Shown in pieces: positions 1 through 64,000 of a stretch of 64,000 nucleotides of DNA. The notes beneath the pieces are model-generated. The model made no database searches and had not been told where the DNA came from. It was given only the letters and a program-made list of their open reading frames with translations. The stretch is from positions 534,122-598,121 of the forward strand of contig CAWGKR010000011.1 of NCBI GenBank assembly GCA_963823195.1, read 5' to 3'. This DNA comes from an uncultured Acidobacteriota bacterium. GTDB taxonomy: Bacteria > Acidobacteriota > Vicinamibacteria > Fen-336. Positions within the stretch are counted from its first letter, which is position 1. Every line of letters starts with the position of its first letter. The translations under genes were made by a program, and so were the position numbers.

Positions 1-528
1 GATCTTCGGCTCGGGGGCCAGGTTCTTCGCGTCTCCGAGGGCGAAGAGCACGAGGAGCAGAAGGCCCGTTCCCACGATCTGGTCCACGAGGCCGCCGGGC
101 ACGTTGCTGAGGAAGGCCTGCGGGATAGGTGGCGAAGATGCCCGCGGTCGCCTGCGCGCCCGTGACCTGGCGCACGCCGCCGTCGAAGTGGTCGAAGGCC
201 TCGCGGTAGGTCGAGGAACGCGACCGCCGCGCCCGTGAAGGCGCCGGCCAGCTGCGCGAGCCAGAACGGCAGCGACCCTTCGCCACGGGAAGCCGCGGTG
301 GACGGCCAGGGCCAGGGTCACGGCCGGGTTCAGGTGAGCCCCCGAGACGCCGCCCGCGACGTAGACCCCCATCGTCACCGCGATCCCCCAGGCGATGTTG
401 ATGGAGATGTAGCCGCCGTTCGCTCCTCCGGAGAGCTGAACCTGGGCCACGACGGCCGAGCCGAAGGCGATGAGCACCGCCGTTCCGAGAAACTCGGCGG
501 CGGCTTCCCTCGCCAAGGTGCCTTTCAT
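1..528 (-). pseudogene. glpF: Aquaglyceroporin (MIP family, GlpF-like). The 3' end runs off the window and the frame is broken by at least two frameshifts (or assembly indels).
   Basis: Minus-strand translation from the ATG at 528 reads [29 protein letters not shown]...GVSGAHLNPAVTLA, which includes the first NPA box. Later conserved segments (FATYP, FLSNVPGGLVDQIVGTGLLLLVLFALGD) are only readable after changing frame. It sits divergently next to glpK. Confidence 0.7.
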
Positions 529-593
529 TCCGTCCTTCCTTTCGAGCTTGCTTCGGCTGGCGACATTCTGTAGAAACCCCGCGGAGGTTCCAA

Positions 594-2102
<1,509 letters not shown>

Positions 2103-2120
2103 ATCGCCGAGGCCCGCCGG

Positions 2121-3494
2121 TCAGCCGGCAAGAGCGGTGAGCAGCTCGCTCCACGCTCGCACGTAGACATCGACGTCCTCGTCGGTCGCGGGGACGGAGA
2201 CGACCGGCCCCGCGCCCACGATCGCCTCCCAGACGCCCCGGTTGGCGAGCCAGATCCGGATGAGGCGCCGGAGCATCTCGTCCTGGCACTCGCGTGCCTC
2301 GGCGGCGTTTCGCACGGGCTCCCGACGGAAGGTGTATCCCGACCGAGGCCCGAGGTGGTGGATGTGCCACGGCAAGCCGACCCGGTCCACCGCGGTCCGC
2401 ATCCCCTCGGCGAGGCGCGCGCCGAGGCGTTGGGTGTTGGCGTAGGCCTCGGGCGTCAGGATTTCGAGCATGGTCGCCCGCGCCGCGGCCATGGACAGAG
2501 CGTTGCCGAACAGGGTGCCCCCCGTGGCGATGAGATCGAACCGCTCGCCGTCGGGACCCTTCCTCTGTTCGAGGACGCCGGCGATGGCGTCGGTCATTCC
2601 CCAGGCCCCAAAGGGGACGCCCCCGGCGATGGACTTCCCCGAAGTGACGATGTCGGGGCCGAGGCCCCACATCCGGGTGAGGCCGCCGGGCCCGACGACC
2701 TGGGTATGGGTCTCGTCGATGGCCAGGAGCGTCCCACTCTCCCGCGTGAGCTGACGCAGCGTCTCGTGGAAGCCGTGCTCGGGAAGGATCAGGCCGAAGT
2801 TGTTGGTCAGGGCCGGCTCGGTGAGGACCAGCGCGACGTCGCGGCCTTGGAGCGCGGCACCCAGCGCACTCGGGTCGTTGAACGGAACGATCGCGGTCTG
2901 GGCGGTCACCCCCTGGGGAAGCCCTCGCTCCTCGGGAACCAGGCGCCCGGCCCCGTCGAGCTCCACGAGCGCCTGGTCGAAATGCCCGTGGTACTTGCCG
3001 TCGAACAACAAGACCTTGTCGCGGCCGGTCACGACCCTCGCCACGCGGATCGCCTCGGTGTTGGCCTGGGAAGCCGAGAGCGTGTACTGCCACTTCGGCA
3101 GGCCGTAGCGGCGTGCCAGCTCCTCCGAGACGACGATGGCGTCCTCGTTCGGCAGAAGGAACTGGTTGCCTCGGGCCATGCGGTCGGCGACCGCCCGAGC
3201 CAGCGGCTCCGGAGCGTACCCGCAGAACATCGACAGGTCGGCGATGTTGAAGTCGCTGTACGTGTGGCCGTCGACGTCGGTGAAACGCGCTCCTCGCCCG
3301 TCCGCCACCCAGAGGGGCGGATGGTGGTAGCTCCCCACCTGCCACGCCATGGGCACGCCGTTCGGCATCACGCGCCGGCCTCGTGCGTGAAGCTCGAGGG
3401 ATCGAGGATTGGCGTCGCGGAACCGGGCGTCCTCGCGGTTCTTCAGCTCGCGAACGAGCCGGTGGTCCACCGTGGGAGGAGCGGTTTGAGGCAT
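2121..3494 (-). CDS. Class-III (PLP-dependent) aminotransferase, glutamate-1-semialdehyde aminomutase-like
   Basis: Intact 457-aa ORF. Family-typical stretches are present: [84 protein letters not shown] (the lysine context expected for PLP). Confidence 0.8.
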
Positions 3495-3558
3495 TGGTAG
3501 ATCCTTCTATCCTTTCCCTTGCGGGTTGCAAAGGCGTGGGACAGCAAGACCCCCGTTC

Positions 3559-3591
3559 AAACCGTGCGTGCGGATTTCCCGCACACGGCTT
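3559..3591 (-). ncRNA. Group II intron domain V (catalytic hairpin)
   Basis: The minus strand reads AAGCCGTGTGCGGGAAATCCGCACGCACGGTTT. It has the AGC catalytic triad at the 5' base, an 8-bp lower stem, a 2-nt AC bulge, a 4-bp upper stem and a GAAA-type loop. It closely matches the domain V consensus GAGCCGUAUGCGAUGAAAGUCGCACGUACGGUUC. Confidence 0.75.
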
Positions 3592-3616
3592 TCCGGTGGC
3601 CTCTCGGGCCGGAGCA

Positions 3617-5065
3617 TTAGGCGGTCTCCTGTTGCCAGAAGGGCTGCTCCGGGTAACGGACGGTTCCGCGCAGGCGGTGAAGGCCGAGGTTATGGAAGTA
3701 GTCCCGGGTCCAGCGGTCGATTTCTCCGGCGCGCAGGTGCCGACCCTGGCGCTTGATGCGCAGGGCGCGGAGCCTCCGCCACACGTAGGTGTCGAGCTGG
3801 ATGAAACGGCGCGCGGCGTTCCCGGTGCGGAAGTAGTTGCCCCAGCCCCGCAGCACGGGGTTTAGATCGGCGACGACATCGCGGACGTCCGCGTGGCACC
3901 TCGATCTCGGAGTGAGCTCCTTCACGCGTTGCCGTACGCGCTGCATCGAGCGCTGCGACGGCCAGCGCTGCAGAAAATAGAGACGCTTGCGCGTCTGCTC
4001 CCACAGCTTGCCGCTCAGACGCTTGTGCAGGTGGCAGCCGAGGAAGTCGAAGCCCTCCTTGCCATCGAAAAGCTCGACCCGCCTCGTCTTGTCCGGGTGA
4101 AGCTCGAGACCGAGACGCCCCAGGATGACCCTGATGCGCTCCTCGGCCCGCTCGCACTCCCTCGCGGTGCCGCACATCACCACGAAGTCGTCCGCGTAGC
4201 GCACCAGCGTCCCGAGGGGAGCACTGTGGCGCGTCCACAAAACGTCGAGCACGTGCAGGTAGATGTTCGAGAGCAAGGGTGAGATCACCCCACCCTGCGG
4301 CGTGCCCGCCACCGTCGCACTGACGGTGCCCTCTTCCATCACTCCTGCCTCGAGCCACCGCCGCAGCAGCTTCAAGACCCGCCGGTCCGAGACGCGTCGT
4401 GCCACGAGCTTCAGCAGCTTCTCGTGGTCGATGCTTCCAAAGTAGTCACGTATGTCGGCGTCGAGCACGTGATGACCACCCTTGGCACCGAGCTTCCTCA
4501 GCGCCTCCAGCGCCATCAGCGCGCTCCGCTTCGGACGGAAGCCGTACGAGACAGGCAGAAAATCCGCCTCGAAGATCGGCTCCAGCACGAGCTTTGCCGC
4601 CATCTGTGCCACCCGGTCCCGTACCGTCGGAATCCCCAGCGGCCTCTTCTTCCCATCGGCCTTCGGTATGTACCGGCGTCGGACCACGCTCGGCCGGTAT
4701 TCGCCTGTTCGCAGCTCGGTGGCGAGTCCTTCCAGGAAGCTCTCCACTCCGCTCTGCTCGACGTCACGGATCGACTGGCCGTCGATTCCCGCGGCGCCGC
4801 GGTTCCGACTCACTCGTTCCCACGCTTCCCGGAGGACGTCACCCCTCCAGACCTGGTCGTAAAGCGCGTGAAAACGGCGTCCCGGAGCCCGCTTGGCCCC
4901 GGCCCACAGCCGACGTTGCAGTTCTCGCACTTTCTCGCGCGGCTCTACGCCGCCGGGGTCGTTAGGTCCGGTCTCGCCGGCCATTCCCTCGCGCTTACCT
5001 GCTCCGTCGACACGACCACCCCAGGGGTCCTTCCCTAAAGCCGCGTTGTTCTTCGCGGCCATCAT
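3617..5065 (-). CDS. Group II intron-encoded reverse transcriptase/maturase, with no endonuclease domain visible
   Basis: This is the C-terminal part of ORF 3617..5548. Motifs: NRGAAGIDGQSI, RRRYIPKADGKKRPLGIPTVRDRVAQ, GFRPKRSA, DADIRDYFGSIDH, GTPQGGVISPLLSNIYL, YADDFVV (the RT active site), and maturase domain X LRGWGNYFR. The start at M162 (5065) is chosen because upstream residues are Arg/Ala/Gly-rich and overlap intron domains I-III. M189 (4984) is an alternative start. Confidence 0.9.
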   Translation of the reverse strand: MMAAKNNAALGKDPWGGRVDGAGKREGMAGETGPNDPGGVEPREKVRELQRRLWAGAKRAPGRRFHALYDQVWRGDVLREAWERVSRNRGAAGIDGQSIRDVEQSGVESFLEGLATELRTGEYRPSVVRRRYIPKADGKKRPLGIPTVRDRVAQMAAKLVLEPIFEADFLPVSYGFRPKRSALMALEALRKLGAKGGHHVLDADIRDYFGSIDHEKLLKLVARRVSDRRVLKLLRRWLEAGVMEEGTVSATVAGTPQGGVISPLLSNIYLHVLDVLWTRHSAPLGTLVRYADDFVVMCGTARECERAEERIRVILGRLGLELHPDKTRRVELFDGKEGFDFLGCHLHKRLSGKLWEQTRKRLYFLQRWPSQRSMQRVRQRVKELTPRSRCHADVRDVVADLNPVLRGWGNYFRTGNAARRFIQLDTYVWRRLRALRIKRQGRHLRAGEIDRWTRDYFHNLGLHRLRGTVRYPEQPFWQQETA

Positions 5066-5701
5066 CGGTACTACGACCCCCTCGGACTCCCGCTGCGCGA
5101 CGCTCGATTTCGCCTTCGGCTTATGCGAGGCGCCTTGCCTTGACTCAGGCTGCGCAGACGGGCCTCTCGTGTTCCGCTCCACTCCTTGCACACGTGCTGC
5201 GCCCCCTACCCCGCCAAGGCCAACGGCCCGCTTCGGATCTCGGACCGCCGGTGTTGCCTTCGCCGTGACATGAGCGGCTCGGCCCCCGGTTTGTTCATCT
5301 GTCGAGGCTGCAGGCTTCACTTCATGTTGCGGCCCGCGTGCTTGCTCCCCGCTGCGCGGCTTCCGCCGCCTCGCGGGCTCTTGACGCCCCGCTCGGACGG
5401 CAGGGTCTCCACCCACCGCCTGGGGCCTGCTACCCGGCGCTCCGACGCCTACCGGGACCGGTCTTGCACCGGCTGGAGTGGCGCAGCGAGCAGCAGTCGC
5501 ACCGGTCTTTGACGTACCCGATGCCCCTGCCGCGTCACGACGCACCATGGGCGCGAGTCTACCCCCATCGCCGTCGTCACGCGGCGGGCGGCCCAGTCTC
5601 CGAAAGCGTGAGGGTCGTCACACGCGCGGCCCCTCCATGCAACCCCGGGAGCCGTCGTCGGTCCAATCTCCTTGTACGGCCTTTTCTGGAGGAGGTTGGA
5701 G

Positions 5702-6010
5702 ATGAAGAAGTTCCTGGGAGCGGTGGCCCTCGGCGTCCTGGCGCTGACCCTCGCGTCCTCGCCGGCTCAAGCCGGTGCGCGTGTGTACGTCCGCGTCGGT
5801 CCCCCGGCTCCCCTCGCAGAAGTGCGCGTCGTGGCGCCATCACCGCACCATGTCTGGGTCGCCGGCTACCATCGCTGGGACGGCGCCGCCTACGCCTGGG
5901 TCCCGGGACGGTGGGATCTGCCGCCCGCCCATCGCACCGCGTGGGTGGCCGGACACTGGTCCCACCACGCGAGCAACGGCTGGTACTGGGTCGACGGTCA
6001 CTGGCGTTAG
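5702..6010 (+). CDS. Small secreted protein with W-x-x-G-x-W repeats
   Basis: M11 of ORF 5672..6010 is preceded by GGAGGAGG. The signal peptide is MKKFLGAVALGVLALTLASSPAQA. Repeats follow: WVAGYHRW, WVPGRW, WVAGHW, WVDGHW. Confidence 0.55.
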   Translation: MKKFLGAVALGVLALTLASSPAQAGARVYVRVGPPAPLAEVRVVAPSPHHVWVAGYHRWDGAAYAWVPGRWDLPPAHRTAWVAGHWSHHASNGWYWVDGHWR

Positions 6011-6104
6011 GGCACCATCACCCGAACCCGACGGGCTCATCCGCGCCTCGCCGCGGCGTGTTAGTGTTGCCGCCGATGCGGCCATTTCGGCCTCGGAGGT
6101 GACC

Positions 6105-7040
6105 ATGCCGGCGAGCCCGTTCACGAGACGCTCCTTCCTGACGACGGCGGCCACGGGAACGCTGGCCGCGGTGGCTCCACCATGGCTGCGCGATGCGGCG
6201 GCCAACCCCGCGACCGCGGCGATCCTCGATCACCTCGGCGTGGCCCTCTACACCGTACGGGACCAGATGAAATCGGACGCCGCCGGAACGCTCAAGGCGA
6301 TCGCCGATCTCGGATACCGATATGCGGAGGACTGGCTCTTCCCCTCCCGCGGCCCGGCGGCGAAGGCCGCCGGCCTCAAACAGGTGAGCGCCTACGCCCC
6401 GACGTATCTCGTCACGGGGAACCGCGCCGCATGGGCGTCGTCGGGGCAGGACCTGCTCCCCGAGAGCTACGACTGGAGCAAGGCGATCGACGACGCGAAG
6501 ACCCAGGGGCTCGAGTACCTCGTGGTCGTCTACCTCCAGAAGGCGGAGCGCGGCGGCGTGGACGTCTACCGCGACCTGGCGCGCCGCCTGGCCAAGGCGG
6601 GCGAGGCCACCCGCAAGGCCGGCATCGGCCTGGCGTACCACGCCCACGCGTTCGAGTACGAGGCCATCGGCGGTGTGCGCCCCATCGACGTCCTCCTGAA
6701 GGAGACGCCGAAGGATCTCCTGGGCCTCGAGCTCGATGCCTTCTGGGCCAGCATCGCGGGCGTGGATCCCACCAAGATGGTCGAGACGCATTCGGGACGC
6801 GTCCCACTCGTCCACCTGAAGGACCTGGCCAAGGGAACCCCCGTCCAGTACGACGAGACCAAGGTGCCCCACGAGGCGTTCAAGGAGATCGGGAACGGGA
6901 GCGTCGACTGGGCGCGCTTCCTTCCCGCGGCCAAGAAAGCGGGCGTCAAGTACTTCTACGTGGAGCAGGACTACTGCATCGGGAGCCCGCTCGACAGCCT
7001 CCGTCAAAGCCGCGAGGCGCTCAGCCGCCTCGCGTCCTAG
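6105..7040 (+). CDS. Sugar-phosphate isomerase/epimerase (xylose-isomerase-like TIM barrel) with a Tat signal
   Basis: M111 of ORF 5775..7040. The twin-arginine motif is MPASPFTRRSFLTTAATGTLAAVA. The body (LGYRYAE, LEYLVV, GIGLAYHAHAFEYE, VHLKD, YFYVEQD) fits the AP-endonuclease-2/xylose-isomerase-like fold family. Confidence 0.72.
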   Translation: MPASPFTRRSFLTTAATGTLAAVAPPWLRDAAANPATAAILDHLGVALYTVRDQMKSDAAGTLKAIADLGYRYAEDWLFPSRGPAAKAAGLKQVSAYAPTYLVTGNRAAWASSGQDLLPESYDWSKAIDDAKTQGLEYLVVVYLQKAERGGVDVYRDLARRLAKAGEATRKAGIGLAYHAHAFEYEAIGGVRPIDVLLKETPKDLLGLELDAFWASIAGVDPTKMVETHSGRVPLVHLKDLAKGTPVQYDETKVPHEAFKEIGNGSVDWARFLPAAKKAGVKYFYVEQDYCIGSPLDSLRQSREALSRLAS

Positions 7041-7119
7041 CGGCGGGTCCAACGGCATCCCCGTAGCTCGCCGCCGGAGGCGCGCGACGCCACACGCCCC
7101 CGGCGAATTCGTCCGAGGG

Positions 7120-7695
7120 CTACTTCACCGGCGCCATCAGGTGCTGGTACGGCGTGCCCGCCCACATCACGTACGGCAGCGACGTGTCGGGATCCGGGCT
7201 CTTGGGGTATGCATCGTAGAAGCTCGCGTCGGCTCCGAGGATCATGATGTGCGGGCCCGTCTTGATCCAGTGATTCGTCGCGTCGGGCTTGGTCGCGTAG
7301 GGATCGGTATTGCTCGCGTCCGTCCCTCCGGCGAGCATGTACATGAAGCCGACCTTCCCCGCCGGTGGCGGCTGCTTGGCCATGTAGGCGTGGAACCACT
7401 CCATCGAGGCCTTGTCGGCGCACATGGGGTCGGGGCCCGGCGTGTCCGGGTTGTCCGCCATGCACGTGAACGCGTTCGTCCCCTTGCGCAGCGTCCGCAT
7501 CGTACCCTTGGCGTCCATCGCGATGACGGTGGCGCCGGCGGCAATCTTGGCGGGAGCGGCCGTCATCGCGCTGGCGATCAACTCCGCGTCGGTAGGCGCC
7601 TTCGCCTGCTTCGTCTCTTCGGCACGCGACGTACCCGTCGACATCATTCCCAGACCTGCCATCAGCACGCTCGTCGCGAGATATCCTGCCTTCAT
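7120..7695 (-). CDS. Secreted hypothetical protein
   Basis: M54 of ORF 7120..7854. N-terminal signal-like segment MKAGYLATSVLMAGLGMMSTGTSRA. The composition is balanced, unlike the surrounding shadow ORFs. I recognise no family. Confidence 0.45.
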   Translation of the reverse strand: MKAGYLATSVLMAGLGMMSTGTSRAEETKQAKAPTDAELIASAMTAAPAKIAAGATVIAMDAKGTMRTLRKGTNAFTCMADNPDTPGPDPMCADKASMEWFHAYMAKQPPPAGKVGFMYMLAGGTDASNTDPYATKPDATNHWIKTGPHIMILGADASFYDAYPKSPDPDTSLPYVMWAGTPYQHLMAPVK

Positions 7696-7892
7696 TGAAA
7701 AGACCTCCTCAACGTGTTTGGCAAATGGAAACGGCAGGCGAATAGTGTGCGCCCCGAGGGGTGGCTCGCACAAGCAAGGGGCTCGCGAGGAGCGCGCCGC
7801 AAATGCGCGGCCTGCCGGTCCGTCAACACCTCCTGGGATCGGCAGGTCGCACACACGACCCGTCCTTGTGAACTTCTCTCAGCGCGGTCCCG

Positions 7893-8318
7893 TCACGGGA
7901 GTGGGTTCGTCTCCTGGACCGACTCCAGGTACTTCGTGAGCCAGCTCGCCTTCAGGATCGCCGCACTGTCGCCCGTCGGATACTCGTGGCTCAGGTGGCC
8001 GATCCAGACGGGCATCGTCCGATCACGGTTCTGACCGGTGGTGAAACCGGTGATGTGGGACCACACGTGCGCCGAATTGAAGGATCCGTCGCGCGCGGCG
8101 ATCAGGGTGAGGTCCGGCGCCTTCCTGGTGCCGTTGATCCCAAGTCCCCTGCTGCTCACGGGGTTCCCGTATTCGTCGACCCCCAGGGCCCCGTGACATC
8201 CGGTGCAGTGGCGGTTGTAGAGGGCACGCCCCTCGGAGATGCTCCTCGCGTCTTCGGCCCATGCCGCCGAGGCGAGGAGGAGGACCACGCTTGCAAGAAA
8301 CAACACTGCCTTCTTCAT
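7893..8318 (-). CDS. Secreted c-type cytochrome (single haem)
   Basis: M11 of ORF 7893..8348. Signal peptide MKKAVLFLASVVLLLASAAWA, followed by the haem-binding motif CTGCHG. Confidence 0.75.
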   Translation of the reverse strand: MKKAVLFLASVVLLLASAAWAEDARSISEGRALYNRHCTGCHGALGVDEYGNPVSSRGLGINGTRKAPDLTLIAARDGSFNSAHVWSHITGFTTGQNRDRTMPVWIGHLSHEYPTGDSAAILKASWLTKYLESVQETNPLP

Positions 8319-8411
8319 GGGACCTCCCTTCTCCACTGACGCGCCCACGCGGCGCGAGTGTCAATGAGTCAAAGGGACCAGGCAGTCTCCCTCGAAGGGA
8401 GGGCGAATGGC

Positions 8412-9074
8412 CTACGAATCCCCCGTTTCGGTCGCGGCTGCGCGTGAGCTGGCCCTGAAGACCAGGCGCACCGAGCCGACGCGTATGTCGTCGCCATCCT
8501 GGATCGGCTCCTCTCCATGGATGCGTCGGCCGCGGAGGAACGTGCCGTTCTTGCTGCCCAGGTCTTCGATCGATATCGCTGCCGGACCGACCCGAACGCG
8601 CACGTGTCTCCGCGAGACCCGTGGCCGATCCAGCACTACGTCGGCTTCGGAGCCGCGGCCGATCACGTGCTCTCCCTCGGTCAACGGGAACTCTTGGTCC
8701 TCCGTCAACAGCCGGCACGCGGCCTCCCCGGACGGCGCGGTGCCGCCGTCGGCCCCGTCCGCCGCGAACGCATAGCCGTACTTCCGCACCGTTCGAAGAT
8801 GGCGCGGGTGCCGTGCGTCGTCACCAATCGCCGTCCGCACGTCGAAGGCCAGCGTCGTCAGGGTGACGTCGGAGACGAACGTCTTCGGCCATAGGCAGTC
8901 GCGTATCTCGGCCTTCGAGACCGCCTTCGGCCGTTTGCGCAACAGCAGCTCCAGGAGCTCGTAGGCCTTGGGCGTCAGGTCTAAGCGAGTCCCCGCCCGA
9001 AGCAGCTCGCGGGTGTCCGTGTCGAGGACGCAGTCGCCGAAAAGCACCTTCACGGGATGCCAACCGAAAAGCAA
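8412..9074 (-). CDS. Transcriptional regulator with an N-terminal OmpR/PhoB-type winged helix and a C-terminal FHA domain (a mini EmbR-like architecture)
   Basis: The N-terminus (LDLTPKAYELLELLLRKRPKAVSKAEIRDCLWP ... RTVRKYGYAF) matches the trans_reg_C pattern. The C-terminus (HVIGRGSEADVVLDRPRVSRRHVRVRV...IEDLGSKNGTFLRGRRI...DGDDIRVGSVRLVF) matches the FHA pattern. Confidence 0.8.
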   Translation of the reverse strand: MLFGWHPVKVLFGDCVLDTDTRELLRAGTRLDLTPKAYELLELLLRKRPKAVSKAEIRDCLWPKTFVSDVTLTTLAFDVRTAIGDDARHPRHLRTVRKYGYAFAADGADGGTAPSGEAACRLLTEDQEFPLTEGEHVIGRGSEADVVLDRPRVSRRHVRVRVGPAAISIEDLGSKNGTFLRGRRIHGEEPIQDGDDIRVGSVRLVFRASSRAAATETGDS

Positions 9075-9148
9075 CGGAGATCCAACCCTGCCCCAACCCC
9101 CGGGGGCCGCCGGCTGCCGAGCTTCTCCCCCAAGCGCGGGAGGAGACG

Positions 9149-9772
9149 ATGCGGGAGATCGCGATGGTCGTCACGCTGGCCTTGGGCATGGCCACACCGA
9201 CGTTCGCTGGGGACGGCTCCAACGTGCGCTTGCGCAGCAGGGCGATGCGTGAGCGTGCCGCACGATCGCTCGAGGGTGCCGCCGAGCGCATCGAGCGGCC
9301 CGCCTGCGCCGCCGTTCTCGACGAGTTCGGGGATGCCTCCGGCCGGAGGCTGCGCATCAGCCTCGAGACCGCAGGCGTTTCTCCCGGCGATTATCTCGGC
9401 CGCATCTTCTTCTACGACGGCCTCGATCGAGGCCACTGCCGCACTCCGGGCGTCCTGGCCGTCACCGAGCCCGGCAGCCGCGTTGTCCGCCTGTGCTCTC
9501 GGTTCTTCGAGCAGGCCGGCCACGACCCAGCGCTCGCCGAAGCCACGATCATTCACGAGGCGCTCCATACCCTGGGCTTGGGCGAGAATCCACCCTCGAG
9601 CCAGGAGATCACGGCGCGGGTGATCAAGGGCTGCCATAGGACATTGGTCATGCAGGCCCTCGGCGAGGTAGAGGTTGTGGAGCAAGGAGCGGTAGAGTAC
9701 GCGTACGCCGTCCGTCCGGCGTTGGAACAACCCACGCCACGTCTGTCACTCCGGTGGGATCAACGGGCATGA
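9149..9772 (+). CDS. Hypothetical secreted protein with an HExxH motif. The true 3' end is probably near 9640.
   Basis: Signal-like MVVTLALGMATPTFAG, then ATIIHEALHTLGLGENPP (HEALH). The last ~40 codons are antisense to the C-terminal motif of the kinase pseudogene, so they are likely a read-through artefact. Confidence 0.4.
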   Translation: MREIAMVVTLALGMATPTFAGDGSNVRLRSRAMRERAARSLEGAAERIERPACAAVLDEFGDASGRRLRISLETAGVSPGDYLGRIFFYDGLDRGHCRTPGVLAVTEPGSRVVRLCSRFFEQAGHDPALAEATIIHEALHTLGLGENPPSSQEITARVIKGCHRTLVMQALGEVEVVEQGAVEYAYAVRPALEQPTPRLSLRWDQRA

Positions 9773-12168
9773 CTCCATCCAAAGGCGCCGTTCGCCCGTC
9801 GGGAGGTCTACCCGGTCGACCCGAGCGGGGAGGGTGATCGGTCGCTGCACGAACAACGAGCGGCCGTCCGCGCTAAAGCGCCGAGGCGCGTCGCCGTACT
9901 CGCCTCCAGGAATGCGCCGCGGGTCGCCCCCGCCGACAGGAAGGAGAACAGTTCCGAACGCAACTCCCCGGGCTGCGACCCACCGGCCGTCCGGCGCACG
10001 GCCACTGCCTGCCACTTATCCTCCGCCGATATGGCTATCGGCGGCTTATCGTTCAACTCCCACACGTACAGTCTTGTTCGGTTCCGTTCCTTGCCTGCGT
10101 TGACCACGGCCGTCTTGCCATCGGGGAACCAGTGAGCATCGAAGACGATCGAGAGCGCGGGGTGCCGAAGCTCGCGAGCTTCGCCTGGCCCGGTCGGAAG
10201 CAGGAGAAGGTGGGCAAGATCGCCCTTCGTAGGTCTGGCCAGGGCCCATCTACCGTCGGGCGAGAGTGACGTCGGCGAGCCCTCTCCCAGACGCACGGCA
10301 GGCGGGCCATCAGTGCGCTTCAAGTAGACTGCGCCGGCGCTCTCGGCGCTCACGTCCTCGAGGAGCAGCGTGCGGCCATCCGCCGAGAGGTCAGCCAGGC
10401 TGGACCAGTCGAGCGCCGACACGTCGCGCTCGCGGGTCTCGCCGGGCGGCAAGGCCATCGTGACGATTCGCTCCACGCCACGGCTCACGAGAGCGCGGCC
10501 CTGGGCATCGACGTCCAGCCCCCAGAAGGACCCAAGCACCCGCGCTACCAGCCGAACCCGTCCCGAAAGGTCGACCGCCTGCAGCGCAAGATCCTCCCCC
10601 GCACGCGAGGCCACGAACCAAAGTTCGTGCGTCCTTTCGCACCACCCGCCGCTCGTCATCTCCAGCCATCCCTGGAGAGCGCCCTGCGGCGTCGTTCCGG
10701 ATCCACGATCGAGAAGCGTAAGGTCGGGTTCCAGGGCAGATGCTCGACGAGGGCGATGCTGCCCGCAGGGGAGCGCTCCCATCGACTCGCCGGCGGCTAG
10801 AAGAGGACTTTTCCGATAGGGTACTCCAAGCGCGATCGACCGTTCACGTAGCGGACGACGGCAAGGTCGCGGCCTCCAGATCCCACTCGGCGACCACGAC
10901 CGGGCTGAGCAGTTCGCGGGGCACGCCTCCCGAAAGCGAGACCTGCGCCAGGGTACCAGGTTCCCCCGGGACAATGGCGCTACCGAGCCTGACGGCCATC
11001 TCGTCGTGTCGAGAAATCGAGAGCAGATGTCCCTGGATGCCGAGGGAACGCGCCTCATGGCTTCCGATTCGCATCGAGTAGAGTTCGTTCGGGCCGCCAT
11101 TCCAGGCCGCGCTATAGACGACCGTCTGCCCGTCCGGCGCGAAGCGCGCCGAGGAGATCGTCCCTCTCCGAAAGGTGAGCTGCGTATACGATGCGGGGAC
11201 AGAAACCATCGGCCGCAAGCGGATGGCCATCGCTCCGGCCACGATGAGGAGCGCAGCCGCGATGAGCCAGCGCCCCCGCGGGCCTCGAAGCGCTGGGATC
11301 CCTTCCTCTCGCGGCGCCGCTAGTTCCTCCTCGATCTCGATGCGCACATCAGCAATGTCGTGAACACGCTTGGTCTGGTCCTTGTTCAAGCACCGATGCA
11401 GGAGGGTACGAACGAGTGACGGCGTCGGGCGGGCAGCGCCGTCCAGTCTGGTTCCCCCGTCAGCACCGAGACGATGGTGTCGGACGTCGTCGACCCTCCA
11501 AATGCGCGCCGACCCGTCAGCATCGCGTAGAGCACACAACCGAAGGCCCACACGTCCGTCCGTTTGTCGACGGCTTCTCCCCGCGCCTGCTCCGGACTCA
11601 TGTAAGGCACAGTTCCGAGGATCACGCCTTCGCGTGTCGGAGAGCCGGTCTCGGTGTCCACGTGTGAGCCCGTGTCGGGGGCCGCGTTGTCGAGAGCCTT
11701 CGCCAGGCCGAAGTCGAGCAGCTTGACCTTCCCGCTCGGCGTCACCTTGATGTTCAAGGGCTTCAGGTCGCGATGAACGATTCCCTTCTCGTGGGCCGCC
11801 TCGAGCGCCTCCGCGATCTGTCGCGCGATCTCCAATGCTTCACGGAGAGGCAGAGCGCCACGGTCGATCCGGTGTGCGAGTGTCCGTCCCTCGACCAGCT
11901 CGAGGACCAGGAAGTGGACCCCGTCCACTTGCTCGAAACCGTAGATCGCCGCGATGCCGGGGTGGTTGAGGGCTGCCAGCACCCGCGCCTCGCGCTCGAA
12001 GCGGGCCACACGCTCGGGGCTCGCCGCGAAAGAGTCCGGTAGGACCTTGATCGCAACGCCGCGCCCGAGCCTGGTGTCCCGTGCGCGGTACACCTCGCCC
12101 ATGCCTCCGGCGCCCAGAGGCTCGATCACTTCGAAAGGGCCCAGGCGTCGGCCGGCCTCAAGCGTCAT
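9648..12168 (-). pseudogene. Ser/Thr protein kinase with a TM segment and a TolB-like beta-propeller (paralog C). It has at least 4 frameshifts and its stop codon is out of frame.
   Basis: It starts at M33 of ORF 11386..12264 ([31 protein letters not shown]; HRDLKPLN; DFGLAK; APYMSPEQ). It continues colinearly through ORFs 10844..11551, 9808..11100, 9746..10015 and 9050..9730. The family C-terminal motif NLYLAEGL is followed by CAT GAC, where paralog B has CAG TGA. Confidence 0.8.
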
Positions 12169-12175
12169 CTTCGTC

Positions 12176-14712
12176 TCACTGCAGGCCCTCAGCGAGGTAG
12201 AGGTTCTGGAGCAAGGAGCGGTACGAGTACGCGTACGCCCGTCGATCCGGTGTGGGAATGACAAACTGTATGTTGGTCACCCCGGTTGGATCGACAGGCA
12301 TGACCTCCTTCCAAAGGCGCCTCTCGCCCGTCTGGAGGTCTATTCGGTCGACGACCCGAGCCGGGAGGGTTGCCGCTCGCTCACGAAGAGCCCGCGGCCG
12401 TCCGCGCTAAAGCGCCGAGGCGCGTCGCCTTCCTCACGCCCAGGCACGCGGCGCGGGTCGCCCCCCCCAAGGGGAAGGAGAACGAGGCCGGATGTAGTCC
12501 CCTGCGCCGCCACCCACCGGCCGTCCGGCGACACGGTCGCTGCGCTCCACGCCTCCTCCACGGATATGGGCACTGGCGGCCTGTCATCCAACCCCCACAC
12601 GTAGAGCCTCGATCGGCTCCTTTCCTTGCCTGCGGTGACCACGGCCGTCTTGCCATCAGGGGACCAGGTTGCATCGAAGACGGTCGAGAGCGCGGGGTGC
12701 CGAAGCTCGCGAGCTTCGCCTGGACCGGTCGGAAGCAGGAGAAGGCGGGCGAGGTCGCCTTTCGTGGGCACGGCCATGGCCCATTGCCCATCCGGAGAGA
12801 GTGACGTCGGCGCACCCTCTCCCAGGCGCACGGCAGGCGAGTGATCCGTCCGCTTCAAGTAGACCGCGCTGCCGCTCTCGGCGTTCTCCTCCTCGAGGAG
12901 CAACGTGCGGCCATCCGCAGAGAGGTCGACGACGGTGGACCAGTCCAGCGCCGACACGTCGCGCTCGCGGCTCTCGCCCGGCGGCAAGGCCATGGCAACA
13001 ATTCGCTCGACACCCCGGCACACGAGGACGCGGCCCTGGGGATCGACGTCCAACGCCCAGAAGAGCCCGGGCACCCGGGCCACCAGCCGAACCCGTCCCG
13101 AGAGATCGACCGCCTGCAGCGCAAGGTCCCCCCCGGGGCGCGAGGCCGCGAACCAGAGCTCGTGCGTCCTCTCGCACCACCCGCCGCTCGCCATGTCCTG
13201 CCAACCTGCTGAGAGCGCCTTGCGGTGTCCTTGTAGGTCCACGACCGTGACGGCCCAAGGTCGCGTCTCGGCGGGCAGGAGTTCGAAAAGGGCAATGCTG
13301 CCCGAGGGGAGGAAGCGCATCGCGTAGACCAAGCCTGGGGGCTCGTAGAGGACCTTCCCGATCGGGTACTCCAAGCGTGCGCGACCGTTGACATGGCGGA
13401 CGACGGCGAGGTCGCGGCCTTCGAGATCCCACTCCGCGACCACGACGTCTCTCAGCAGTTCGCGCGCCGCGCCCCCTGAAAGCGAGACCTGCGCCAGAGC
13501 ACCAAGGCCCCACGGGACAATCCTGCCCCCGAGCTTGACGGCCATTTCGCCGGATCGAGAGATCGAGAGGAGATGCCCCTCGATGCCAAGGGAGCGCGAC
13601 TCGCGGCCTCCGATCCGCATCGAGTAGAGCTGGCTCGGGCCCCCACCCCATGCCGCGGCGTAGACGACCGTCTGTCCATCCGGCGCGAACCGTGTCGAGG
13701 TGATGGAGCCGCGTTGGAACGTGAGCTGCGTGTAGGATGCCGGGACTGGAACCTTCGAAGGGAGGCGGAGGGCGATTGCTCCGACTGAGGCGAGCAGGAG
13801 GGCTGTGATCAGCCAGCGCCACGGTGCCGTTCGCGGCGAAGTCTGACCCTCTCGCGGCGCGACCAGCGCCTCCTCGATCTCGATTCGAGCGTCGCCGGCA
13901 TCGTGGAGGCGGTGCGCCAGGTCCCGGGTGAGACAGCGGCGCAGCAGCGTTCGAATCGCACTGCCCGTGCTCTTGGGTAGTGCTGTCCAGTCCGGCTCAC
14001 CCGTCAGCACCGAGACGATGGTGTCGGACGTCGTCGGACCCCCGAATGCGCGACGCCCGGTCAGCATCTCGAAAAGGACGCAGCCGAGAGCCCACACGTC
14101 TGTCCGCCTGTCGACAGCTTCCCCCCGTGCCTGCTCCGGGCTCATGTAGGGCGCCGTGCCCAGGATCATGCCTTCGCGAGTCGGAGAGCCTGTCTCGGTG
14201 TCCGCATGAGAGCCCGTGTCAGGCGTGGTAGCGTCGAGAGCCTTCGCAAGGCCGAAGTCGAGAAGCTTGACCTTGCCGCTCGGGGTCAGCTTGATGTTCA
14301 ACGGCTTCAGATCGCGATGGACGATGCCCTTTCCGTGTGCCGCCTCGAGCGCTTCCGCGATCTGGCGTGCGATCTCGAGCGCCTCACGTGGGGGAAGCGC
14401 ACCACGGTCGATCCTGTGCGCGAGTGTCCGTCCGTCGACCAGCTCGAGGACGAGGAAGTGGACATCGTCCGACTGCTCGAAGCCGTAGATCGCCGCGATG
14501 CCGGGGTGGTTGAGGGCTGCTAGCAGTCGCGCCTCACGCTCGAAGCGGGCCACCCGCTCAGCGCTCGCCGCAAGGGACTCCGGCAAGACCTTGATCGCAA
14601 CGTCGCGCCCGAGTTTGCTGTCGCGCGCGCGGTACACCTCACCCATGCCCCCGGCCCCCAGAGGCTCGATGACTTCGAAGAGGCCCAGGCGACGGCCGGC
14701 TTCGAGGGTCAT
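12176..14712 (-). CDS. Ser/Thr protein kinase with a TM segment and a TolB-like beta-propeller (paralog B). One frameshift near 12350.
   Basis: The 790-aa ORF 12340..14712 carries the full kinase motifs. After ..DGRGLFV the homologous tail ([17 protein letters not shown]...[19 protein letters not shown]) continues in another frame to the TGA at 12176-12178. Confidence 0.88.
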
Positions 14713-14728
14713 TGGCGAATGGGGCGAT

Positions 14729-17323
14729 TCATCGGAGACCCTCAGCCAGGTAGAGACTGTGCAAGGCAGCGAAATACTCGTACGCGTAGCCCCTCCCGTC
14801 CGGCGTGGGAATCACGGATTCGATCCTCATGACGCCGGTCAGATCCGCGGGCGCGATCTCCCTCCATAGATGGCGTTCGCCTGTCCGGACGTCGATGCGG
14901 TCGACTCGCGGGGGCTGGACTTCGGTCCGCTCCACGAACAACCAGCGGCCGTCTGGACTCCACCGTCGGGGACCATCGCCCTCCTCTCGCCCCGGCAGTG
15001 GCCTCTCTTGCCCACCTTCGACCCCAACGAGCATGATGCCCCCGGAGGTCAGGCTCTTCGCGGCCACCCAGCGCCCGTCGGGCGAGACAAGAACGAAGGG
15101 GCCCCAATCCGCCTCCGATGAGATCGGGCGTGGCGCTCCCGATTCGAAGTCCCACGCGTAGAGCCGCGCCCGCCGCAGCTCCGGCCCCGCCGTCACGACA
15201 AGGCGCTTTCCGTCCGGACAGAACGCGCCGTTGAAGAGCGTCGGGAGATCCGGGTGGCGCAGCTCCCGAGCCTCGCCGGCCCCGGTGGGCAACAGGAGAA
15301 GATGGTCGAGCCGACCTGAGGCGGGCGTCGCTAACACCCAGCGGCCGTCCCGGGAAAGGGCAGCAGGCTCGCCTTCTCCCAGACGCACGCTGGGCGAGCC
15401 ATCGGCCCGTTTCAGATACACTGCACCTCGGCCCGATTCGTCGCTCAGTTCCTGGAGAAGCAGCGTGCGACCATCGTCGGACAGGTCCGCCAGGTCGGAG
15501 AACTCTAGCGACGATACGTCGCGCTCGCGGGACTCGCCTGGCACCAGTGCCATCGTGGTCCTCCGTGCGGAGCCCCGATTGACGAGGACGCGGCCCTCGT
15601 CGTCGACATCTTCAAGATAGAAGTCCCCGAGCGCGCGTTCCACGAGTCGAACCTGGCCAGAGAGATCGACCGCGTGCAGAGCGAAGTCCTCCTTCCCTCG
15701 GGCGCCCGAGAACCAGATCTCCCGCGTCTTCTCGCACCATCCCCCGATGGACCACCATTGCTGCCAGCCATCGGAGAGCACTTTCCTGTGTCCTTGCTGG
15801 TCAACCATCGAGACAACGTAGGGCCGCGCCTCGGTGGGCATGCCTTCGAAGAGCGCAAGGCTGCCTGTCGGAAGAAACCGCATCGAACCGATGTGCCCCG
15901 CTGGTTCGTAGAGCAGCCTCCCGACGGGGTATTCGAGTCGCACGCGACCGTTTGTCCGACGCACAACCGCCAGATCACGGCCTTCCGGGTCCCACTCGGC
16001 GAGCGACACGTCTCGGAGCAACTCCCGCGGAGCGCCTCCGGAGAGCGACACACGCGCGAGCGTACCCCAGGCTAGCCCGCGCCCGTAGTTGCCAGGACCC
16101 GGTCCGAATGTGTTCCCGAGCTTGAGGGCCATCTCACCGTTGCGCGAGATCGAGAGCAGGCTCCCGTCGATGCCCAGCGGCCGCGACTCGTGGCTGCCGA
16201 TCCTCGTCGAGAACAATTGACGCCGGCCGCCCTCCCAGGCGGCGGTGTAGACGACCGTTTGGCCGTCTGGCGCGAACCGCGCCGAGGGAATCCATCCGCG
16301 CCGGAACGTGAGCTGCGTGAACGAGGGAGGCACCGCGGTCTTCGGCAGCCAGTGAATGGCGACCATCGCACCGGCGACGAGTGCAGCTGCTGCGATGATC
16401 CACGGCCCGAGGGAGCCGCGACGCCCCGGGGTTACCTCTTGCGCGGGAGCCGTTACTGTCTGTTCTCGGGGCGCCGCCAAGACTTCCTCGATCTCGATTC
16501 GAGCGTCGCCGATGTCGTGGAGGCGGTGCGCCCGGTCGCGGGTCAGGCAGCGGCGCAGGAGCGTCCGAATGGTGACGCCCGTTCCGCCCGGGAGCGCCGT
16601 CCACTCCGGCTCTCCGGCCAGCACGGAGACGATGGTGTCCGACGTCGTCGCGCCTCCGAAGGCGCGACGCCCCGTCAGCATCTCGAAGAGCACGCAACCG
16701 AAGGCCCACACGTCCGTCCGCTTGTCGACGGCCTCCCCGCGTGCCTGCTCCGGGCTCATGTAGGGTGCCGTGCCGAGAATCACGCCCTCGCGCGTCGGAG
16801 AGCCAGTCTCGGTGGCTACCTGAGAGTTGGTGTGAGTCGCGCTGTCTAGGGCCTTCGCGAGCCCGAAGTCGAGCAGCTTGACCTTGCCGGCCGGCGTCAG
16901 CTTGACGTTCAAGGGCTTCAGGTCGCGGTGGACGATCCCTTTCTCGTGGGCCGCCTCGAGCGCCTCGGCTATCTGCCGCGCGATCTCCAACGCTTCACGT
17001 GGAGGCAGACCACCACGGTCGATCCGGTGGGCGAGTGTCCGCCCCTCGACCAGCTCGAGGACCAGATAGTGGACGCCATCCACTTGCTCGAAGCCGTAGA
17101 TCGCCGCGATACCGGGGTGGTTGAGTGCCGCCAACACCCGCGCCTCGCGCTCGAAACGCGCCACGCGCTCGGCGCTCGCCGCAAACGATTCCGGTAGGAC
17201 CTTGATCGCCACGTCGCGCCCAAGCTTCGTGTCCCGCGCGCGATACACCTCGCCCATGCCTCCGGCGCCCAGAGGCTCGATCACTTCGAAGAGGCCCAGG
17301 CGACGGCCGGCTTCGAGGGTCAT
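14729..17323 (-). CDS. Ser/Thr protein kinase with a TM segment and a TolB-like beta-propeller (paralog A, intact)
   Basis: Intact 864-aa ORF. Motifs: [37 protein letters not shown] helix [21 protein letters not shown]. Repeated (F/W)SPDG..(L/V)(V/A) propeller blades. It ends [11 protein letters not shown]. Confidence 0.92.
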
Positions 17324-17416
17324 GGGTGAACGGTGGAATTGTCACACGGGCGGGAGTCTGCCGCCACGACCTCTTGAACGGCCTGATGAAGGCGGCGATA
17401 CTCCGCCACAACCAGC

Positions 17417-18160
17417 ATGGCGACCCTTGACAGCATGGCGGCCAGAGGGCGCTCCGAGCACCGGTTCTTTGGGGGGATGGTCGTTCTCATCGCCGCTACC
17501 GCGCTCGTGGGCTTCGCGCGGTCCTACTACCTGCGCCCGCTGATCCCTCCGCCACCGCTCCTCGCCGTGCATCCCTTGACGCCCCTCATCCACGTGCATG
17601 GAGCGCTCTTCACGGGCTGGATTGCGCTGCTCTTCGCGCAGACTCGGCTCGTCGCCACCGGCCGCATCGATCTCCATCGCCGACTCGGCATCCTGGGGGC
17701 CGCGGTCGCGGCCTTGATGATCGTCGTCGGCACGCTGACGGCACTGCACGCAGTCGTCCGCGGCGTCGCCCCCGGGGGCGTCGATCCGCGACGTTTCCTG
17801 ATCGTGCCCCTGGTCGCTTTGCTGATCTTCGGGATCTTGTTTGCCGCCGCCATCCGGGCGCGGCGAGCACCCCAGACCCACAAGCGCCTGGTCCTGTTGG
17901 CGACGATGGCGTTGCTGCCGCCGGCCCTGGCTCGCTGGGTGGTCACCTATCTCGGTTTCGGACCGCCCGTGGTGCTGGCACTCTCGGTGCTCTTCGTCGT
18001 CCCCCTGGTCGTATGGGACCTCCGGACCCTCGGGCGCCTCCACGCCGCGACCCTATGGGGAGGCCTGCTCGTCGTCGGCTCGATTCCGTTGCGCCTGGCG
18101 ATCGGCCTGACAGACGGCTGGCTGGGCGTGGCCGACTGGCTCGTCGGGTTCGTGCGGTAG
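17417..18160 (+). CDS. Integral membrane protein of unknown function (about 6 hydrophobic helices)
   Basis: 247-aa ORF with multiple hydrophobic stretches: FFGGMVVLIAATALVGF, LFTGWIALLFAQ, LGILGAAVAALMIVVG, LIVPLVALLIFGILFAAAI, VLALSVLFVVPLVVW. It is divergent from kinase A. Confidence 0.5.
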   Translation: MATLDSMAARGRSEHRFFGGMVVLIAATALVGFARSYYLRPLIPPPPLLAVHPLTPLIHVHGALFTGWIALLFAQTRLVATGRIDLHRRLGILGAAVAALMIVVGTLTALHAVVRGVAPGGVDPRRFLIVPLVALLIFGILFAAAIRARRAPQTHKRLVLLATMALLPPALARWVVTYLGFGPPVVLALSVLFVVPLVVWDLRTLGRLHAATLWGGLLVVGSIPLRLAIGLTDGWLGVADWLVGFVR

Positions 18161-18167
18161 AAGCGGT

Positions 18168-19604
18168 CTACGCGCTGGGAGGTCGGTCGGGCGGGGGCGG
18201 CTCTCGGGTGGCGAGGGGGCGGGACGAGACGAACGAAGAGCGCACCGCGACGCTGGTGGGTCTCCGCTGCGGCCGGTGAGACTCCGCGACCTCGTCGAAC
18301 GCCCGGTAGAAGCCGATGCGCTCCAGCTCGCCGGCCACCGGCTCCGTCAACTCCCGCACGTCGAGGTCCCGCGAGCAGTCCGAAGAATGCCCGGCATCGA
18401 GGATCAGCTCCCAGGCCCAGGCGGCCACCGCCGCGAGGGCGTCGTGGGGAACGCCGGTGGCGCTGCGGTCGCACCACACGGACCCGTCGGGTCGGATGTG
18501 GAAGCAGTGAAGGATTCGCCGGACCTGGAACGTGACCGCGAGGCTGCGTCGAAGGAGCCCCAGGGCCGCGGGACCGCCGATCTGGGTCTCGAGCTGGTCG
18601 CAGATCGAGTTCATCGCACGGCAGAGGGCCGAGGCGTCCACGGAACGCTCCTGGCTCCCCCACAGGACCCGCCGCGGCGCCGATTCGGCGACGAGATCCT
18701 CCACCAGGCCGACGGCCTGGTGATGCTGCAGGTCGATCTGGCGGCGCACGAGGGTGCGATCCTCGATTCGGTCGAGGGGATGCTCCCAGGCGGTCTCGAT
18801 GCGGGCGATCGGTTGGTCGCCGCGCTTCACGTCCGTAACCACGGCGAACGCCGGCAGGCTCTTCACGTCCGTCCGGATGTGGACCCTCTTCCCTCGCACG
18901 TCGATCGTCGACGAGCGCCCCTCCGGCAGGGCCTGTCCGGCACCCCCGCGGGATGCGACCACTCGGAGGGGCGCGGCTTCAGCGGCAGCCTGGGCCTCCT
19001 CGAGGAGCATGTCGAAGAAGTCATCGCTGGAGGCCTCGGGCAGCCGATCGCCGGCCTCCGATGCGCCTTGAGCCGCTATCGCATCCTCCGCGGGTGCGGC
19101 GCTCGGCACCACGTCCCAGACGACAGCCCCTTCCGGCACCGGAGTCTCGGCTTGCCGGCTCTCGGCCTCCGGGAGCGGCGTCACGCCCATGGCCGACGGA
19201 CCTGCCACCGTTTCGCTGCCCGCAGCCAGGTGAAGGTCGGTCCGGATCCGTGCCACGAGCTGCGAGATCGGAAACGGCTTCACGAAGAAGGCCTTGGCTC
19301 CCGCGTCGAGGGCCGCCTGCTGGACGGCGTCCGTTCGCACCGCGGAAACGAAGACGAAGGGCACGTCCTTCAGGGCGTCAGAGCTCCTCACGGCCTGGAA
19401 GAAGAGCCGGCCATCCATGTCCGGCATCATGATGTCGCTGACGATCAGGTCCGGAGCGATGTCTTGGAGCCTCGCCAAGGCCTCGCGCCCGTCGGAGAAC
19501 CCGAAGAACTCGAACTCGGGAGCGCGCAGCCGGTACTCGATGAGCTGGCGAACCTTCGCGTCGTCGTCGACGACAACGATGCGTTTGGGTGCGGGCATAC
19601 TCAT
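18168..19604 (-). CDS. Response-regulator receiver domain fused to a ~340-aa C-terminal domain I do not recognise
   Basis: M107 of ORF 18168..19922 (MSMPAPKRIVVVDDDAKVRQLIEY...DLIVSDIMMPDMDG...VFVSA...KAFFVKPF) is a canonical REC domain. GGAGGG lies upstream of the ATG. The upstream part of the ORF overlaps gene 19697..19969 in another frame. Confidence 0.75.
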   Translation of the reverse strand: MSMPAPKRIVVVDDDAKVRQLIEYRLRAPEFEFFGFSDGREALARLQDIAPDLIVSDIMMPDMDGRLFFQAVRSSDALKDVPFVFVSAVRTDAVQQAALDAGAKAFFVKPFPISQLVARIRTDLHLAAGSETVAGPSAMGVTPLPEAESRQAETPVPEGAVVWDVVPSAAPAEDAIAAQGASEAGDRLPEASSDDFFDMLLEEAQAAAEAAPLRVVASRGGAGQALPEGRSSTIDVRGKRVHIRTDVKSLPAFAVVTDVKRGDQPIARIETAWEHPLDRIEDRTLVRRQIDLQHHQAVGLVEDLVAESAPRRVLWGSQERSVDASALCRAMNSICDQLETQIGGPAALGLLRRSLAVTFQVRRILHCFHIRPDGSVWCDRSATGVPHDALAAVAAWAWELILDAGHSSDCSRDLDVRELTEPVAGELERIGFYRAFDEVAESHRPQRRPTSVAVRSSFVSSRPLATREPPPPDRPPSA

Positions 19605-19696
19605 CCCTCCGTCGGCGCGGGAGGGGGGGGCGCACCAGGGATCATCGTGGCAGGCCCAGCCACGAGTGTCAAGACCAGTTTTTGGGGATCGCCCGG

Positions 19697-19969
19697 CTAT
19701 TCGCCGCGCCAGTTGGCGTCGAGGGGCTTGCCCCGGTCGACGAGCGCCTGGTACAGGTTGAAACGAACGCTGTCGGCGCTGTTGGCGAGAACTTCGCTTT
19801 CCTGCAGCCCCAGATCTTCCCGGCACTCCAGGGAGAACTTCCAGCCCGCCTCGCCGGGGTAGAACCGCACCCGGTAGGACCCGTAGGTCGAGGCGAAGAC
19901 CTCCCCCAGGATCTCGATCCACTCCATCTTGTCGGAGGGTGGCTCACCGTCCCACCTCACCATGACCAT
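19697..19969 (-). CDS. Small hypothetical protein (90 aa)
   Basis: ORF-track protein MVMVRWDGEPPSDKMEWIEILGEVFASTYGSYRVRFYPGEAGWKFSLECRE... has a balanced, non-shadow composition. I recognise no family. Confidence 0.35.
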   Translation of the reverse strand: MVMVRWDGEPPSDKMEWIEILGEVFASTYGSYRVRFYPGEAGWKFSLECREDLGLQESEVLANSADSVRFNLYQALVDRGKPLDANWRGE

Positions 19970-20386
19970 GCCCTAGGGTAACCGAAGTCGGGTCGGTCCG
20001 ATCCAGCGGCGCGCCCCGCCGTGTTGAGGAACAGATACGGGACGTTGTCGTTTTGCCTCTTCCCGGCTTCCGGAGGCATCGGACGACCAGCGGCCAACTA
20101 TCGGGATCGAAAATGGGTTACCGATCGGCGCCCCGCTGGCATCGGTCCTGCTGTATCGAGAAGCAAGATGGCAACAGCCTTCAGAGACGTGGTCGGGCAA
20201 AGCGAGCCAGCGCGCTGGGACCGCTTCATCCTCACCGCCGCTCTCGCCCTCGTGGCGGGACTCCTCTTGTCCGAGTGGATGAACGGCTCGGCGATCCGGA
20301 CGCTGACCGACGACAACCCGCGCTTCGAGCGGACCGCCTCGCCCGACAGCCCGAGGTAGTCCGCCCCCGGCTCGTCGCCGATCGCC

Positions 20387-21356
20387 CTACTCCTCAGCGA
20401 GCGTCTGCGGGAATTCCGACCGCGAACCACGGTAGTAGGGATTCGACCTGTCCTCGGCGAGCACTCTGCCCATGGCTTCGGCCCATCGCGGTCGGTCTCC
20501 GGCGTACGCGTCGAGACCCGCCTGGTAGAACTCCATCAGGCGGCGCGCCTCGGTAGAGATTGCGGCGGTGAGCGGCTCCCCGGCGTTCGCGACCGGAGGT
20601 GCCGTCGTGCCCGCGGCCAGGACGCGCGGCAACACGCGGGAGAATTCACCGTCCCGGACCCAGGCGGCATACTCGATCCGAGGGCGGTCGTCGGTCGTCG
20701 CGGGTGCGTCCTGCGCATAGCGTTCCAGGCCGGCGCGATCCGTGACGTAGGTCGCGAGCAGCGCCGCCGGCGACGCGATACCCACCTCCCGGAGCGCTTG
20801 GGACACACCGGGGCGGCCGAAACGGGCGGCGATACGGGTCGCGTCGAGCTCGATCGGCTCGACCGATCCGACCAGTAGCGTCTCGTGAAGCTCGGTCGTC
20901 CACAGGGTTCCATGCGGGAAGACATCCAGGAAGCTCCGAACGAGCGATCGCGTGTCCTCGTCATTCTGGGTCGGCAGCGGCAGCCATTGGGCCAGGAGGC
21001 CGTTCGCGTTCAGACGCCGTCGGGCGAGGGCGTAGAAGTCGCCCGAGTAGAGGTTCACGACACCGGCAGCGGAGGGGGGCGGCGGCTCGAGGGCAATGAG
21101 GTCGTAACGATTGGCGGAGCGCAGAAGCTCGCGGCGCCTCAGGAACGCCCCCAGCCCCTTGGTCCCGACGAAATAAATGGGGCCGGCGATCTTCGCCGGC
21201 TCAGTCGGGTCCTCCCACTTGAGCCCCTTCCTCGCGACCTCGAGGAACTGCTTGTTGTTGGTGGAGGTCGGCCGCCGTCACACCCTTCGGCAATTCCTGC
21301 CCCACGACGGGCGCAGCCAAGAGGCCGGCGAGCGCGATGCTGCTCCGGATCCTCAT
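20387..21356 (-). CDS. Chimeric ORF: signal peptide plus ~65 aa of a subclass-B3 metallo-beta-lactamase-like N-terminus, fused in frame to the C-terminal two-thirds of a spermidine-synthase-like protein. One frameshift near 21260.
   Basis: M12 of ORF 21201..21389 gives MRIRSSIALAGLLAAPVVGQ. After a frame change it reads TNNKQFLEVARKGLKWEDPTEPAKIAGPIYFVGTKGLGAFL (B3 MBL N-terminal pattern). The same frame continues as RRRELLRSANRYDLIALEPPPPSAAGVVNLYSGDFYALARRRL.. (ORF 20387..21058, spermidine-synthase-like). There is no SAM-binding N-terminal region and no MBL HxHxDH motif. Confidence 0.55.
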
Positions 21357-21385
21357 TTGCGATCCCCTCCAAGTGTCCGTAATCA

Positions 21386-21682
21386 TCAACTCACCACCGT
21401 TGAGCCGCGTAGAGCGGCGAGCAGGCGCCCGGTCATCTCCGCGACGTTCTGTTTCGTCGGATCCGCGAGCACCGTCATCAGCTCAAACCCGCCGTCCACA
21501 CGGAGGACCCACCAAACGCTGGTGCGCGAGCAGACGACGGTGATCCTCCACTCGTCGGGAAGCCCGACAAGAATCGAACGCAAGCCCTGTTCGATCTCGC
21601 CCTTGGCCGGGTGATCATGCGCGATCTCACTATCGACGATGGTGCGATTCGTGAGGTTCGCGGGGCTGCTCACTCGAGCCAT
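21386..21682 (-). CDS. Small protein of unknown function (98 aa), last gene of the Ehr-like operon and third copy of a small paralog family
   Basis: Its start overlaps the upstream gene by 13 nt. The core EIEQGLRSILVGLPDEWRITVV...WWVLRVDGGFELMTVLADP...AEMTGRLLAAL follows the same pattern as the proteins at 32428..32907 and 33299..33742. Confidence 0.4.
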   Translation of the reverse strand: MARVSSPANLTNRTIVDSEIAHDHPAKGEIEQGLRSILVGLPDEWRITVVCSRTSVWWVLRVDGGFELMTVLADPTKQNVAEMTGRLLAALRGSTVVS

Positions 21683-21996
21683 CGAAGAAGGTGGAGAACC
21701 GAGCCACCCTCTTGGAGCGCCTCCCGGACGTCGGAGAGAGTGAGGAGTTCAGGATGACCGTGCGGCGCGAGTTCCACGATCCCTTCGTTCTGCAGACGGC
21801 GCAGCCCTTCGTCAAAGGCTTCCCGACTGACACTCCCACCGAGGAAGCGGCGTAGATCCCGGATCTTCGCGCTCCGCGGTCCGAAGCCGTGCTTCTGCGA
21901 GAATGCCGTAGCCTTGCGCAGGGCCTGCTCGAACTCGGCCGGGGACAGACCCTGGCTCCGGCTGCCTGCGTCAACGGTCGGCTGCGGGTCGTCCAT
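21670..21996 (-). CDS. Small protein of unknown function (108 aa), translationally coupled to the NuoB/HycG-like gene
   Basis: M59 of ORF 21670..22170. The ATG at 21996-21994 shares one base with the TGA (21998-21996) of the upstream gene. The sequence MDDPQPTVDAGSRSQGLSPAEFEQALRKATAFSQKHGF...LRRLQNEGIVELAPHGHPELLTL is not shadow-like. Confidence 0.45.
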   Translation of the reverse strand: MDDPQPTVDAGSRSQGLSPAEFEQALRKATAFSQKHGFGPRSAKIRDLRRFLGGSVSREAFDEGLRRLQNEGIVELAPHGHPELLTLSDVREALQEGGSVLHLLRWLE

Positions 21997-22931
21997 CAGA
22001 GCTCCTTCGCCTTGCTCGCGGGGGCGATCGTGGGCAGAGAGGCCCGCGTGGCGCGAGCTGCCAGGATGCGCTCGGGAAGCGCTGCGCGTCCGTCGGGCGT
22101 CAGGCGGGCGTCGCGCTTCCCCATCGCCACCAGCAACCCGTTGAGGATCGCTTGTGGACGGGGCGGGCAACCGGGGATGTAGACATCGACGGGCACGACG
22201 CGGTCGACTCCGCCCACGGCCGCGTACGTGGCCTCACCGAAGAGGCCCCCGCTGCAGCCGCAGGCCCCCACCGCCACGACCACACGCGGCTCGGGTGTGG
22301 CTTCGTAGGTCCTGCGAAGAGCGATCTCCATGTTCCTCGTGACCGGACCGGTCACGAGGAGGAGATCGGCGTGCCGGGGGCTCGCCACGAAGTGGATCCC
22401 GAAGCGCTCCAGGTCGAACACCGGGTTGGTCGTGGCGCTGATCTCCAGCTCGCACCCGTTGCAGGACCCCGCGTCGATCTGCCGAACATGGAGCGAGCGC
22501 CCGAGACGTCCCCGGATGCGTGCGCGCAGGCGGGCCGCTGATGCGCCGGGCCCGGGACCGGGTTGGGCGTCGAGTTGGCTGAGAGTCGCGCGACCAGCCC
22601 CGTCGACATCGAAGAGGGCTGTGTGTGTGAGCTGGTCCCGCGTGTAGGCTGCGACTTCGAAATCGCGTCCGGCGGACACCGCCTGCTCCGGGCAAGCCGT
22701 GACGCACTCCCGGCATTGGATACAGGCGCCGTAGGACAGGGACAACTTCCGGCGATCCGGGCGTGGCACGGACACCTGGATCGCCCCGGTGGGGCAGGCG
22801 CTGGCGCACTCGTCGCAGGCGGTGCACTTTGCGAAGTCGATCACGGGGAGACCGAACGGCGGTCGGGCGGTCAAAGGCTCTCGCTCGGTAAGGATCCCGG
22901 TCTTCAGGCTCTTGGCGATGATGCGGAACAT
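21996..22931 (-). CDS. Fusion of a HycF-like 2x[4Fe-4S] ferredoxin domain and a HycG/NuoB-like small subunit
   Basis: Intact 311-aa ORF. The N-terminus has CTACDECASACP and CIQCRECVTACP. The C-terminus has the NuoB/HycG pattern: IDAGSCNGCELE, SPRHADLLLVTGPVT, VAVGACGCSGG, YIPGCPPRP. Confidence 0.85.
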   Translation of the reverse strand: MFRIIAKSLKTGILTEREPLTARPPFGLPVIDFAKCTACDECASACPTGAIQVSVPRPDRRKLSLSYGACIQCRECVTACPEQAVSAGRDFEVAAYTRDQLTHTALFDVDGAGRATLSQLDAQPGPGPGASAARLRARIRGRLGRSLHVRQIDAGSCNGCELEISATTNPVFDLERFGIHFVASPRHADLLLVTGPVTRNMEIALRRTYEATPEPRVVVAVGACGCSGGLFGEATYAAVGGVDRVVPVDVYIPGCPPRPQAILNGLLVAMGKRDARLTPDGRAALPERILAARATRASLPTIAPASKAKEL

Positions 22932-22948
22932 GCGTCAGCTCCCTCCGT

Positions 22949-24537
22949 TCAGCGGTCGTTCCCCGAGTACGAAAGGTTGAAACTCTTGTTGATGACGGGA
23001 AAGTCCGGCACGATGTTGCCCGGCACGGCCCGGACGATCGCCGGCCAGTTCTTGGAGCTGGGATCGGTGACCTTCACTCTGTCGAGCCGGCCCTGCGCAT
23101 CGGTGCGCACCCAGTGCAGGCACTCCCCTCGCCAGCCTTCGGCCCAGCCCAGTGCTGAAGATGCGGCGGGCAGCACCTCGGGCAGGGGGGTGAGGACGTG
23201 TCCCTCGGGCAGGCCTTCCAGCACCTGGCGCAGAATCGAGAGGGATTGTTCTACCTCGCGCGCCCGCACCAGGAGGCGGGCTCGAACATCCCCTCCCTTT
23301 TCGACGGGTATGGCGAAGCGTAGGCCCGCGTAGGCGTCGTGGGGCTGGTCGCGCCTCAGGTCGAGGTCGAGGCCAGACGCCCGCGCCGCGATTCCCACTA
23401 CCCCGAGTTCCCGAGCCACCTGCGTCTCGAGAATCCCCGTGCCGTCGATGCGGTCAGTGAAAGTGCCGGAATCGATCAGGAGGGTCACGAGGTCGTCGAA
23501 CTCGCGCTGGAGCCGTTCCAGTTGCGACAGTAACTCCCTGCGGCGCCCGACGGTAAGATCGCACTTCACCCCGCCGAGCGCCACGGTGCCGCGCAGGAGG
23601 CGCGAGCCGAACAGGCGCTCCTGGATCCTGACGAGGCCCTCCCGGAGTGCCTGCGCCCGGCTCGCGGGCACGGTGAAGGCCACGTCGGTCGCGATGGCTC
23701 CGATGTCCGCGACGTGGTTGTAGACTCGCTCGAGCTCGAGGAGGACGACGCGCAGGTGCCGTGCCCGCGGCGGAGGCTCGACGCCCGCGATGCGCTCGAT
23801 CGCGTGGGCGTACGCGAGGGCGTGACCCACCGCCGTGTCTCCGGAGATTGACTCGGCCAGAAACAGGCCGTGGCGCCAAGGCAGTCGCTCGAAGCGCTTC
23901 TCGGTGCCCTTGTGCACGTAGAACAGGCGCAGTTGGAGATAGAGAATCGGCTCGCCCGCCACACCGAACCGGAAGTGGCCGGGCTCGATGATGCCCGCGT
24001 GAACCGGCCCCACCGGGAGGTGGAAGACGCCCTCGCCCGTCACCGGCCGATACGCCCGGAACTGCCCTCCCGCGCGCGGCACGGCCCGGCGATCGTCAAA
24101 GTCCTTGCGCAGCGCCCAGGCGCCCTCGGGCCAGTCGTCGTGCAGGGCGACCCGATTTTGGTTCGGGTGTCCCTCGGGCATCAGGCCGAAATAGTCCATG
24201 ACTTCCCGCTCGAACCAGTTGGCGACCGGGTGTTTCGCGGCGATCGAGGGAAAGCGCGGAGCGTTAGCCGGGACCGGCGACCACACGCGCACGAACCCCG
24301 GAGGCTCGGCCGAGGCCCACTGGTGATGGACGGCAAAGCCCTGCCCGGGCCCTCGTCCGTACCGAAGAGAGAGGAGAGGCGGAGACCAGCCGCAGCCGCG
24401 CGGTCGGCGGTAGCCAGGAGCCCGGCAAGGTCGACCTGGGCGACGAACTCGGCGGGCCTCACCTCGGCGAGAGAGTCGAGCCCGAGCTGTCTCGCGCAAC
24501 ACGTCTCGCTGCGGCCGTCACTGTCCGCCCTCCACAA
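22949..24537 (-). CDS. HycE/HyfG-like 'large subunit' (NuoC-NuoD fusion type) lacking the [NiFe] cysteine ligands. One frameshift near 24340; the start is uncertain.
   Basis: ORF 22949..24502 plus the N-terminal piece 24181..24537 (..LSSLFGTDEGPG / QGFAVHH..NWFEREVMDYFGL). Colinear HycE motifs: GPVHAGIIEPGHFRF, RLFYVHKGTEKRF, LLELERVYNH. The ligand positions read ESISGDTAVGH and NLSYSGNDR*. Confidence 0.85.
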
Positions 24538-26003
24538 CGCGCACGGCCGCGTGGATCAGGTCCAGCAGGCCGGGCGGCAGATAGAAGGCCGAGACCACCG
24601 CCAGGATCGCGGCGACAATCGTGGTGGCCGAGCCCGCATCGAACCGCTCGGCGTCGGCCACGCGCGCCGGGGCGGCGGGCTGCTCCCCCAGCACCAGGCG
24701 CCCGACCTGGTAGAAGAAGCCGCAGAACAGCAGTACCAGGCAGGCCAGGAAGACACCCATGGCAACGGTGTGCGGCCCCGCGAACCCGGTCTTGAGAATG
24801 GTCATCTCGCTGAAGAAGAGGCCAAAGGGCGGCGACCCGGTCATGATCACCGCCGCGAGCACGAAGAGCGCGCTCGCGACGGGAGTCCGTCCAAGCGTCC
24901 CCGGCCCGATCTCGTCGAAGTCCGACGAGGCGTGGAGCTGCGCGATCGTCCCCGCCGAGAAGAACGCGAGCGGCTTCGCGAGCGTGTGGTACGTCATGTG
25001 GAGCAGCGCGCCGAAGGTCGCGACCTCCGCGCCCAGCCCCACGCCAACCGCCATGATCCCCACGTGCTCGATGCTCGAGTAGGCGAGGAGCCGCTTCAGG
25101 TTCCACTGGATGAGGATGAACGGCGTGGCGACGCCCACCGACAGCAGCCCCAGCGCCAGCAGAAGCCCGCCCGAGAACTCGGGGCCGAAGGCGGCCCTCG
25201 CGATGGTATGGATGCGTAGAAGGCAGTACAGAGCGCCGTTGAGCATTCCCACGGCCATGAGGACGCCCGCGGGCGACGGCGCCTCGCGGTACGCGTCCGG
25301 CTTCCACGTGTGCATGGGTGCCAGACCCGCCTTGGTGCCGTAGCCGACGATGGCGAAGACCACGCCGAGCTTCAGCGTCAAGGGATGGAGCTGGCTCGCC
25401 GCGGCGACGAGACGAGTCCAGTTGAGGCCGGCCATGCCCTCGCCAAGGGTCCCCCGCCCGGACGCGAAGAGCAGCACGGTGCCGAGGAGCGCGAAGGCCA
25501 GGCCGAGGCTCCCCAGGACGAGGAATTTCCAGGCGGCCTCCAGCGACGTGTCGCGGTTGTGGAACGCAATCAGGAAGACCGACGCGAGTGTGGTGATCTC
25601 CACCGCGATCCACAGGATCCCGAGGTTGTTCGAGACCGAGACGAGCAGCATCGCAAAGACGTAGAGCGGGACGAGGGCATCGAACTCCCGTCGGCGCCAG
25701 GGCGTCACGAACCCGCGGGCCTCGTTGCGCCTCAGGTACCCGACGCTGTAGGCCCCGGAAATTAGTCCCACGAAGGCCGAGAGGACGAGGACGAGTGCCG
25801 AGAGCCCGTCGACGCGCAGCGCTTCGTCGAAGGCCGTCGGCGGCGCTCCCGCGAGGAACTGCCTCGCGGTGCCCATGGAGAGGACGAAGCGTCACGGCAA
25901 GGCCGACGACGAGGTTGGCCTCCTTGAGCCAGCGCGGCAGGGGCAAGACGCCCAGGAGCGCGGTCAGCAGCGGGATGGTCAGCGTCCAGAGAAGAAGATT
26001 CAC
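24518..26003 (-). CDS. HyfF/NuoN-like antiporter-type membrane subunit. One frameshift near 25880.
   Basis: ORF 24518..25876 carries WIAVEITTLASVFLIAFH, GYGTKAGLAPMHTWKPDAYREAPSP and LLAYSSIEHVGIM. The N-terminal helix (VNLLLWTLTIPLLTALLGVL) is in the frame of ORF 24459..26657, beginning at V219 (26003). Confidence 0.8.
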
Positions 26004-26008
26004 GATGC

Positions 26009-26657
26009 CTAACCCTTGAGCTTCGAAAGGCGGCTCACGTCCATCGACTCGAACCGGTCGGCGATGCGGTGGACGAGGACGCCGAGGACCAGGACGGCCA
26101 CGATGACGTCGAAGGAGATCCCCAGCTCGACGATCAGAGGCATCCCCGTGGTGGCGCCGAGGGCGACCAGGAAGACGGCGTTCTCGATCGTGAGCAGGGC
26201 CAGGATCTGGGTCACGGCCTTGCGCCGCGTCACCATCAGGAAGAGACCCATGAGCAGCATCGACAGGGAGACGCCGATGACGTGGTGCGCGGCGCCTTCT
26301 CCGGCCATCGGCGAGGCCCGTGCTGACGCGGTAGCCGACGACGGTGAGGCCCAGGCAGATGAGCAGCGACGCGGGAACGTTGAGGATCGGCTCGATCTCG
26401 CGGTGGATCCCGATGCGATCGATGACGCGCATGAGGAACCACGGGATCAAGACAGCCTTGAGGCCGATCGTGAGCGCCGCGCCGACGAAGAGGTGCGGGC
26501 GATGGTCCGCGAGGCCCATCACGACGGCGACCCCTCCCAGCAGCATGGACTGGAGTGCGTAGAGGCGGATGGCGGTGAAGAGCGCCCTCTGCCCGACCAT
26601 GAGGTACGCGGTGACCAGCATCCCGGCGGCAAGGAGGATCACGAGGTCTTGGCTCAT
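26009..26657 (-). CDS. HyfE-like small membrane subunit (NuoK-related). One frameshift near 26310.
   Basis: The N-terminus comes from ORF 24459..26657 (MSQDLVILLAAGMLVTAYLMVGQ...LKAVLIPWFL...). The C-terminus comes from ORF 26009..26308 (..LALLTIENAVFLVALGATTGMPLIVELGISFDVIVAVLV..). The total span of about 216 codons matches HyfE size. Confidence 0.75.
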
Positions 26658-26667
26658 CCTTGGCTCC

Positions 26668-27606
26668 TCACAAGAAACGGATGGCCAGGGCCAGAAAGGC
26701 CAGACCGAGGGAGGCGGCCATCAGCTCGGGCACGCGGAAGAGGCGGAGCTTCGCGTTGGTGACTTCGACCAGCGTCACGACCACGGCCAGGAGGAAGACC
26801 TTGGCCAGGTAGAGGCCGAGGGCGATCGCGAGCGCCCCCGGGCCCGGCTCCAGGGCGAGGCCGAGAGGGAGGAAGAGGTTGACGAGCAGGGTCATGAAGA
26901 GCAGCTCCTTCAAGGCGGACGCCCACTCGACGAGGGCGAGGTCGACGCCGGAGTACTCGAGGACCATGGCCTCGTGGATCATGGTCAGCTCGAGGTGCGT
27001 CGCGGGGTTGTCGACCGGGACGCGGCCCGCCTCGGCGATGAGGACGATGAAGAGGGCCGCGGCGGCGAGCAGGTCGCTCGGGTGGGCCGAGAGCCCCCGC
27101 TGGGCGGTCGTGCGCACGAGGTCTCCCAGGTTCAGCGAGCCTCCCCACAGGGCGACCGTGAAGAGGCCCAGCATCAGCGCGGGTTCGGCCAGGGCGGCCA
27201 CGGTCATCTCCCGGCTGGAGCCCATGCCTCCGAACGGGCTACCCGTGTCGAGAGCCGCCGCGGCCAGCGCGAATCGACCCAGGGCCAAGAGCCCCACCAG
27301 CACCAGGATCCCGCCCGCCTCCCCGAGCGGCGCGCCCGCCATCACGACCGGGACGAGGGCGGTCGCCGCGACGGCGGTCGCGAAGTAGACCCGCGGGCCG
27401 GCCACGAAGACCCAGCACGAGACGTCGGAGCGGACCGGCTCCTTTTGGAGGAGCTTTGCGAGGTCGTAGTAGCCCTGGCGGAGCGGTGGGCCCTGACGGT
27501 TCTGGAAGGCCGCCTTCATCTTGTTGATGACACCGCGAAGGAGCGGGGCAAGCGCCAGCAGAGCGGCGCCTTGGAGCAGGCCGAGGCAGAGAGACTCTAG
27601 GTTCAC
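26668..27606 (-). CDS. HyfC/HycD-like membrane subunit (NuoH family)
   Basis: Intact 312-aa ORF. The N-terminus LLRGVINKMKAAFQNRQGPPLRQGYYDLAKLLQKE and the polytopic profile are typical of HycD/NuoH. Its start overlaps the upstream stop by 4 nt. Confidence 0.85.
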   Translation of the reverse strand: MNLESLCLGLLQGAALLALAPLLRGVINKMKAAFQNRQGPPLRQGYYDLAKLLQKEPVRSDVSCWVFVAGPRVYFATAVAATALVPVVMAGAPLGEAGGILVLVGLLALGRFALAAAALDTGSPFGGMGSSREMTVAALAEPALMLGLFTVALWGGSLNLGDLVRTTAQRGLSAHPSDLLAAAALFIVLIAEAGRVPVDNPATHLELTMIHEAMVLEYSGVDLALVEWASALKELLFMTLLVNLFLPLGLALEPGPGALAIALGLYLAKVFLLAVVVTLVEVTNAKLRLFRVPELMAASLGLAFLALAIRFL

Positions 27607-29639
27607 CGGCCACCTCCAAGCCAGAGCAGCAAGACGATTCCCAGGACCAGGACGTAAGCGAGGTAGGCGTGGAGGCTGCCGGCCTGGATCACCTTCATCC
27701 GCTCGGCCACTCCCATCACGCCCCGCGTCAGCGGCCCGTACAGGAACCGCTCGAACGTGGGCTCGATCTCCGACCGGTACTTCACCTCCCTCGGGAAGTG
27801 CGCTTCTCCCACCGTCTCCACTGCCCGCGTCGGCCGGTAGATCGCGCTGAAGATCATCATCAGGGGCTTCGAGAACGCCGTGGCCGTGTACTCCGTCCGC
27901 GCCGTCAGCTCACCGCCGCACCCCCATGTCGGCACTCGTCTCACCGCGTAGCCCGCCGCCAGCGACATCGCTCCCGCCAGTGCCAGCCCCACCAGCACCG
28001 CCCCCGCCACGAGAGGCGGCGCCAGGTGGTCGAAGTGTCCCGGTCCCGGCGCAATCGCGACCCAACTCCGCACCATCTCCGGCGCCGGACGCACCCCCGG
28101 CAACGAGCCCGCGACTCCCCGCAGGACCTCGAGCACCCATCCCGGGGCAAGCCCAAGCACGAAGCACATGAGCGCCAGGAAGGCCTGCGGCACGAGCATC
28201 AAACTCGGAGACTCGTGCGCCTTCTCCGCCCCCTCGCCCCGCGGCAACGCCAGAAACGTCATCCCAAACGCCTTCACGAAACACGCCGCCGCTAACGCAC
28301 TTGTGAGCGCCAAAAGAGCACCCGCCACAGGAAAGATGAGCCGGCTGAGCGTGGTGGTAGCGGTGAAGCCCCGGAGCAGCGCCTGGAAGAGCAACCACTC
28401 GCTGACGAAACCGTTGAGGAGCGGCAGCCCCGAGATCGCCGCCGCCCCCACCAGGAAGAACAGTGCCGTCCACGGCATCCGCTTTGCGAGACCGCCCATC
28501 CCTTCGAGTTGCCTGGTGCCGCTGGCCATCACAACTCCTCCCGCGCCCAGGAACAGCAGCCCCTTGAAGAGCGCGTGGCTAAGGACGTGGAAGAGGCTTG
28601 CCGCGATTCCCAGCGCGGCCAGCTCGGGCCGGCCTGCCGAGAGCGCCATCATCCCCGCCCCCAATCCGAGCAGGATGATCCCGACGTTCTCGATGGTGCT
28701 GTACGCGAGCATTCGCTTGATGTCGTTCTGCGTCAGCGCGTAGAGCACCCCCAGGATCGCTGTGAGCGAGCCGACCGCAGCGAGCGCCATCCCCCAGTCC
28801 CAAACGGGAACGCCGAGGCCGAACGCGCACACCCGGAAGAGGCCGTATATCCCCGTCTTGATCAGGACCCCCGACATCAGAGCCGAGATGCTCGACGGCG
28901 CCGCGGGGTGCGCCTCGGGCAGCCACAGGTGCAGCGGCATCGCCCCCGCCTTGACGCCGAAACCGATGAAGAACAGGACGAATAGCCCGTCACGCAGCCG
29001 GCCCCCGGGAAGAAAGCCGGAGAGCACGTCTGAGAACGCGAGGGAACCCGAGAATGAGACCAGGGTGAAGAACCCCGCGGCGAGGCACCCCGTCCCGACG
29101 TGAGACATGACGAGGTAGATGAATGCGGCCCGGCGGCTGTCGCGTCTTTCGTGCTCCGTCGCGACCAGAGCCGCTGACGCGAGCGACATCACCTCCCATG
29201 CGAACAGGAAGCCGATGACGCCGTCCGCGACGAAGACAGCTTCGATCGCACCGAGAAGCACGTTGAAGCCCACGCCCAAGAACGCCGAGCGGCGGTCGAG
29301 GGGCTCATGGCCCAGATAGGCCACGCTGTAGACGGCGATTGGCAGCGCAAGGAGGGCAAGGACGAGCAGGAACCAGGCGGATAGAGGCGTGACCTCGTAG
29401 CCGAAGGACAGGCCGGAGGCGGTGTGGCTGAACAGTGCACCCTGGAGCGGCGCTCCTCCAGACAGGACCGCGAGGGCCGCCGCGCCCGTGAGCGCCGACG
29501 CAGCCACGGAGCCGGACAAGGCCATTGGCCGACACCAGCGGGAGCGGCCGGCCAGAGCCAGCGACATAGCTATCGATCCCAGGCGCACGGCGAAAGCAAG
29601 AGGAAGGAAGTCCGCCACGAGCACCGGCCAGTGGGTCAC
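27603..29639 (-). CDS. HyfB/NuoL-like antiporter-type membrane subunit, copy 2
   Basis: Intact 678-aa ORF. Motifs: FFIGFGVKAGAMPLHLWLPEAHPAAPSSISALMSGVLIKTGIYG, MLAYSTIENVGIILLG. The C-terminal ~240 aa are identical to copy 1. Confidence 0.85.
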   Translation of the reverse strand: MTHWPVLVADFLPLAFAVRLGSIAMSLALAGRSRWCRPMALSGSVAASALTGAAALAVLSGGAPLQGALFSHTASGLSFGYEVTPLSAWFLLVLALLALPIAVYSVAYLGHEPLDRRSAFLGVGFNVLLGAIEAVFVADGVIGFLFAWEVMSLASAALVATEHERRDSRRAAFIYLVMSHVGTGCLAAGFFTLVSFSGSLAFSDVLSGFLPGGRLRDGLFVLFFIGFGVKAGAMPLHLWLPEAHPAAPSSISALMSGVLIKTGIYGLFRVCAFGLGVPVWDWGMALAAVGSLTAILGVLYALTQNDIKRMLAYSTIENVGIILLGLGAGMMALSAGRPELAALGIAASLFHVLSHALFKGLLFLGAGGVVMASGTRQLEGMGGLAKRMPWTALFFLVGAAAISGLPLLNGFVSEWLLFQALLRGFTATTTLSRLIFPVAGALLALTSALAAACFVKAFGMTFLALPRGEGAEKAHESPSLMLVPQAFLALMCFVLGLAPGWVLEVLRGVAGSLPGVRPAPEMVRSWVAIAPGPGHFDHLAPPLVAGAVLVGLALAGAMSLAAGYAVRRVPTWGCGGELTARTEYTATAFSKPLMMIFSAIYRPTRAVETVGEAHFPREVKYRSEIEPTFERFLYGPLTRGVMGVAERMKVIQAGSLHAYLAYVLVLGIVLLLWLGGGR
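27652..28334. repeat. Direct repeat copy 1 (3' part of hyfB-like copy 2), identical or near-identical to 29690..30372
   Basis: The offset between copies is 2038 nt. ORF-track translations are identical in three different frames: 27669..28295 equals the tail of 29422..30333, 27926..28171 equals 29964..30209, and 27941..28156 equals 29979..30194. By reading, 27652-28310 is perfect, there is one mismatch at 28311, and the match continues to 28334. Confidence 0.85.
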
Positions 29640-29640
29640 G

Positions 29641-31680
29641 TCAGCCCCTCCACCACAGGAGGAGCACGAGGCTCAGGACGAGAGCAATCACGTAAGCGAG
29701 GTAGGCGTGGAGGCTGCCGGCCTGGATCACCTTCATCCGCTCGGCCACTCCCATCACGCCCCGCGTCAGCGGCCCGTACAGGAACCGCTCGAACGTGGGC
29801 TCGATCTCCGACCGGTACTTCACCTCCCTCGGGAAGTGCGCTTCTCCCACCGTCTCCACTGCCCGCGTCGGCCGGTAGATCGCGCTGAAGATCATCATCA
29901 GGGGCTTCGAGAACGCCGTGGCCGTGTACTCCGTCCGCGCCGTCAGCTCACCGCCGCACCCCCATGTCGGCACTCGTCTCACCGCGTAGCCCGCCGCCAG
30001 CGACATCGCTCCCGCCAGTGCCAGCCCCACCAGCACCGCCCCCGCCACGAGAGGCGGCGCCAGGTGGTCGAAGTGTCCCGGTCCCGGCGCAATCGCGACC
30101 CAACTCCGCACCATCTCCGGCGCCGGACGCACCCCCGGCAACGAGCCCGCGACTCCCCGCAGGACCTCGAGCACCCATCCCGGGGCAAGCCCAAGCACGA
30201 AGCACATGAGCGCCAGGAAGGCCTGCGGCACGAGCATCAAACTCGGAGACTCGTGCGCCTTCTCCGCCCCCTCGCCCCGCGGCAACGCCAGAAACGTCAT
30301 CCCAAACGCCTTCACGAAACACGCCGCCGCTAACGCACTTGTGAGCGCTAAAAGAGCACCCGCCACAGGAAACAGGAAGCGCACGAGGGCTTCCGGGGAG
30401 AGAAGGAACCCGAATAGAAAGGCTTGGAAGAGCAACCACTCGCTGACGAAGCCGTTGAGGAGCGGCAGGCCTGAGATCGCCGCCGCGCCCACCAGGAAGA
30501 ACAGCGCCGTCCAGGGCATCCGCTTCGCAAGGCCGCCCATCTCTTCGATGTGGCGCGTGCCTGTCGCGACCACGACGCCACCGGCACCCAAGAACAGCAG
30601 CCCCTTGAAGAGGGCGTGGTTCAGGACGTGGAAGAGGCTCGCCGCGACCCCCACGGCGGCCAGCTCGGGCCGGCCTGCCGAGACCGCCATCATCCCCGCC
30701 CCCAATCCGAGCAGGATGATCCCGACGTTCTCGATGCTGTGGTACGCGAGCAGGCGCTTGAGGTCGTGCTGCATGAGCGCGTAGAGCACGCCGAGAATCG
30801 CGGACGCGCCGCCGAAGGCAACGACGAGGACACCCCAGACCAGGGGCGGCTCGCCGAGGCCAAAAGCGCACACCCGGAACAAGCCGTAGATTCCCGTCTT
30901 GATGACGATCCCGGACATCAACGCCGAGATGCTCGTCGGCGCGGCGGGGTGCGCCTCGGGGAGCCATACGTGCAGGGGGATCATCCCGGCCTTGACCCCG
31001 AAGCCGGCCAGGAAGAGCAGAAAGACGAAGTCCCGCGCGCGCCCGGGCGGGAGGACGGTACCCGCGAGGATGTGCTCGAAACTCATTGAGGATGCGGCCC
31101 GAGAGAGGACGAGGAACCCGGAGATCAGGCAGCCAGTGGCGACGTGAGACATCGCCAGGTACAGGAAAGCGGCGCGCCGCGCCTCGCGCCGCTCGTGCTC
31201 GGTCGTGACCAGAGCCGCGGTCGCGAGCGTCATCAGCTCCCACGCGAACAGGAAGACGATGACGCCATTGGCTGCGAACACCACCTCGACCGCACCCACC
31301 AGGACGCTGAAGCCCACACTCACGAACACGGAGCGTCGGTCGAGTGTCCCGTGGCCCAGATAGGCCACGCTGTAGACGGCGATCGGGATGGCCAGGAGAG
31401 CGAGCACCAGCAGGAACCACGCTGAAAGCCGGTCGATGGCGAAGCCAAGTGAAAAGCCCGAAGCCGCGTGTTGGAGCCACTCGCCGTGAATACCCTGGCC
31501 CGTCGTGAGCACGTGGACGGCGAGCATGCCGGTGACGAGGGACGCGAGGCACGAACCCCCCAGGGCGGCCCGCCGGCTCAAACCGGGCCGACCGGCGAAG
31601 GCCAGCGCGAGGGCGATGCTCCCGAGCCGCAGCGCCACGGCGGCCGGGAGCCAGGCTGCCGCTTCGGGTGCCTCCGTCAT
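29641..31680 (-). CDS. HyfB/NuoL-like antiporter-type membrane subunit, copy 1
   Basis: M56 of ORF 29641..31845 (MTEAPEAAAWLPAAVALRLGS..). Its ATG overlaps the stop of the upstream zinc-ribbon gene (ATGA). It has the same motifs as copy 2: GFGVKAGMIPLHVWLPEAHPAAPTSISALMSG, LLAYHSIENVGIILLG. Confidence 0.85.
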   Translation of the reverse strand: MTEAPEAAAWLPAAVALRLGSIALALAFAGRPGLSRRAALGGSCLASLVTGMLAVHVLTTGQGIHGEWLQHAASGFSLGFAIDRLSAWFLLVLALLAIPIAVYSVAYLGHGTLDRRSVFVSVGFSVLVGAVEVVFAANGVIVFLFAWELMTLATAALVTTEHERREARRAAFLYLAMSHVATGCLISGFLVLSRAASSMSFEHILAGTVLPPGRARDFVFLLFLAGFGVKAGMIPLHVWLPEAHPAAPTSISALMSGIVIKTGIYGLFRVCAFGLGEPPLVWGVLVVAFGGASAILGVLYALMQHDLKRLLAYHSIENVGIILLGLGAGMMAVSAGRPELAAVGVAASLFHVLNHALFKGLLFLGAGGVVVATGTRHIEEMGGLAKRMPWTALFFLVGAAAISGLPLLNGFVSEWLLFQAFLFGFLLSPEALVRFLFPVAGALLALTSALAAACFVKAFGMTFLALPRGEGAEKAHESPSLMLVPQAFLALMCFVLGLAPGWVLEVLRGVAGSLPGVRPAPEMVRSWVAIAPGPGHFDHLAPPLVAGAVLVGLALAGAMSLAAGYAVRRVPTWGCGGELTARTEYTATAFSKPLMMIFSAIYRPTRAVETVGEAHFPREVKYRSEIEPTFERFLYGPLTRGVMGVAERMKVIQAGSLHAYLAYVIALVLSLVLLLWWRG
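29690..30372. repeat. Direct repeat copy 2 (3' part of hyfB-like copy 1)
   Basis: See copy 1. Beyond the repeat the two genes remain recognisable paralogs, but the protein sequences diverge (WLLFQALLRGFTATTTLSRLI vs WLLFQAFLFGFLLSPEALVRFL). Confidence 0.85.
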
Positions 31681-32366
31681 TGGTCGACCCTCGGGACCGG
31701 GCGGAGCGTCGACGGCATGAGATCGCGCTCTATCCAGCCGCGGTCGTAGAGCAGCCGGACGCAGCCGGAGCAGGGCACGACGAGCAGGCTCTCCTCCACG
31801 AGCCGTCGGCTCGCGTCCGGAAGCGTCTCGCCGCAGCCCGGGCACCGACCGTCGTGCAGCGCAACCAGCGCTGGCTGCTGACCCTTCTGGATGGCCGCTT
31901 GATAGCGCTCTCTGAGCGGCGCCGAAGCGCGGGCGAGTGCCACTCCTCGTTCCTCCGCGAGCCCGACGGCCCTCCGCCGGAGGTCGGAGGCCATTGCGAG
32001 AACGTCGATCTCTTCCCGCCTCAATGCCTCCGCGAGCTCGGCATGCATGCCCTGGTTGCTGAGCCGGCGAAGGCGCCGCTTCGCCAGGACCTCCCCGCTC
32101 TCCTGCGTGGGCCCCGGAGACCGGTCGCCCTCGACCAGCTCCGCAAGCGCAGCCAGGTCCGACCGCAGGCGCTCGAGAGGTTCCAGAAGCTCAGCCAAGG
32201 ACTGGTGGAGGCGGTCCATTTGGGCGTCGAGGCCGGCCAGTCGGAGGAGAGCAACCGCGTCGTCCCGTACACCAGGTTGCGTCAGGGGAGGCGCCGTCGA
32301 CGGATGAGCCGCGGGCTCCGCGGGGCGAACTGGCGCCGATGCCGCAGGGTCCCCCTTCACAGTCAC
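31677..32366 (-). CDS. Coiled-coil protein with a C-terminal C4 zinc ribbon (COG1579 / zf-RING_7-like)
   Basis: 229-aa ORF. The helical middle region has heptad-like Leu/Ala/Arg/Glu content. The C-terminus reads VALHDGRCPGCGETLP...VVPCSGCVRLLY. The stop overlaps the hyfB-like copy 1 start. Confidence 0.65.
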   Translation of the reverse strand: MTVKGDPAASAPVRPAEPAAHPSTAPPLTQPGVRDDAVALLRLAGLDAQMDRLHQSLAELLEPLERLRSDLAALAELVEGDRSPGPTQESGEVLAKRRLRRLSNQGMHAELAEALRREEIDVLAMASDLRRRAVGLAEERGVALARASAPLRERYQAAIQKGQQPALVALHDGRCPGCGETLPDASRRLVEESLLVVPCSGCVRLLYDRGWIERDLMPSTLRPVPRVDQ

Positions 32367-32427
32367 TCGATCTGCCCCCTCCGGTGGAGGAGCCGCTCGC
32401 AGCGGGCCGGTTCCAATCCGTCTCCCC

Positions 32428-32907
32428 CTAGCACGACTCCTCCGTCACGAGGATCCACGCCCTCGTCCACCGCGTTGGGCCCGAGGAAGTTGGGGGCCGG
32501 CGGAACGCGTCCTTCAGCCGCCGCGCCATCCCGTGCCTCTTCTGTCGGCCAGGATTCGGGATGAAGGCCAGCCACCGGAACCCGTCCGGCGATACGATCT
32601 CGACGCAGATCGCGTCCAACGGCGCGATGCGAGCTCTCCATCGGCAGTCCAACCCCGAGAGCGCCTCGCGGACCGCGGCCTCGATGGCGTCGCGGCCCGG
32701 CCGTCCGCGGGGCACCTCGTTGGCGACGCCCCGGCGCTGACCACCGGCGCCGGTCACGCCCTTCTTCTTGGGAAGGACCCGCGTCGGGTGCCAGCGGATC
32801 CCCATCCGGGGCGTCGAGGGGGCTCCGTTCTCTCCTTGCGCCGGGCCGGTCTCGGACCGCCGCCTGCGTGAGGGTCGGGAGCTTCGCTCGCGCAAAGCGG
32901 AGCTCAT
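32428..32907 (-). CDS. Small protein of unknown function (paralog family, copy 2). The N-terminal ~60 aa are Arg/Gly-rich and the start is uncertain.
   Basis: The ATG at 32907 shares one base with the upstream TGA. The core is GRDAIEAAVREALSGLDCRWRARIAPLDAICVEIVSPDGFRWLAFIPNPG...ARRLKDAF. An alternative internal start is M35 (32805). Confidence 0.35.
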   Translation of the reverse strand: MSSALRERSSRPSRRRRSETGPAQGENGAPSTPRMGIRWHPTRVLPKKKGVTGAGGQRRGVANEVPRGRPGRDAIEAAVREALSGLDCRWRARIAPLDAICVEIVSPDGFRWLAFIPNPGRQKRHGMARRLKDAFRRPPTSSGPTRWTRAWILVTEESC

Positions 32908-33302
32908 CAGGGCCGCCTCTCGGCGGACGCCAGGGTGGTCCGCCCCGACGACTTGTCGTCGGCAACTTGGGAGTCTTCAGAGACGAACTCCCGGACGTAC
33001 AGCATTCGCTGGCAATGCGGACAAGTGTGGACGGCGGGTGAGCAGCGCGTCTTGGACTCGACCATGGTCGGGAGGCGCAAGTGGCAACCCGAGCAACTCC
33101 CACGGGCGAGGGCGACGACTACCGGTGTGCGGCCGGCCTGGAGCAGCAGTTCGTAGCGGTCGAGGAGGCGCCGCGGCAGGTGGCTGGCCGCAGCATCCCG
33201 GTTTCGGCGGCTTGTCTCCGTGGTGGGTGCACCCGCGCTCTGGTCCAGCTCGGCAAGCTGTAGAAGAGCGCGCAGCTGCTTTGCCGTCGCTTCGATCTTC
33301 AT
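32907..33302 (-). CDS. Short C4 zinc-ribbon protein (COG1579-like C-terminus), paralog of 31677..32366
   Basis: 131-aa ORF. The N-terminus is helical (MKIEATAKQLRALLQLAELD). It then reads VVALARGSCSGCHLRLP...HTCPHCQRMLYV. It has an ATGA overlap with the upstream gene. Confidence 0.6.
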   Translation of the reverse strand: MKIEATAKQLRALLQLAELDQSAGAPTTETSRRNRDAAASHLPRRLLDRYELLLQAGRTPVVVALARGSCSGCHLRLPTMVESKTRCSPAVHTCPHCQRMLYVREFVSEDSQVADDKSSGRTTLASAERRP

Positions 33303-33742
33303 TTCGGGGTCCTTCTCGTCGAGTCGTCGGGCGCCGGGTGGGCGATCTCGCCTCCTGCCGGGAGGACATTCCAGGGGGCGTCACCAGGGCCATCGGCTGC
33401 GTCCCCGGGCACGTTCGGCTTCGCGGCGATTGGCCGGAGCCGGGAGTGCCGGCTACGCGCAACCCGCACTTCTTCGGCCAGATCCTCAGGACGCGGCCCC
33501 ACGTGAACGGGGACCGACATGGCCCAGCTCGCACCGTCCGGGGCGACCACGTCCAGGCGGAACCAGGTTCGGCCGTTGGCCGTGACGGACACATCCCACG
33601 GTCCCGGCAAGTCTCTTAGAGCAACGCGGAAGACCTCGTCCATTGCCGCCCGATAGCGATGGCCGGGAGACAGGCGGTTGTGCACGGTGATCTCTCCATG
33701 GGACTGAGGCGGATGCGGGACGACCAGGTATTCCTTCTTCAT
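33299..33742 (-). CDS. Small protein of unknown function (paralog family, copy 1)
   Basis: M25 of ORF 33299..33814 (MKKEYLVVPHPPQSHGEITVHN..). It has an ATGA overlap with the REC-like gene. The core is YRAAMDEVFRVALRDLPGPWDVSVTANGRTWFRLDVVAPDGASWAMSVPVH..PEDLAEEVRVA. Confidence 0.4.
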   Translation of the reverse strand: MKKEYLVVPHPPQSHGEITVHNRLSPGHRYRAAMDEVFRVALRDLPGPWDVSVTANGRTWFRLDVVAPDGASWAMSVPVHVGPRPEDLAEEVRVARSRHSRLRPIAAKPNVPGDAADGPGDAPWNVLPAGGEIAHPAPDDSTRRTPK

Positions 33743-34161
33743 GGGCGGGACCCCGAGGCCAGCAGCGTCGCCCGGTCGATCGCGTGCCGCACCGTCTCGT
33801 TCGAGGCAGGCCACGAGAGGAACGCGGTTGCCCCGCTCTCGAAGGCACGTTTGAGATCGGGGTCGGTCGGCGTCTTGGTGACTACGACGACGGCCGTGCG
33901 GGGAGAAACCTCGCGGATGCGGCGAAGGAGGAGGAGATCGGTGGCCGCGAGGGGACCCGCGGCGAGGAGGACTGCCTGTACGACACCTCTGGCGAGCACG
34001 GTAAGGACGCCGTCAAGTCGTGCGACGCGGTCGGTGGCGTAGCCCTCGCTGGTGAGGAGCATCCCAACCTCAGGCTGCCAATCTTGGGCCTCGCCCACGA
34101 GCACGACGAGTTTCGAGCGCGGAGAGCTATCGAGAGCAGCCCGCCGCTTCTGGGCCTTCAC
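33739..34161 (-). CDS. Stand-alone receiver-like (CheY-fold) protein lacking the phospho-acceptor Asp (pseudo-receiver)
   Basis: 140-aa ORF with a REC-like alternation: KLVVLVGE (beta1), AVLLAAGPLAATDLLLLRRIRE (beta3/alpha3), AVVVVTKT (beta4), GATAFLSWP (beta5). The positions expected for DD, D57 and K109 read GE, A and W. Confidence 0.6.
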   Translation of the reverse strand: MKAQKRRAALDSSPRSKLVVLVGEAQDWQPEVGMLLTSEGYATDRVARLDGVLTVLARGVVQAVLLAAGPLAATDLLLLRRIREVSPRTAVVVVTKTPTDPDLKRAFESGATAFLSWPASNETVRHAIDRATLLASGSRP

Positions 34162-34309
34162 TGGAATTCGGTAGTGCGAGAGGCGTGCCCGAGGACGTCG
34201 TTACCTCTATCTTGCTGATCCCACGGCGTTAAGGTGCCTTGAGCAACGGAAAGCCCTGGAGCTTCAAGAGGCTCGTACGTGCCGATTCAGCACTGTCCGC
34301 CCGGATTTG

Positions 34310-34325
34310 TGCGGCTGAAGTGCCG
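34310..34325 (-). promoter_or_regulatory. Candidate sigma-54 -24/-12 promoter element upstream of the Ehr-like operon (weak call)
   Basis: The minus strand reads CGGCACTTCAGCCGCA against the consensus TGGCAC-N5-TTGCA. GG and GC have the correct 10-nt spacing, and it lies about 150 nt upstream of the REC-like start. A second candidate is AGGGCTTTCCGTTGCT (34257-34242), with a perfect TTGCT but a poor -24 element. Confidence 0.25.
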
Positions 34326-34339
34326 TTCTAGCACTTCAG
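34315..34339. repeat. Perfect 9-bp inverted repeat (CTGAAGTGC-N7-GCACTTCAG) between ntrC-like and the operon
   Basis: Read directly from the sequence. It lies about 45 nt after the ntrC-like stop (34383) and overlaps the sigma-54 candidate. It could be a terminator-like hairpin (there is no U tract) or a palindromic activator site. Confidence 0.5.
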
Positions 34340-34382
34340 GGTCCTCTCCAGGCCCTTGGGAGCGCCGAATCGGCGCGAGGCG

Positions 34383-35741
34383 TTAGGACCGGCGACGGCG
34401 CAAGCCGTAGCGGCGGATCTTGCTATGAAGGGTCCGCAGCCCGATACCGAGCACCTGGGCGCTCTCCTTGACCGTGGGATAGGAGTCGAGCGTCCGCTGA
34501 ATCACCTGCCGCTCCACTCCGTCCAAACGGGAGCCGACCGTGATCTGGATGACCCCGGCGACGACCTTGCGAACGCCCGCGGGCAGGTCTTCGATCTCGA
34601 CCATCGGCTTCGAACCGATCAGGGCGGCGCTCTCCATGACGTTGCGCAGCTCCCGGACGTTGCCTGGCCACTCGTAACGCTCGAGGAGCGCCAGCGCTTC
34701 TGGGCTAAGCCGCTTCACAGGCAAGTTCGCGTTGCGCGTTACTTCGTCGAGAAATCGTTGGGCGAGCACGGGGATCGCCTCTCGGCGGGCGCGCAGGGGC
34801 GGTACCTCGAGGCTGATGACCTTGAGCCGGTAGTACAGGTCGGCGCGGAAGCGGCCTGCCGCGACGGACTCTTCCAAGCTGACGTTGGACGCGGCGACCA
34901 CGCGGAGCTTGACCTTGATCTTGCGCGTACCGCCCACCCGCCGGAACTCGCGGCGCTCGATCGCGCGCAGCAGCTTGGCCTGGCAGCCAATGCCCATCTG
35001 GCTAACCTCGTCCAGGAATAGTGTCCCCCCATCGGCCGTCTCCATGACGCCGGGCTTGGGCCGGTCCGCGCTCGTGAAAGCACCCTTCTCGTGTCCGAAC
35101 AGCTCGCTTTCGAGGATCTGGTCCGAAAGCGTCGCGCAGTTGATTGGAACGAAGGGTCCAGAGGGATGCGAGCCCAGCGTGTGCAGAGCGCGAGCGATCA
35201 GCTCTTTGCCTGTGCCGCTCTCCCCCAACACCAGCACCGTAGAGTCGTGCGGCGCCACGCGCTTCAGCGTTTCGAAAAGCTCCTGCATGGCTCGCGACTC
35301 GCCCACTAGGCCAAGCTTGGCCATCTCGGCACTGGCGACGGACGGCGGCGTGGAGACAGCGCCGGAGGCGCCGGCCCGCTCGACGGAACGATCGAGGGCA
35401 GCAAGCAGGTTGTCCAGTTGGATGGGCTTCGCCAAGAAATCCGAGGCCCCGCGCTTCATCGCCTCGACGGCGGAGTCGATCGTCCCGAAGCCAGTGACGA
35501 CGATCGCGGGGAGCCCGGGAGCCTCCTTGAGCACCGCGTCGAGGACGGCGAGGCCGTCCATATCGGGAAGCTTCAGGTCCAGGATCAGCGCGTGGAGCGT
35601 CTCATGCCGCGCGACCGCCAGCGCGGCCCGGCCGTTGGCCGCCTGGTGAACAGTCTCGCCGCGTCTTTCGAGGACATAAGCGAGGCTGACGCGGCTCTCG
35701 GCGTGGTCCTCGACGAGCAGGATCGAACGCCCGCCGCCCAC
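34383..35741 (-). CDS. Sigma-54-dependent response regulator (NtrC family: REC + AAA+ + Fis-type HTH)
   Basis: Intact 452-aa ORF. Motifs: ILLVEDH...ALILDLKLPDMDG, GESGTGKELIARALH, GAFTSA (the GAFTGA variant), LFLDEV, ELRNVMESA. The C-terminal HTH is VKESAQVLGIGLRTLHSKIRRYGL. Confidence 0.9.
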   Translation of the reverse strand: MGGGRSILLVEDHAESRVSLAYVLERRGETVHQAANGRAALAVARHETLHALILDLKLPDMDGLAVLDAVLKEAPGLPAIVVTGFGTIDSAVEAMKRGASDFLAKPIQLDNLLAALDRSVERAGASGAVSTPPSVASAEMAKLGLVGESRAMQELFETLKRVAPHDSTVLVLGESGTGKELIARALHTLGSHPSGPFVPINCATLSDQILESELFGHEKGAFTSADRPKPGVMETADGGTLFLDEVSQMGIGCQAKLLRAIERREFRRVGGTRKIKVKLRVVAASNVSLEESVAAGRFRADLYYRLKVISLEVPPLRARREAIPVLAQRFLDEVTRNANLPVKRLSPEALALLERYEWPGNVRELRNVMESAALIGSKPMVEIEDLPAGVRKVVAGVIQITVGSRLDGVERQVIQRTLDSYPTVKESAQVLGIGLRTLHSKIRRYGLRRRRS

Positions 35742-35744
35742 GGT

Positions 35745-36440
35745 CTACGACCCCACGGGCGCGGGGAAAAGCATCGTGACCGTGGTCCCCTCCCCCGCCG
35801 CGCTGGAGATCTCGAGGGAACCCCCGTGTTGCTCGGCGATGCGGCGCACCAGCGGGAGCCCCAGTCCCGTTCCCCCCTCTCGTGTCGTGAAGAAGGGCGT
35901 GAGGGCCTGCCCTCGAGTTTCAGGGCTCATGCCTTCGCCATCGTCGACGACGGCGACCACCAGACAGCTCTTGTCCCCTGCTGTTCTCACGATGACATGC
36001 CCGCCGGCCGTCGTGGCTTGAAGGGCATTCAGCACCAGGTTGAGAATGGCCTGTTTGAGCTGAAAGCCGTCGACCGATGCGAACGCGGGACCGCGAATAT
36101 CGAGATCTAGGGCCACTCCCTTTTTCGAGCACTCCGGCGCGATGAAGCCCGCGAGGTCTGTGATCAGGGGTCGCACCGGCAGGCGTTCGACGTTCAAGCT
36201 CGGTGGGCGGGCGAACCTCAAGAACTCCGAGACGAAGTCATCAAGGCGCTTGATCTCCCCGGCAATGTTGCGGAGGACCTTGAACGCGTGCGCGTCGGGA
36301 TCGGGCAGGGACTCCAACAGCTCCTGCTCCAAGATGCTGAGGTTGATTTGTACCGAGTTGAGTGGGTTGCGGACCTCGTGGGCGACGCCAGCGGCGAGGG
36401 TCTCGATGAGGCCGGGCGCTGGCGGGGGGTCGGCTTCCAT
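35745..36440 (-). CDS. Histidine kinase core only (HisKA + HATPase_c), with no sensor or TM region
   Basis: 231-aa ORF. The H-box AAGVAHEVRNPLNSV starts about 15 aa from the N-terminus. The N/G boxes are LNLVLNALQAT, DDGEGM and GTGLGLPLVRRIAEQHGG. There is a 3-nt gap to the ntrC-like gene. Confidence 0.85.
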   Translation of the reverse strand: MEADPPPAPGLIETLAAGVAHEVRNPLNSVQINLSILEQELLESLPDPDAHAFKVLRNIAGEIKRLDDFVSEFLRFARPPSLNVERLPVRPLITDLAGFIAPECSKKGVALDLDIRGPAFASVDGFQLKQAILNLVLNALQATTAGGHVIVRTAGDKSCLVVAVVDDGEGMSPETRGQALTPFFTTREGGTGLGLPLVRRIAEQHGGSLEISSAAGEGTTVTMLFPAPVGS

Positions 36441-36821
36441 TCTGCACCTGTATTATGGCCCACGCGGCGAATGCACTCGCGTGGCGCGTGCGTAAGAGCA
36501 GAACGGCTGCCTGGCGCTCTTGCCTCCTAATCTCGCGGACGGGTGGGTATACGGAATGGCTCGCTTCCAGTGAATTCGCGCGGCGAGGTAGGCCGCATCT
36601 TCGCCGGGATCGGGGCGCAGCTCGTCCTAGAGGCCGGGTCGAGCGCGAAATGACGGCAAAGTGGGATGTCGGCCGCGGACGCCCTTCCGGAGGAAGGCTC
36701 GCCATTACTCCGAGCGAGAAATCATCGCGTTCGTGAAGAGGGTGAAGGCCAAGGGGCCCTCACGGGCCCCATGGCGGGGCAACAGCGGCGCGGTCGCGGG
36801 TGAACGCCCCAGCAACGCCCC

Positions 36822-36861
36822 AAAGCAATAAGACCCTCGAAAGAGGAAATCCTTCGAGGGC
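36822..36861 (-). terminator. Rho-independent-type terminator downstream of tRNA-fMet
   Basis: The minus strand reads CCCTCGAA-GGATTTCCTCT-TTCGAGGG (8-bp stem) followed by TCTTATTGCTTT. It lies about 20 nt after the tRNA 3' end. Confidence 0.5.
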
Positions 36862-36882
36862 CGTAAGTTCTTATGATTGAGT

Positions 36883-36959
<77 letters not shown>

Positions 36960-37107
36960 ACAGATGACACCTCGGAATCTAACAGGGACACACCGTCCTG
37001 TCAATGGTGAGTCGAGGGCGGGTCTAACCGAAGACGACGCAAAGAGTTGTGCGGAGTCTGAACCTTTGGGGGCCCAACCGCGTCCAATCTGCTGAGGAGG
37101 GCAGCCC

Positions 37108-37308
37108 ATGGCCAGCCCAGTCGTCGTCGCGGTCGAGATGGAGTGCCCGCTCTGCGGGCGAGCGATGCGCACGACGGGGCCGTTCGCCGACGGCGGCGGC
37201 GCCCACCTCGTCGCGCTGTTCAAGCACGGCGGAGGGGCCGAAGGGTTCCTTCTCTGCGCCGAGTGCGGGATGCTCGCCGACTTCCCGGCGGGGATCACGA
37301 TGAACTGA
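37108..37308 (+). CDS. Small zinc-ribbon-like protein (66 aa)
   Basis: GAGGAGGG lies about 6 nt upstream of the ATG. It has two CxxC pairs (CPLCGR ... CAECGM). Confidence 0.35.
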   Translation: MASPVVVAVEMECPLCGRAMRTTGPFADGGGAHLVALFKHGGGAEGFLLCAECGMLADFPAGITMN

Positions 37309-37331
37309 GGGGCGGCGGCTACAATACCGGC

Positions 37332-37715
37332 ATGCCGCTCCTCGGGCTGCGCCATATAGCCCTTCGCGTTCGAGATCCCCAGGCCAGCAAGCGGTTCTAC
37401 GCCGAGTGCTTCGGCATGTCGGTGGTCTGGGAGCCGGACGCCGACAACGTCTACATGTCCTCGGGCGTCGACAACCTGGCGCTCCACCGCGACGCCGCCG
37501 TGACGCCGGGCGCTCTCGACCACATGGGCTTCATCGTCGAGTCGAGGGAGGACGTGGACGCATTGGCCGAGCGGTTCCGGGGCCGGGGGGTGTCCATCGC
37601 CGCCGAGCCCCGCGACCACCGCGACGGCAGCCGCTCCTTCTACTGCCTGGACCCCGACGGGCTGAAGATCCAGATCCTCTACGAGCCCACGCTATCGCAC
37701 CAGCGCCTCGTCTGA
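37332..37715 (+). CDS. VOC/glyoxalase-family protein
   Basis: M64 of ORF 37143..37715. The sequence MPLLGLRHIALRVRDPQASKRFYAECFGM...LDHMGFIV...SFYCLDPDGLKIQI fits the typical paired beta-alpha-beta-beta-beta module pattern. Confidence 0.75.
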   Translation: MPLLGLRHIALRVRDPQASKRFYAECFGMSVVWEPDADNVYMSSGVDNLALHRDAAVTPGALDHMGFIVESREDVDALAERFRGRGVSIAAEPRDHRDGSRSFYCLDPDGLKIQILYEPTLSHQRLV

Positions 37716-37832
37716 GGCGCGTGCGGCCTGCGCTTGACGGGAAGCCGGGTGCAGGAGCACACTTCCGCCACAGTTTTCCGACGCTGGCGCCGGGTGCGCC
37801 AACGCTGTTCCTGCCCCTGGAGGTAAGACCGT

Positions 37833-38201
37833 ATGGAGGACAACAAGCCCCTGGGTTCTTCGGAGCCTCCGGCTCCCGCGGAGCCCGCCACGCCGAGCTG
37901 GTCCGTCCCCGTCTACACGCCGCCGGCGCCCGCAGCGCCCGCCCCCGCCGCAGCCCCCGCCAAGAAGGCGGCCGCACCGAAGAAGAAGGCCGCCAAGCCC
38001 AAGAAGAAGGCCAAGAAGGCGGCGCGAAAGCCCGCCAAGAAGGCCAAGAAGGCGGCCAGGAAGAAGGTCGCGAAGAAGAAGGTGGCCAAGAGGAAGCCGG
38101 CTCGCAAGGCTGCCAAGAGGGCCAAGAAGCCTTCGAAGAAGGCAAGGAAAGCGGCCAAGAAAGCGAAGAAGGCCAAGAGGGCGTCGAAGCGGAAGAAGTA
38201 G
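37833..38201 (+). CDS. Histone H1-like / AlgP-like lysine- and alanine-rich basic protein
   Basis: 122-aa ORF with GGAGGT upstream. The N-terminal part is Pro/Ala-rich, followed by about 80 aa of KKAA/AKKA repeats (AKKAAAPKKKAAKPKKKAKKAARKPAKKAKKAARKKVAKKK...). Confidence 0.65.
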   Translation: MEDNKPLGSSEPPAPAEPATPSWSVPVYTPPAPAAPAPAAAPAKKAAAPKKKAAKPKKKAKKAARKPAKKAKKAARKKVAKKKVAKRKPARKAAKRAKKPSKKARKAAKKAKKAKRASKRKK

Positions 38202-38281
38202 CGGAAGCTCGCGCTCTCGAGAACGATTCGTAGCCCCGAAGGGGCGCACCGGCGTGCGCCCCTTTTGTCGTTTCCCGATCC

Positions 38282-39310
38282 CTAGGGAACGATCATCGTC
38301 TTCAGGCCGTCCCCTTGGGGCATCTGGCCGAGGATCTGGGGAAGCGCGTCGAGGGGCGCCTCCGCGCTGATCAGGCCGCTCAGGTCCACTCCCCCGCTCC
38401 CGAGCAGGCGCAGGGCCTCCCGGATGTCCTGGGGCGTGTGGTGGAACGTGGAGGTGATGGTCAGCTCCTCGTAGTGGATGCGCTGGGCGTCGATCCCGAT
38501 GAGGGAATCGGCGGGACACCCGGCGAACAGGTTCACGAGACCCCCCTTGCGCACGGCGCGGATGGCCGCCTCCGACGTCTCCGGGGCGCCCGCGGCTTCG
38601 ACCACCACGTGGGGTCCGCGCCCTTCGGGACTCTCCCGGCGGAGGAGGTCGGCGAGGTCGTCCCGCGGCCCGACGACGATCGTGTCGTCGGCGCCCATCT
38701 TCCGGGCCCGCTTCAGGCGGTCGGGCCGGCGCCCCACGGCGACGACGTGGGCTCCCCGCGCTCGCGCGAGGGCGATGAGCATGAGCCCGATCGGTCCCAC
38801 TCCGATGACGGCGACCGTCTGACCGGAAGCGATGCGGCTCTCCTCGATCCCCCGCACGACGCAGGCCAGGGGCTCGGTGATCGCGGCCTCGCGGAAGCCG
38901 AGGCCCTCGGGCAGGCGCAGCAGGTTGCGCCGGGCCACCCGCGCCGGGATCCGGACGAACTCGGCGTAGGCGCCGTTCCAGAACATCAGGTCGTCGCAGA
39001 GGGTCTCGCGTCCCTTGACGCAGTACTCGCAGTCGCCGCAGGGGGCCGAGTTCGCGACGACGACCGCCGCGCCGGGCTCGATCCCGTGCGGTCCGGGCCC
39101 CACCTCCGCCACGATCCCCGAGACCTCGTGGCCGAAGAGCGCGGGCGGGACGATCATCCTGGCGTGGTATCCGCGGCGAAAGACCTTCCCGTCGGTGCCG
39201 CAGGTGAGGGCGGCGCGGGTCCGGATCAGCACGTCCCCGGCCTCGAGGCGCGGGACCGGGACCTCCTCGATGCGCACGTCCTCGCGACCGTGGAGAACGG
39301 CCGCCTTCAT
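38282..39310 (-). CDS. Zinc-dependent MDR alcohol/polyol dehydrogenase
   Basis: The C-terminal 342 aa of ORF 38282..40264, from MKAAVLHGREDVRIEEVPVP. Motifs: CGTDGKVFRRG, GHEVSGIV, CGDCEYCVKGRETLC, VIGVGPIGLM. Confidence 0.85.
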   Translation of the reverse strand: MKAAVLHGREDVRIEEVPVPRLEAGDVLIRTRAALTCGTDGKVFRRGYHARMIVPPALFGHEVSGIVAEVGPGPHGIEPGAAVVVANSAPCGDCEYCVKGRETLCDDLMFWNGAYAEFVRIPARVARRNLLRLPEGLGFREAAITEPLACVVRGIEESRIASGQTVAVIGVGPIGLMLIALARARGAHVVAVGRRPDRLKRARKMGADDTIVVGPRDDLADLLRRESPEGRGPHVVVEAAGAPETSEAAIRAVRKGGLVNLFAGCPADSLIGIDAQRIHYEELTITSTFHHTPQDIREALRLLGSGGVDLSGLISAEAPLDALPQILGQMPQGDGLKTMIVP

Positions 39311-39318
39311 GGTGCGGC

Positions 39319-40362
39319 TCACGCGTTCATGTCCAGGACGACCTTCAGGACGCCGGGGGCGGGCTTGGAGGCCAGCTCGATCGCGCGCGGCGCCTCGGAG
39401 AGCGGCAGCCGGTGGGTGACCAGCTCCCGGACCCGGATCTCCCGCCCGAAGACGAGCTGCGCCGCGAGGTCCTGGACGTCGATGGACGAGCTGTAGGAGG
39501 TGAGGATGTCCTTCTCGGCGGGGCAGAGGACGCCCAGGTCCACCTCGGCGGTCTCGCCCGGAGACGTGGCCGAGAAGACCATCACGCGTCCCGCCGGCCG
39601 GGTCGCGTCCACGGCCTGGCGGAAGGCCGCGGGCCCGACGGCCGCGAGGATCGTCCGATCGGCTCCCCGCCCTTCCGTCATGCCCCGCACTTCCTTGACC
39701 ACGTCTCCCAGGGCGTCGATGGGCGTGGCACCGCAGCGGCGGCTCATCTCGAGCCGGTCGGGCATCGTGTCGGAGGCGAGGACCTCGGCCCCCGCCCATC
39801 GGGCGAGCTGCGTCAGGAGCAGTCCGATGGGACCCTGGCCCACGACGAGCACCGTCTGCCCCTTCCGGATGTCGGCCTTCTTCACGGCCTTGAGGCAGGT
39901 GTTCACGGGCTCGACGAAGGCGGCCTCCTCGGCCAGCACGCCGTCGGGAATCGGGATCGCCCCGCGCTCGACGATCCAGTCCAGCGCCTTGACGAACTCC
40001 GCGTAGCCTCCCCCCGACGGCTCGAAGCCCGCGGTCGTGCCGTTCTTGTTGTAGAAGGCGCACTGGGCGTAGGCCTTCTCGCGGCAGTAGAAGCAGTCGC
40101 CGCAGGGTATGTGGTGGTGAAGGACGAGGCGGTCCCCCTCGCGATAGCGGGAGACGCCGGCGCCGACGGCGGCCACCGTGCCGGCGATCTCGTGGCCGAA
40201 GACCCGGGGCCCGGGGATGTGCCCCTTGTGGACCTTCTTGACGTCGGTCGGGCAGATGCCGCACACGTCCACGCGGACCAGGGCCTCTCCGGGCCCGGGG
40301 ACGGGCGTCTCGATCTCCTCGACCCTGAGGTCGTTCTTGCCTCGATAAACCGCAGCGCGCAT
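39319..40362 (-). CDS. Zinc-dependent MDR alcohol/polyol dehydrogenase (second, divergent paralog)
   Basis: Intact 347-aa ORF. Motifs: VCGICPTDVKKVHKG, GHEIAGTV, CGDCFYCREKAYAQC, VVGQGPIGLL. Confidence 0.85.
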   Translation of the reverse strand: MRAAVYRGKNDLRVEEIETPVPGPGEALVRVDVCGICPTDVKKVHKGHIPGPRVFGHEIAGTVAAVGAGVSRYREGDRLVLHHHIPCGDCFYCREKAYAQCAFYNKNGTTAGFEPSGGGYAEFVKALDWIVERGAIPIPDGVLAEEAAFVEPVNTCLKAVKKADIRKGQTVLVVGQGPIGLLLTQLARWAGAEVLASDTMPDRLEMSRRCGATPIDALGDVVKEVRGMTEGRGADRTILAAVGPAAFRQAVDATRPAGRVMVFSATSPGETAEVDLGVLCPAEKDILTSYSSSIDVQDLAAQLVFGREIRVRELVTHRLPLSEAPRAIELASKPAPGVLKVVLDMNA

Positions 40363-40428
40363 CGGCGAAGGAGCAGTTTATCGCGTTTGACGGCGGGTCG
40401 CCGAGTCCCTAGGATTGTCCAGGCCGCA

Positions 40429-41931
40429 ATGCCCACACCCCAGGCGCTCGTCCTCGTCGTGGACGACGACCCTGCCTTCGGCGCGATGGTTTCCGAAGTC
40501 TTGTCGGAGAGGGGCTTCCGCACGGCCGTGTTCTCGGACCCCGAGGCCGCCGTCGCGGCTTCCGCGGACGGTCGGTTTGCCGCCGCGGTCGTGGACCTCG
40601 TGATGCCGCGGATGTCGGGGTTCGAGCTCGTCGCGCGCATCAGGGCCAAGAGCCCCGAGACCCAGTTCGTGATGTTGACGGGCCACGGCGACGCCGATGC
40701 CGACGTCACGGCGGAGGGCGCGAAGATCGGGATCCTGGACTACGTCCCGAAGCCAGCGATGCCGTTGCGCCTCCTCCTGGCGTCGGTCACCGCAGCGGTG
40801 GATCGGTGTCGCCTCACCCGCGCGAACATGGACCTGCTGCAGCAGCTCGCCGATTCCACCCATCTCCTGCGGGCGCTCCAGGAGATCGGCACGAGCCTCA
40901 GCGGCGAGGCCCATCTCGACCGCCTCCTCGCGCGCCTGGTGGAGGCGACGAAACAGCTGTGCGGCGCCGAGGGTGGACGGGCGATGCTGTTCCGCCGCAC
41001 CGACGATCCCGAAGGCTTCGTCGTGGAGACGGCGGTCGGCGACGGCAGCTCCGCGACGCAGGGCGCGCGGCTCCGGTCGGGAGAAGGGCTGGCGACCTTG
41101 GCGGTGGATCGCGAGGAGGTCATCGACGTCCTCCAGCCCACGGGCCACCCGCGCTACTCCCACCGCTGCGACGAGCTGCCCACGAAGCGTCCGGCGTTCC
41201 TCGCGGCCCCGCTCCGCCACGGAGCGGTCTTCGGGGCCCTGATCGTGGGAGGGCGGGACGGCGGCTTCACGAGCGACCACGCCGAGATCATCCGGAGCCT
41301 GGGCCGCCAGGCCGCTGTGGCGATCGAAAACGCCCTCCAGCAGGAGCGGTCGGCGAACTTCGTCTCCCACGTCTCGGACATCCTCGTGGGGATCCTCGAC
41401 AGCATGGACGTCTACTATCCCGGCCACTCGCGACGCGTGGCGGCGCTCTCCGACATGGTCAGCCGGCGCCTCGGCATGAGCGACGAGGAGCGGCGGCAGG
41501 TCCACATCGCCGGCCTCCTCCACGACATCGGCAAGATCCGCCTCGATCCGGGCTTGCTCCGGGACGAGGGGAAGATGACGCCCGAGCAGAGGGCCGAGGT
41601 CGAGCGGCATCCGACCCTCGGTGTGGAGATCCTGAAGCCCATCACCCTGTGGGAGCACATCCTCCCGATCATCCACGCCCACCACGAACGGTGGGACGGC
41701 AGGGGCTACCCACGGGGGATCGCGGGTGAGGAGATCCCGAGGGGTGCGCGGATCGTGGCTCTAGCCGAGGTCTTCGACGCCATCAGCCGCCCCGGGCCCC
41801 ACGTGCCGAAGCGCAGCATCGACGAGGCGCTGGCGGAGATCTCCCGATGCGCCGGCACCCAGTTCGACCCGGAGCTGGCCCGGGTCTTCGTGGAAGAGTA
41901 CCGGCTCCACGCCGACGATATTCGCGTCTAG
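40429..41931 (+). CDS. Response regulator with GAF and HD-GYP domains (putative c-di-GMP phosphodiesterase)
   Basis: Starts at the internal ATG of ORF 39412..41931 (MPTPQALVLVVDDDPAFG..AAVVDLVMPRMSG). The GAF-like middle region follows. The HD-GYP region reads GHSRRVAALS, GLLHDIGKI, HHERWDGRGYPRG. The upstream part of the ORF is antisense to the dehydrogenase gene. Confidence 0.88.
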   Translation: MPTPQALVLVVDDDPAFGAMVSEVLSERGFRTAVFSDPEAAVAASADGRFAAAVVDLVMPRMSGFELVARIRAKSPETQFVMLTGHGDADADVTAEGAKIGILDYVPKPAMPLRLLLASVTAAVDRCRLTRANMDLLQQLADSTHLLRALQEIGTSLSGEAHLDRLLARLVEATKQLCGAEGGRAMLFRRTDDPEGFVVETAVGDGSSATQGARLRSGEGLATLAVDREEVIDVLQPTGHPRYSHRCDELPTKRPAFLAAPLRHGAVFGALIVGGRDGGFTSDHAEIIRSLGRQAAVAIENALQQERSANFVSHVSDILVGILDSMDVYYPGHSRRVAALSDMVSRRLGMSDEERRQVHIAGLLHDIGKIRLDPGLLRDEGKMTPEQRAEVERHPTLGVEILKPITLWEHILPIIHAHHERWDGRGYPRGIAGEEIPRGARIVALAEVFDAISRPGPHVPKRSIDEALAEISRCAGTQFDPELARVFVEEYRLHADDIRV

Positions 41932-42774
41932 CCGCCCAGGATGCTGCGGAGGACGAAGAGGATGTTTTCGCGGCGCTCGCGCAGGCGCCGGTAGAAGTAC
42001 GGGATCCAGTGGGTGCCGTACGGGACGTAGATCCGCATGTTCTGCCCGGCCTTGACCAGCTCGTCCCAGCGCTTCGGCCGGAGCCCGTACAGCATCTGGA
42101 ACTCGAAACGCGCGGCGGGGATCTTCTTGCTCCCTCGCGTAGGCCAGGACGTCCTGGACGAGGCTCTCGTCGTGGGTGGCGATCGCGGGGTAGTTCCCGC
42201 CGTCCAGGAGGAGGCGGGCGCAGCGCTTGAAGCTCCCGCGGATTTCCTCCATGTCCGTCCAGGCGATGGAGGCAGGCTCCTTGTAGGCGCCCTTGCAGAG
42301 CCGAACGCGGTCCTTCCGGGCGATGGCCTCCTTGACGTCGTCCTCGGTCCGATGGAGGTAGGCCTGGAGCACGATCCCCACGTTGTCGTAGCTCTTCCGG
42401 AGCTTGCGGAACACGTCGATCGTCCGCTGGGTGTGCTTCGAGCCCTCCATGTCGACGCGCACGAAGCCGTTGAGCCTGCGCGCCTCGTCCAGGATCCCCG
42501 ACGTCAGCTCGAGGCAGAAGTCCTCGGCGATGTCGAGGCCCATCATCGAGAGCTTGATGGAGACGTTCCGCTCGATACCGTCGGGGATGGCGCGGAGGAG
42601 GGCCTTGTTGGCTTCGGCGCAGCGGCGGGCAGCGTCGCGGTCCAGCACGTCCTCGCCCAGCAGGTCGAAGGTGGCCCGTATGCCGCGGCCTTGGAGGCGC
42701 CGCCCCACCGCCACGGCGTCCTCGGCCGTCTCCCCGGCCACGAAGCGCCGCGCGAGAAAGGTGAGGGCCTTCAC
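41928..42774 (-). CDS. Monofunctional proline dehydrogenase (PutA N-terminal-domain-like). One frameshift near 42100.
   Basis: V256 of ORF 41761..43539 ([21 protein letters not shown]...[32 protein letters not shown]...ATHDE). The tail [40 protein letters not shown] is in another frame and ends at 41928. Its GTG start overlaps the queF stop (GTGA). Confidence 0.8.
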
Positions 42775-43136
42775 CGCCGCTTCGCCGGCCGCCGGCCCGC
42801 CTTCTCGTAGGTGGCTCGAACGACGGAGGAGATTCCGCCCCGCACGTTGAACTCCCCTTCGACGATCATGCTGCGAGGCGCCACGGCCGCGACGAGATCG
42901 TCGAGGATCACGTTGGTGACGTGCTCGTAGAAGATCCCCCGGTCCCGGTAGGCGACGAGGTAGAGCTTGAGGCTCTTCAGCTCGACGCAGAGCTTGTCGG
43001 GAACGTAGGTGATCCGGATCGTCGCGAAGTCGGGTTGTCCCGTCTTCGGGCAGAGGGCCGTGAACTCGGGGCAGGTGTGGACGATGGTGTAGTCGCGGCG
43101 CGGGTGGGTGTTGGGGAAGGTCTCGAGGGCGCGCAT
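42771..43136 (-). CDS. queF: NADPH-dependent 7-cyano-7-deazaguanine (preQ0) reductase, unimodular type
   Basis: Intact 121-aa ORF. Motifs: [19 protein letters not shown] and the QueF motif ELKSLKLYL. Confidence 0.88.
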
Positions 43137-43154
43137 CCGACGCGATTGTAGCAG

Positions 43155-44142
43155 CTAGCGGCGGGGAGGCTCGAAGGCCTCCCTGGCCTTCTCCAGGTCC
43201 CGGGCGATGTCCGCGCGGAGCGACGCCGGCGAGACGACGCGGGCGTGTGGCAGGAAGCCCTTGATCCAGCTCCGGAGCTCCCATCCGGGGGCGACGCTCA
43301 TCTTGAGGACGACGGAGCCGGCCGGCCCGTCGTGCGAGCGTCTGGCTCTCGTGCCAGACCCGCTCGCGGATGTAGCCCGCCATCTCCGCGTCGAAGACCA
43401 GCTCGACCGTCTCGGGCTTCCCCCCGGCGATGCCGAAGGCCCCGCGAGCGTACTCCGAGACGTTGAAGTCGGCGGGCATCTCGAAGGTCGTGTCCAGCAC
43501 CTCGATGCGCTCGATGCGCTCCACCGCGAAGGTCCGCACCTCGCCGTACTCCTGCGGCGCGCGCGTAGAGGTAGAGGCCGCCGTGGTAGTAGACGACGCG
43601 GTAGGGGTCGAGGGTGTAGGACTTGGTCTTCCTGCTGTTGAACGAGAAGTAGGCGATGCGGACCTGCCGCTGGTGCAGGGTCGCGTCGATCAGGGCCGTG
43701 ATGACGTCCTGCTTCTTCGAGTAGTCCTTCCAGGGATCGGGTCGGGCGGAGAAGAGGTCCTGGATCCGCGCGAGATAGGGAAGGCTCTTGGCGGGGAGGG
43801 CCTCGCGGATCTTGGCGAAGGCCGACTCCAGGTCCGCGGCGAAGGGCGCGCCCGCCCAGGAACGACATCAGGTTCTTGCCGAAGTAGAGGGCGGCCAGCT
43901 CCGCCAGGGTGAAGGTCTGGGTGAGGCGCTGCTTGTAGCCGTCGACGAGACGCCAGAGCTTCCGGCCGTCGGAGCGCTCGTCGTAGAGGGGGAAGCCCGG
44001 CTTCCTGGAGCGCCTCGATGTCGCGGCGGATCGTGCGCTCGGTGACGTCGTGCTCCTCGGCCAGGTCGGCCGTGGACGTGTAGCGGCCGGCTTCGATCCT
44101 CTTCAGGATCTTCCACTGCCGGATGACCTCGGCGTTCCTCAT
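43155..44142 (-). pseudogene. HTH + WYL domain transcriptional regulator (YafY-like), with at least 4 frameshifts
   Basis: The N-terminus is the tail of ORF 43690..45381 (MRNAEVIRQWKILKRIEAGRYTSTADLAEEHDVTERTIRRDIEALQEAG). Middle pieces are in other frames. The C-terminus comes from ORFs 41761..43539 and 43155..43868 (FAVERIERIEVLDTTFEMPADFNVSEY..VELVFDAEMAGYIRERVWHESQ..VVLKMSVAPGWELRSWIKGFLPHARVVSP). It has an ATGA overlap with the EAL gene. Confidence 0.7.
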
Positions 44143-45443
44143 GCGGGCTCCTCCCGGTGGAACAGGAACCCCTGGCCCAGCTCGATCCCGAGGGACTGGA
44201 GCGTTTCCCGTTCGCCCTCGCGCTCGATCCCCTCGGCGATGACCCGCGCCCGCATCTTCTCCGCCAGCCCGCGGAGCGTCTCGAGCAGGCTCCGCTTGAT
44301 GCTGCTCTTGTCGATGTCCCGCACGAGGCTCACGTCGAACTTCAGGAAGTCGGGCTCGATCGACGCGAGCGCCTGGAGAGAGGCGTGGCCCGCTCCCATG
44401 TCGTCGACGGCGACGCGGTAACCCCGCTCCTTGAGCTTGCGAAGGGCGCCCTGGAAGCCGTGGTGGCGGCCCACCGCCAGCCGCTCGGTGATCTCCACGA
44501 CGACGTCCCGAGGCGTCATGCCGCTCCGACCCAGGAGGGCCTCCATGGCGCCGCTGAACCACTCGGGGTCCAGGACGGCGGGAGCCGATGCGTTCAGGAA
44601 CAGCAGACCTCGCGTCTCGAGGCCCGGCGAGGTGCGGATCGCCACTCCCCGGCAGAGCCTCTCGAAGTCCACGAGGAGGTCGGTGGATTCCGCGAACGCG
44701 AACAGCTCCTCGACGGAGTCGAAGGACGTCGGCCGCACGACGCGGGTCAGTGCCTCGTGGCCGATCCCGCGGCGGTCGGCCAGCGTGACGATGGGATGGA
44801 AGACCGTCCGCACGCCTCCGTCGGCGATGAGGCGGGAGAGCTCCGCGTGGCGAGCGGCCTCGATCCCCTCCCGGGCTTTCAGGCTCATGAGAATGGCGTC
44901 GGACACCGCCTGCTGCACGCCGCGCTCCGAGCGGGCCATGGGGTGCTCGCTCACCTCGGCGTGACCCACGGCGAGCCGGATCGCGCGGAGGCCCGCCTCG
45001 GGAGGGGCGGCGCGGAGGGCCGCCTGCATCTCGCTCAGGATCCTGTCCCGGCGCGTCGCCGCGCCCGTCAAGCGCTGCTCGCCGCCGCCGAGGAAGATCA
45101 GGAAGCGGTCGGACCGAACGGTGTGGAGGCACGCGACGTCGTCGGGGTCGAGGACGCCCTTCTCGCGCAGCGCGCGGAGGATCGAGGCGAACGTCTTGAG
45201 GGCGTTGTCGTAGGCCGCCCAGCCGAGCTTGGTCTCGTGCCAGCCGGATCGTCCCAGGTCGACGTACAGGACCTCGAGGGCGCGCTGCGACTCGAGGAGG
45301 CGCCGGATGTCCTCCATGACCGCGGGGAGCGCCGGCAGCCCGGTGAGGGCGTCGAAGAGGTGGCCCTTGAAGCGGAGCCATTCCGTGCGCAGCCGGAAAT
45401 AATCCGCGTCCGGCGCCGGCGACAACGATCCTTTCCCTTCCAC
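44139..45443 (-). CDS. Degenerate GGDEF + EAL domain protein (putative c-di-GMP phosphodiesterase)
   Basis: Intact 434-aa ORF. In the N-terminal domain the GGDEF position reads RSDRF. The EAL domain has HPIV..GHEALTR, FLNAS, VVEITE, VAVDDMGAGHASL, DFLKFD and IAEGIE. Confidence 0.85.
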   Translation of the reverse strand: MEGKGSLSPAPDADYFRLRTEWLRFKGHLFDALTGLPALPAVMEDIRRLLESQRALEVLYVDLGRSGWHETKLGWAAYDNALKTFASILRALREKGVLDPDDVACLHTVRSDRFLIFLGGGEQRLTGAATRRDRILSEMQAALRAAPPEAGLRAIRLAVGHAEVSEHPMARSERGVQQAVSDAILMSLKAREGIEAARHAELSRLIADGGVRTVFHPIVTLADRRGIGHEALTRVVRPTSFDSVEELFAFAESTDLLVDFERLCRGVAIRTSPGLETRGLLFLNASAPAVLDPEWFSGAMEALLGRSGMTPRDVVVEITERLAVGRHHGFQGALRKLKERGYRVAVDDMGAGHASLQALASIEPDFLKFDVSLVRDIDKSSIKRSLLETLRGLAEKMRARVIAEGIEREGERETLQSLGIELGQGFLFHREEPA

Positions 45444-45516
45444 GATGGGGAGAGTCTAGGGGAGCCTTCGCATGGATTCAATGCGCTATACTGCGGTCCT
45501 CTTCCCGGAGGACCGG

Positions 45517-45842
45517 ATGGCGGAGCGTCCCCTGAGACTCGGCGACGTGCTCGACGACTACTGTCCGCGCTGCCGCCTGCTCCTCAACCACGACGTGGCG
45601 AGCCTCGTGCGACGGCGTCGTGGCCAAGGTCACGTGCCGCACCTGCTACAACACCCACGACTACCGGAACGCCCAGGTCCCGCCCAAGCGCTCCTCGCAA
45701 GAAGGCACGGACAAGAAGACGCTCATGGAGCAGGTGCTCGCCGGGATGCCCCGAGCCTCCCGCCCCGCCTCCGGCCCCCGAGGTCCCGGTTCGAAAGAAG
45801 CGCGATCTCTGGGCCGAGGTCGAGCGACTCCGGAAGAAGTAG
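45517..45842 (+). CDS. Small zinc-ribbon protein with about 2 frameshifts. It is the first gene of the nucleoside operon.
   Basis: M16 of ORF 45472..45897 ([30 protein letters not shown]). It continues in ORF 45620.. ([13 protein letters not shown]) and ends in the frame of ORF 44157..45842 (..[15 protein letters not shown]). Confidence 0.4.
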
Positions 45843-45848
45843 GGCCCG

Positions 45849-47171
45849 TTGCGCGCCGTCGACGTCATCCAGCGGAAGCGCGACGGCCACGAGCTGAGCC
45901 GCCGAGGAGATCGGCGTTCTTCGTCGGCGGCTACGCGCGCGGGCGAGATCCCCGACTACCAGGCCTCGGCCTTCGCCATGGCCATCTTCTTCCGCGGCAT
46001 GACCGCCGCCGAGACCGTGGCGCTCACCGAGGCCATGATGCGGACCGGCGAGGTGCTCGACCTGTCCGACCTGCCCGGACCGAAGGTCGACAAGCACTCG
46101 ACGGGCGGGCGTCGGCGACAAGACGAGCCTCGTGCTCGCGCCCGCTCGCCGCGGCCTGCGGCGTCTACGTGCCGATGATCTCGGGCCGCGGCCTCGGCCA
46201 CACCGGCGGGACCCTCGACAAGCTCGAGTCGATCCCGGGCTTCCGGGTCGGCCTCACCCTCGCCGAGTTCCGCGTCGGTGCTCGCGCAAGTGCGGCCTCG
46301 GCCTCATCGGCCAGACCGCCGGAGATCGCCCCCGCCGACCGCAAGCTCTACGCCCTGCGCGACGTCACCGCCACCGTCGAGAGCCTGCCCCTGATCGCGG
46401 CGTCGATCATGAGCAAGAAGATGGCCGAGGGGATCGACGCCCTGGTCCTCGACGTGAAGACGCGGCGACGGCGCCTTCATGCCCGCCTTCGCCGACGCGA
46501 AGGCCCTGGCCGAGACGATGGTCGCCATCGGCCGCGGCATGGGCAAGAAGGTCACCGCCCTCCTCACCGACATGGACCAGCCCCTCGGACGCGCCGCTGG
46601 GCAACGCCCTCGAGGTCGCCGAGTGCGTCGAGACCCTCAAGGGCCGCGGGCCCACCGACCTCGAGTCGCTCTCGGTCGAGCTCGCGGCCTGGATGGTCAT
46701 TCCTCGGCGGGTCTTGCGGCCGACGCTCGACGCGGCCCGGAAGGGTGTCGCGAGGCCCTCCGGTCGGGGGCCGGCCTCCGGAAGTTCCAGGAGGTCATCG
46801 AGCTGCAGGGCGGCGATCCCCGAGTCTGCGACGACACCGCGCCGCCTCCCGCGCGCCCGCGAGACGGTGGACGTGCGCGCCGAGCGCGACGGGTACGTGT
46901 CGCGCGCATCGCCTGCCGCGCCGTCGGGCCACGCCACCATGCTGCTCGGCGCGGGGCGCGAGACCGTGACGAGCGCCATCGACCCCGCGGTCGGCGTCGT
47001 GTTCCACAAGAAGGTCGGCGACCCCGTCGGAAAGGGACGAGCCCTTGCTCACCGTGCACGCGAACGACCGAAGCCGCCTGGACGAGAGCCTGGGCTGTGC
47101 TGAGGAGAGCCGTCGAAATCTCCGAGACCCGCCCCGCGGCGCGTCCGTTGATCCACCAGATCCTTTCTTGA
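45849..47171 (+). pseudogene. deoA: Thymidine/pyrimidine-nucleoside phosphorylase, with at least 6 frameshifts
   Basis: The pieces tile colinearly: [56 protein letters not shown](VGDK), [86 protein letters not shown]. Confidence 0.85.
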
Positions 47172-47189
47172 GCTAGGGGAAGAACCGGC

Positions 47190-48425
47190 ATGGAACGCCT
47201 CACCTCGCTCCTCGGCCTGCTCGTCTTCCTGGGGATCGCCTATGGCCCTCTCCACGGACCGGCGGGCGATCCGCCTGCAGCACCGTGCTCTGGGGACTCG
47301 GGCTGCAGTTCGCCCTCGCCCTCTTCGTCCTGAAGACGCGGCGCGGGCCAGGCGCTCTTCTCCTGGCTCGGCGCCAAGATCACCCGCATCCTGAGCTTCT
47401 CCTACGTCGGCTCGGAGTTCGTCTTCGGGAAGATCGGGCGCGCACGGGCGGGCGGCGGCACCTTCGGCGTTCATCTTCGCGTTCCAGATCCTGCCCACGA
47501 TCATCTTCGTGGCCGCGACCTTCGCGATCCTCTACCACCTCGGCGTGATGCAGGTCGATCGTGCAGGGCCTTCGCCGAAGGTCATGACGCGCCTCATGGG
47601 CGCGAGCGGGCGCCGAGAGCCTGAACGTCGCGGCGTCGATCTTCATGGGGCAGACGGAGGCCCCGCTCACCATCCGCCCCTTCCTCAACAAGATGACGCA
47701 GTCGGAGCTGATGTGCGTGATGACGGCGGGGATGGCACACGTGAGCGGCGGCATCATGGGCGCCTACATCGCCTTCGGCGTCGAGGCCAAGCACCTCCTG
47801 GCCGCGGTGATCATGACCGCCCCGGGCACGATCCTCTGGCCAAGATGTTCGTGCCGGAGACCGGAGCAGCCCGAGACGGCGGGCATCGGTCAAGCTCGAG
47901 GTCGAGAAGACCGACGCCAACGTCATCGGCGCCGCCGCGCGGGGAACGAGCGAGGGCCTGCACCTGGCGCTCAACGTCGCCGCGATGCTCATCTCCTTCC
48001 TCTCGCTCGTGGCGCTCGCTCAACGCCGCTGCTCGGCCACGCGGGCCGGACGTGGCTCCACGGCGCTGAGCCTCGAGACGATCCTGGGCTACGCCTTCAC
48101 GCCCCTCGCCCTCGTCATGGGCGTTCCCTGGAAGGACGCCGTCGTCATCGGCGACCTGCTCGGCACGCGCATGGTCCTGAACGAGCTGATCGCGTACTCG
48201 CAGCTCGGCACCGATGCAAGGCGACGCCTCGACCCCCGGACCTTCACGATCGCCACCTACGCCCTCTGCGGCTTCGCCAACTTCAGCTCCATCGGCATCC
48301 AGATCGGCGGCATCGGCGCGCTCGGCCCCGAGCGGCGCGACGACCTCGCGCGGCTCGGCTTGCGCGCGCTCCTCGCCGGGCACCTTCGCCAACTTCATGA
48401 CCGCCTGCATCGCGGGGGCGCTCCT

Positions 48426-48429
<4 letters not shown>
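47190..48429 (+). pseudogene. nupC: Concentrative nucleoside transporter (NupC/CNT family), with at least 6 frameshifts
   Basis: Pieces: MERLTSLLGLLVFLGIAY, VLWGLGLQFALALFVLKT, FAFQILPTIIFVAATFAILYHLGVMQ, GQTEAPLTIRPFLNKMTQSELMCVMTAGMAHVSGGIMGAYIAFGVEAKHLLAAVIMTAPG, LETILGYAFTPLALVMGVPWKDAVVIGDLLGTRMVLNELIAY, FANFSSIGIQIGGIGAL. Confidence 0.8.
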
Positions 48430-50440
<2,011 letters not shown>

Positions 50441-50444
50441 GGCC

Positions 50445-50954
50445 TCAGCCGCCGTAGACGACGATGTCCCGGAGGTTCCGGTACCTCTCGTTGTAGTCCA
50501 GCCCGTAGCCGACGACGAAATGGTCCTCGATGGTGAAGCCGACGTAGTCGACCGGTGTCTCCACGAGCCGCCGGGACGGCTTCGAGAGGAGCGCGGCCAC
50601 CTTGACGGATCGGGGACCTCGCGCTCTCAGGACCTTCAGCAGGTAGTTCAGGGTCAGGCCGGTGTCGACGATGTCCTCGACCACCAGGAGGTCGCGCCCC
50701 TCGAGCCCCTTGTCCAGGTCCTTCACGAGCTGGACCTCTCCGGACGTCTTCGTCGCGGCCCCGTAGGAGGAAACGGCGATGTAGTCGAGGGTCAGGGGGA
50801 GGTCGATGGCGCGGCCCAGGTCCGTCATGAAGGTGCAGGCCCCCTTGAGCACGGCCACGAGGTGGGGCTCCTTCCCGACGTAGTCACGGGCGATCTCGGC
50901 CCCCATCTCTCGGACGCGGCTCTGGATCGCGTCATGGGACAACAACACCTTCAT
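50445..50954 (-). CDS. hpt: Hypoxanthine(-guanine) phosphoribosyltransferase
   Basis: Intact 169-aa ORF. Motifs: LVAVLKGACTFMTDL, the PRPP loop DLLVVEDIVDTGLTL, and FVVGYGLDYNERYRNL. Confidence 0.9.
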   Translation of the reverse strand: MKVLLSHDAIQSRVREMGAEIARDYVGKEPHLVAVLKGACTFMTDLGRAIDLPLTLDYIAVSSYGAATKTSGEVQLVKDLDKGLEGRDLLVVEDIVDTGLTLNYLLKVLRARGPRSVKVAALLSKPSRRLVETPVDYVGFTIEDHFVVGYGLDYNERYRNLRDIVVYGG

Positions 50955-51231
50955 CGCTCGGCCTCCTCGGGGAACGGGATTATACGTCGCTGGCGCCGGT
51001 CGAACACCCGGGGGACGGGGGCCGGGGGGCTCCTCTCGCCCCTGACCAATACCTTGAATGCCCTCCGGGGCCCCGGGAACGAGGAGGCCCGTTGGTCCCC
51101 ATCCCCCTCAAAAAAGGGATCTTTTGCCCGGGCTCCCACGTCTCATCCCTGTGAGGCTCACGGTGCCCGGCTATAATCCCCGTTCGGTTCTAGGGCGTCC
51201 CGTCCAAGCCAAGCTGGAGGTTACTTTCGAC

Positions 51232-52893
51232 ATGATTCGACAGAAGCTGAGGGTCATTTCCCTGCTGACGGTCTTCCCCCTGGCCTCGTCGGGCCTCGTC
51301 CGGGCCCAGGACGCGCAGCAGGCGCCTCCGAAGGGCGACCGGCCGGTGCTCGAGCTGTCCATCGGCGATGCGGTCGAGCGGGCGCTCAAGAACAACACCG
51401 ATCTGGCCGTCGAGAGATTCAACCCGGAAGGGAGCGCCGAGGACGTGCGCAGCGCCGAGGGTGCGTACGACCCGCTCCTCCAGGCGCAGGTCGGCAAGCG
51501 CTCCACCGACACACCGGCCCAGAACGCCTTCAGCGGCGGCGACACCGTCAACACGGCAACGTGGACGTGGAACTTCGGGATTGCGCAGCTCCTGAAGACC
51601 GGCGCCACCTGGAGCGCCGGTCTTCGACAATACGCAGCCAGAGCTCGACCAGCGTCTTCAGCTCCTACAACCCGTCCTTCGCCTCCAACCTGAACCTCAG
51701 CCTGACCCAGCCCCTGCTCGAAGAACCTGAGGATCGACTCGTCCCGCGTACCAGCTCAAGCGTCTCGAAGAACAACCGCGAGATCTCCGACGTGCAGTTC
51801 CGCCAGACGGTCATCAACACCGTCGCCAACGTGAAGAAGCTCTACTACGACGTGATCTTCAACATCGACAACCTCGCAGGCCGCGCAGAAGAGCCTCGAC
51901 CCTCGCACAGAAGCTGCTGAACGAGAACCAGATCAAGGTCAAGGTCGGGACCCTGGCGCCCCTCGACGTGGTCGAGGCGGAGTCCGAGGTGGCGAGCCGC
52001 GACGTCGGGACGTGATCACCGCCGAGAACTCGCTCGTCGGAGGCCGAGGACACCCTGAAGCGCGCCATCTTCCCGAAGAACGACCCGGCGATGTGGGCCA
52101 CCCACATCGTCCCGACCGATCGGCCGAGCGCCGAGCAGCGCGCGGTGGACGTCGAGGCCGCCGTCCGGAACGCGCTCGAGAAGCGAACGGACATCGTCGT
52201 CGCCCGCAAGAACCTCGAGAACAACGACCTCTCGCTCCGCCTCGCAAGAGACCGGCACCAGCCCCAGCTCGACCTCGTCGGCGACCTACGGCGGCGTCGG
52301 GCCAGGGCGGCACGCAGCTCATCCGCGACGGCTTCGGCGGACCCGTCGTCAGCACGGTCCCCGGCGGCTACGGCGACGCGCTCGAGCAACGTCTTCGGCC
52401 GCGACTACCCCACCTGGAGCCGTCGGCGTCAACATGTCCTACTCGATCCTCAACCGACAGGCGAAGGCCTCGCAGGCCAAGGCGCAGATCTCGAAGGACC
52501 AGGCCCTGGCGAGCCTGAACCGCCTCGAGCTCCAGATCGCCACCGAGGTCCGCATCGGCGGCGCGCAACGTGGAGACCAACTTCAAGAAGGTGCAGTCGA
52601 CGCAGGCCGCGCGCGTGCCTGTCGGCGCAGCGCCTCGACGCCGAGGAGAAGAAGTTCGCGGCCGGCATGTCCACGAACTTCCTCGTGACCCAGGCCCAGC
52701 GCGACCTCGCACTGGCCGAGGTGAACGAGCTGCAGTCGATCGCCGACTACCGCAAGAGCATCATCGAGCTGCGATCGCGTCCAGGAGGCCGGTTCCGGCG
52801 CCGGCTCCGGAGGCCTTCTCTCGACACCGTCGTCGGGCATCGTCGGCCGCCTTGACGAGGGCCCTGGCCCAGATCAGCCAGAGCGGACAATAG
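51232..52893 (+). pseudogene. TolC-family outer-membrane efflux protein, with at least 6 frameshifts. The 3' end is approximate.
   Basis: M59 of ORF 51058..51693 (signal MIRQKLRVISLLTVFPLASSGLVRAQ; LSIGDAVERALKNNTDLAVERF). Later pieces: YNPSFASNLNLSLTQPLL, REISDVQFRQTVINTVANVKKLYYDVIF, DVEAAVRNALEKRTDIVVARKNLENNDLSLRLA, MSYSILNRQAKASQAKAQISKDQA, FLVTQAQRDLALAEVNELQSIADYRKSIIEL. Confidence 0.75.
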
Positions 52894-53036
52894 GCCCCGG
52901 CCGGAGACACACCGGACGCGACCGCACGCGGGGGAGCCGCGAGGCCCCCTTTTCCGTTTTGCGGCTTTGCGACCGAGCCGCGGCATTCTTTGACGTCCGC
53001 GACTCAACGCCGGCGGCGTCCCGGCGATCTAAACTC

Positions 53037-54321
53037 GTGCTATGGGAAAGCGCTATCGGCGTCGCGATCGGCTTCGTGCTCTCGGCGGTCGTTGGGCGGC
53101 CTCCTGTTCCTGGGCCTGGGCTCCCGGGGCTCCCGGGCCGCCTACCACTCGGTGCCAGTCGACCGCGGCGACATCGAGGACGTCGTCGGCGCCACCGGGC
53201 ATCCTCCAGGCCGTGACGACGGTCCAGGTGGGCTCCCAGGTCTCGGGCACCATCGCGAGCCTCGGCGCCGACTTCAACTCCGTGGTCAAGAAGGGCCAGG
53301 TCATCGCCCGGCTCGACCCGTCGCTCTTCCAGGCGCGGGTCGACCAGGCCGCCGGCCAACCTCGCGTCGGCCCAGGCCAACGTCGAGCGCTCGCAAGCAG
53401 CCATCGACGACGCGAAGCAGAAGTACGAGCGCGCCAGGGAGCTGGCGGCCCAGGGCCTGGTCACCCAGAGCGACCTCGACAGCGCCAAGGCCACCTACGA
53501 CGGCGCCGTCGCCCAGAACGCAGGCCGACAAGGCCGCCGTCGAGCCAGGCCGAGTCGCCGCTCTGAACCAGGCCAAGCTCGACCTGACCACACCGATCAT
53601 CCGGGCCCCCATCGACGGCGTCGTGCTGGCGCGGAACGTCGACGTGGGCCAGACGGTGGCGGCCTCGTTCCAGGCGCCGACCCTCTTCGTCATCGCGAAC
53701 GACCTGACCCGGATGGAGGTGAACGCGTCGGTCGACGAGGCCGACATCGGCCGCGTCCGCACGGGCCAGGACGTGACGTTCCGGGTCGACGCCTTCCCGG
53801 ACGAGACCTTCGCGGGGCGCGTCGAGCAGGTCCGCCTCCAGCCCGTGACCAACCAGAACGTCGTGACCTACAACACGATCATCAGCGTGGACAACGCCGT
53901 CCTGCGGCTCATGCCCGGGATGACGGCCACGGTCTCGATCGTGATCGCGCGCCAGGAAGGACGTCCTGCGCGTCCCGTCGGCCGCTCTGCGCTTCCGGCC
54001 CGAGGGCTTCGAGGACGCGCGCCCGGCGGCGGTGCGCCGGGACCCGGAGGCGAGGTCGCGCCGCGCGGGTCGCCAGGCCGGCCGAGCGCGGGCCCGGGAC
54101 GCGGCGCGGTCGTCTTCCTGCTCGGGAGACGACGGCGCAGCCGCAGCCCGACGAGGGTGCGGCTGGGCCTCTCGGATGGACGGTACACGGAGGTCCTCGA
54201 CGGGCTCGCCGAGGGCGCGCGGGTCATCACGGGAGCCGGGGCCGCACGCGCGGCCACGGCGCCGGAGCGGGCCTCGAGCAACCCGTTCCAGCCGGCGCGG
54301 CCCCAGCCCCGCGCGCGCTGA
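53037..54321 (+). pseudogene. macA: MacA/HlyD-type periplasmic adaptor (membrane fusion protein), with at least 5 frameshifts
   Basis: Pieces: VLWESAIGVAIGFVLSAVVG (anchor), ILQAVTTVQVGSQVSGTIASLGADFNSVVKKGQVIARLDPSLFQARVDQA, LDLTTPIIRAPIDGVVLARNVDVGQTVAASFQAPTLFVIANDLTRMEVNASVDEADIGRVRTGQDVTFRVDAFPDETFAGRVEQVRLQP..VVTYNTII. Confidence 0.8.
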
Positions 54322-54330
54322 GAGCCGGCC

Positions 54331-55092
54331 ATGTCACGCGATGCCGTCGTTCGGATCGAGGGGCTGAAGAAGTCCTACGTGGTCGGAGACGTCACCGTCC
54401 ACGCCCTGCGGGGCGTCGACCTCTCGATCGAGAAAGGCGCCTTCCTGGCGCGTCGTGGGCACCTCGGGGAGCGGCAAGTCGACGCTCATGAACATCCTCG
54501 GCCTCCTCGACCAGCCCACGTCGGGGCACTACTGGCTCTCGGGCGAGGACGTCTCGGGCTTCGACAGGGACCGCCGCGCCGTCCTGCGCAACCGGACGAT
54601 CGGCTTCGTCTTCCAGAACTTCAACCTGCTGCCCCGGACCTCGGCCCTCGAGAACGTCGAGCTGCCCCTCCTCTACAACGGCCGGTCGTCGACCGCCGCC
54701 GAGCGGCACGCGCGGGCCCGCGGCCCTCCTGGAGCTCGTCGGCCTCGGCGCCCGCCTCGACCACACGCCGACGCAGCTCTCGGGCGGCCAGCAGCAGCGG
54801 GTGGCCGATCGCGCGGGCCCTCGTGAACGAGCCCGAGCTGATCCTCGCCGACGAGCCCACCGGCAACCTCGACAGCCGCACCAGCGTCGAGATCATGGAG
54901 GTCCTGCAGCGGCTCAACCGCGAGAAGGGAATCACGGTCGTCCTGATCACCCACGACGCCGACATCGCCCAGTACGCGGAGCGGATCGTCGGCTTCCGCG
55001 ACGGCCGCCTGGTGAGCGACGCGCCGGTGGCCGGCCGACGCGACGCGGCCCGGGAGATCCTGGCGCTGCCGCCGGTCGAGATCGAGGCCTGA
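54331..55092 (+). CDS. ABC transporter ATP-binding protein (MacB/LolD type), with 2 frameshifts
   Basis: [36 protein letters not shown], then [18 protein letters not shown] (Walker A, in the frame of ORF 54455..), then [16 protein letters not shown] and [12 protein letters not shown] (signature and Walker B). Confidence 0.88.
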
Positions 55093-55093
55093 G

Positions 55094-56315
55094 ATGAAGC
55101 TCGCCAACATCGTGCGCATCGCACTCGTGGCGCTCCGCCGGAACAAGGTGCGCTCCGCCCTCACGGCCCTCGGCGTCATCATCGGCGTCGCGTCGGTCAT
55201 CGCCATGATCGCCCTCTCCTCGGGCGCTCGCGCAGCCATCGACGCGCAGATCCAGGCCACGGGCACGAACGTCGTCTACGTCTCCGCGGGCAGCTTCGGG
55301 CGGACGGGCGCCGTGCGCCAGGGGATCGGCTCCGTCCAGACCCTGACCCTCGACGACGCCCAGGCCCTGCGGGACCAGGTCCCGACGATCGCGCATCTGA
55401 CGCCCGTGGTGCGCGGGCGCGTGCAGGCCATCACCGGCAACGAGAACTGGGCCACGTCCATCGAAGGCGGAAACGAGGACTACGTCGCTGGTCCGCAACT
55501 GGCCCATCACCTCCGGCGAGAACCTCTCGGCGCGCGACGTCCTGACCGCCGACAAGGTCTGCCTCCTGGGGAGCATCGTGGTCCAGAACCTCTTCCCGGG
55601 CGAGGATCCGGTCGGCCAGGTGATCCGCATCAAGAACCTTCCCTTCCGCGTGGTTGGCGTCCTCGCCCCCAAGGGGCAGGGCCCGACCGGACAGGACCAG
55701 GACGACGTCATCGTCGCCCCCTACACGACGCTCCAGAAGAAGCTCCTGGGCGTCACCTACCTGACCCAGGTCGTCGTGTCCGCCACGAGCCCCGAGGACG
55801 TCGAGCCCACCGCGGTGGCGATGACGCGCGTCCTCCGCGAGCGCCACAAGATCCAGAACCCCGAGGACGACGACTTCACGGTCCGTACCGTCGAGGAGAT
55901 GGCCCAGACCCGCGTGCAGCTCGCCCAGACCATGACCGGCCTGCTGATGAGCGTCGCCTCGGTGAGCCTCCTCGTCGGCGGGATCGGCATCATGAACATC
56001 ATGCTCGTGTCGGTCACCGAGCGGACGAAGGAGATCGGCCTGCGGATGGCGGTGGGGGCCCGCACCCGCGACATCCTGGGCCAGTTCCTGACGGAGGCCG
56101 TGACCCTCTCGGCCTTCGGCGGCGTCGTGGGCATCGCCCTCGGCGTCGGCGTGTCGCGCGGCCTCACGGGCGTCCTCGGATGGCCAACGCTGGTCACGCC
56201 CTCGTCGGTAGTCATGGCCTTCGCGTTCGCGGCGGCGGTCGGCATCTTCTTCGGCTACTACCCCGCGCGGAAGGCCGCCGGCCTCGACCCGATCGACGCG
56301 CTCCGGTACGAGTAG
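55094..56315 (+). CDS. ABC transporter permease (MacB/FtsX type), with 1 frameshift near 55490
   Basis: ORF 55094.. (MKLANIVRIALVALRRNKVRSALTALGVIIGVASVIAM) joins ORF 55578..56315 (..GGIGIMNIMLVSVTERTKEIGLRMAVGARTRDILGQFLTEA..YYPARKAAGLDPIDALRYE*). Confidence 0.88.
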
Positions 56316-56316
56316 G

Positions 56317-57474
56317 GTGCCCCGACCTTCCGTTCCGGCGCGGGGATTGACCTGGGGGTTCGTCGGGATCTCGGTGGCGGCGGGGCTCGCAGCCTTCCTC
56401 TCGGGGACGGCGGTCGAGTCGGCCGTCATCAGGGCCGTCCACGGCGACCGGCCGAGGCTGGAATGGATCAGCGACGTCATCGTCTCCGCCGGCGTCGTGG
56501 CCCTCACGTACCTCTGGCTCCACCTGCGCGAGTCCCGCACCCGCCTCCTCGCCCTGGAGCGCGAGCAGGTGGTCCTCGACGAGCAGTTGAGGCTCGCGGC
56601 CGAGATCCAGCGGAACCTCCTTCCCGGTGCGCCGCCTTCCGCCGACGGCCTGCGCTGGGCCGCGCGGATGGTCCCCGCGGGTCGCATCGGCGGGGATTTC
56701 TACGACTACGTGCAGGATCCCGACGGCACGGTCCTGTGCCTCGTGGCCGACGTGTCGGGCAAGGGGATTCCTGCCGCCCTCATCCTCTCGGCCCTCAAGG
56801 TCCTGTTCCGGTCCGTCGCGAGCCGGACGCGGGAGCCCGCGGCCATCGCGGAGCGCCTCTCCGCGGCCCTCCACGACGGGTACTCCGGGATGCCCTACGC
56901 GACGGCCCTCGTGGCTCGCTTCGACGGCGCCCGAGGGCGCGTGGCCTACGCGAACGCCGGTCACCCGCCGGGCTACGTACTGAGGGCCGGCCGTGCGATC
57001 GCGCTCGAGTCGGCGGGCTTCCCCCTCGGTCTCCTGCCCGACGCGACGTACAGCGACTCCGCCGTCGACCTGGAGCCTGGTGACGTCGTGACGATCATGA
57101 CCGACGGCGTCACCGAGGCGCTGGAAACGGGCGCCGCCACGCTGGCCCAGGCGCTCGACGCCGCTCGCGATCTCGTGGCCCAGGGGGGCTCCCCGTCCGC
57201 GGCGTGCGACGCCCTGCTCCGTGCCGCCGGCGAGGGGGGCGGGCCGACCGGCGTCGAGGGCTGGCAGGACGATCGAACGGTGGTCGTGGCGGTCGTGGAC
57301 CCGTCGGTCCGAGGGGGTATGATGGGCCTCCTCGATGAGCTCGCTCCTTCTCGTCGGCCTGCTGGCGATCCCCGCGGACACGGCGGTAGTCGGGATCCTC
57401 TCGGACCCGGTTTCGGTCCACCCGCACCTGGCGACGGACCTCGTCTCCGAGGCGATCGTCGCCAACGTCTGTGA
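56317..57474 (+). CDS. Membrane-anchored PP2C-type (SpoIIE-like) Ser/Thr phosphatase. The 3' end is uncertain because it overlaps the next gene by 140 nt.
   Basis: Its GTG start is 1 nt after the permease stop. It has two N-terminal TM helices, then LAAEIQRNLLP, GGDFYDYV, LVADVSGKGIPAALI, YANAGHPPG, TDGVTEA and DDRTVVVAVV. Confidence 0.8.
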   Translation: MPRPSVPARGLTWGFVGISVAAGLAAFLSGTAVESAVIRAVHGDRPRLEWISDVIVSAGVVALTYLWLHLRESRTRLLALEREQVVLDEQLRLAAEIQRNLLPGAPPSADGLRWAARMVPAGRIGGDFYDYVQDPDGTVLCLVADVSGKGIPAALILSALKVLFRSVASRTREPAAIAERLSAALHDGYSGMPYATALVARFDGARGRVAYANAGHPPGYVLRAGRAIALESAGFPLGLLPDATYSDSAVDLEPGDVVTIMTDGVTEALETGAATLAQALDAARDLVAQGGSPSAACDALLRAAGEGGGPTGVEGWQDDRTVVVAVVDPSVRGGMMGLLDELAPSRRPAGDPRGHGGSRDPLGPGFGPPAPGDGPRLRGDRRQRL

Positions 57475-58786
57475 GAACCTGGTCCGGTTCGGCGCCGCCA
57501 GCGGACACGCCCAGGCCGCCCTCGCGACGGCCTGGGCCACCCTCGACAACCGCACGTGGACCTTCACCCTCAGGGAAGGCGTCCAGTTCCACGACGGCGC
57601 CGCCCTGGACGCCGACGCCGTCGTGGCCAACGTCGAGGAGATCCGGAAGGAGCGCGGGTTCCCCGGCCGGGCCGAGCGGGTGGGACCCCTGGTCGTCGCC
57701 ATCGTTCTCGAGAAGCCGAGCGCCGCGCTTCTCGCAACGCTCTCGCAGCCCGTGTTCTCGCTCCAGAGCCCGCGATCCCTGGGGCCGACGGCGACGCCCG
57801 TGGGAACGGGCCCCTTTCGCCTCTCGGCGTCGCGGCCCGGCCTCGTGCAGCTCGAGGCGAACGAGCATTATTGGGGCGGGGCGCCTCGGCTCCGCCACCT
57901 CGTCTTTCGGCGCCTCGCGAGCGAGGACGCCCTCGTGGAAGCTCTCCGAGCGGGGGACGTCGATCTCTCTTCGGCCCTGGGCCAGGACCGCATCGCGCGC
58001 CTGAAGGGCGACCCCGGCCTGACCCTCGACGCCACCACGGGCTTGAACGTGGCGTTCCTCTCGGTCAACAACGAGCGCCCCTTCCTCTCGGACCCTCGCG
58101 TGCGCCATGCCCTCGCGCGCGCCGTGGACCGCCCGGCGCTCGTCGACGGCATCCTGGGAGGGCACGGTGAGGCGGCCCGGAACCCGTTGCCGCCGTCCCT
58201 CTGGGGCTACGGCGCGCAAACCAAGGTGCTGGCCCTCGATCGACGAGCCGCCCACGCCTTGCTCGCGGAGGCCGGCCTGCCCGGCGGGTTCGACACCACG
58301 CTCATGGTCGTGGACTCCCCCCGGCCCTACATGCCGGCCCCACTGCGGCTGGCCGCTCGCCTGGCCGAAGACCTGGACAAGGTGGGCGTGCGGGCGCGCC
58401 TCCGAACGGTCGCGAGCTGGCCGGAGTACATCGACCACGCCACCCGCGGAGACTACGACCTCGCGGTGCTCGGCTGGCAGGCCGATACCACGGACCCCAA
58501 CGACTTCCTCACGGCGCTCCTGGGCTCGGAGTCCATCGGTACGACCAACCGGAGCCGTTACCGCAGCGAGGTCATGGACGCCCTGCTGAAGCAAGGGCGG
58601 ATGGCCGCCGACAGCCAGGGGCGCCTCAAGGCGTATCGGGAGGCCCAGGAGCTCTTCCAGAAGGAGATGCCGTGGGTTCCCCTCTATCATGTCTCGACCT
58701 TCACGGCCCACCGCGCGTTCCTGCGCGGCGTCGCCATCGGACCGACGGGGATCGTGAGGTACGACAAGGTGTGGAAGGCCGAATGA
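57335..58786 (+). CDS. ABC-type solute-binding protein, family 5 (peptide/nickel/opine type)
   Basis: Intact 483-aa ORF. Motifs: NLVRF, WTFTLREGVQFHDG, GTGPFRL, HYWGG, FLSVNNERPFLSDPRVRHALARAVDR, LGWQADTTDPNDFL. Confidence 0.8.
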   Translation: MSSLLLVGLLAIPADTAVVGILSDPVSVHPHLATDLVSEAIVANVCENLVRFGAASGHAQAALATAWATLDNRTWTFTLREGVQFHDGAALDADAVVANVEEIRKERGFPGRAERVGPLVVAIVLEKPSAALLATLSQPVFSLQSPRSLGPTATPVGTGPFRLSASRPGLVQLEANEHYWGGAPRLRHLVFRRLASEDALVEALRAGDVDLSSALGQDRIARLKGDPGLTLDATTGLNVAFLSVNNERPFLSDPRVRHALARAVDRPALVDGILGGHGEAARNPLPPSLWGYGAQTKVLALDRRAAHALLAEAGLPGGFDTTLMVVDSPRPYMPAPLRLAARLAEDLDKVGVRARLRTVASWPEYIDHATRGDYDLAVLGWQADTTDPNDFLTALLGSESIGTTNRSRYRSEVMDALLKQGRMAADSQGRLKAYREAQELFQKEMPWVPLYHVSTFTAHRAFLRGVAIGPTGIVRYDKVWKAE

Positions 58787-59709
58787 GACGCGCTCCCCTC
58801 GTCGCCGCCATCTTCTGCGCCGCGGGGCCCACGCTCCTCGCGGCCGACCTCCCGGCCAAGGAAGCCGTCCTGTGGGGTCAGCTCAAGACGCGCGTCGACG
58901 GCGTCCAAGCCTCCCTGAACGGCATCCTCGGCCTCTCGGTGAAGGACCTGAAGACCGGAGCGACGCTGGAGATCCGAGCCGCAGAAGCGTTCCCGACGGC
59001 CTCCGTCATCAAGGTGGCCGTCCTGTACGAGCTCTTCCGTCAGGCCGAGGAGGGGAAGATCGACCTGGCGGAGGTGGTTCGGCCCGCGCTCCCGCGCGTC
59101 GGAGGCGGCGGCGTCTTGCAGGAGCTGGGCGACCACGTCAGCCTCACGCTGCGGGACCTCGCGATCCTCGCGGCGGGCTGGTCCGACAACGAAGCCACGA
59201 ACGTCCTGGTCGGCCGCGTCGGGATGGACGCCGTCAACAGGCGCCTGGACACCCTCGGCCTCGGCGGCATACGCCTGCGTCGCCGCATGATGGACCTGGC
59301 GGCCGCCCGGCGCGGCGACGAGAACGTCGCAACCCCCGCCCAGTTGAGCCGCCTCATGGAGGAGATCCACAAGGGCACCGGCCTCTCCCCGGCCGGAGCC
59401 AGGGACCTCCTGGCGATCCTGTCGATCGAAAAGTGGGGCACGCGGGGCGCCATGCCTTCCCCGTTCCGGGCCGGCCTTCCCGAGGGGACGCCCGTCGCCG
59501 ACAAAGGGGGCGAGCTCGAGGGCGTTCGCGCCGTGACCGCCCTCGTGCGCCTCCCCGAGCGGCCCTACGTCGCCACGATCATGACGACCTACCTGCGCCG
59601 CGAGGCCGACGGGGATGCGGCAATCCGCGACATCTCCGCTGCGCTCTACGACACCTTCGATCGCCTCGGGCGGTCCAGCGACCTCGGACGCGTCATCAGC
59701 GACCGATGA
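58783..59709 (+). CDS. Class-A beta-lactamase-like serine hydrolase with a signal peptide
   Basis: M38 of ORF 58672..59709, with an ATGA overlap with the SBP stop. SxxK is in FPTASVIKVAVL, SDN is in WSDNEATN, and a KTG-like box reads DKGGE. Confidence 0.75.
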   Translation: MRRAPLVAAIFCAAGPTLLAADLPAKEAVLWGQLKTRVDGVQASLNGILGLSVKDLKTGATLEIRAAEAFPTASVIKVAVLYELFRQAEEGKIDLAEVVRPALPRVGGGGVLQELGDHVSLTLRDLAILAAGWSDNEATNVLVGRVGMDAVNRRLDTLGLGGIRLRRRMMDLAAARRGDENVATPAQLSRLMEEIHKGTGLSPAGARDLLAILSIEKWGTRGAMPSPFRAGLPEGTPVADKGGELEGVRAVTALVRLPERPYVATIMTTYLRREADGDAAIRDISAALYDTFDRLGRSSDLGRVISDR

Positions 59710-59714
59710 GCGTC

Positions 59715-60944
59715 TCAGCCCTTCGCGTCGCGCTGCGGCGGCGGCGTTTCCTTCACCCTCACCTGCTGTCCGTCCTCGAGGGAGTCGGCCGGGTTCAGGA
59801 CGATCCAGTCCTGCGCCTCGAGCCCGCTCAGGACCTCCAGTGACGTCCCGTAGTCACGGCCGATGGTCAGCGGGCGCAGGCGGAGGACGTGCTGCTCGTC
59901 GACGACGACCGCCCTCAGGCCTTCCGCGCGGAAGAGGAGGGCGTTGACGGGGACCTGGAGGCGGCCCTGCGCCACCTTGATCTCGACGTGCACCTCGGCG
60001 AATCCTCCCGGCAGGAGCCGGCCGTCGCCGTTGGGGACGTCGATCTCGGTCAGCAGGGTTCGGGTCGTGGGATCGAGGGCCTCGGCCGTTCGCACGACCT
60101 GTCCGCGAAACTCCTGTCCGGGGTACTGGGTCAGGGCCAGGTGCGCGCCGAGGCCGGCGTGGATGGCCGGGGCGCACGTTCTCCGGAACGGAGACGTAGA
60201 CGCGGATCGGATCGGTCTGGGCCAGGGCGAAGAGCTGCTGGGACGCGCCCCCGTTCCCCGCGTTCACGAGGGCGCCGACGTCCACGTTTCGTCTCGTGAT
60301 GACGCCGTTGAACGGGGCGTAGATGCGCTTGAAGGACTCGAGCTCCTGCGAGGCGCCGAAGGTTGGCCCGGGCGGACTCGAGGGTCGCCTGCTTTCGCCT
60401 CGGAGTCGCCGACGGCGTTGTCGAACTCCTGCTTCGAGACGCCGTCCGTCTTGACGACCTCGCGGAGCCGCGCGGCGGTAGGGCCGGCCAGGCGGGCGTT
60501 CGCCTCGGCGGTCCCGAGGTCCGCTCGGGCCTGGGAGAGCTGCTGGTCCACCTCGGGCGCGTCGAGCTCGGCGAGAAGCGTCCCCTTGGCGACGCGGCTG
60601 CCGATGTCGTGGTCCCACTTCCTCAGGTAGCCGCTCGTGCGGGCGTAGAGCGTGGACTCCACGTAGGCCTGGAGCGTCCCCGGCAGGATCAGATCCTCCT
60701 CGGCGAGCCTCGGTGGTCGGGTGGATCACCGTGACCGTGGGCATGGCGAGCCGCTCGGTCTCCTTGGCGAGCGGCCCGGTACTCGCCGCGGCGGGCCACG
60801 AAGGCCAGACCGCCGAGGACGACCAGCACGCACGCGATCCCGGCCAGGAGGCGGGAAGAACCGGTTCCCCCGCGCCTCGTCCCTGGTCGCCGGCGCCGCC
60901 GCCGTTCCCGACTCGTCTTCGTTGAAGCTGTTCACGCCTGCCAT
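59715..60944 (-). pseudogene. RND-type periplasmic adaptor (AcrA/MexA-like MFP), with at least 4 frameshifts
   Basis: Pieces: ORF 60264..60662 (YARTSGYLRKWDHDIGSRVAKGTLLAELDAPEVDQQLSQARADL), 59854..60744 (RIYAPFNGVITRRNVDVGALVN...QTDPIRVYVSVPE), 59715..60095 (ALDPTTRTLLTEIDVPNGDGRLLPGGFAEVHV...VVVDEQHVLRLRPLTIGRDYGTSLEVLSGL). The start is the M at 60944, in ORF 60726..61571. Confidence 0.75.
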
Positions 60945-63900
60945 CCCTTCAACTCTACGCCACCGGTCCGGCCCCGGGACCAGCCGTGGAAGATCGAGAA
61001 CACGCACGGGACGAGGAACAGCGTCGCGACGGTCGCGAAGACCAGCCCGCCGATGACGGCCCGCCCGAGGGGCGCGTTCTGCTCGCCGCCCTCGCCGAGG
61101 CCCACGGCCATCGGCACCATGCCGATGATCATCGCCAGCGCCGTCATGAGCGACGGGCCGGATCCGCACGAAGCCCGCCTCGAGCGCCGCCTCCACGGGC
61201 GCTCTTGCCGCGCGTCGAGCTGCTCTCGCGCGAAGGAGACGAGGAGGATGCTGTTCGCCGTGGCGACGCCCATGCACATGATCGCGCCGGTCAGCGACGG
61301 CACGTTGAGCGTCGTGTGGGTCAGGAGCAGGATCCAGCAGATGCCGGCCAGGGCGCCGGGCAGCGCCGTGATGATGATGAAGGGGTCCAGCCACGACTGG
61401 AAGTTGACCACGATCAGCAGGTAGGCGAGGACGATCGCGCCGACGAGGCCGAGGCGCAGCCCGGCGAAGGACTCCTTCATCGTCTCCACCTGCCCGCGGA
61501 TGACGATGCTCGCTCCCGCGCGGCAGCTCCTTCTCGGCGGCGGCGACCCGCCTCGCCACCTCGTCCGCCACCGCCCCGAGGTCGCGTCCGCTCGACCGAG
61601 GCGTAGACGTTGATCATCGGCTGGGCGTTGTAGTGCGAGACGCCGGCCGGCCGCAGGGCCGTCCGTCGTCGACACGAGGTTGCCCAGGATCTGCGCGGCC
61701 GCTCCCGGTGCTGCCGGCGCGCGATGGGCGTGTTCTGGAGCGCCTGAAGCGAGTCCACCCGGTACTGCGGCTGCCTGCACCGCGACGCTGTAGCTCACGC
61801 CGTTCTGCGGGTCGAGCCAGAACGACGGCGCCGTCTGGAAGCTCGAGCTCAAGCGAGACGAGGACGTTCTGGGCGACGTCGCGGGCCTGCATGCCCACCG
61901 TCTGGGCGCGGGCCCGGTCGATGTCCAGCCGCAGCGTCGGCGCGTCGAACGCCTGCTGGACGTGGACGTCCACGGCGCCCGGGATCGCGCCGGATCTCGT
62001 TGGCCAGCTTCTCGGCCACGACGTAGGTTCGCCTGCTGGTTCGTTCCCGGTGACGGCTGACGTCGATCGGGGCCGGGGCGCCGAAGTTCAGGATCTGGGT
62101 GACGATGTCGGCCGGCTGGAAGAAGAACTGGACGCCCGGGAAGCGGTCCGCGCAGCACCTCGCCGCAGCGTCGCGGACGTAGTCCGCGCGTCGCCCGCGT
62201 CCGCCCTCGGGCGAGCTGCACCAGGATCTCGGCGTCGGCGGTGCCCGATCGTGCCCCGCGTTCGAGTAGCTCAGGTTGATGCCGCTGTACGGCAGGCCGA
62301 TGTTGTCGAGGACCGTGGCCAGCTCCGACGCCGGGATCGCTCTCCCGGATGACGCCGTCGACCTGGTCCGCGAGTCGAGCCGTCTCCTCGATCCGGAGTC
62401 CCGTGCGGGCGCGCATGTGCAGGCGGATCTGGCCGGCGTCCACCTCGGGGAAGAAGTCGCGCCCGAGGAACGGGGCGAGCAGCCCCGAGCAGCGCGCAGA
62501 AGGCCAGGAAGCAGGCGGCGAAGGCCCTGGGCCGGGCGAGCACCGCGCCCAGGGCGTCGCCGTAGGCGGCTCGGAACGCGCTCGAAGCGCCCCTCGAAGG
62601 CCTGCTGGATGCGGCGGAAGAACCCCTGGCGCTCGCCCACGTGCTCCGACGCGTGGTACTCGTCCTTGGCGCTCAGGAGGTACATGGCCATCGTCGGCAC
62701 GAGCGTCCGCGACCACATGTAGGAGGCGAGCATCGCGAACATCACGGCCTCGGCCAGGGGAACGAAGAGGAACCGCGCCACGCCCGGACAGGAAGAACAT
62801 CGGGATGAAGACGATGCAGATGCAGAGGGTCGAGACGAAGGCGGGCACGGCGATCTGCTGCGCGCCGTCCAGGATCGCCTGGCATCGTGTCCTTGCCCAT
62901 GGCCAGGTTGCGGTTGATGTTCTCGATCGCGACGGTCGCGTCGTCGACGAGGATGCCGACGGCCAGGGCGAGGCCGCCCAGGGTCATGATGTTGATCGTC
63001 TCTCCCAGGGCGCTCAGGGCGAGCAGGCTCACGAGGATCGAGAGGGGGATCGAGAGGGCGATGATGAGGGTGCTCTTCCAGTTGCCGAGGAAGAGCAGGA
63101 TCATGAGCGCCGTCAGGCACGCCGCGACCATGGCCTCGCGCAGCACGCCCTGGATGGCGGCCCGCACGAAGAGCGACTGGTCGAAGAAGGTCGTCAGGTG
63201 GAGCCCCTCGGAAACGAGGGCTCGTAGTCCGCCAGCACCTTCTTGACCCGGTCCACGATGTCGAGGGTCGACGCACCGCCGGTCTTGTAGGTGGCCATCA
63301 GGACGCCGCGCTGGCCGTTCGCGCGGACGATGTTGGTCTGCGGCGAGAACCCGTCCCGCACGTGGGCCACGTCCTTGATGTAGACGGTCGTGCCGCCGAT
63401 CGTCCGGATCGGCAGGTCGTTCATCTCGGCCACCGTGCGCGGGCTGCCGTTCATCTCGACGCCGTACTCGAGGGGACCGAGCTTGACCGTGCCCGTGGGG
63501 AGGATCAGGTTCTGGGCGCTCATGGCGTTCACGACGTCGACGGGCGACCAGGCCCTTGGCCTGTAGGGCGGCCGAGTCGATGTCGACGGAGATGAGGCGC
63601 TGCTTGCCGCCGTAGGGGAACGGTATGGCCGCCCCCTGCACCGTCGCGAGCTGGGTGCGCATCGAAGTTGTTGCCGAAGTCGAAGATCTGCTGCTCCCCC
63701 ATCGTGTCGCTCGTGAAGCCGAGCTGGATCACCGGCACCGTCGAGGCCGAGTAGATGATCACGAGGGGCGGCGTGGTTCCCGGCGGCAGGTTCCGCAGGA
63801 ACGTCTGGGAGATGGCCGTCGACTGGGCCAGCGCGGTCTGGATCGAGGCGTTCGGGCTGGAAGAAGATCTTGATGACCGCGATGCCCGGGCAGCGACTGC

Positions 63901-64000
63901 GATTCGATGTGCTCGACGTCGTTGACGAGCGTCGTGATGCCCCGCTCGACCCCGGTCGTGATGCCGCTGCTCCATCTCCTGGGGAGCGAGCCCCGCGAAG
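60932..64000 (-). pseudogene. RND efflux pump inner-membrane subunit (AcrB/HAE1-like). The 5' end lies beyond the window and there are many frameshifts.
   Basis: Colinear pieces across minus ORFs 62742.., 63194.., 63529.., 61849.. and 60932..: AALQAKGL, TVKLGPLEYGVEMNGSP, FLGNWKSTLIIALSIPLSILVSLLALSALGETINIMTLGGLALAVGILVDDATVAIENI, LAYLLIVVNFQSWLDPFIIITALPGALAGI, MTALAMIIGMVPMAVGLGEGGEQNAPLGRAVIGGLVFATVATLFLVP. Confidence 0.85.

What the first reader, a model, noticed from the sequence alone, without database searches (positions are those of the whole stretch)
21386..34161. A tightly coupled ~12.8-kb operon joins the Ehr-like complex to a pseudo-receiver, two zinc-ribbon proteins and five small unknown proteins
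Fourteen consecutive minus-strand genes are packed with start/stop overlaps, derived from ORF-track coordinates:
- 33742/33739: ATGA.
- 33302/33299: ATGA.
- 32907: one shared base.
- 31680/31677: ATGA, joining the long zinc-ribbon gene to the first HyfB-like gene.
- 29641/29639: 1-nt gap.
- 27606/27603: GTGA.
- 21996: one shared base.
- 21682/21670: 13-nt overlap.

The gene order is: REC-like, unknown, Zn-ribbon, unknown, Zn-ribbon/coiled-coil, HyfB-like x2, HyfC-like, HyfE-like, HyfF-like, HycE-like, HycF-G fusion, unknown, unknown.

None of the usual partners of Hyf/Hyc-type complexes is present. There is no FdhF, no HycB/HyfA ferredoxin, no Hyp proteins and no HycI. I do not recognise the accessory genes as components of described Hyf/Hyc/Ech/Mbh/Ehr operons. 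The coupling argues that they are made stoichiometrically with the membrane complex, so they may be new subunits, assembly factors or a built-in regulatory module.
Basis: partly seen in the sequence, partly recalled or inferred. Interest (0 to 1): 0.85.

Follow-up and report, generated by a model that had tools for sequence, protein, structure and literature searches.

The report
Sigma-54 Ehr-like operon with regulatory add-ons
A soil acidobacterial operon for a hydrogenase-like, nickel-free membrane energy complex carries a conserved set of small signalling-type proteins, which more likely tune its sigma-54-dependent expression than act as new enzyme subunits.

Summary
Corrections:
- HyfE, HyfF and the HycE-like gene are broken by five single-base indels. 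The whole window shows about one such break per kb, so these are probably assembly errors.
- The gene list contains four unknowns, not five.
- Three of the unknowns (unk2, unk4, unk14) are paralogues of one ~80-residue domain that has no Pfam family.

The core is an Ehr-type complex. All four [NiFe] cysteines of the large subunit are replaced.

The two zinc-ribbon proteins belong to the DUF164 family of HP0958 and CT398, which bind sigma-54. The REC-like protein is a true pseudo-receiver, and unk13 looks like a winged helix.

Upstream lie a sensor-less histidine kinase, an NtrC-type activator, two conserved palindromes and a conserved -24/-12 promoter.

In 80 metagenome loci found with the pseudo-receiver:
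- the activator is adjacent in 48 of 50;
- a DUF164 gene lies before HyfB in 38 of 39.

Copy numbers of the accessory genes vary. The accessory set is absent from 80 more distant Ehr/Hyf-like loci.

Best reading: a lineage-specific, operon-encoded regulatory module. It is a new variant of a known kind, and its function is untested.

The parts
35745..36440 (-). Sensor-less histidine kinase of 231 aa. It has only HisKA and HATPase_c domains, with the H-box HEVRNP at His21.
   Evidence: Pfam. Sequence. A homologue lies upstream in 32 of 33 related loci with enough sequence.
34383..35741 (-). NtrC-type sigma-54 activator (bEBP): a bona fide receiver, an AAA+ Sigma54_activat domain with a GAFTSA loop, and HTH_8.
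   Evidence: Pfam, Sigma54_activat E 4e-65. Sequence. It lies directly upstream of the pseudo-receiver in 48 of 50 loci.
34320..34334 (-). Distal enhancer-like palindrome GTGCTAGAACGGCAC (GTGC-N7-GCAC).
   Evidence: Conserved at about -175 in related loci. The pattern occurs only at these two sites in the window, against 0.01 expected.
34279..34293 (-). Proximal enhancer-like palindrome GTGCTGAATCGGCAC, 41 nt from the first.
   Evidence: Conserved at about -134 in related loci.
34175..34189 (-). Sigma-54 type -24/-12 promoter GGCACGCCTCTCGCA. The predicted transcript start is about 34164, roughly 3 nt before the GTG.
   Evidence: Invariant block in the three-way alignment. GGCAC-N7-GC found within 90 nt of the start (mostly near -29) in 56 of 70 loci. 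Single match in the window.
33739..34161 (-). Pseudo-receiver of 140 aa. It has the receiver fold but no phospho-acceptor Asp, Gly at the first acidic-pocket position and Trp in place of the conserved Lys.
   Evidence: Pfam Response_reg E 1.2e-6, 29.1 bits against a cutoff of 30.2. Among 73 family members the acceptor loop (positions 63-69) holds an Asp in only one, at position 69, and the motif is SWP in 73 of 73. dN/dS 0.22-0.27.
33299..33742 (-). unk2: the first copy of a novel ~80-residue beta-alpha-beta-beta-beta-alpha domain. In some relatives it is fused to the pseudo-receiver.
   Evidence: hhalign against unk4/unk14, 98% probability. Fusions in L096, L129, L137, P0250 and P0268. dN/dS about 0.38.
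32907..33302 (-). Zn3: a short DUF164 (Zn_ribbon_9) protein, the most conserved accessory partner of the pseudo-receiver.
   Evidence: PF02591, 31.6 bits against a cutoff of 29.1. A Zn-ribbon gene lies between REC and HyfB in 38 of 39 loci. The family profile hits CT398 and HP0958.
32428..32907 (-). unk4: the second copy of the novel domain, with a long basic N-terminal extension.
   Evidence: BLASTP against unk14, E 6e-6. hhalign. Present in a minority of loci. dN/dS about 0.39.
31677..32366 (-). ZnCC5: a full-length DUF164 protein (coiled coil plus C4 zinc ribbon). Its stop overlaps the HyfB1 start (ATGA).
   Evidence: Paralogue of Zn3, E 3e-11. The profile aligns to HP0958 residues 60-248 and CT398 residues 94-254 with E about 3e-12. 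Junction.
29641..31680 (-). HyfB-like antiporter subunit 1 (NuoL/Mrp type).
   Evidence: Proton_antipo_M E 1.8e-55. 86% identical to the single HyfB of L001.
27603..29639 (-). HyfB-like antiporter subunit 2. Positions 27652-28310 are identical to 29690-30348 in HyfB1.
   Evidence: Proton_antipo_M E 2.8e-59. 659-nt exact repeat. Tandem HyfB genes also occur in L005, L124, L133, L152-L154 and L159.
26668..27606 (-). HyfC/NuoH-like membrane subunit.
   Evidence: NADHdh E 2.6e-43.
26009..26657 (-). HyfE-like subunit with a NuoK-like C-terminal half. Its frame is broken by one extra base at about 26304.
   Evidence: tblastn gives two frames. DNA alignment.
24518..26005 (-). HyfF-like antiporter subunit. 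Its frame is broken by one extra base at about 25890.
22949..24521 (-). Cysteine-less large subunit (NuoC+NuoD-like; HycE-like). Its first 180 nt carry indels of +1, +1 and -1.
   Evidence: Pfam. Best solved relative is E. coli HycE 7Z0S_E, E 1.5e-78, with the NiFe cysteines replaced by S, T, S and G. The motifs ESISGDTAVGH and NLSYSGNDR are invariant in 21 relatives. Indels.
21996..22931 (-). HycF-HycG fusion: a 2x[4Fe-4S] ferredoxin-like domain joined to a NuoB-like domain that keeps its cluster cysteines.
   Evidence: Fer4 families plus Oxidored_q6 E 6.8e-35. The motifs CNGC, GACGC and GCPP are visible in the sequence.
21670..21996 (-). unk13: a small soluble protein with a probable winged-helix fold.
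   Evidence: 14 homologues of 63-95% identity. AlphaFold2 pLDDT 77.8. Foldseek hits are all winged-helix domains but weak, E 0.02-0.3. Pfam MCM4_WHD E 0.013.
21386..21682 (-). unk14: the third copy of the novel domain and the last gene of the operon.
   Evidence: Found directly after HycFG, or after an unk13-like gene, in L001, L110, L165, L166 and a JGI contig. AlphaFold2 topology b-a-b-b-b-a with pLDDT 66.7. dN/dS 0.30.

Best explanation
The locus is a sigma-54-dependent operon of a Vicinamibacteria-type acidobacterium. It encodes an Ehr-type complex: a relative of complex I and formate hydrogenlyase without nickel. The complex has three or four antiporter-like subunits, a NuoH-like subunit, a cysteine-less NuoCD-like subunit and a ferredoxin-NuoB fusion that keeps its iron-sulfur cysteines.

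**Transcription (largely shown).** A conserved -24/-12 promoter drives the operon. The adjacent NtrC-type activator probably binds two conserved GTGC-N7-GCAC palindromes. It is presumably phosphorylated by the adjacent kinase, which has no sensor domain of its own.

**The seven accessory genes (inferred function).** They are real, conserved, soluble proteins of signalling or transcription types:
- a pseudo-receiver that cannot be phosphorylated;
- two DUF164 proteins of the HP0958/CT398 family, whose characterised members bind and stabilise sigma-54;
- three copies of a new ~80-residue domain that is fused to receivers in other genomes;
- one winged-helix-like protein.

I infer that they form an operon-encoded feedback or input module acting on the kinase-activator-sigma-54 system.
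- The pseudo-receiver, with its unk-domain partner, would dock on the kinase or on the activator's receiver.
- The DUF164 proteins would hold or stabilise sigma-54.
- Translational coupling would fix their ratios.

The logic is that of hycA, the regulator encoded as the first gene of the sigma-54-dependent E. coli hyc operon.

**Shown:** anatomy, conservation, family assignments, and promoter and enhancer conservation.
**Inferred:** every protein-protein contact and the sign of the regulation.

The frame breaks in three core genes are most likely assembly errors.
For: - **Core identity and loss of the NiFe cysteines:**
- **Promoter:** GGCAC-N7-GC lies within 90 nt of the pseudo-receiver start, mostly near -29, in 56 of 70 loci. 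It is invariant in a three-way alignment.
- **Enhancer sites:** two palindromes occur only here in the window, against 0.01 expected, and are conserved at about -175 and -134.
- **Regulators:** activator and kinase domains are confirmed. The activator is adjacent in 48 of 50 loci and the kinase in 32 of 33.
- **Pseudo-receiver:** among 73 members the acceptor loop holds an Asp in only one (position 69), and Trp replaces the conserved Lys in 73 of 73.
- **DUF164 membership:** PF02591 scores above its cutoff. The family profile hits CT398 (4ILO) and HP0958 (3NA7) at E about 3e-12. Their binding to sigma-54 is described in PMC3372290 and PMC5947703.
- **Novel domain:** the three copies are paralogues. 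There is no Pfam match even at E 10. Only 185 of 1.84 billion representative proteins match. It is fused to the pseudo-receiver in L096, L129, L137, P0250 and P0268, and to a genuine receiver in P0294.
- **Soluble, no redox motifs:** no hydrophobic segments were found.
- **Variable copy number:** architectures range from REC-Zn-HyfB (16 loci) to REC-unk2-Zn-unk4-Zn-Zn-HyfB.
- **Co-variation with the regulators:** sister clusters L005 and L006 lack the kinase and activator and also lack all accessory genes.
- **Purifying selection:**
- **Precedent:** the hyc operon depends on sigma-54 and FhlA, and hycA, its first gene, is the FHL repressor (PMC4987338, PMC8487115).
- **Window-wide frame errors:**
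Against: - No experiment or interaction prediction supports any of the proposed contacts.
- ZnCC5 is translationally coupled straight into hyfB (ATGA), and unk13/unk14 follow HycFG with overlaps. That pattern is also what stoichiometric subunits would show.
- The complex has no recognisable electron-input module, so an unknown partner is needed. The accessory proteins are the only candidates in the operon.
- DUF164 proteins also exist in bacteria without sigma-54 (PMC3372290), so family membership does not prove sigma-54 binding.
- The co-variation of the accessory genes with the kinase/activator is confounded by phylogeny, because it compares two clades.
- The unk-domain model is of low confidence (pLDDT 66.7).
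- A sigma-54 gene was not seen, because it is not in the window.
Confidence: 0.55

Rival explanations
1. The accessory proteins are structural subunits or dedicated assembly factors of the Ehr complex. For example, they could form a novel peripheral module that docks the unknown electron donor or acceptor, made in fixed ratio with the membrane arm.
For: - The coupling is tight: ATGA between ZnCC5 and HyfB1, TGATG between HycFG and unk13, and a 13-nt overlap between unk13 and unk14. The same junctions occur in L001 and L165.
- There is no FdhF, HyfA or NuoEFG-type input module in the operon or window.
- A DUF164 gene lies before HyfB in 38 of 39 loci.
- The unk14-type gene is always directly after HycFG wherever it is present.
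Against: - The accessory proteins have no membrane segments and no Fe-S, flavin or nucleotide motifs. Their only cysteine motif is the structural zinc ribbon.
- Copy number varies from 0 to 3 between clusters whose core subunits are 75-90% identical.
- The set is absent from sister clusters and from 77 other Ehr/Hyf-like loci.
- Every recognisable domain belongs to a signalling or transcription family, and the novel domain is fused to receivers.
- dN/dS is two to five times that of the core subunits.
Confidence: 0.25
2. In this genome the operon is a decaying pseudogene cluster. On this view the five frameshifts in HyfE, HyfF and the large subunit, and the HyfB repeat, are biological.
For: - There are five single-base indels relative to two independent relatives.
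- There is a 659-nt exact repeat between the HyfB genes.
Against: - Stop-less frame switches occur at about 1 per kb outside the operon, against about 0.2-0.4 per kb inside it.
- They break obvious housekeeping and transport genes. The stitched translations of those genes still give coherent Pfam domains across the frame junctions.
- The source is an 859-kb metagenomic contig. Another long ENA contig, L165, shows a similarly broken large subunit.
- Codon-position GC and coding potential stay intact across the breaks.
Confidence: 0.07
3. Some of the small ORFs are not genes. They would be chance open frames in 69% G+C DNA between real genes.
For: - High-GC DNA gives many long spurious ORFs.
- unk13 has only 14 detectable homologues.
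- unk4 is present in a minority of loci.
Against: - Every accessory ORF has homologues in independent contigs at the same operon position.
- dN/dS is 0.2-0.65.
- The GC3 pattern is that of coding sequence.
- The Viterbi coding path follows these frames.
- The unk domain and unk13 give folded AlphaFold models.
Confidence: 0.03

Closest known systems
Ehr (energy-converting hydrogenase-related) complexes, as described for Geobacter, Nitrospira, Margulisbacteria and others (PMC6349859, PMC10284858)
   Same: [quoted passage not shown]
- It has a NuoB-like small subunit, a NuoH-like subunit and Mrp/NuoL-like antiporter subunits.
- There are no maturation genes.
- The substrate is unknown.
   Different: - The gene order and subunit set are Hyf-like (HyfB, C, E, F, then large subunit, then a HycF-G fusion).
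- It carries a lineage-specific flanking set of pseudo-receiver, DUF164, unk-domain and winged-helix genes.
- It has its own kinase/activator/sigma-54 promoter.
- None of these extras is mentioned for the Ehr clusters in the papers I could read.
E. coli formate hydrogenlyase operons hyc and hyf (FHL-1 and FHL-2)
   Same: - The best solved relative of the large subunit is HycE (7Z0S_E, E 1.5e-78).
- The membrane subunits are HyfB/C/E/F-like.
- Transcription depends on sigma-54 and an enhancer-binding activator.
- A regulator (hycA) is encoded as the first gene of the hyc operon (PMC4987338, PMC8487115).
   Different: - There are no NiFe ligands, so it is not a hydrogenase.
- There is no FdhF, HycB/HyfA, HycI or Hyp.
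- The activator is a two-component response regulator, not the formate-sensing FhlA/HyfR type.
- The leading regulatory genes are unrelated to HycA.
HP0958 (FlgZ) of Helicobacter pylori and CT398 of Chlamydia trachomatis (DUF164 / PF02591 / COG1579)
   Same: - They share a C-terminal C4 zinc ribbon with two CxxC motifs and an N-terminal coiled coil.
- The family profile matches both structures at E about 3e-12.
- The characterised members bind sigma-54, and the genes here sit in a sigma-54-dependent operon.
   Different: - There are two or three paralogues per operon, whereas bacteria were reported to have almost always one DUF164 protein per genome (PMC3372290).
- Zn3 has a much shortened helical part.
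- There is no link to flagella or type III secretion.
- Binding to sigma-54 is untested here.
Pseudo-receiver domains and single-domain receivers that modulate kinases or regulators
   Same: It has the receiver fold with a well-conserved alpha4-beta5-alpha5 region (DLKRAFESGATAFLSWPAS). It is a stand-alone protein encoded next to a cognate-looking kinase and response regulator.
   Different: It has no phospho-acceptor Asp and no conserved Lys, so it cannot serve as a phosphate sink. It forms its own narrow family that is always linked to this Ehr-like operon.
HPF/YfiA/pY ribosome hibernation factors (historically called 'sigma-54 modulation protein')
   Same: The AlphaFold model of unk14 has the same beta-alpha-beta-beta-beta-alpha topology. 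These proteins are the top Foldseek hits (E 0.035, TM about 0.5).
   Different: There is no sequence-level signal at all. The model is of low confidence and the match is below any safe threshold. I treat it as a lead only.

Membership tests
Ehr complex | The large subunit is homologous to the group 4 [NiFe]-hydrogenase large subunit / NuoD. | tested here: met
   Complex1_49kDa E 1.1e-44 plus Complex1_30kDa. E. coli HycE 7Z0S_E, E 1.5e-78, over the full length.
Ehr complex | Both CxxC motifs that bind Ni and Fe are absent. | tested here: met
   HycE vCgiC aligns to iSgdT, and dpCysCtdr aligns to nlSysGndr. The replacement motifs are invariant in 21 relatives and present in the window sequence.
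Ehr complex | It has a NuoB-like small subunit, a NuoH-like subunit and antiporter-like membrane subunits. | tested here: met
   Oxidored_q6, NADHdh and three Proton_antipo_M proteins, plus a NuoK-like half in HyfE.
Group 4a formate hydrogenlyase (Hyc/Hyf) | The four NiFe-ligand cysteines are present in the large subunit. | tested here: not met
   All four are replaced.
Group 4a formate hydrogenlyase (Hyc/Hyf) | It has FdhF and HycB/HyfA electron-input partners, and HycI/Hyp maturation genes. | tested here: not met
   None was found in the operon, its flanks or the other intact ORFs of the window. The rest of the genome could not be examined.
DUF164 / Zn_ribbon_9 (HP0958, CT398) | It has a C-terminal C4 zinc ribbon with two CxxC motifs. 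| tested here: met
   Zn3 scores 31.6 bits on PF02591 against a cutoff of 29.1. All four Cys are invariant in a 21-sequence alignment of both paralogue types.
DUF164 / Zn_ribbon_9 (HP0958, CT398) | It has an N-terminal coiled-coil hairpin. | tested here: inconclusive
   The family profile aligns over HP0958 residues 60-248 and CT398 residues 94-254, which fits ZnCC5. Zn3 has only about 65 residues before the ribbon. No structure was predicted.
DUF164 / Zn_ribbon_9 (HP0958, CT398) | It binds or stabilises sigma-54. | not testable with these tools
   This is known only for HP0958 and CT398 (PMC3372290, PMC5947703). Here it is inferred from the sigma-54 promoter context.
Response-regulator receiver domain | It has the receiver fold. 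| tested here: inconclusive
   Response_reg E 1.2e-6 over profile positions 2-110, but 29.1 bits against a cutoff of 30.2. It is 29% identical to the activator's receiver over alpha3-alpha5.
Response-regulator receiver domain | It has the phospho-acceptor Asp at the end of beta3 and the conserved Lys before the KP turn. | tested here: not met
   Among 73 members the acceptor loop (positions 63-69) holds an Asp in only one, at position 69, and never at the acceptor position. Trp replaces Lys in 73 of 73. It is therefore a pseudo-receiver.
Sigma-54-dependent, bEBP-activated operon | It has GG and GC elements with canonical -24/-12 spacing upstream of the first gene, conserved among relatives. 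| tested here: met
   GGCACGCCTCTCGCA at 34175-34189. Seen in 56 of 70 loci within 90 nt of the start, mostly near -29. It is an invariant block in the alignment.
Sigma-54-dependent, bEBP-activated operon | It has an adjacent enhancer-binding protein and upstream enhancer sites. | tested here: met
   Sigma54_activat E 4e-65. Two conserved palindromes lie about 90 and 130 nt upstream of the promoter. Their binding by the activator is inferred.
Sigma-54-dependent, bEBP-activated operon | An rpoN gene is present and transcription depends on it. | not testable with these tools
   rpoN is not in the window, and no expression data exist.
HPF/YfiA fold (for the unk domain) | Significant structural or sequence similarity to HPF/YfiA. 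| tested here: inconclusive
   Same topology. Foldseek E 0.035-0.3 and TM 0.44-0.52 on a model with pLDDT 66.7. No Pfam signal in 84 members at E 10.
Winged-helix domain (for unk13) | Three-helix bundle plus beta wing, matching known winged-helix structures. | tested here: inconclusive
   Model pLDDT 77.8. The top 50 Foldseek hits are almost all winged-helix domains, but E is 0.02-0.3 and TM 0.45-0.53. Pfam MCM4_WHD E 0.013.

The most novel reading that the evidence does not exclude
The accessory proteins are signalling subunits that physically connect the working Ehr complex to its own sensor-less kinase and to sigma-54.

The pseudo-receiver/unk pair and the DUF164 proteins would report the activity or redox state of the membrane complex to the transcription machinery. 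This would resemble PhoU linking the Pst transporter to PhoR, or BceAB informing BceS.

It would be the first respiratory-type complex-I relative with built-in flux-sensing adaptors. It would also give the first function for a new receiver-associated domain family.
Probability: 0.15. Interest if true: 0.8.

Novelty: new variant of a known kind. Interest (0 to 1): 0.5.

Why it matters
Ehr complexes are widespread relatives of complex I and energy-converting hydrogenases. Their substrates and physiology are unknown.

This lineage offers a handle on them. It has a defined kinase/activator/sigma-54 switch with recognisable enhancer sites, so the inducing condition could be found by following one promoter.

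It also provides three further leads:
- the first case I could find of several DUF164 (HP0958-family) paralogues embedded in a sigma-54-dependent metabolic operon, which could help explain what this poorly understood family does outside flagellar systems;
- a strictly conserved pseudo-receiver family;
- a previously undescribed ~80-residue domain that is repeatedly fused to receiver domains.

If the module turns out to couple complex activity to transcription, that would be a new design principle for respiratory enzymes.

Tried and rejected
- **Source contig.** An exact look-up of ZnCC5 found only a 2.2-kb Logan contig without DNA. An exact look-up of P0143 (identical to unk2) found no gene record. 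The cluster look-up gave no names, so the source organism is known only as an 859-kb NCBI/ENA contig.
- **Accessory genes at other Ehr/Hyf-like loci.** tblastn and HMM searches of 80 GTDB loci found nothing, apart from one mini zinc-ribbon ORF in L068.
- **Pfam on the unk domain.** Scanning 84 members at E 10 gave only scattered single noise hits.
- **HPF/YfiA fold similarity.** The matches are too weak to use.
- **Helical N-termini of P0261/P0303.** I tested whether they are DUF164 coiled coils, which would be a fusion clue. hhalign gave a probability of 2%, so I rejected the idea.
- **Internal sigma-54 site.** I read the 61-nt gap before ZnCC5 by eye and found no correctly spaced GG/GC pair. 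The sigma-70 consensus scan found 0 sites in 20300-34500, and the terminator-like hits all lie inside genes.
- **Downstream ORF 20387-21277.** It has no homologue in any related locus, so it is not part of the operon.
- **Rfam.** It found only a tRNA at 36886-36959.
- **One dN/dS value.** My dN/dS for the large subunit was mis-framed and is discarded.

Full report
**1. What is there**

The window is about 69% G+C. On the minus strand between 21386 and 34161 lie 14 genes. Pfam confirms the core:
- two HyfB-like antiporter subunits;
- a NuoH-like HyfC;
- HyfE, with a NuoK-like half;
- HyfF;
- a large subunit with NuoC-like and NuoD-like domains;
- a fusion of a 2x[4Fe-4S] domain to a NuoB-like domain.

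Among the accessory genes, Pfam sees only a sub-threshold receiver match (33739-34161) and a Zn_ribbon_9 match (32907-33302).

The same overlaps recur in L001, an independent short-read metagenome contig.

The closest large-subunit relatives are 72-91% identical. The ones that carry a source name are labelled Vicinamibacteria or Acidobacteria.

**2. Corrections to the observation**

*Frame breaks.* Three core genes are not intact in this sequence.
- tblastn with the intact L001 proteins splits HyfE, HyfF and the large subunit over two frames each.
- DNA alignments with L001 and L093 show five single-base indels: about 26304, about 25890, about 24510, about 24489 (all +1) and about 24344 (-1).
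- The large subunit really starts at the GTG that overlaps the HyfF stop (GTGA, 24521/24518). It does not start at 24502.

*Are the breaks biological?* I ran a codon-usage Viterbi path over the whole window.
- About 52 frame switches without a stop codon lie outside the operon, roughly 1 per kb. Three to five lie inside it.
- Outside the operon they break a pyrimidine-nucleoside phosphorylase and a TolC-like gene many times. The stitched translations still give single coherent Pfam domains across the junctions.
- The source is an 859-kb metagenomic contig.

The breaks are therefore most likely assembly errors, not pseudogenisation.

*HyfB repeat.* HyfB1 and HyfB2 share a 659-nt exact repeat (29690-30348 = 27652-28310). 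Tandem HyfB genes are genuine in this lineage. In other loci their 3' halves are 80-96% identical, never 100%. The perfect identity here is either very recent gene conversion or an assembly artefact.

**3. The core is an Ehr-type complex**

- The best solved relative of the large subunit is E. coli HycE (7Z0S_E, E 1.5e-78).
- In that alignment the four NiFe cysteines are replaced by Ser, Thr, Ser and Gly.
- The replacement motifs ESISGDTAVGH and NLSYSGNDR are invariant in 21 relatives.
- The NuoB-like domain keeps its cluster cysteines.
- No Fdh, HyfA/HycB, Hyp or HycI domain occurs in the operon, its flanks or the other intact ORFs of the window.

This matches published descriptions of Ehr complexes, whose function is unknown (PMC6349859, PMC10284858).

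**4. What the accessory genes are**

*(a) Pseudo-receiver (33739-34161).* In 73 family members the acceptor loop at the end of beta3 holds an Asp in only one, and never at the acceptor position. The first acidic-pocket residue is always Gly. The conserved Lys is always Trp, giving the motif SWP.

*(b) Zn3 and ZnCC5.*
- They are paralogues of each other (E 3e-11).
- A profile of the family hits only two solved structures significantly: CT398 (4ILO, E 2.7e-12) and HP0958 (3NA7, E 3e-12).
- These are the DUF164 coiled-coil/zinc-ribbon proteins. HP0958 protects sigma-54 from turnover. CT398 binds sigma-54 through its coiled coil (PMC3372290, PMC5947703).
- PMC3372290 also reports that bacteria almost never have more than one DUF164 protein. 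This operon has two, and relatives have up to three.

*(c) unk2, unk4 and unk14.*
- They are paralogues of one ~80-residue domain (hhalign 98% probability, E 8.5e-14; alignment).
- The domain has no Pfam match even at E 10.
- A word-indexed search of 5.8 billion proteins finds 107 members.
- An exhaustive HMMER search of 1.84 billion representatives finds 185.
- The AlphaFold model has beta-alpha-beta-beta-beta-alpha topology but low confidence, pLDDT 66.7.
- Its best fold matches are HPF/YfiA. These are too weak to rely on.
- The domain occurs fused behind the pseudo-receiver in L096, L129, L137, P0250 and P0268.
- It also occurs in front of a bona fide receiver in P0294. Such fusions indicate a functional link with receiver domains.

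*(d) unk13.* It has only 14 detectable homologues. Its model has pLDDT 77.8, and the fold matches are almost all winged-helix domains, though weak.

*General properties.* None of the seven has a membrane-like hydrophobic segment. All are under purifying selection. Against L001, dN/dS is 0.22-0.55 for the five accessory genes compared, and 0.11-0.14 for core genes and the activator. Family-wide medians are 0.27-0.65.

**5. Upstream control region**

- Directly upstream lies an NtrC-type activator: a genuine receiver, Sigma54_activat (E 4e-65) and HTH_8.
- Next to it lies a 231-residue kinase that consists only of HisKA and HATPase_c.
- The 220-nt gap before the pseudo-receiver holds GGCACGCCTCTCGCA at 34175-34189. 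This has canonical -24/-12 spacing.
- The gap also holds two GTGC-N7-GCAC palindromes at 34279-34293 and 34320-34334.
- Across related loci the promoter motif lies within 90 nt of the start codon, mostly near -29, in 56 of 70. The palindromes sit at about -134 and -175.
- The predicted transcript start is only about 3 nt before the GTG. This is an inference.
- The sigma-70 consensus scan found no site in the region. Rfam found only a tRNA upstream of the kinase gene.

**6. Comparative genomics**

*From the accessory side.* A metagenome scan with the pseudo-receiver returned 80 loci. Among those with enough sequence:
- the activator is adjacent in 48 of 50;
- the kinase is present in 32 of 33;
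- a DUF164 gene lies between the pseudo-receiver and HyfB in 38 of 39.

| Architecture | Loci |
|---|---|
| REC-Zn-HyfB | 16 |
| REC-unk2-Zn-HyfB | 8 |
| REC-unk2-Zn-Zn-HyfB | 5 |
| REC-unk2-Zn-unk4-Zn-HyfB (as in the window) | 5 |
| other variants | 5 |

The constant pair is therefore pseudo-receiver plus one DUF164 protein. The rest is expandable.

*The 3' end.* The unk14-type gene sits directly after HycFG, or after an unk13-like gene, in L001, L110, L165, L166 and a JGI contig. It is absent in L002, L003 and L004.

*From the core side.* A scan of one genome per GTDB species returned 80 loci.
- Three are 68-69% identical in the large subunit, and the rest are 54% or less.
- None carries the accessory genes by tblastn or HMM search.
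- The Vicinamibacteria loci L005 and L006 have tandem HyfB genes. They have no kinase, activator, pseudo-receiver or DUF164 gene.
- The one exception is a mini zinc-ribbon ORF after HycFG in an Acidimicrobiia MAG, L068.

**7. Interpretation**

The accessory set is real and conserved but specific to one lineage. It varies in copy number and is built wholly from signalling or transcription-type modules. It is inherited together with a kinase/activator/sigma-54 promoter, not with the Ehr core as such.

The best-supported reading is an operon-encoded regulatory module. The precedent is hycA, the repressor encoded as the first gene of the sigma-54/FhlA-dependent hyc operon (PMC4987338, PMC8487115). 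The proposed contacts are:
- pseudo-receiver and unk partner with the kinase or the activator;
- DUF164 proteins with sigma-54.

These contacts are inference only.

The main rival is that they are stoichiometric subunits or assembly factors. The translational coupling into hyfB and after hycFG keeps this alive, as does the missing electron-input module. I give the regulatory reading 0.55 and the subunit reading 0.25.

A hybrid reading is the most novel one not excluded: adaptors that report the activity of the complex to its sensor-less kinase.

**8. Verdict**

- This is a new variant of a known kind: an Ehr-type complex under sigma-54 control, carrying a previously undescribed accessory module and one new domain family.
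- Interest is moderate. The module is coherent and testable, but all functional claims are inferred, and the sequence comes from an error-rich assembly.

Noticed in passing
window 27652-28310 and 29690-30348: A 659-nt perfectly identical direct repeat lies inside the two tandem HyfB-like genes. The rest of the two genes is 50-90% identical. In other loci with two HyfB genes the 3' halves are 80-96% identical but never identical. This is either recent gene conversion or an assembly or polishing artefact.
   Followed up: partly
whole window, e.g. 45855-47029, 47184-49669, 51202-55486, 60945-64000: Frame switches without stop codons are pervasive, at about 1 per kb. They break housekeeping and transport genes: a pyrimidine-nucleoside phosphorylase, and NupC-like, purine nucleoside phosphorylase-like and TolC/OEP genes. 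Stitched translations give coherent Pfam domains. The assembly is rich in indel errors, so ORF-based readings of this window are unreliable.
   Followed up: partly
window 36886-36959 (-): A tRNA gene (Rfam RF00005, 65 bits) lies about 450 nt upstream of the kinase gene.
   Followed up: no
window 34164 (predicted) to 34161: The conserved sigma-54 promoter sits so close to the pseudo-receiver's GTG that the transcript would have a leader of only about 3 nt. The -29 spacing recurs in most of the related loci that carry the motif.
   Followed up: partly
L001 11587-12141: An OmpA-family gene (184 aa) is inserted between the large-subunit gene and HycFG in an otherwise collinear relative.
   Followed up: no
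L110 1-12512: One Ehr-like cluster ends here (HycFG-unk13-unk14). It is followed by a reversed kinase/activator-like pair, and then by a second kinase-activator-REC-unk2-unk2-Zn-unk4 start. Two clusters therefore lie in tandem on one contig.
   Followed up: no
JGI 3300056388 contig 7951-9657; L165 11096-11695: A malic enzyme gene overlaps the unk14-type gene by 4 nt in one relative. A Malic_M fragment lies 0.8 kb downstream in another. This may be a clue to the metabolic context, but the gene is absent from the window.
   Followed up: no
L068 13277-13537: In an Acidimicrobiia MAG (large subunit 50% identical), a mini ORF with a DUF164-type zinc ribbon follows HycFG, and a sigma-54 activator gene lies divergently upstream. 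This may be an independent link between DUF164 and this kind of cluster.
   Followed up: partly
P0294, P0261, P0303: The new domain also occurs fused to a fully canonical receiver (P0294). It also occurs behind long Ala-rich helical regions (P0261, P0303), which are unrelated to the DUF164 coiled coil.
   Followed up: partly
window 12340-19943 and 40378-45455: The neighbourhood is rich in signalling genes: two Ser/Thr kinases with PD40 repeats, a 591-aa receiver protein, a REC-GAF-HD_5 protein and an EAL protein.
   Followed up: no

Follow-up and report, generated by a model that had tools for sequence, protein, structure and literature searches.

The Ehr family, with Geobacter sulfurreducens GSU0739-45 as its example, reportedly goes back to Coppi in 2005 and Marreiros et al. 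in 2013 and has been a named family since then. Published Ehr lineages include Saganbacteria, Nitrospira, ammonia-oxidizing archaea, and CPR bacteria (PMC6349859, PMC10284858, PMC10432482, PMC7304191). A quinone pathway was not found in Ehr-bearing Riflemargulisbacteria (PMC6349859). Nitrospira moscoviensis ehr was not induced by H2, and a 2025 review still lists the function of Ehr as unknown (PMC12342949). The other described system is Hyq (hyqRBCEFGI), a nif regulon member in Azorhizobium caulinodans and other alphaproteobacterial diazotrophs. In A. caulinodans, hyq is NifA dependent, and its deletion slowed diazotrophic growth and abolished H2-related phenotypes. High H2 evolution below 1 μM O2 was attributed to Hyq, and the authors read hydrogenase activity from their data (PMC2650096, PMC3357923).

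We analyzed a 64-kb stretch of DNA, here called the window. It contains a minus-strand operon of seven genes in the order ehrA1-ehrA2-ehrB-ehrC-ehrD-ehrL-ehrS (Table 1). This gene set and order are the canonical Ehr architecture. The operon encodes EhrA/B/C/D/L/S-type subunits without HyfA/HycB or FdhF, and its large subunit lacks all of the canonical Ni-Fe cysteines. Pfam assigned EhrA1 to Proton_antipo_M/N, EhrS to the Fer4 families plus Oxidored_q6, and EhrD also had a Pfam match. NCBIfam, which has no Ehr-specific model and whose matches were all under the family cut-offs except for a generic NuoB subfamily, returned "hydrogenase 4 subunit B" for EhrA1 (E = 5e-187) and "hydrogenase 4 subunit F" for EhrD. 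The GTG start of ehrL overlaps the TGA stop of ehrD. The last ~660 nt of ehrA2 are 100% identical to ehrA1, and ehrA1 has 85% nucleotide identity to the single ehrA of a homologous locus, L001. Two Vicinamibacteria loci (L003 and L004) also have two ehrA copies but without the identical tail. The listed GTG open reading frame of ehrA1 extends to 31845.

Table 1. Features of the ehr locus and of EhrL (positions in the window)
Feature	Coordinates	Strand	Description
ehrA1	29641..31680	minus	HyfB/NuoL-type antiporter-like membrane subunit, 679 aa from ATG at 31680
ehrA2	27603..29639	minus	Second, tandem HyfB/NuoL-type subunit, 678 aa
ehrB	26668..27606	minus	NuoH/HyfC-like, 312 aa; Pfam NADHdh, E = 3e-43
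ehrC	26009..26657	minus	HyfE-like small membrane subunit; +1 insertion at about 26300 breaks frame
ehrD	24518..26003	minus	HyfF/NuoN-type antiporter-like; +1 insertion at about 25885-25890 breaks frame
ehrL	22949..24521	minus	Fused NuoC+NuoD-like "large subunit" without [NiFe] ligands; 523 aa when repaired
L1-equivalent	23822..23854	minus	ESISGDTAVGH, against DRVCGICGFAH of HycE and HyfG; Ser and Thr at Cys positions
L2-equivalent	22949..22978	minus	NLSYSGNDR then stop, against DPCYSCTDR plus a 32-aa extension in HycE; Ser and Gly at Cys positions
Beta1-beta2 loop	23966..24010	minus	GPVHAGIIEPGHFRF; near-invariant in family; hydrogenase-type Glu kept
ehrS	21996..22931	minus	HycF/NuoI-like 2x[4Fe-4S] ferredoxin domain (1-105) fused to NuoB/HycG-like domain (130-287)
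Regulatory block	31677..36440	minus	Upstream of the ehr operon, syntenic with L001; Pfam
Two coiled-coil Zn_ribbon_9 proteins	31677-32366, 32907-33380	minus	Pfam
Receiver-like ORF	33739-34200	minus	Pfam
NtrC-type sigma-54 activator	34383-35741	minus	Pfam
Histidine kinase	35745-36440	minus	Pfam

The upstream regulatory block might control ehr. Scanning the window for the sigma-54 -24/-12 consensus gave zero matches of at least 9/11, and a strong promoter was not found. Pfam detected no NuoE/F/G NADH-oxidizing module in the operon or the window. The first-pass annotation had also reported that hyp and hycI are missing from the window. This was borne out by a tblastn search of the 64 kb with the E. 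coli proteins HypA-F, HycI, and HycH, which gave no match; in 80 related loci, neither hyp nor hycI was found at a distance of up to 10 kb.

The central proposal of that annotation was that EhrL is colinear with HycE/HyfG and has lost all four [NiFe] cysteine ligands, by C-to-S, C-to-T, C-to-S, and C-to-G substitutions. Both parts held. Aligned by phmmer, EhrL matched E. coli HycE (7z0s_E), its best sequence match among solved structures, over its whole length (E = 5e-77), with "laesisgdtavgh" opposite "lsdrvCgiCgfah" and "fnlsysgndr" opposite "ldpCysCtdr." A MAFFT alignment with E. coli HyfG agreed. Thus, EhrL has neither the L1 motif (RxCGxCxxxH) nor the L2 motif (DPCxxCxxR/H) of group 4 [NiFe] hydrogenases. 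All of the peptides quoted earlier from this protein were found on the minus strand (GPVHAGIIEPGHFRF, RLFYVHKGTEKRF, LLELERVYNH, LAESISGDTAVGHALAY, and INKSFNLSYSGNDR followed by the stop codon). The only Pfam matches at E ≤ 0.01 were PF00346 (Complex1_49kDa) and PF00329 (Complex1_30kDa); NiFeSe_Hases (PF00374) was not reported. EhrL does end right after DR, but this cannot serve as a diagnostic sign because a Cys-containing sister clade (described below) also ends in CYxCxDR. In the L1-equivalent, a Gly is at the position of the complex I quinone Tyr (NuoCD Y273) and is followed by a family-conserved Asp. In the beta1-beta2 loop, an Ile takes the place of the quinone-binding His224 of E. coli NuoCD. 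EhrL is predicted to keep the HycE fold. Its AlphaFold2 model from a diverse alignment (A1) had a pLDDT of 92 and a pTM of 0.93, and the best structural match was HycE 7z0s_E (TM 0.94); a shallow alignment (A2) gave a pLDDT of 58.

A Cys-less complex of this kind is not new, and the observation, although correct, concerns a widespread family that already has a name. Among the closest homologues (n = 120; 75 to 92% identical), all 120 have SGD./SYSG-type residues at the ligand positions. Most of 150 family representatives, obtained by clustering homologues at 50% identity and coming from >15 phyla, have E[RS]xSGD[STEN]xxxH and KSFNLSY[SA]GND[LR]. In an alignment of 54 diverse members, G169, D170, S459, Y460, G462, and D464 (numbered by the 465-residue in-frame part of EhrL) were invariant or near-invariant, and no Cys was conserved family-wide. 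A predicted polar pocket, S-G-D-T ... S-Y-S-G-N-D, replaces the cysteines and is conserved across phyla. EhrL contains the replacement signature SGD[STEN] plus SY[SA]GxD[LR] before the stop, which we derived here and which is not a published definition. The family is present in at least 594 GTDB species genomes, and the A-B-C-D-L-S gene order is kept in about 80 loci from >15 phyla. The best match among GTDB representatives was 73% identical, and the closest relatives of the window sequence are all metagenome contigs or metagenome-assembled genomes (MAGs). In a neighbor-joining tree of 127 representatives, deep resolution was weak. Cys-containing sequences mostly formed one clade, but there were a few strays and partial patterns (CSAG and CESG).

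Loci from the published Ehr lineages encode proteins 41 to 46% identical to EhrL of the window and share its motifs. The Geobacter system, compared by description, also has a Cys-less group 4-like large subunit, the EhrA/B/C/D/L/S set, and numbered ehrA copies. Therefore, with the four ligands gone and the Ehr gene set present, the earlier assignment to an Ehr-type complex that is probably not a [NiFe] hydrogenase stands. In many Ehr complexes, including those of Nitrospirota, Rokubacteria, Omnitrophota, CPR bacteria, and rhizobia, EhrS is short and lacks a ferredoxin-like domain. In contrast, EhrS of the window has an N-terminal 2x[4Fe-4S] domain, and its ehrA is duplicated. The window also differs from the FDH-Ehr arrangement proposed for Saganbacteria, as there are no FDH or NuoEF-like genes near its operon.

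The first-pass annotation missed that the same family has a second name, Hyq. The hyq operon matches ehr in all six structural genes and in their order. HyqG from plasmid pRL11 of Rhizobium johnstonii 3841 (L083), which is a species counted as hyq positive (PMC3357923), is colinear with EhrL and 40% identical over 464 residues (E = 2e-95). Its motifs are ...TSGDSTVAY... and, at the C terminus, ...SYSGHDL, so that both proteins lack both CxxC motifs. Judged by these sequences, Ehr and Hyq are the same family. Even so, there are differences. HyqI is short, at 177 aa, and lacks a ferredoxin domain; Hyq also has a single hyqB and a small HTH regulator. Three cysteines conserved in Hyq (Cys258, Cys491, and Cys497; Sprecher et al.) are Ala, Ile, and Leu in EhrL of the window. 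Also, Hyq belongs to the nif regulon, whereas the window has nothing nif related.

The other subunits appear to be equipped for electron transfer and ion translocation. The first-pass annotation had stated that the NuoB-like partner keeps its Fe-S cysteines. Alignment to HycG (7z0s_G) and MbhJ (6cfw_J) substantiated this, with all four cluster cysteines (C-x2-C...C...CPP) present in the NuoB-like domain of EhrS. EhrS thus has the NuoB/HycG-like domain with proximal [4Fe-4S] ligands of a group 4 small subunit. Its HycF-like domain, aligned to HycF (7z0s_F), has two CxxCxxCxxxCP motifs. Therefore, EhrS is predicted to bind three [4Fe-4S] clusters, two in the HycF/NuoI-like domain and one in the NuoB-like domain. 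Comparison with E. coli NuoL/M/N and HyfB showed that EhrA1 has retained Glu in TM5 and TM12 and Lys in TM7, TM8, and TM11, and EhrA2 likewise keeps the Glu/Lys residues of the proton channels. EhrD keeps the TM5 Glu, TM7 Lys, and TM12 Glu and has Asn in TM8, as does HyfF. EhrB keeps 15 of the 18 charged residues common to NuoH, HyfC, and HycD. The TM5-6 loop of EhrB is clade specific (PVDNPATHLELTMIHE). We considered whether its change (EAEQEL to ATHLELTM) is tied to the loss of the cysteines but rejected this idea because the loop is shared with the sister clade that keeps its cysteines.

On balance, we favor the view that the locus encodes an Ehr/Hyq complex, a minimal complex I-like membrane assembly that is probably a redox-coupled ion pump, derived from a group 4 (4f-like) [NiFe] hydrogenase, with its metal site replaced and no [NiFe]-based H2 chemistry. 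The cluster ligands and channel residues are intact, and the complex is, as first suggested, a candidate redox-driven ion pump. A low-potential soluble carrier, most likely ferredoxin, would dock at the HycF-like domain of EhrS, and the three clusters would relay electrons to the proximal cluster, next to the EhrL/EhrB pocket in its rebuilt form. The acceptor reduced at this point would be something other than H+ at a Ni-Fe site, and the resulting change in pocket protonation would power the movement of protons or cations through EhrB/C/D/A. Such a mechanism would be reversible, and the extra EhrA module would increase the ions moved per electron. Our first guess for the acceptor is a membrane quinone, which is suggested by the aerobic, menaquinone-containing lineage. 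However, the absence of the complex I quinone Tyr and His from EhrL makes quinone doubtful as a family-wide acceptor. In addition, the carriers of the family include CPR bacteria and an Acetobacterium MAG (L043, L052, L056, L078, and L037), and such organisms are generally regarded as quinone free. The electron entry route is also not universal, because of the many short EhrS proteins described above. The lack of a conserved redox partner in the gene neighborhoods (see the census below) likewise counts against the proposal. A related but improbable reading is that the replaced Ni-Fe site is a new active or coupling site that binds a cation or an unrecognized cluster-reduced substrate, which would make these complexes a separate catalytic class of the complex I superfamily. 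If so, the two-cluster domain and second EhrA would suit reverse electron flow, driven by the proton motive force, to make reduced ferredoxin in an aerobe (Vicinamibacteria). This would parallel a role proposed for complex I variants with a second NuoM.

These readings depend on the quality of the sequence, which is an issue here. The interval first given for the large-subunit gene, 22949 to 24537, is 1,589 nt, which is not a multiple of 3, and it is not one open reading frame. Stops interrupted both the plus-strand reading and the frame begun at 24537; the gene is encoded on the minus strand, with frameshifts. Relative to homologues, the first ~60 codons of ehrL have indels at about 24509 (+1), 24487-24490 (+1), and 24340-24344 (-1), and the insertion in ehrC is seen relative to both L001 and L002. 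The frameshifts in ehrL, ehrC, and ehrD had all been overlooked at first. Could the real protein be a normal group 4 hydrogenase, with its missing cysteines being an assembly or translation artifact? The contig is indel rich, but we regard this as refuted for practical purposes. Both ligand motifs are in 22949 to 24340, a part with zero indels relative to two independent, intact homologous contigs. Losing four separate Cys codons would need base substitutions rather than indels, and the same replacement residues are in the 120 close homologues, from many samples, in the motifs of the family representatives, and in hundreds of genomes. It is harder to dismiss, although still unlikely, that the five indels are real and have recently turned the operon into a cluster of pseudogenes, in which case it is dead in this organism. 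The indels are single-base changes within about 2 kb, none is in a long homopolymer, each destroys a frame, and a collection of 5.8 billion proteins had none that was 100% identical to the window open reading frame. However, genes elsewhere in the window are also broken or garbled (those for an aquaporin, ABC/MacB, TolC/HlyD, AcrB, a nucleoside transporter, and thymidine phosphorylase), which points to assembly quality. We mapped these frameshifts by truncated Pfam coverage because a GC3 frame plot was too noisy. The dN/dS of the in-frame parts was 0.09 to 0.14, the same as between intact homologues. Furthermore, five single-base repairs restore full-length proteins; ehrC minus one base encodes a protein with 201/217 identity to that of L001, and repaired ehrD has 447/495. 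With unrelated genes broken too and a dN/dS of about 0.1, errors in sequencing or assembly are the most likely source of the ehrC, ehrD, and ehrL frameshifts.

Two further explanations accept the sequence but not our view of the function. That the complex is not a hydrogenase is the majority view rather than a settled fact, because the Azorhizobium data were read as hydrogenase activity despite the absent cysteines. If the window complex, as a member of the same family as rhizobial Hyq, were a noncanonical hydrogenase (a "Hyq endo-hydrogenase"), then H2 chemistry would occur at the non-Cys4 EhrL/HyqG site, with electrons going to or from the quinone pool. In favor of it, the conserved polar pocket shows that the site is still under selection. 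We consider it very improbable, because the family has no conserved Cys, the three Hyq cysteines are absent from EhrL, and there are no maturation genes near the window operon or its relatives. The family also occurs in obligate aerobes, such as ammonia-oxidizing archaea and Nitrospira, with the H2-unresponsive ehr of the latter. In addition, the Azorhizobium data came from whole cells of a strain that also has Hup and nitrogenase, the latter itself producing H2, which means that Hyq could act indirectly. The Hyq authors themselves call a Ni-Fe site "uncertain, if not unlikely." Quite improbable, too, is a cation/proton antiporter or pH homeostasis module without net redox turnover, in which the clusters are structural or a gating redox sensor. 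The antiporter-like subunits are fully equipped for this, and the O-donors of the pocket (Ser, Asp, Thr, and Asn) fit water or cations better than redox chemistry. No donor or acceptor genes are linked to the operon; a census of 6 kb around about 80 loci found no conserved redox partner (FDH, NuoEF, or ferredoxin), only ArsR-type regulators, two-component systems, and ABC ATPases. A small ArsR-type regulator is upstream of the operon in 14 loci. In Methylocystis, seven "group 4f hydrogenase-related" genes were upregulated 16- to 20-fold at pH 5 (bioRxiv 10.1101/2025.08.29.672306). As quoted there, the motif ("...AARVS") resembles the Hyq-type LAxRxSGD. Against the antiporter, the cluster ligands and the entire NuoH/NuoB/NuoD coupling module are under purifying selection, true Mrp antiporters do not have that module, and a fused extra two-cluster electron-input domain makes little sense without electron flow.

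The redox-coupled pump that we favor would belong to one of the most widespread bioenergetic modules without a known function, with an evolutionary place between hydrogenases and complex I. Its hosts include nitrifiers, soil Acidobacteriota, rhizobia, methanotrophs, acetogens, and CPR bacteria. Knowing the substrate would alter reconstructions that now name "hydrogenase," "formate hydrogenlyase," or "NADH dehydrogenase subunit C." What the window contributes is a soil acidobacterial member in which an electron-input domain is fused on and a pump subunit is duplicated. Because its source appears to be uncultured and the sequence is indel rich, it opens no new route to experiments. The practical value is in the signature motifs of the family and the demonstration that Ehr is Hyq. 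It is also a warning that automatic annotation and HydDB-style "group 4f" calls can name Cys-less proteins hydrogenases.

Compared with described systems, the window complex shares with complex I/NDH-1 (NuoCD, Nqo4) the fold (TM about 0.9), an N2-type cluster in the NuoB homologue, and the proton-channel residues. It differs in the quinone site (Tyr273 and His224 in NuoCD numbering, Gly and Ile in EhrL), and the window has no NuoEFG and no NuoA or NuoJ/K as separate genes. The MBS/Mbx complex of Pyrococcus furiosus is, like our proposed complex, a hydrogenase-derived, complex I-like ion pump that gave up H2 chemistry. Its donor is said to be ferredoxin, with chemistry at or near the proximal cluster (reportedly Yu et al. 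in 2020). However, it is far more distant than HycE (MbsL, 6u8y_L; E = 9e-31), with Mrp-type membrane subunits and polysulfide as its substrate, whereas the membrane subunits of the window are Hyf type. E. coli HycE/HyfG are 33 to 35% identical to EhrL, and both have a fused NuoC-NuoD large subunit. HyfB/C/E/F/G/H/I map one-to-one on EhrA/B/C/D/L/S, with HyfH and HyfI fused in the window. Unlike EhrL, the E. coli proteins have both CxxC pairs and a 32-aa C-terminal extension cleaved by HycI. Hyc/Hyf also have HycB/HyfA and FdhH as partners, as well as hyp genes, and HyfA, HyfD, and HyfJ are not in the window. Closest among the Cys-containing complexes is the sister clade (ERxCGxCxxSH ... KSFELCYxCxDR then stop), which includes L034, L042, L046, and L065 and is found in Thermincola, Desulfotomaculum, Gemmatimonadales, and Myxococcales. 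It is 45 to 49% identical, with the same operon order, the same beta1-beta2 loop (GPVHAGIIEPGHF), the NuoH loop PVDNPxTHLELTM, no C-terminal extension, and a long EhrS-like small subunit. It differs in keeping all four Ni-Fe cysteines and is presumably a true hydrogenase, probably of HydDB group 4f.

ehrL lies on the minus strand of the window, whose G+C content is 68 to 70%. The first-pass annotation had placed the gene at 22949-24537, but that interval is 1,589 nt long, not a multiple of 3, and its translation from 24537 meets stops. The longest open reading frame there (22949-24502, 517 amino acids) begins with about 52 residues of Arg-rich nonsense. Translation in three frames, combined with alignment to two homologous, intact contigs (L001 and L002), whose EhrL proteins (P0001 and P0005) are 90 to 92% identical to that of the window, placed the true start codon, a GTG, at 24521, where it overlaps the stop codon (TGA) of the gene upstream. 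Single-base indels fall within the initial ~60 codons (+1 near 24509, +1 near 24487-24490, and -1 near 24340-24344), and their repair gives a protein of 523 amino acids in which 65 of 80 N-terminal residues match P0001. The stretch from 24346 to 22949 (465 amino acids) is indel-free and contains every peptide quoted in the first-pass annotation. The observation on the missing cysteines made in that annotation stands, apart from its coordinates and the overlooked frameshifts.

The best match of EhrL among PDB sequences was E. coli HycE (7z0s_E; phmmer, E = 5e-77; residues 61-517 against 90-549). EhrL laesisgdtavgh stood opposite HycE lsdrvCgiCgfah, and fnlsysgndr opposite ldpCysCtdr; the alignment was the same with MbhL (6cfw_L). 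The substitutions given in the first-pass annotation for the ligand positions (C to S, C to T, C to S, and C to G) recurred in a MAFFT alignment with HyfG and NuoCD from the annotated E. coli K-12 record. There, the quinone ligands Tyr273 and His224 of NuoCD are replaced by Gly and Ile. Pfam assigned only Complex1_49kDa and Complex1_30kDa to EhrL. The protein does end at DR, and the reported absence of hyp and hycI from the window was borne out, because E. coli HypA-F, HycI, and HycH, used as tblastn queries, had no match in the 64 kb. An AlphaFold2 model from a diverse alignment (pLDDT 92, pTM 0.93) was uncertain only in the beta1-beta2 loop, and Foldseek matched it to HycE (7z0s_E; TM 0.94, rmsd 2.3 Å) and then to E. 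coli NuoCD (TM ~0.9). By this model, the fold of EhrL is predicted to be intact.

SGD. and SYSG-type motifs were present in all 120 of the best database homologues (75 to 92% identity, mostly 523 amino acids), the few with a named source being Vicinamibacteria or Acidobacteria. Searched exhaustively with HMMER, 1.84 billion cluster representatives yielded 1,152 matches at E < 1e-30, and we classified the best 150. About 110 were Cys-less, with the motifs E[RS]xSGD[S/T/E/N]xxxH and, at the C terminus, KSFNLSY[S/A]GND[L/R]. Neither chance nor an artefact accounts for these motifs. About 25 kept all four cysteines (ERxCGxCxxSH and a terminal KSFELCYxCxDR). The latter, too, stop after DR, and absence of the C-terminal extension is therefore not specific to Cys-less forms; HycE/HyfG-type proteins, which have it, were more distant. 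Across 54 diverse Cys-less members, G169, D170, S459, Y460, G462, and D464 (numbered on the 465-residue in-frame part) were invariant or nearly so. Judged from this conservation, the pocket has been rebuilt and is held under selection and has not merely decayed.

A genome scan found an EhrL relative in at least 594 GTDB species genomes. The best 80 of these include Vicinamibacteria, Terriglobia, Verrucomicrobiota, Nitrospirota, Rokubacteria/Methylomirabilota, Omnitrophota, Bacillota, Thaumarchaeota, Saganbacteria, CPR bacteria, and Actinomycetota, and the order A-B-C-D-L-S (or S-A-B-C-D-L) was kept in essentially all 80 loci. EhrS is long (236 to 350 amino acids) in Acidobacteriota, Verrucomicrobiota, Bacillota, Thaumarchaeota, and the Cys-containing clade and short (~170 amino acids) elsewhere. 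In a quick neighbor-joining tree with ligand columns removed, the window EhrL grouped with Terriglobia/Verrucomicrobiota-type sequences, and Cys-containing sequences mostly formed one clade amid Cys-less ones; deep branches were poorly resolved. Some members (P0223, P0229, P0239, P0248, P0260, P0265, and P0270) keep just the first of the four cysteines, in the patterns CSAG, CESG, CASG, CSSG, and CTSS, and may be intermediates or independent partial losses. At L031 and L048 (Nitrospirota), two complete Ehr operons stand in tandem in one genome, and their pockets differ (SGDT...NQSYSGNDL and SGTS...NLSYSGTDM).

Features of the window
Feature	Position	Strand	Description
Group II intron ORF	3617-5617	-	Reverse transcriptase/maturase (RVT_1 + GIIM)
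Kinase genes	11386-17323	-	Three tandem Ser/Thr protein-kinase paralogues with long, near-identical N-terminal kinase domains; two full length (790 and 864 aa), third shorter
ehrS	21996-22931	-	Downstream of ehrL; HycF/NuoI-like 2x[4Fe-4S] domain fused to NuoB/HycG-like domain
ehrD	24518-26003	-	HyfF/NuoN-like
ehrC	26009-26657	-	HyfE-like
ehrB	26668-27606	-	NuoH-like
ehrA2	27603-29639	-	HyfB/NuoL-like
ehrA1	29641-31680	-	HyfB/NuoL-like
Regulatory block	31677-36440	-	Upstream of operon; two coiled-coil Zn_ribbon_9 proteins, receiver-like ORF, NtrC-type sigma-54 activator, histidine kinase

The second Zn_ribbon_9 gene ends where ehrA1 starts, and L001 shows synteny for the Zn_ribbon_9 and receiver-like genes. 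A scan of the window found no strong sigma-54 -24/-12 promoter consensus. Among ~80 loci, a census of neighbours within 6 kb found no conserved redox partner gene; the sole recurrent neighbour was a small ArsR-type regulator. This ArsR/SmtB-type HTH gene lies directly upstream of ehrA or ehrS in ~10 to 14 loci of several phyla (L010, L014, L028, L035, L054, L055, L057, and others). The Vicinamibacteria loci L003 and L004 also have two ehrA copies. In the window, the 3' ~660 nt of the tandem copies (27640-28300 and 29680-30340) are 100% identical and the remainder 72 to 93%, whereas the paralogues in L003, L004, and L021 are ~70% identical throughout. This pattern suggests that gene conversion took place recently or that the repeat misled the assembly. 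Plus-strand AT skew is strongly positive (0.21 to 0.29) at 24001-32000, coinciding with the minus-strand membrane-protein genes, and probably reflects T-rich hydrophobic codons.

Compared with L001 and L002, there is a single +1 insertion in ehrC and another in ehrD; once the one base is repaired, the proteins match those of L001 at 201/217 and 447/495 residues, respectively. Unrelated genes are damaged too: aquaporin is garbled mid-gene, a thymidine-phosphorylase-like gene is off frame past KHSTGG, a nucleoside transporter is frameshifted, OEP and HlyD are partial, and ABC_tran, MacB_PCD, and AcrB cover only profile positions 14-80 of 137, 99-206 of 207, and 845-1021 of 1021 (the last inside a 683-amino-acid ORF). 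Garbled or truncated genes occur across the window (e.g., 1-666, 45843-46178, 47817-48662, 51058-54321, 54368-56315, and 60932-64000). The contig looks indel-rich, in the manner of uncorrected long-read assemblies. Over the portions that are in frame, ehrL, ehrB, and ehrS had a dN/dS against homologues of 0.09 to 0.14, like the 0.10 to 0.16 between the two intact homologues. Given this and the damage elsewhere, the ehr frameshifts are most likely sequencing or assembly errors. Very recent pseudogenisation, with real indels and an operon dead in this genome, is unlikely.

The analysis shows that the three-cluster electron wire and the proton-channel residues are complete and that a rebuilt polar pocket takes the place of the Ni-Fe or quinone site. 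The Fe-S cysteines noted earlier in the NuoB/HycG-like partner are kept, all four proximal-cluster cysteines of EhrS aligning to HycG and MbhJ. The antiporter-like subunits retain the TM5 Glu, TM7 Lys, TM8 Lys, TM11 Lys, and TM12 Glu of NuoL/M/N, with Asn instead of Lys at TM8 in EhrD, as in HyfF. Of the 18 charged residues that NuoH, HyfC, and HycD share, EhrB retains 15, and its loop signature PVDNPxTHLELTM is common to Cys-less and Cys-containing kinds. Electrons would enter from a ferredoxin-type donor at the HycF-like domain of EhrS and reduce an acceptor at the EhrL pocket, coupled to ion translocation that may be reversible. A redox-independent antiporter is quite improbable, and a non-canonical hydrogenase, which would work without the four cysteines, is very unlikely. 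For the redox-coupled pump, quinone is our first guess in the Vicinamibacteria lineage, because the known cultured Vicinamibacteria are aerobes with menaquinone. As a family-wide acceptor it is disfavoured, because Tyr and His are missing and the GTDB scan found members in CPR bacteria and one Acetobacterium MAG.

The Ehr-type call was a correct rediscovery of a known, functionally unsolved family, described as group 4 relatives lacking Ni-Fe ligands (PMC6349859, PMC10284858, PMC10432482, PMC7304191, PMC12342949). Ehr occurs in ammonia-oxidising archaea (PMC10432482), CPR bacteria (PMC7304191), and comammox Nitrospira, where it is "close to group 4f" (PMC10284858). For Saganbacteria and Margulisbacteria, a complex of FDH with Ehr was hypothesised (PMC6349859), and Geobacter sulfurreducens GSU0739-45 is more abundant with formate (PMC7894505). 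Nitrospirales Ehr was not induced by H2, and its "function remains unknown" (PMC12342949, 2025). The Azorhizobium caulinodans Hyq "endo-hydrogenase" (hyqRBCEFGI) has six structural subunits, and its HyqG lacks both CxxC motifs; genetic and physiological evidence was taken to mean that it recycles and evolves H2 (PMC2650096, PMC3357923). A seven-gene Methylocystis "group 4f" cluster is reported to be induced 16- to 20-fold at pH 5 in a 2025-26 preprint (bioRxiv 10.1101/2025.08.29.672306), and the motif quoted for it (...AARVS) looks Hyq-like.

Hyq is the same family as Ehr, described independently. The link is directly confirmed in R. johnstonii 3841, where pRL11 carries a Hyq operon with the gene order of the window operon; the HyqG encoded there is colinear with EhrL at 40% identity, with the motifs ...TSGDSTVAY... 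and, before the stop, ...CNKSFNCSYSGHDL. The three cysteines that Sprecher et al. reported as conserved in Hyq are Ala, Ile, and Leu in the window EhrL, and rhizobial hyqR, also a small HTH protein, is of a type other than ArsR/SmtB. The window complex is an Ehr/Hyq member whose small subunit is a ferredoxin-NuoB fusion and whose EhrA is duplicated, and it is encoded on an indel-rich contig.
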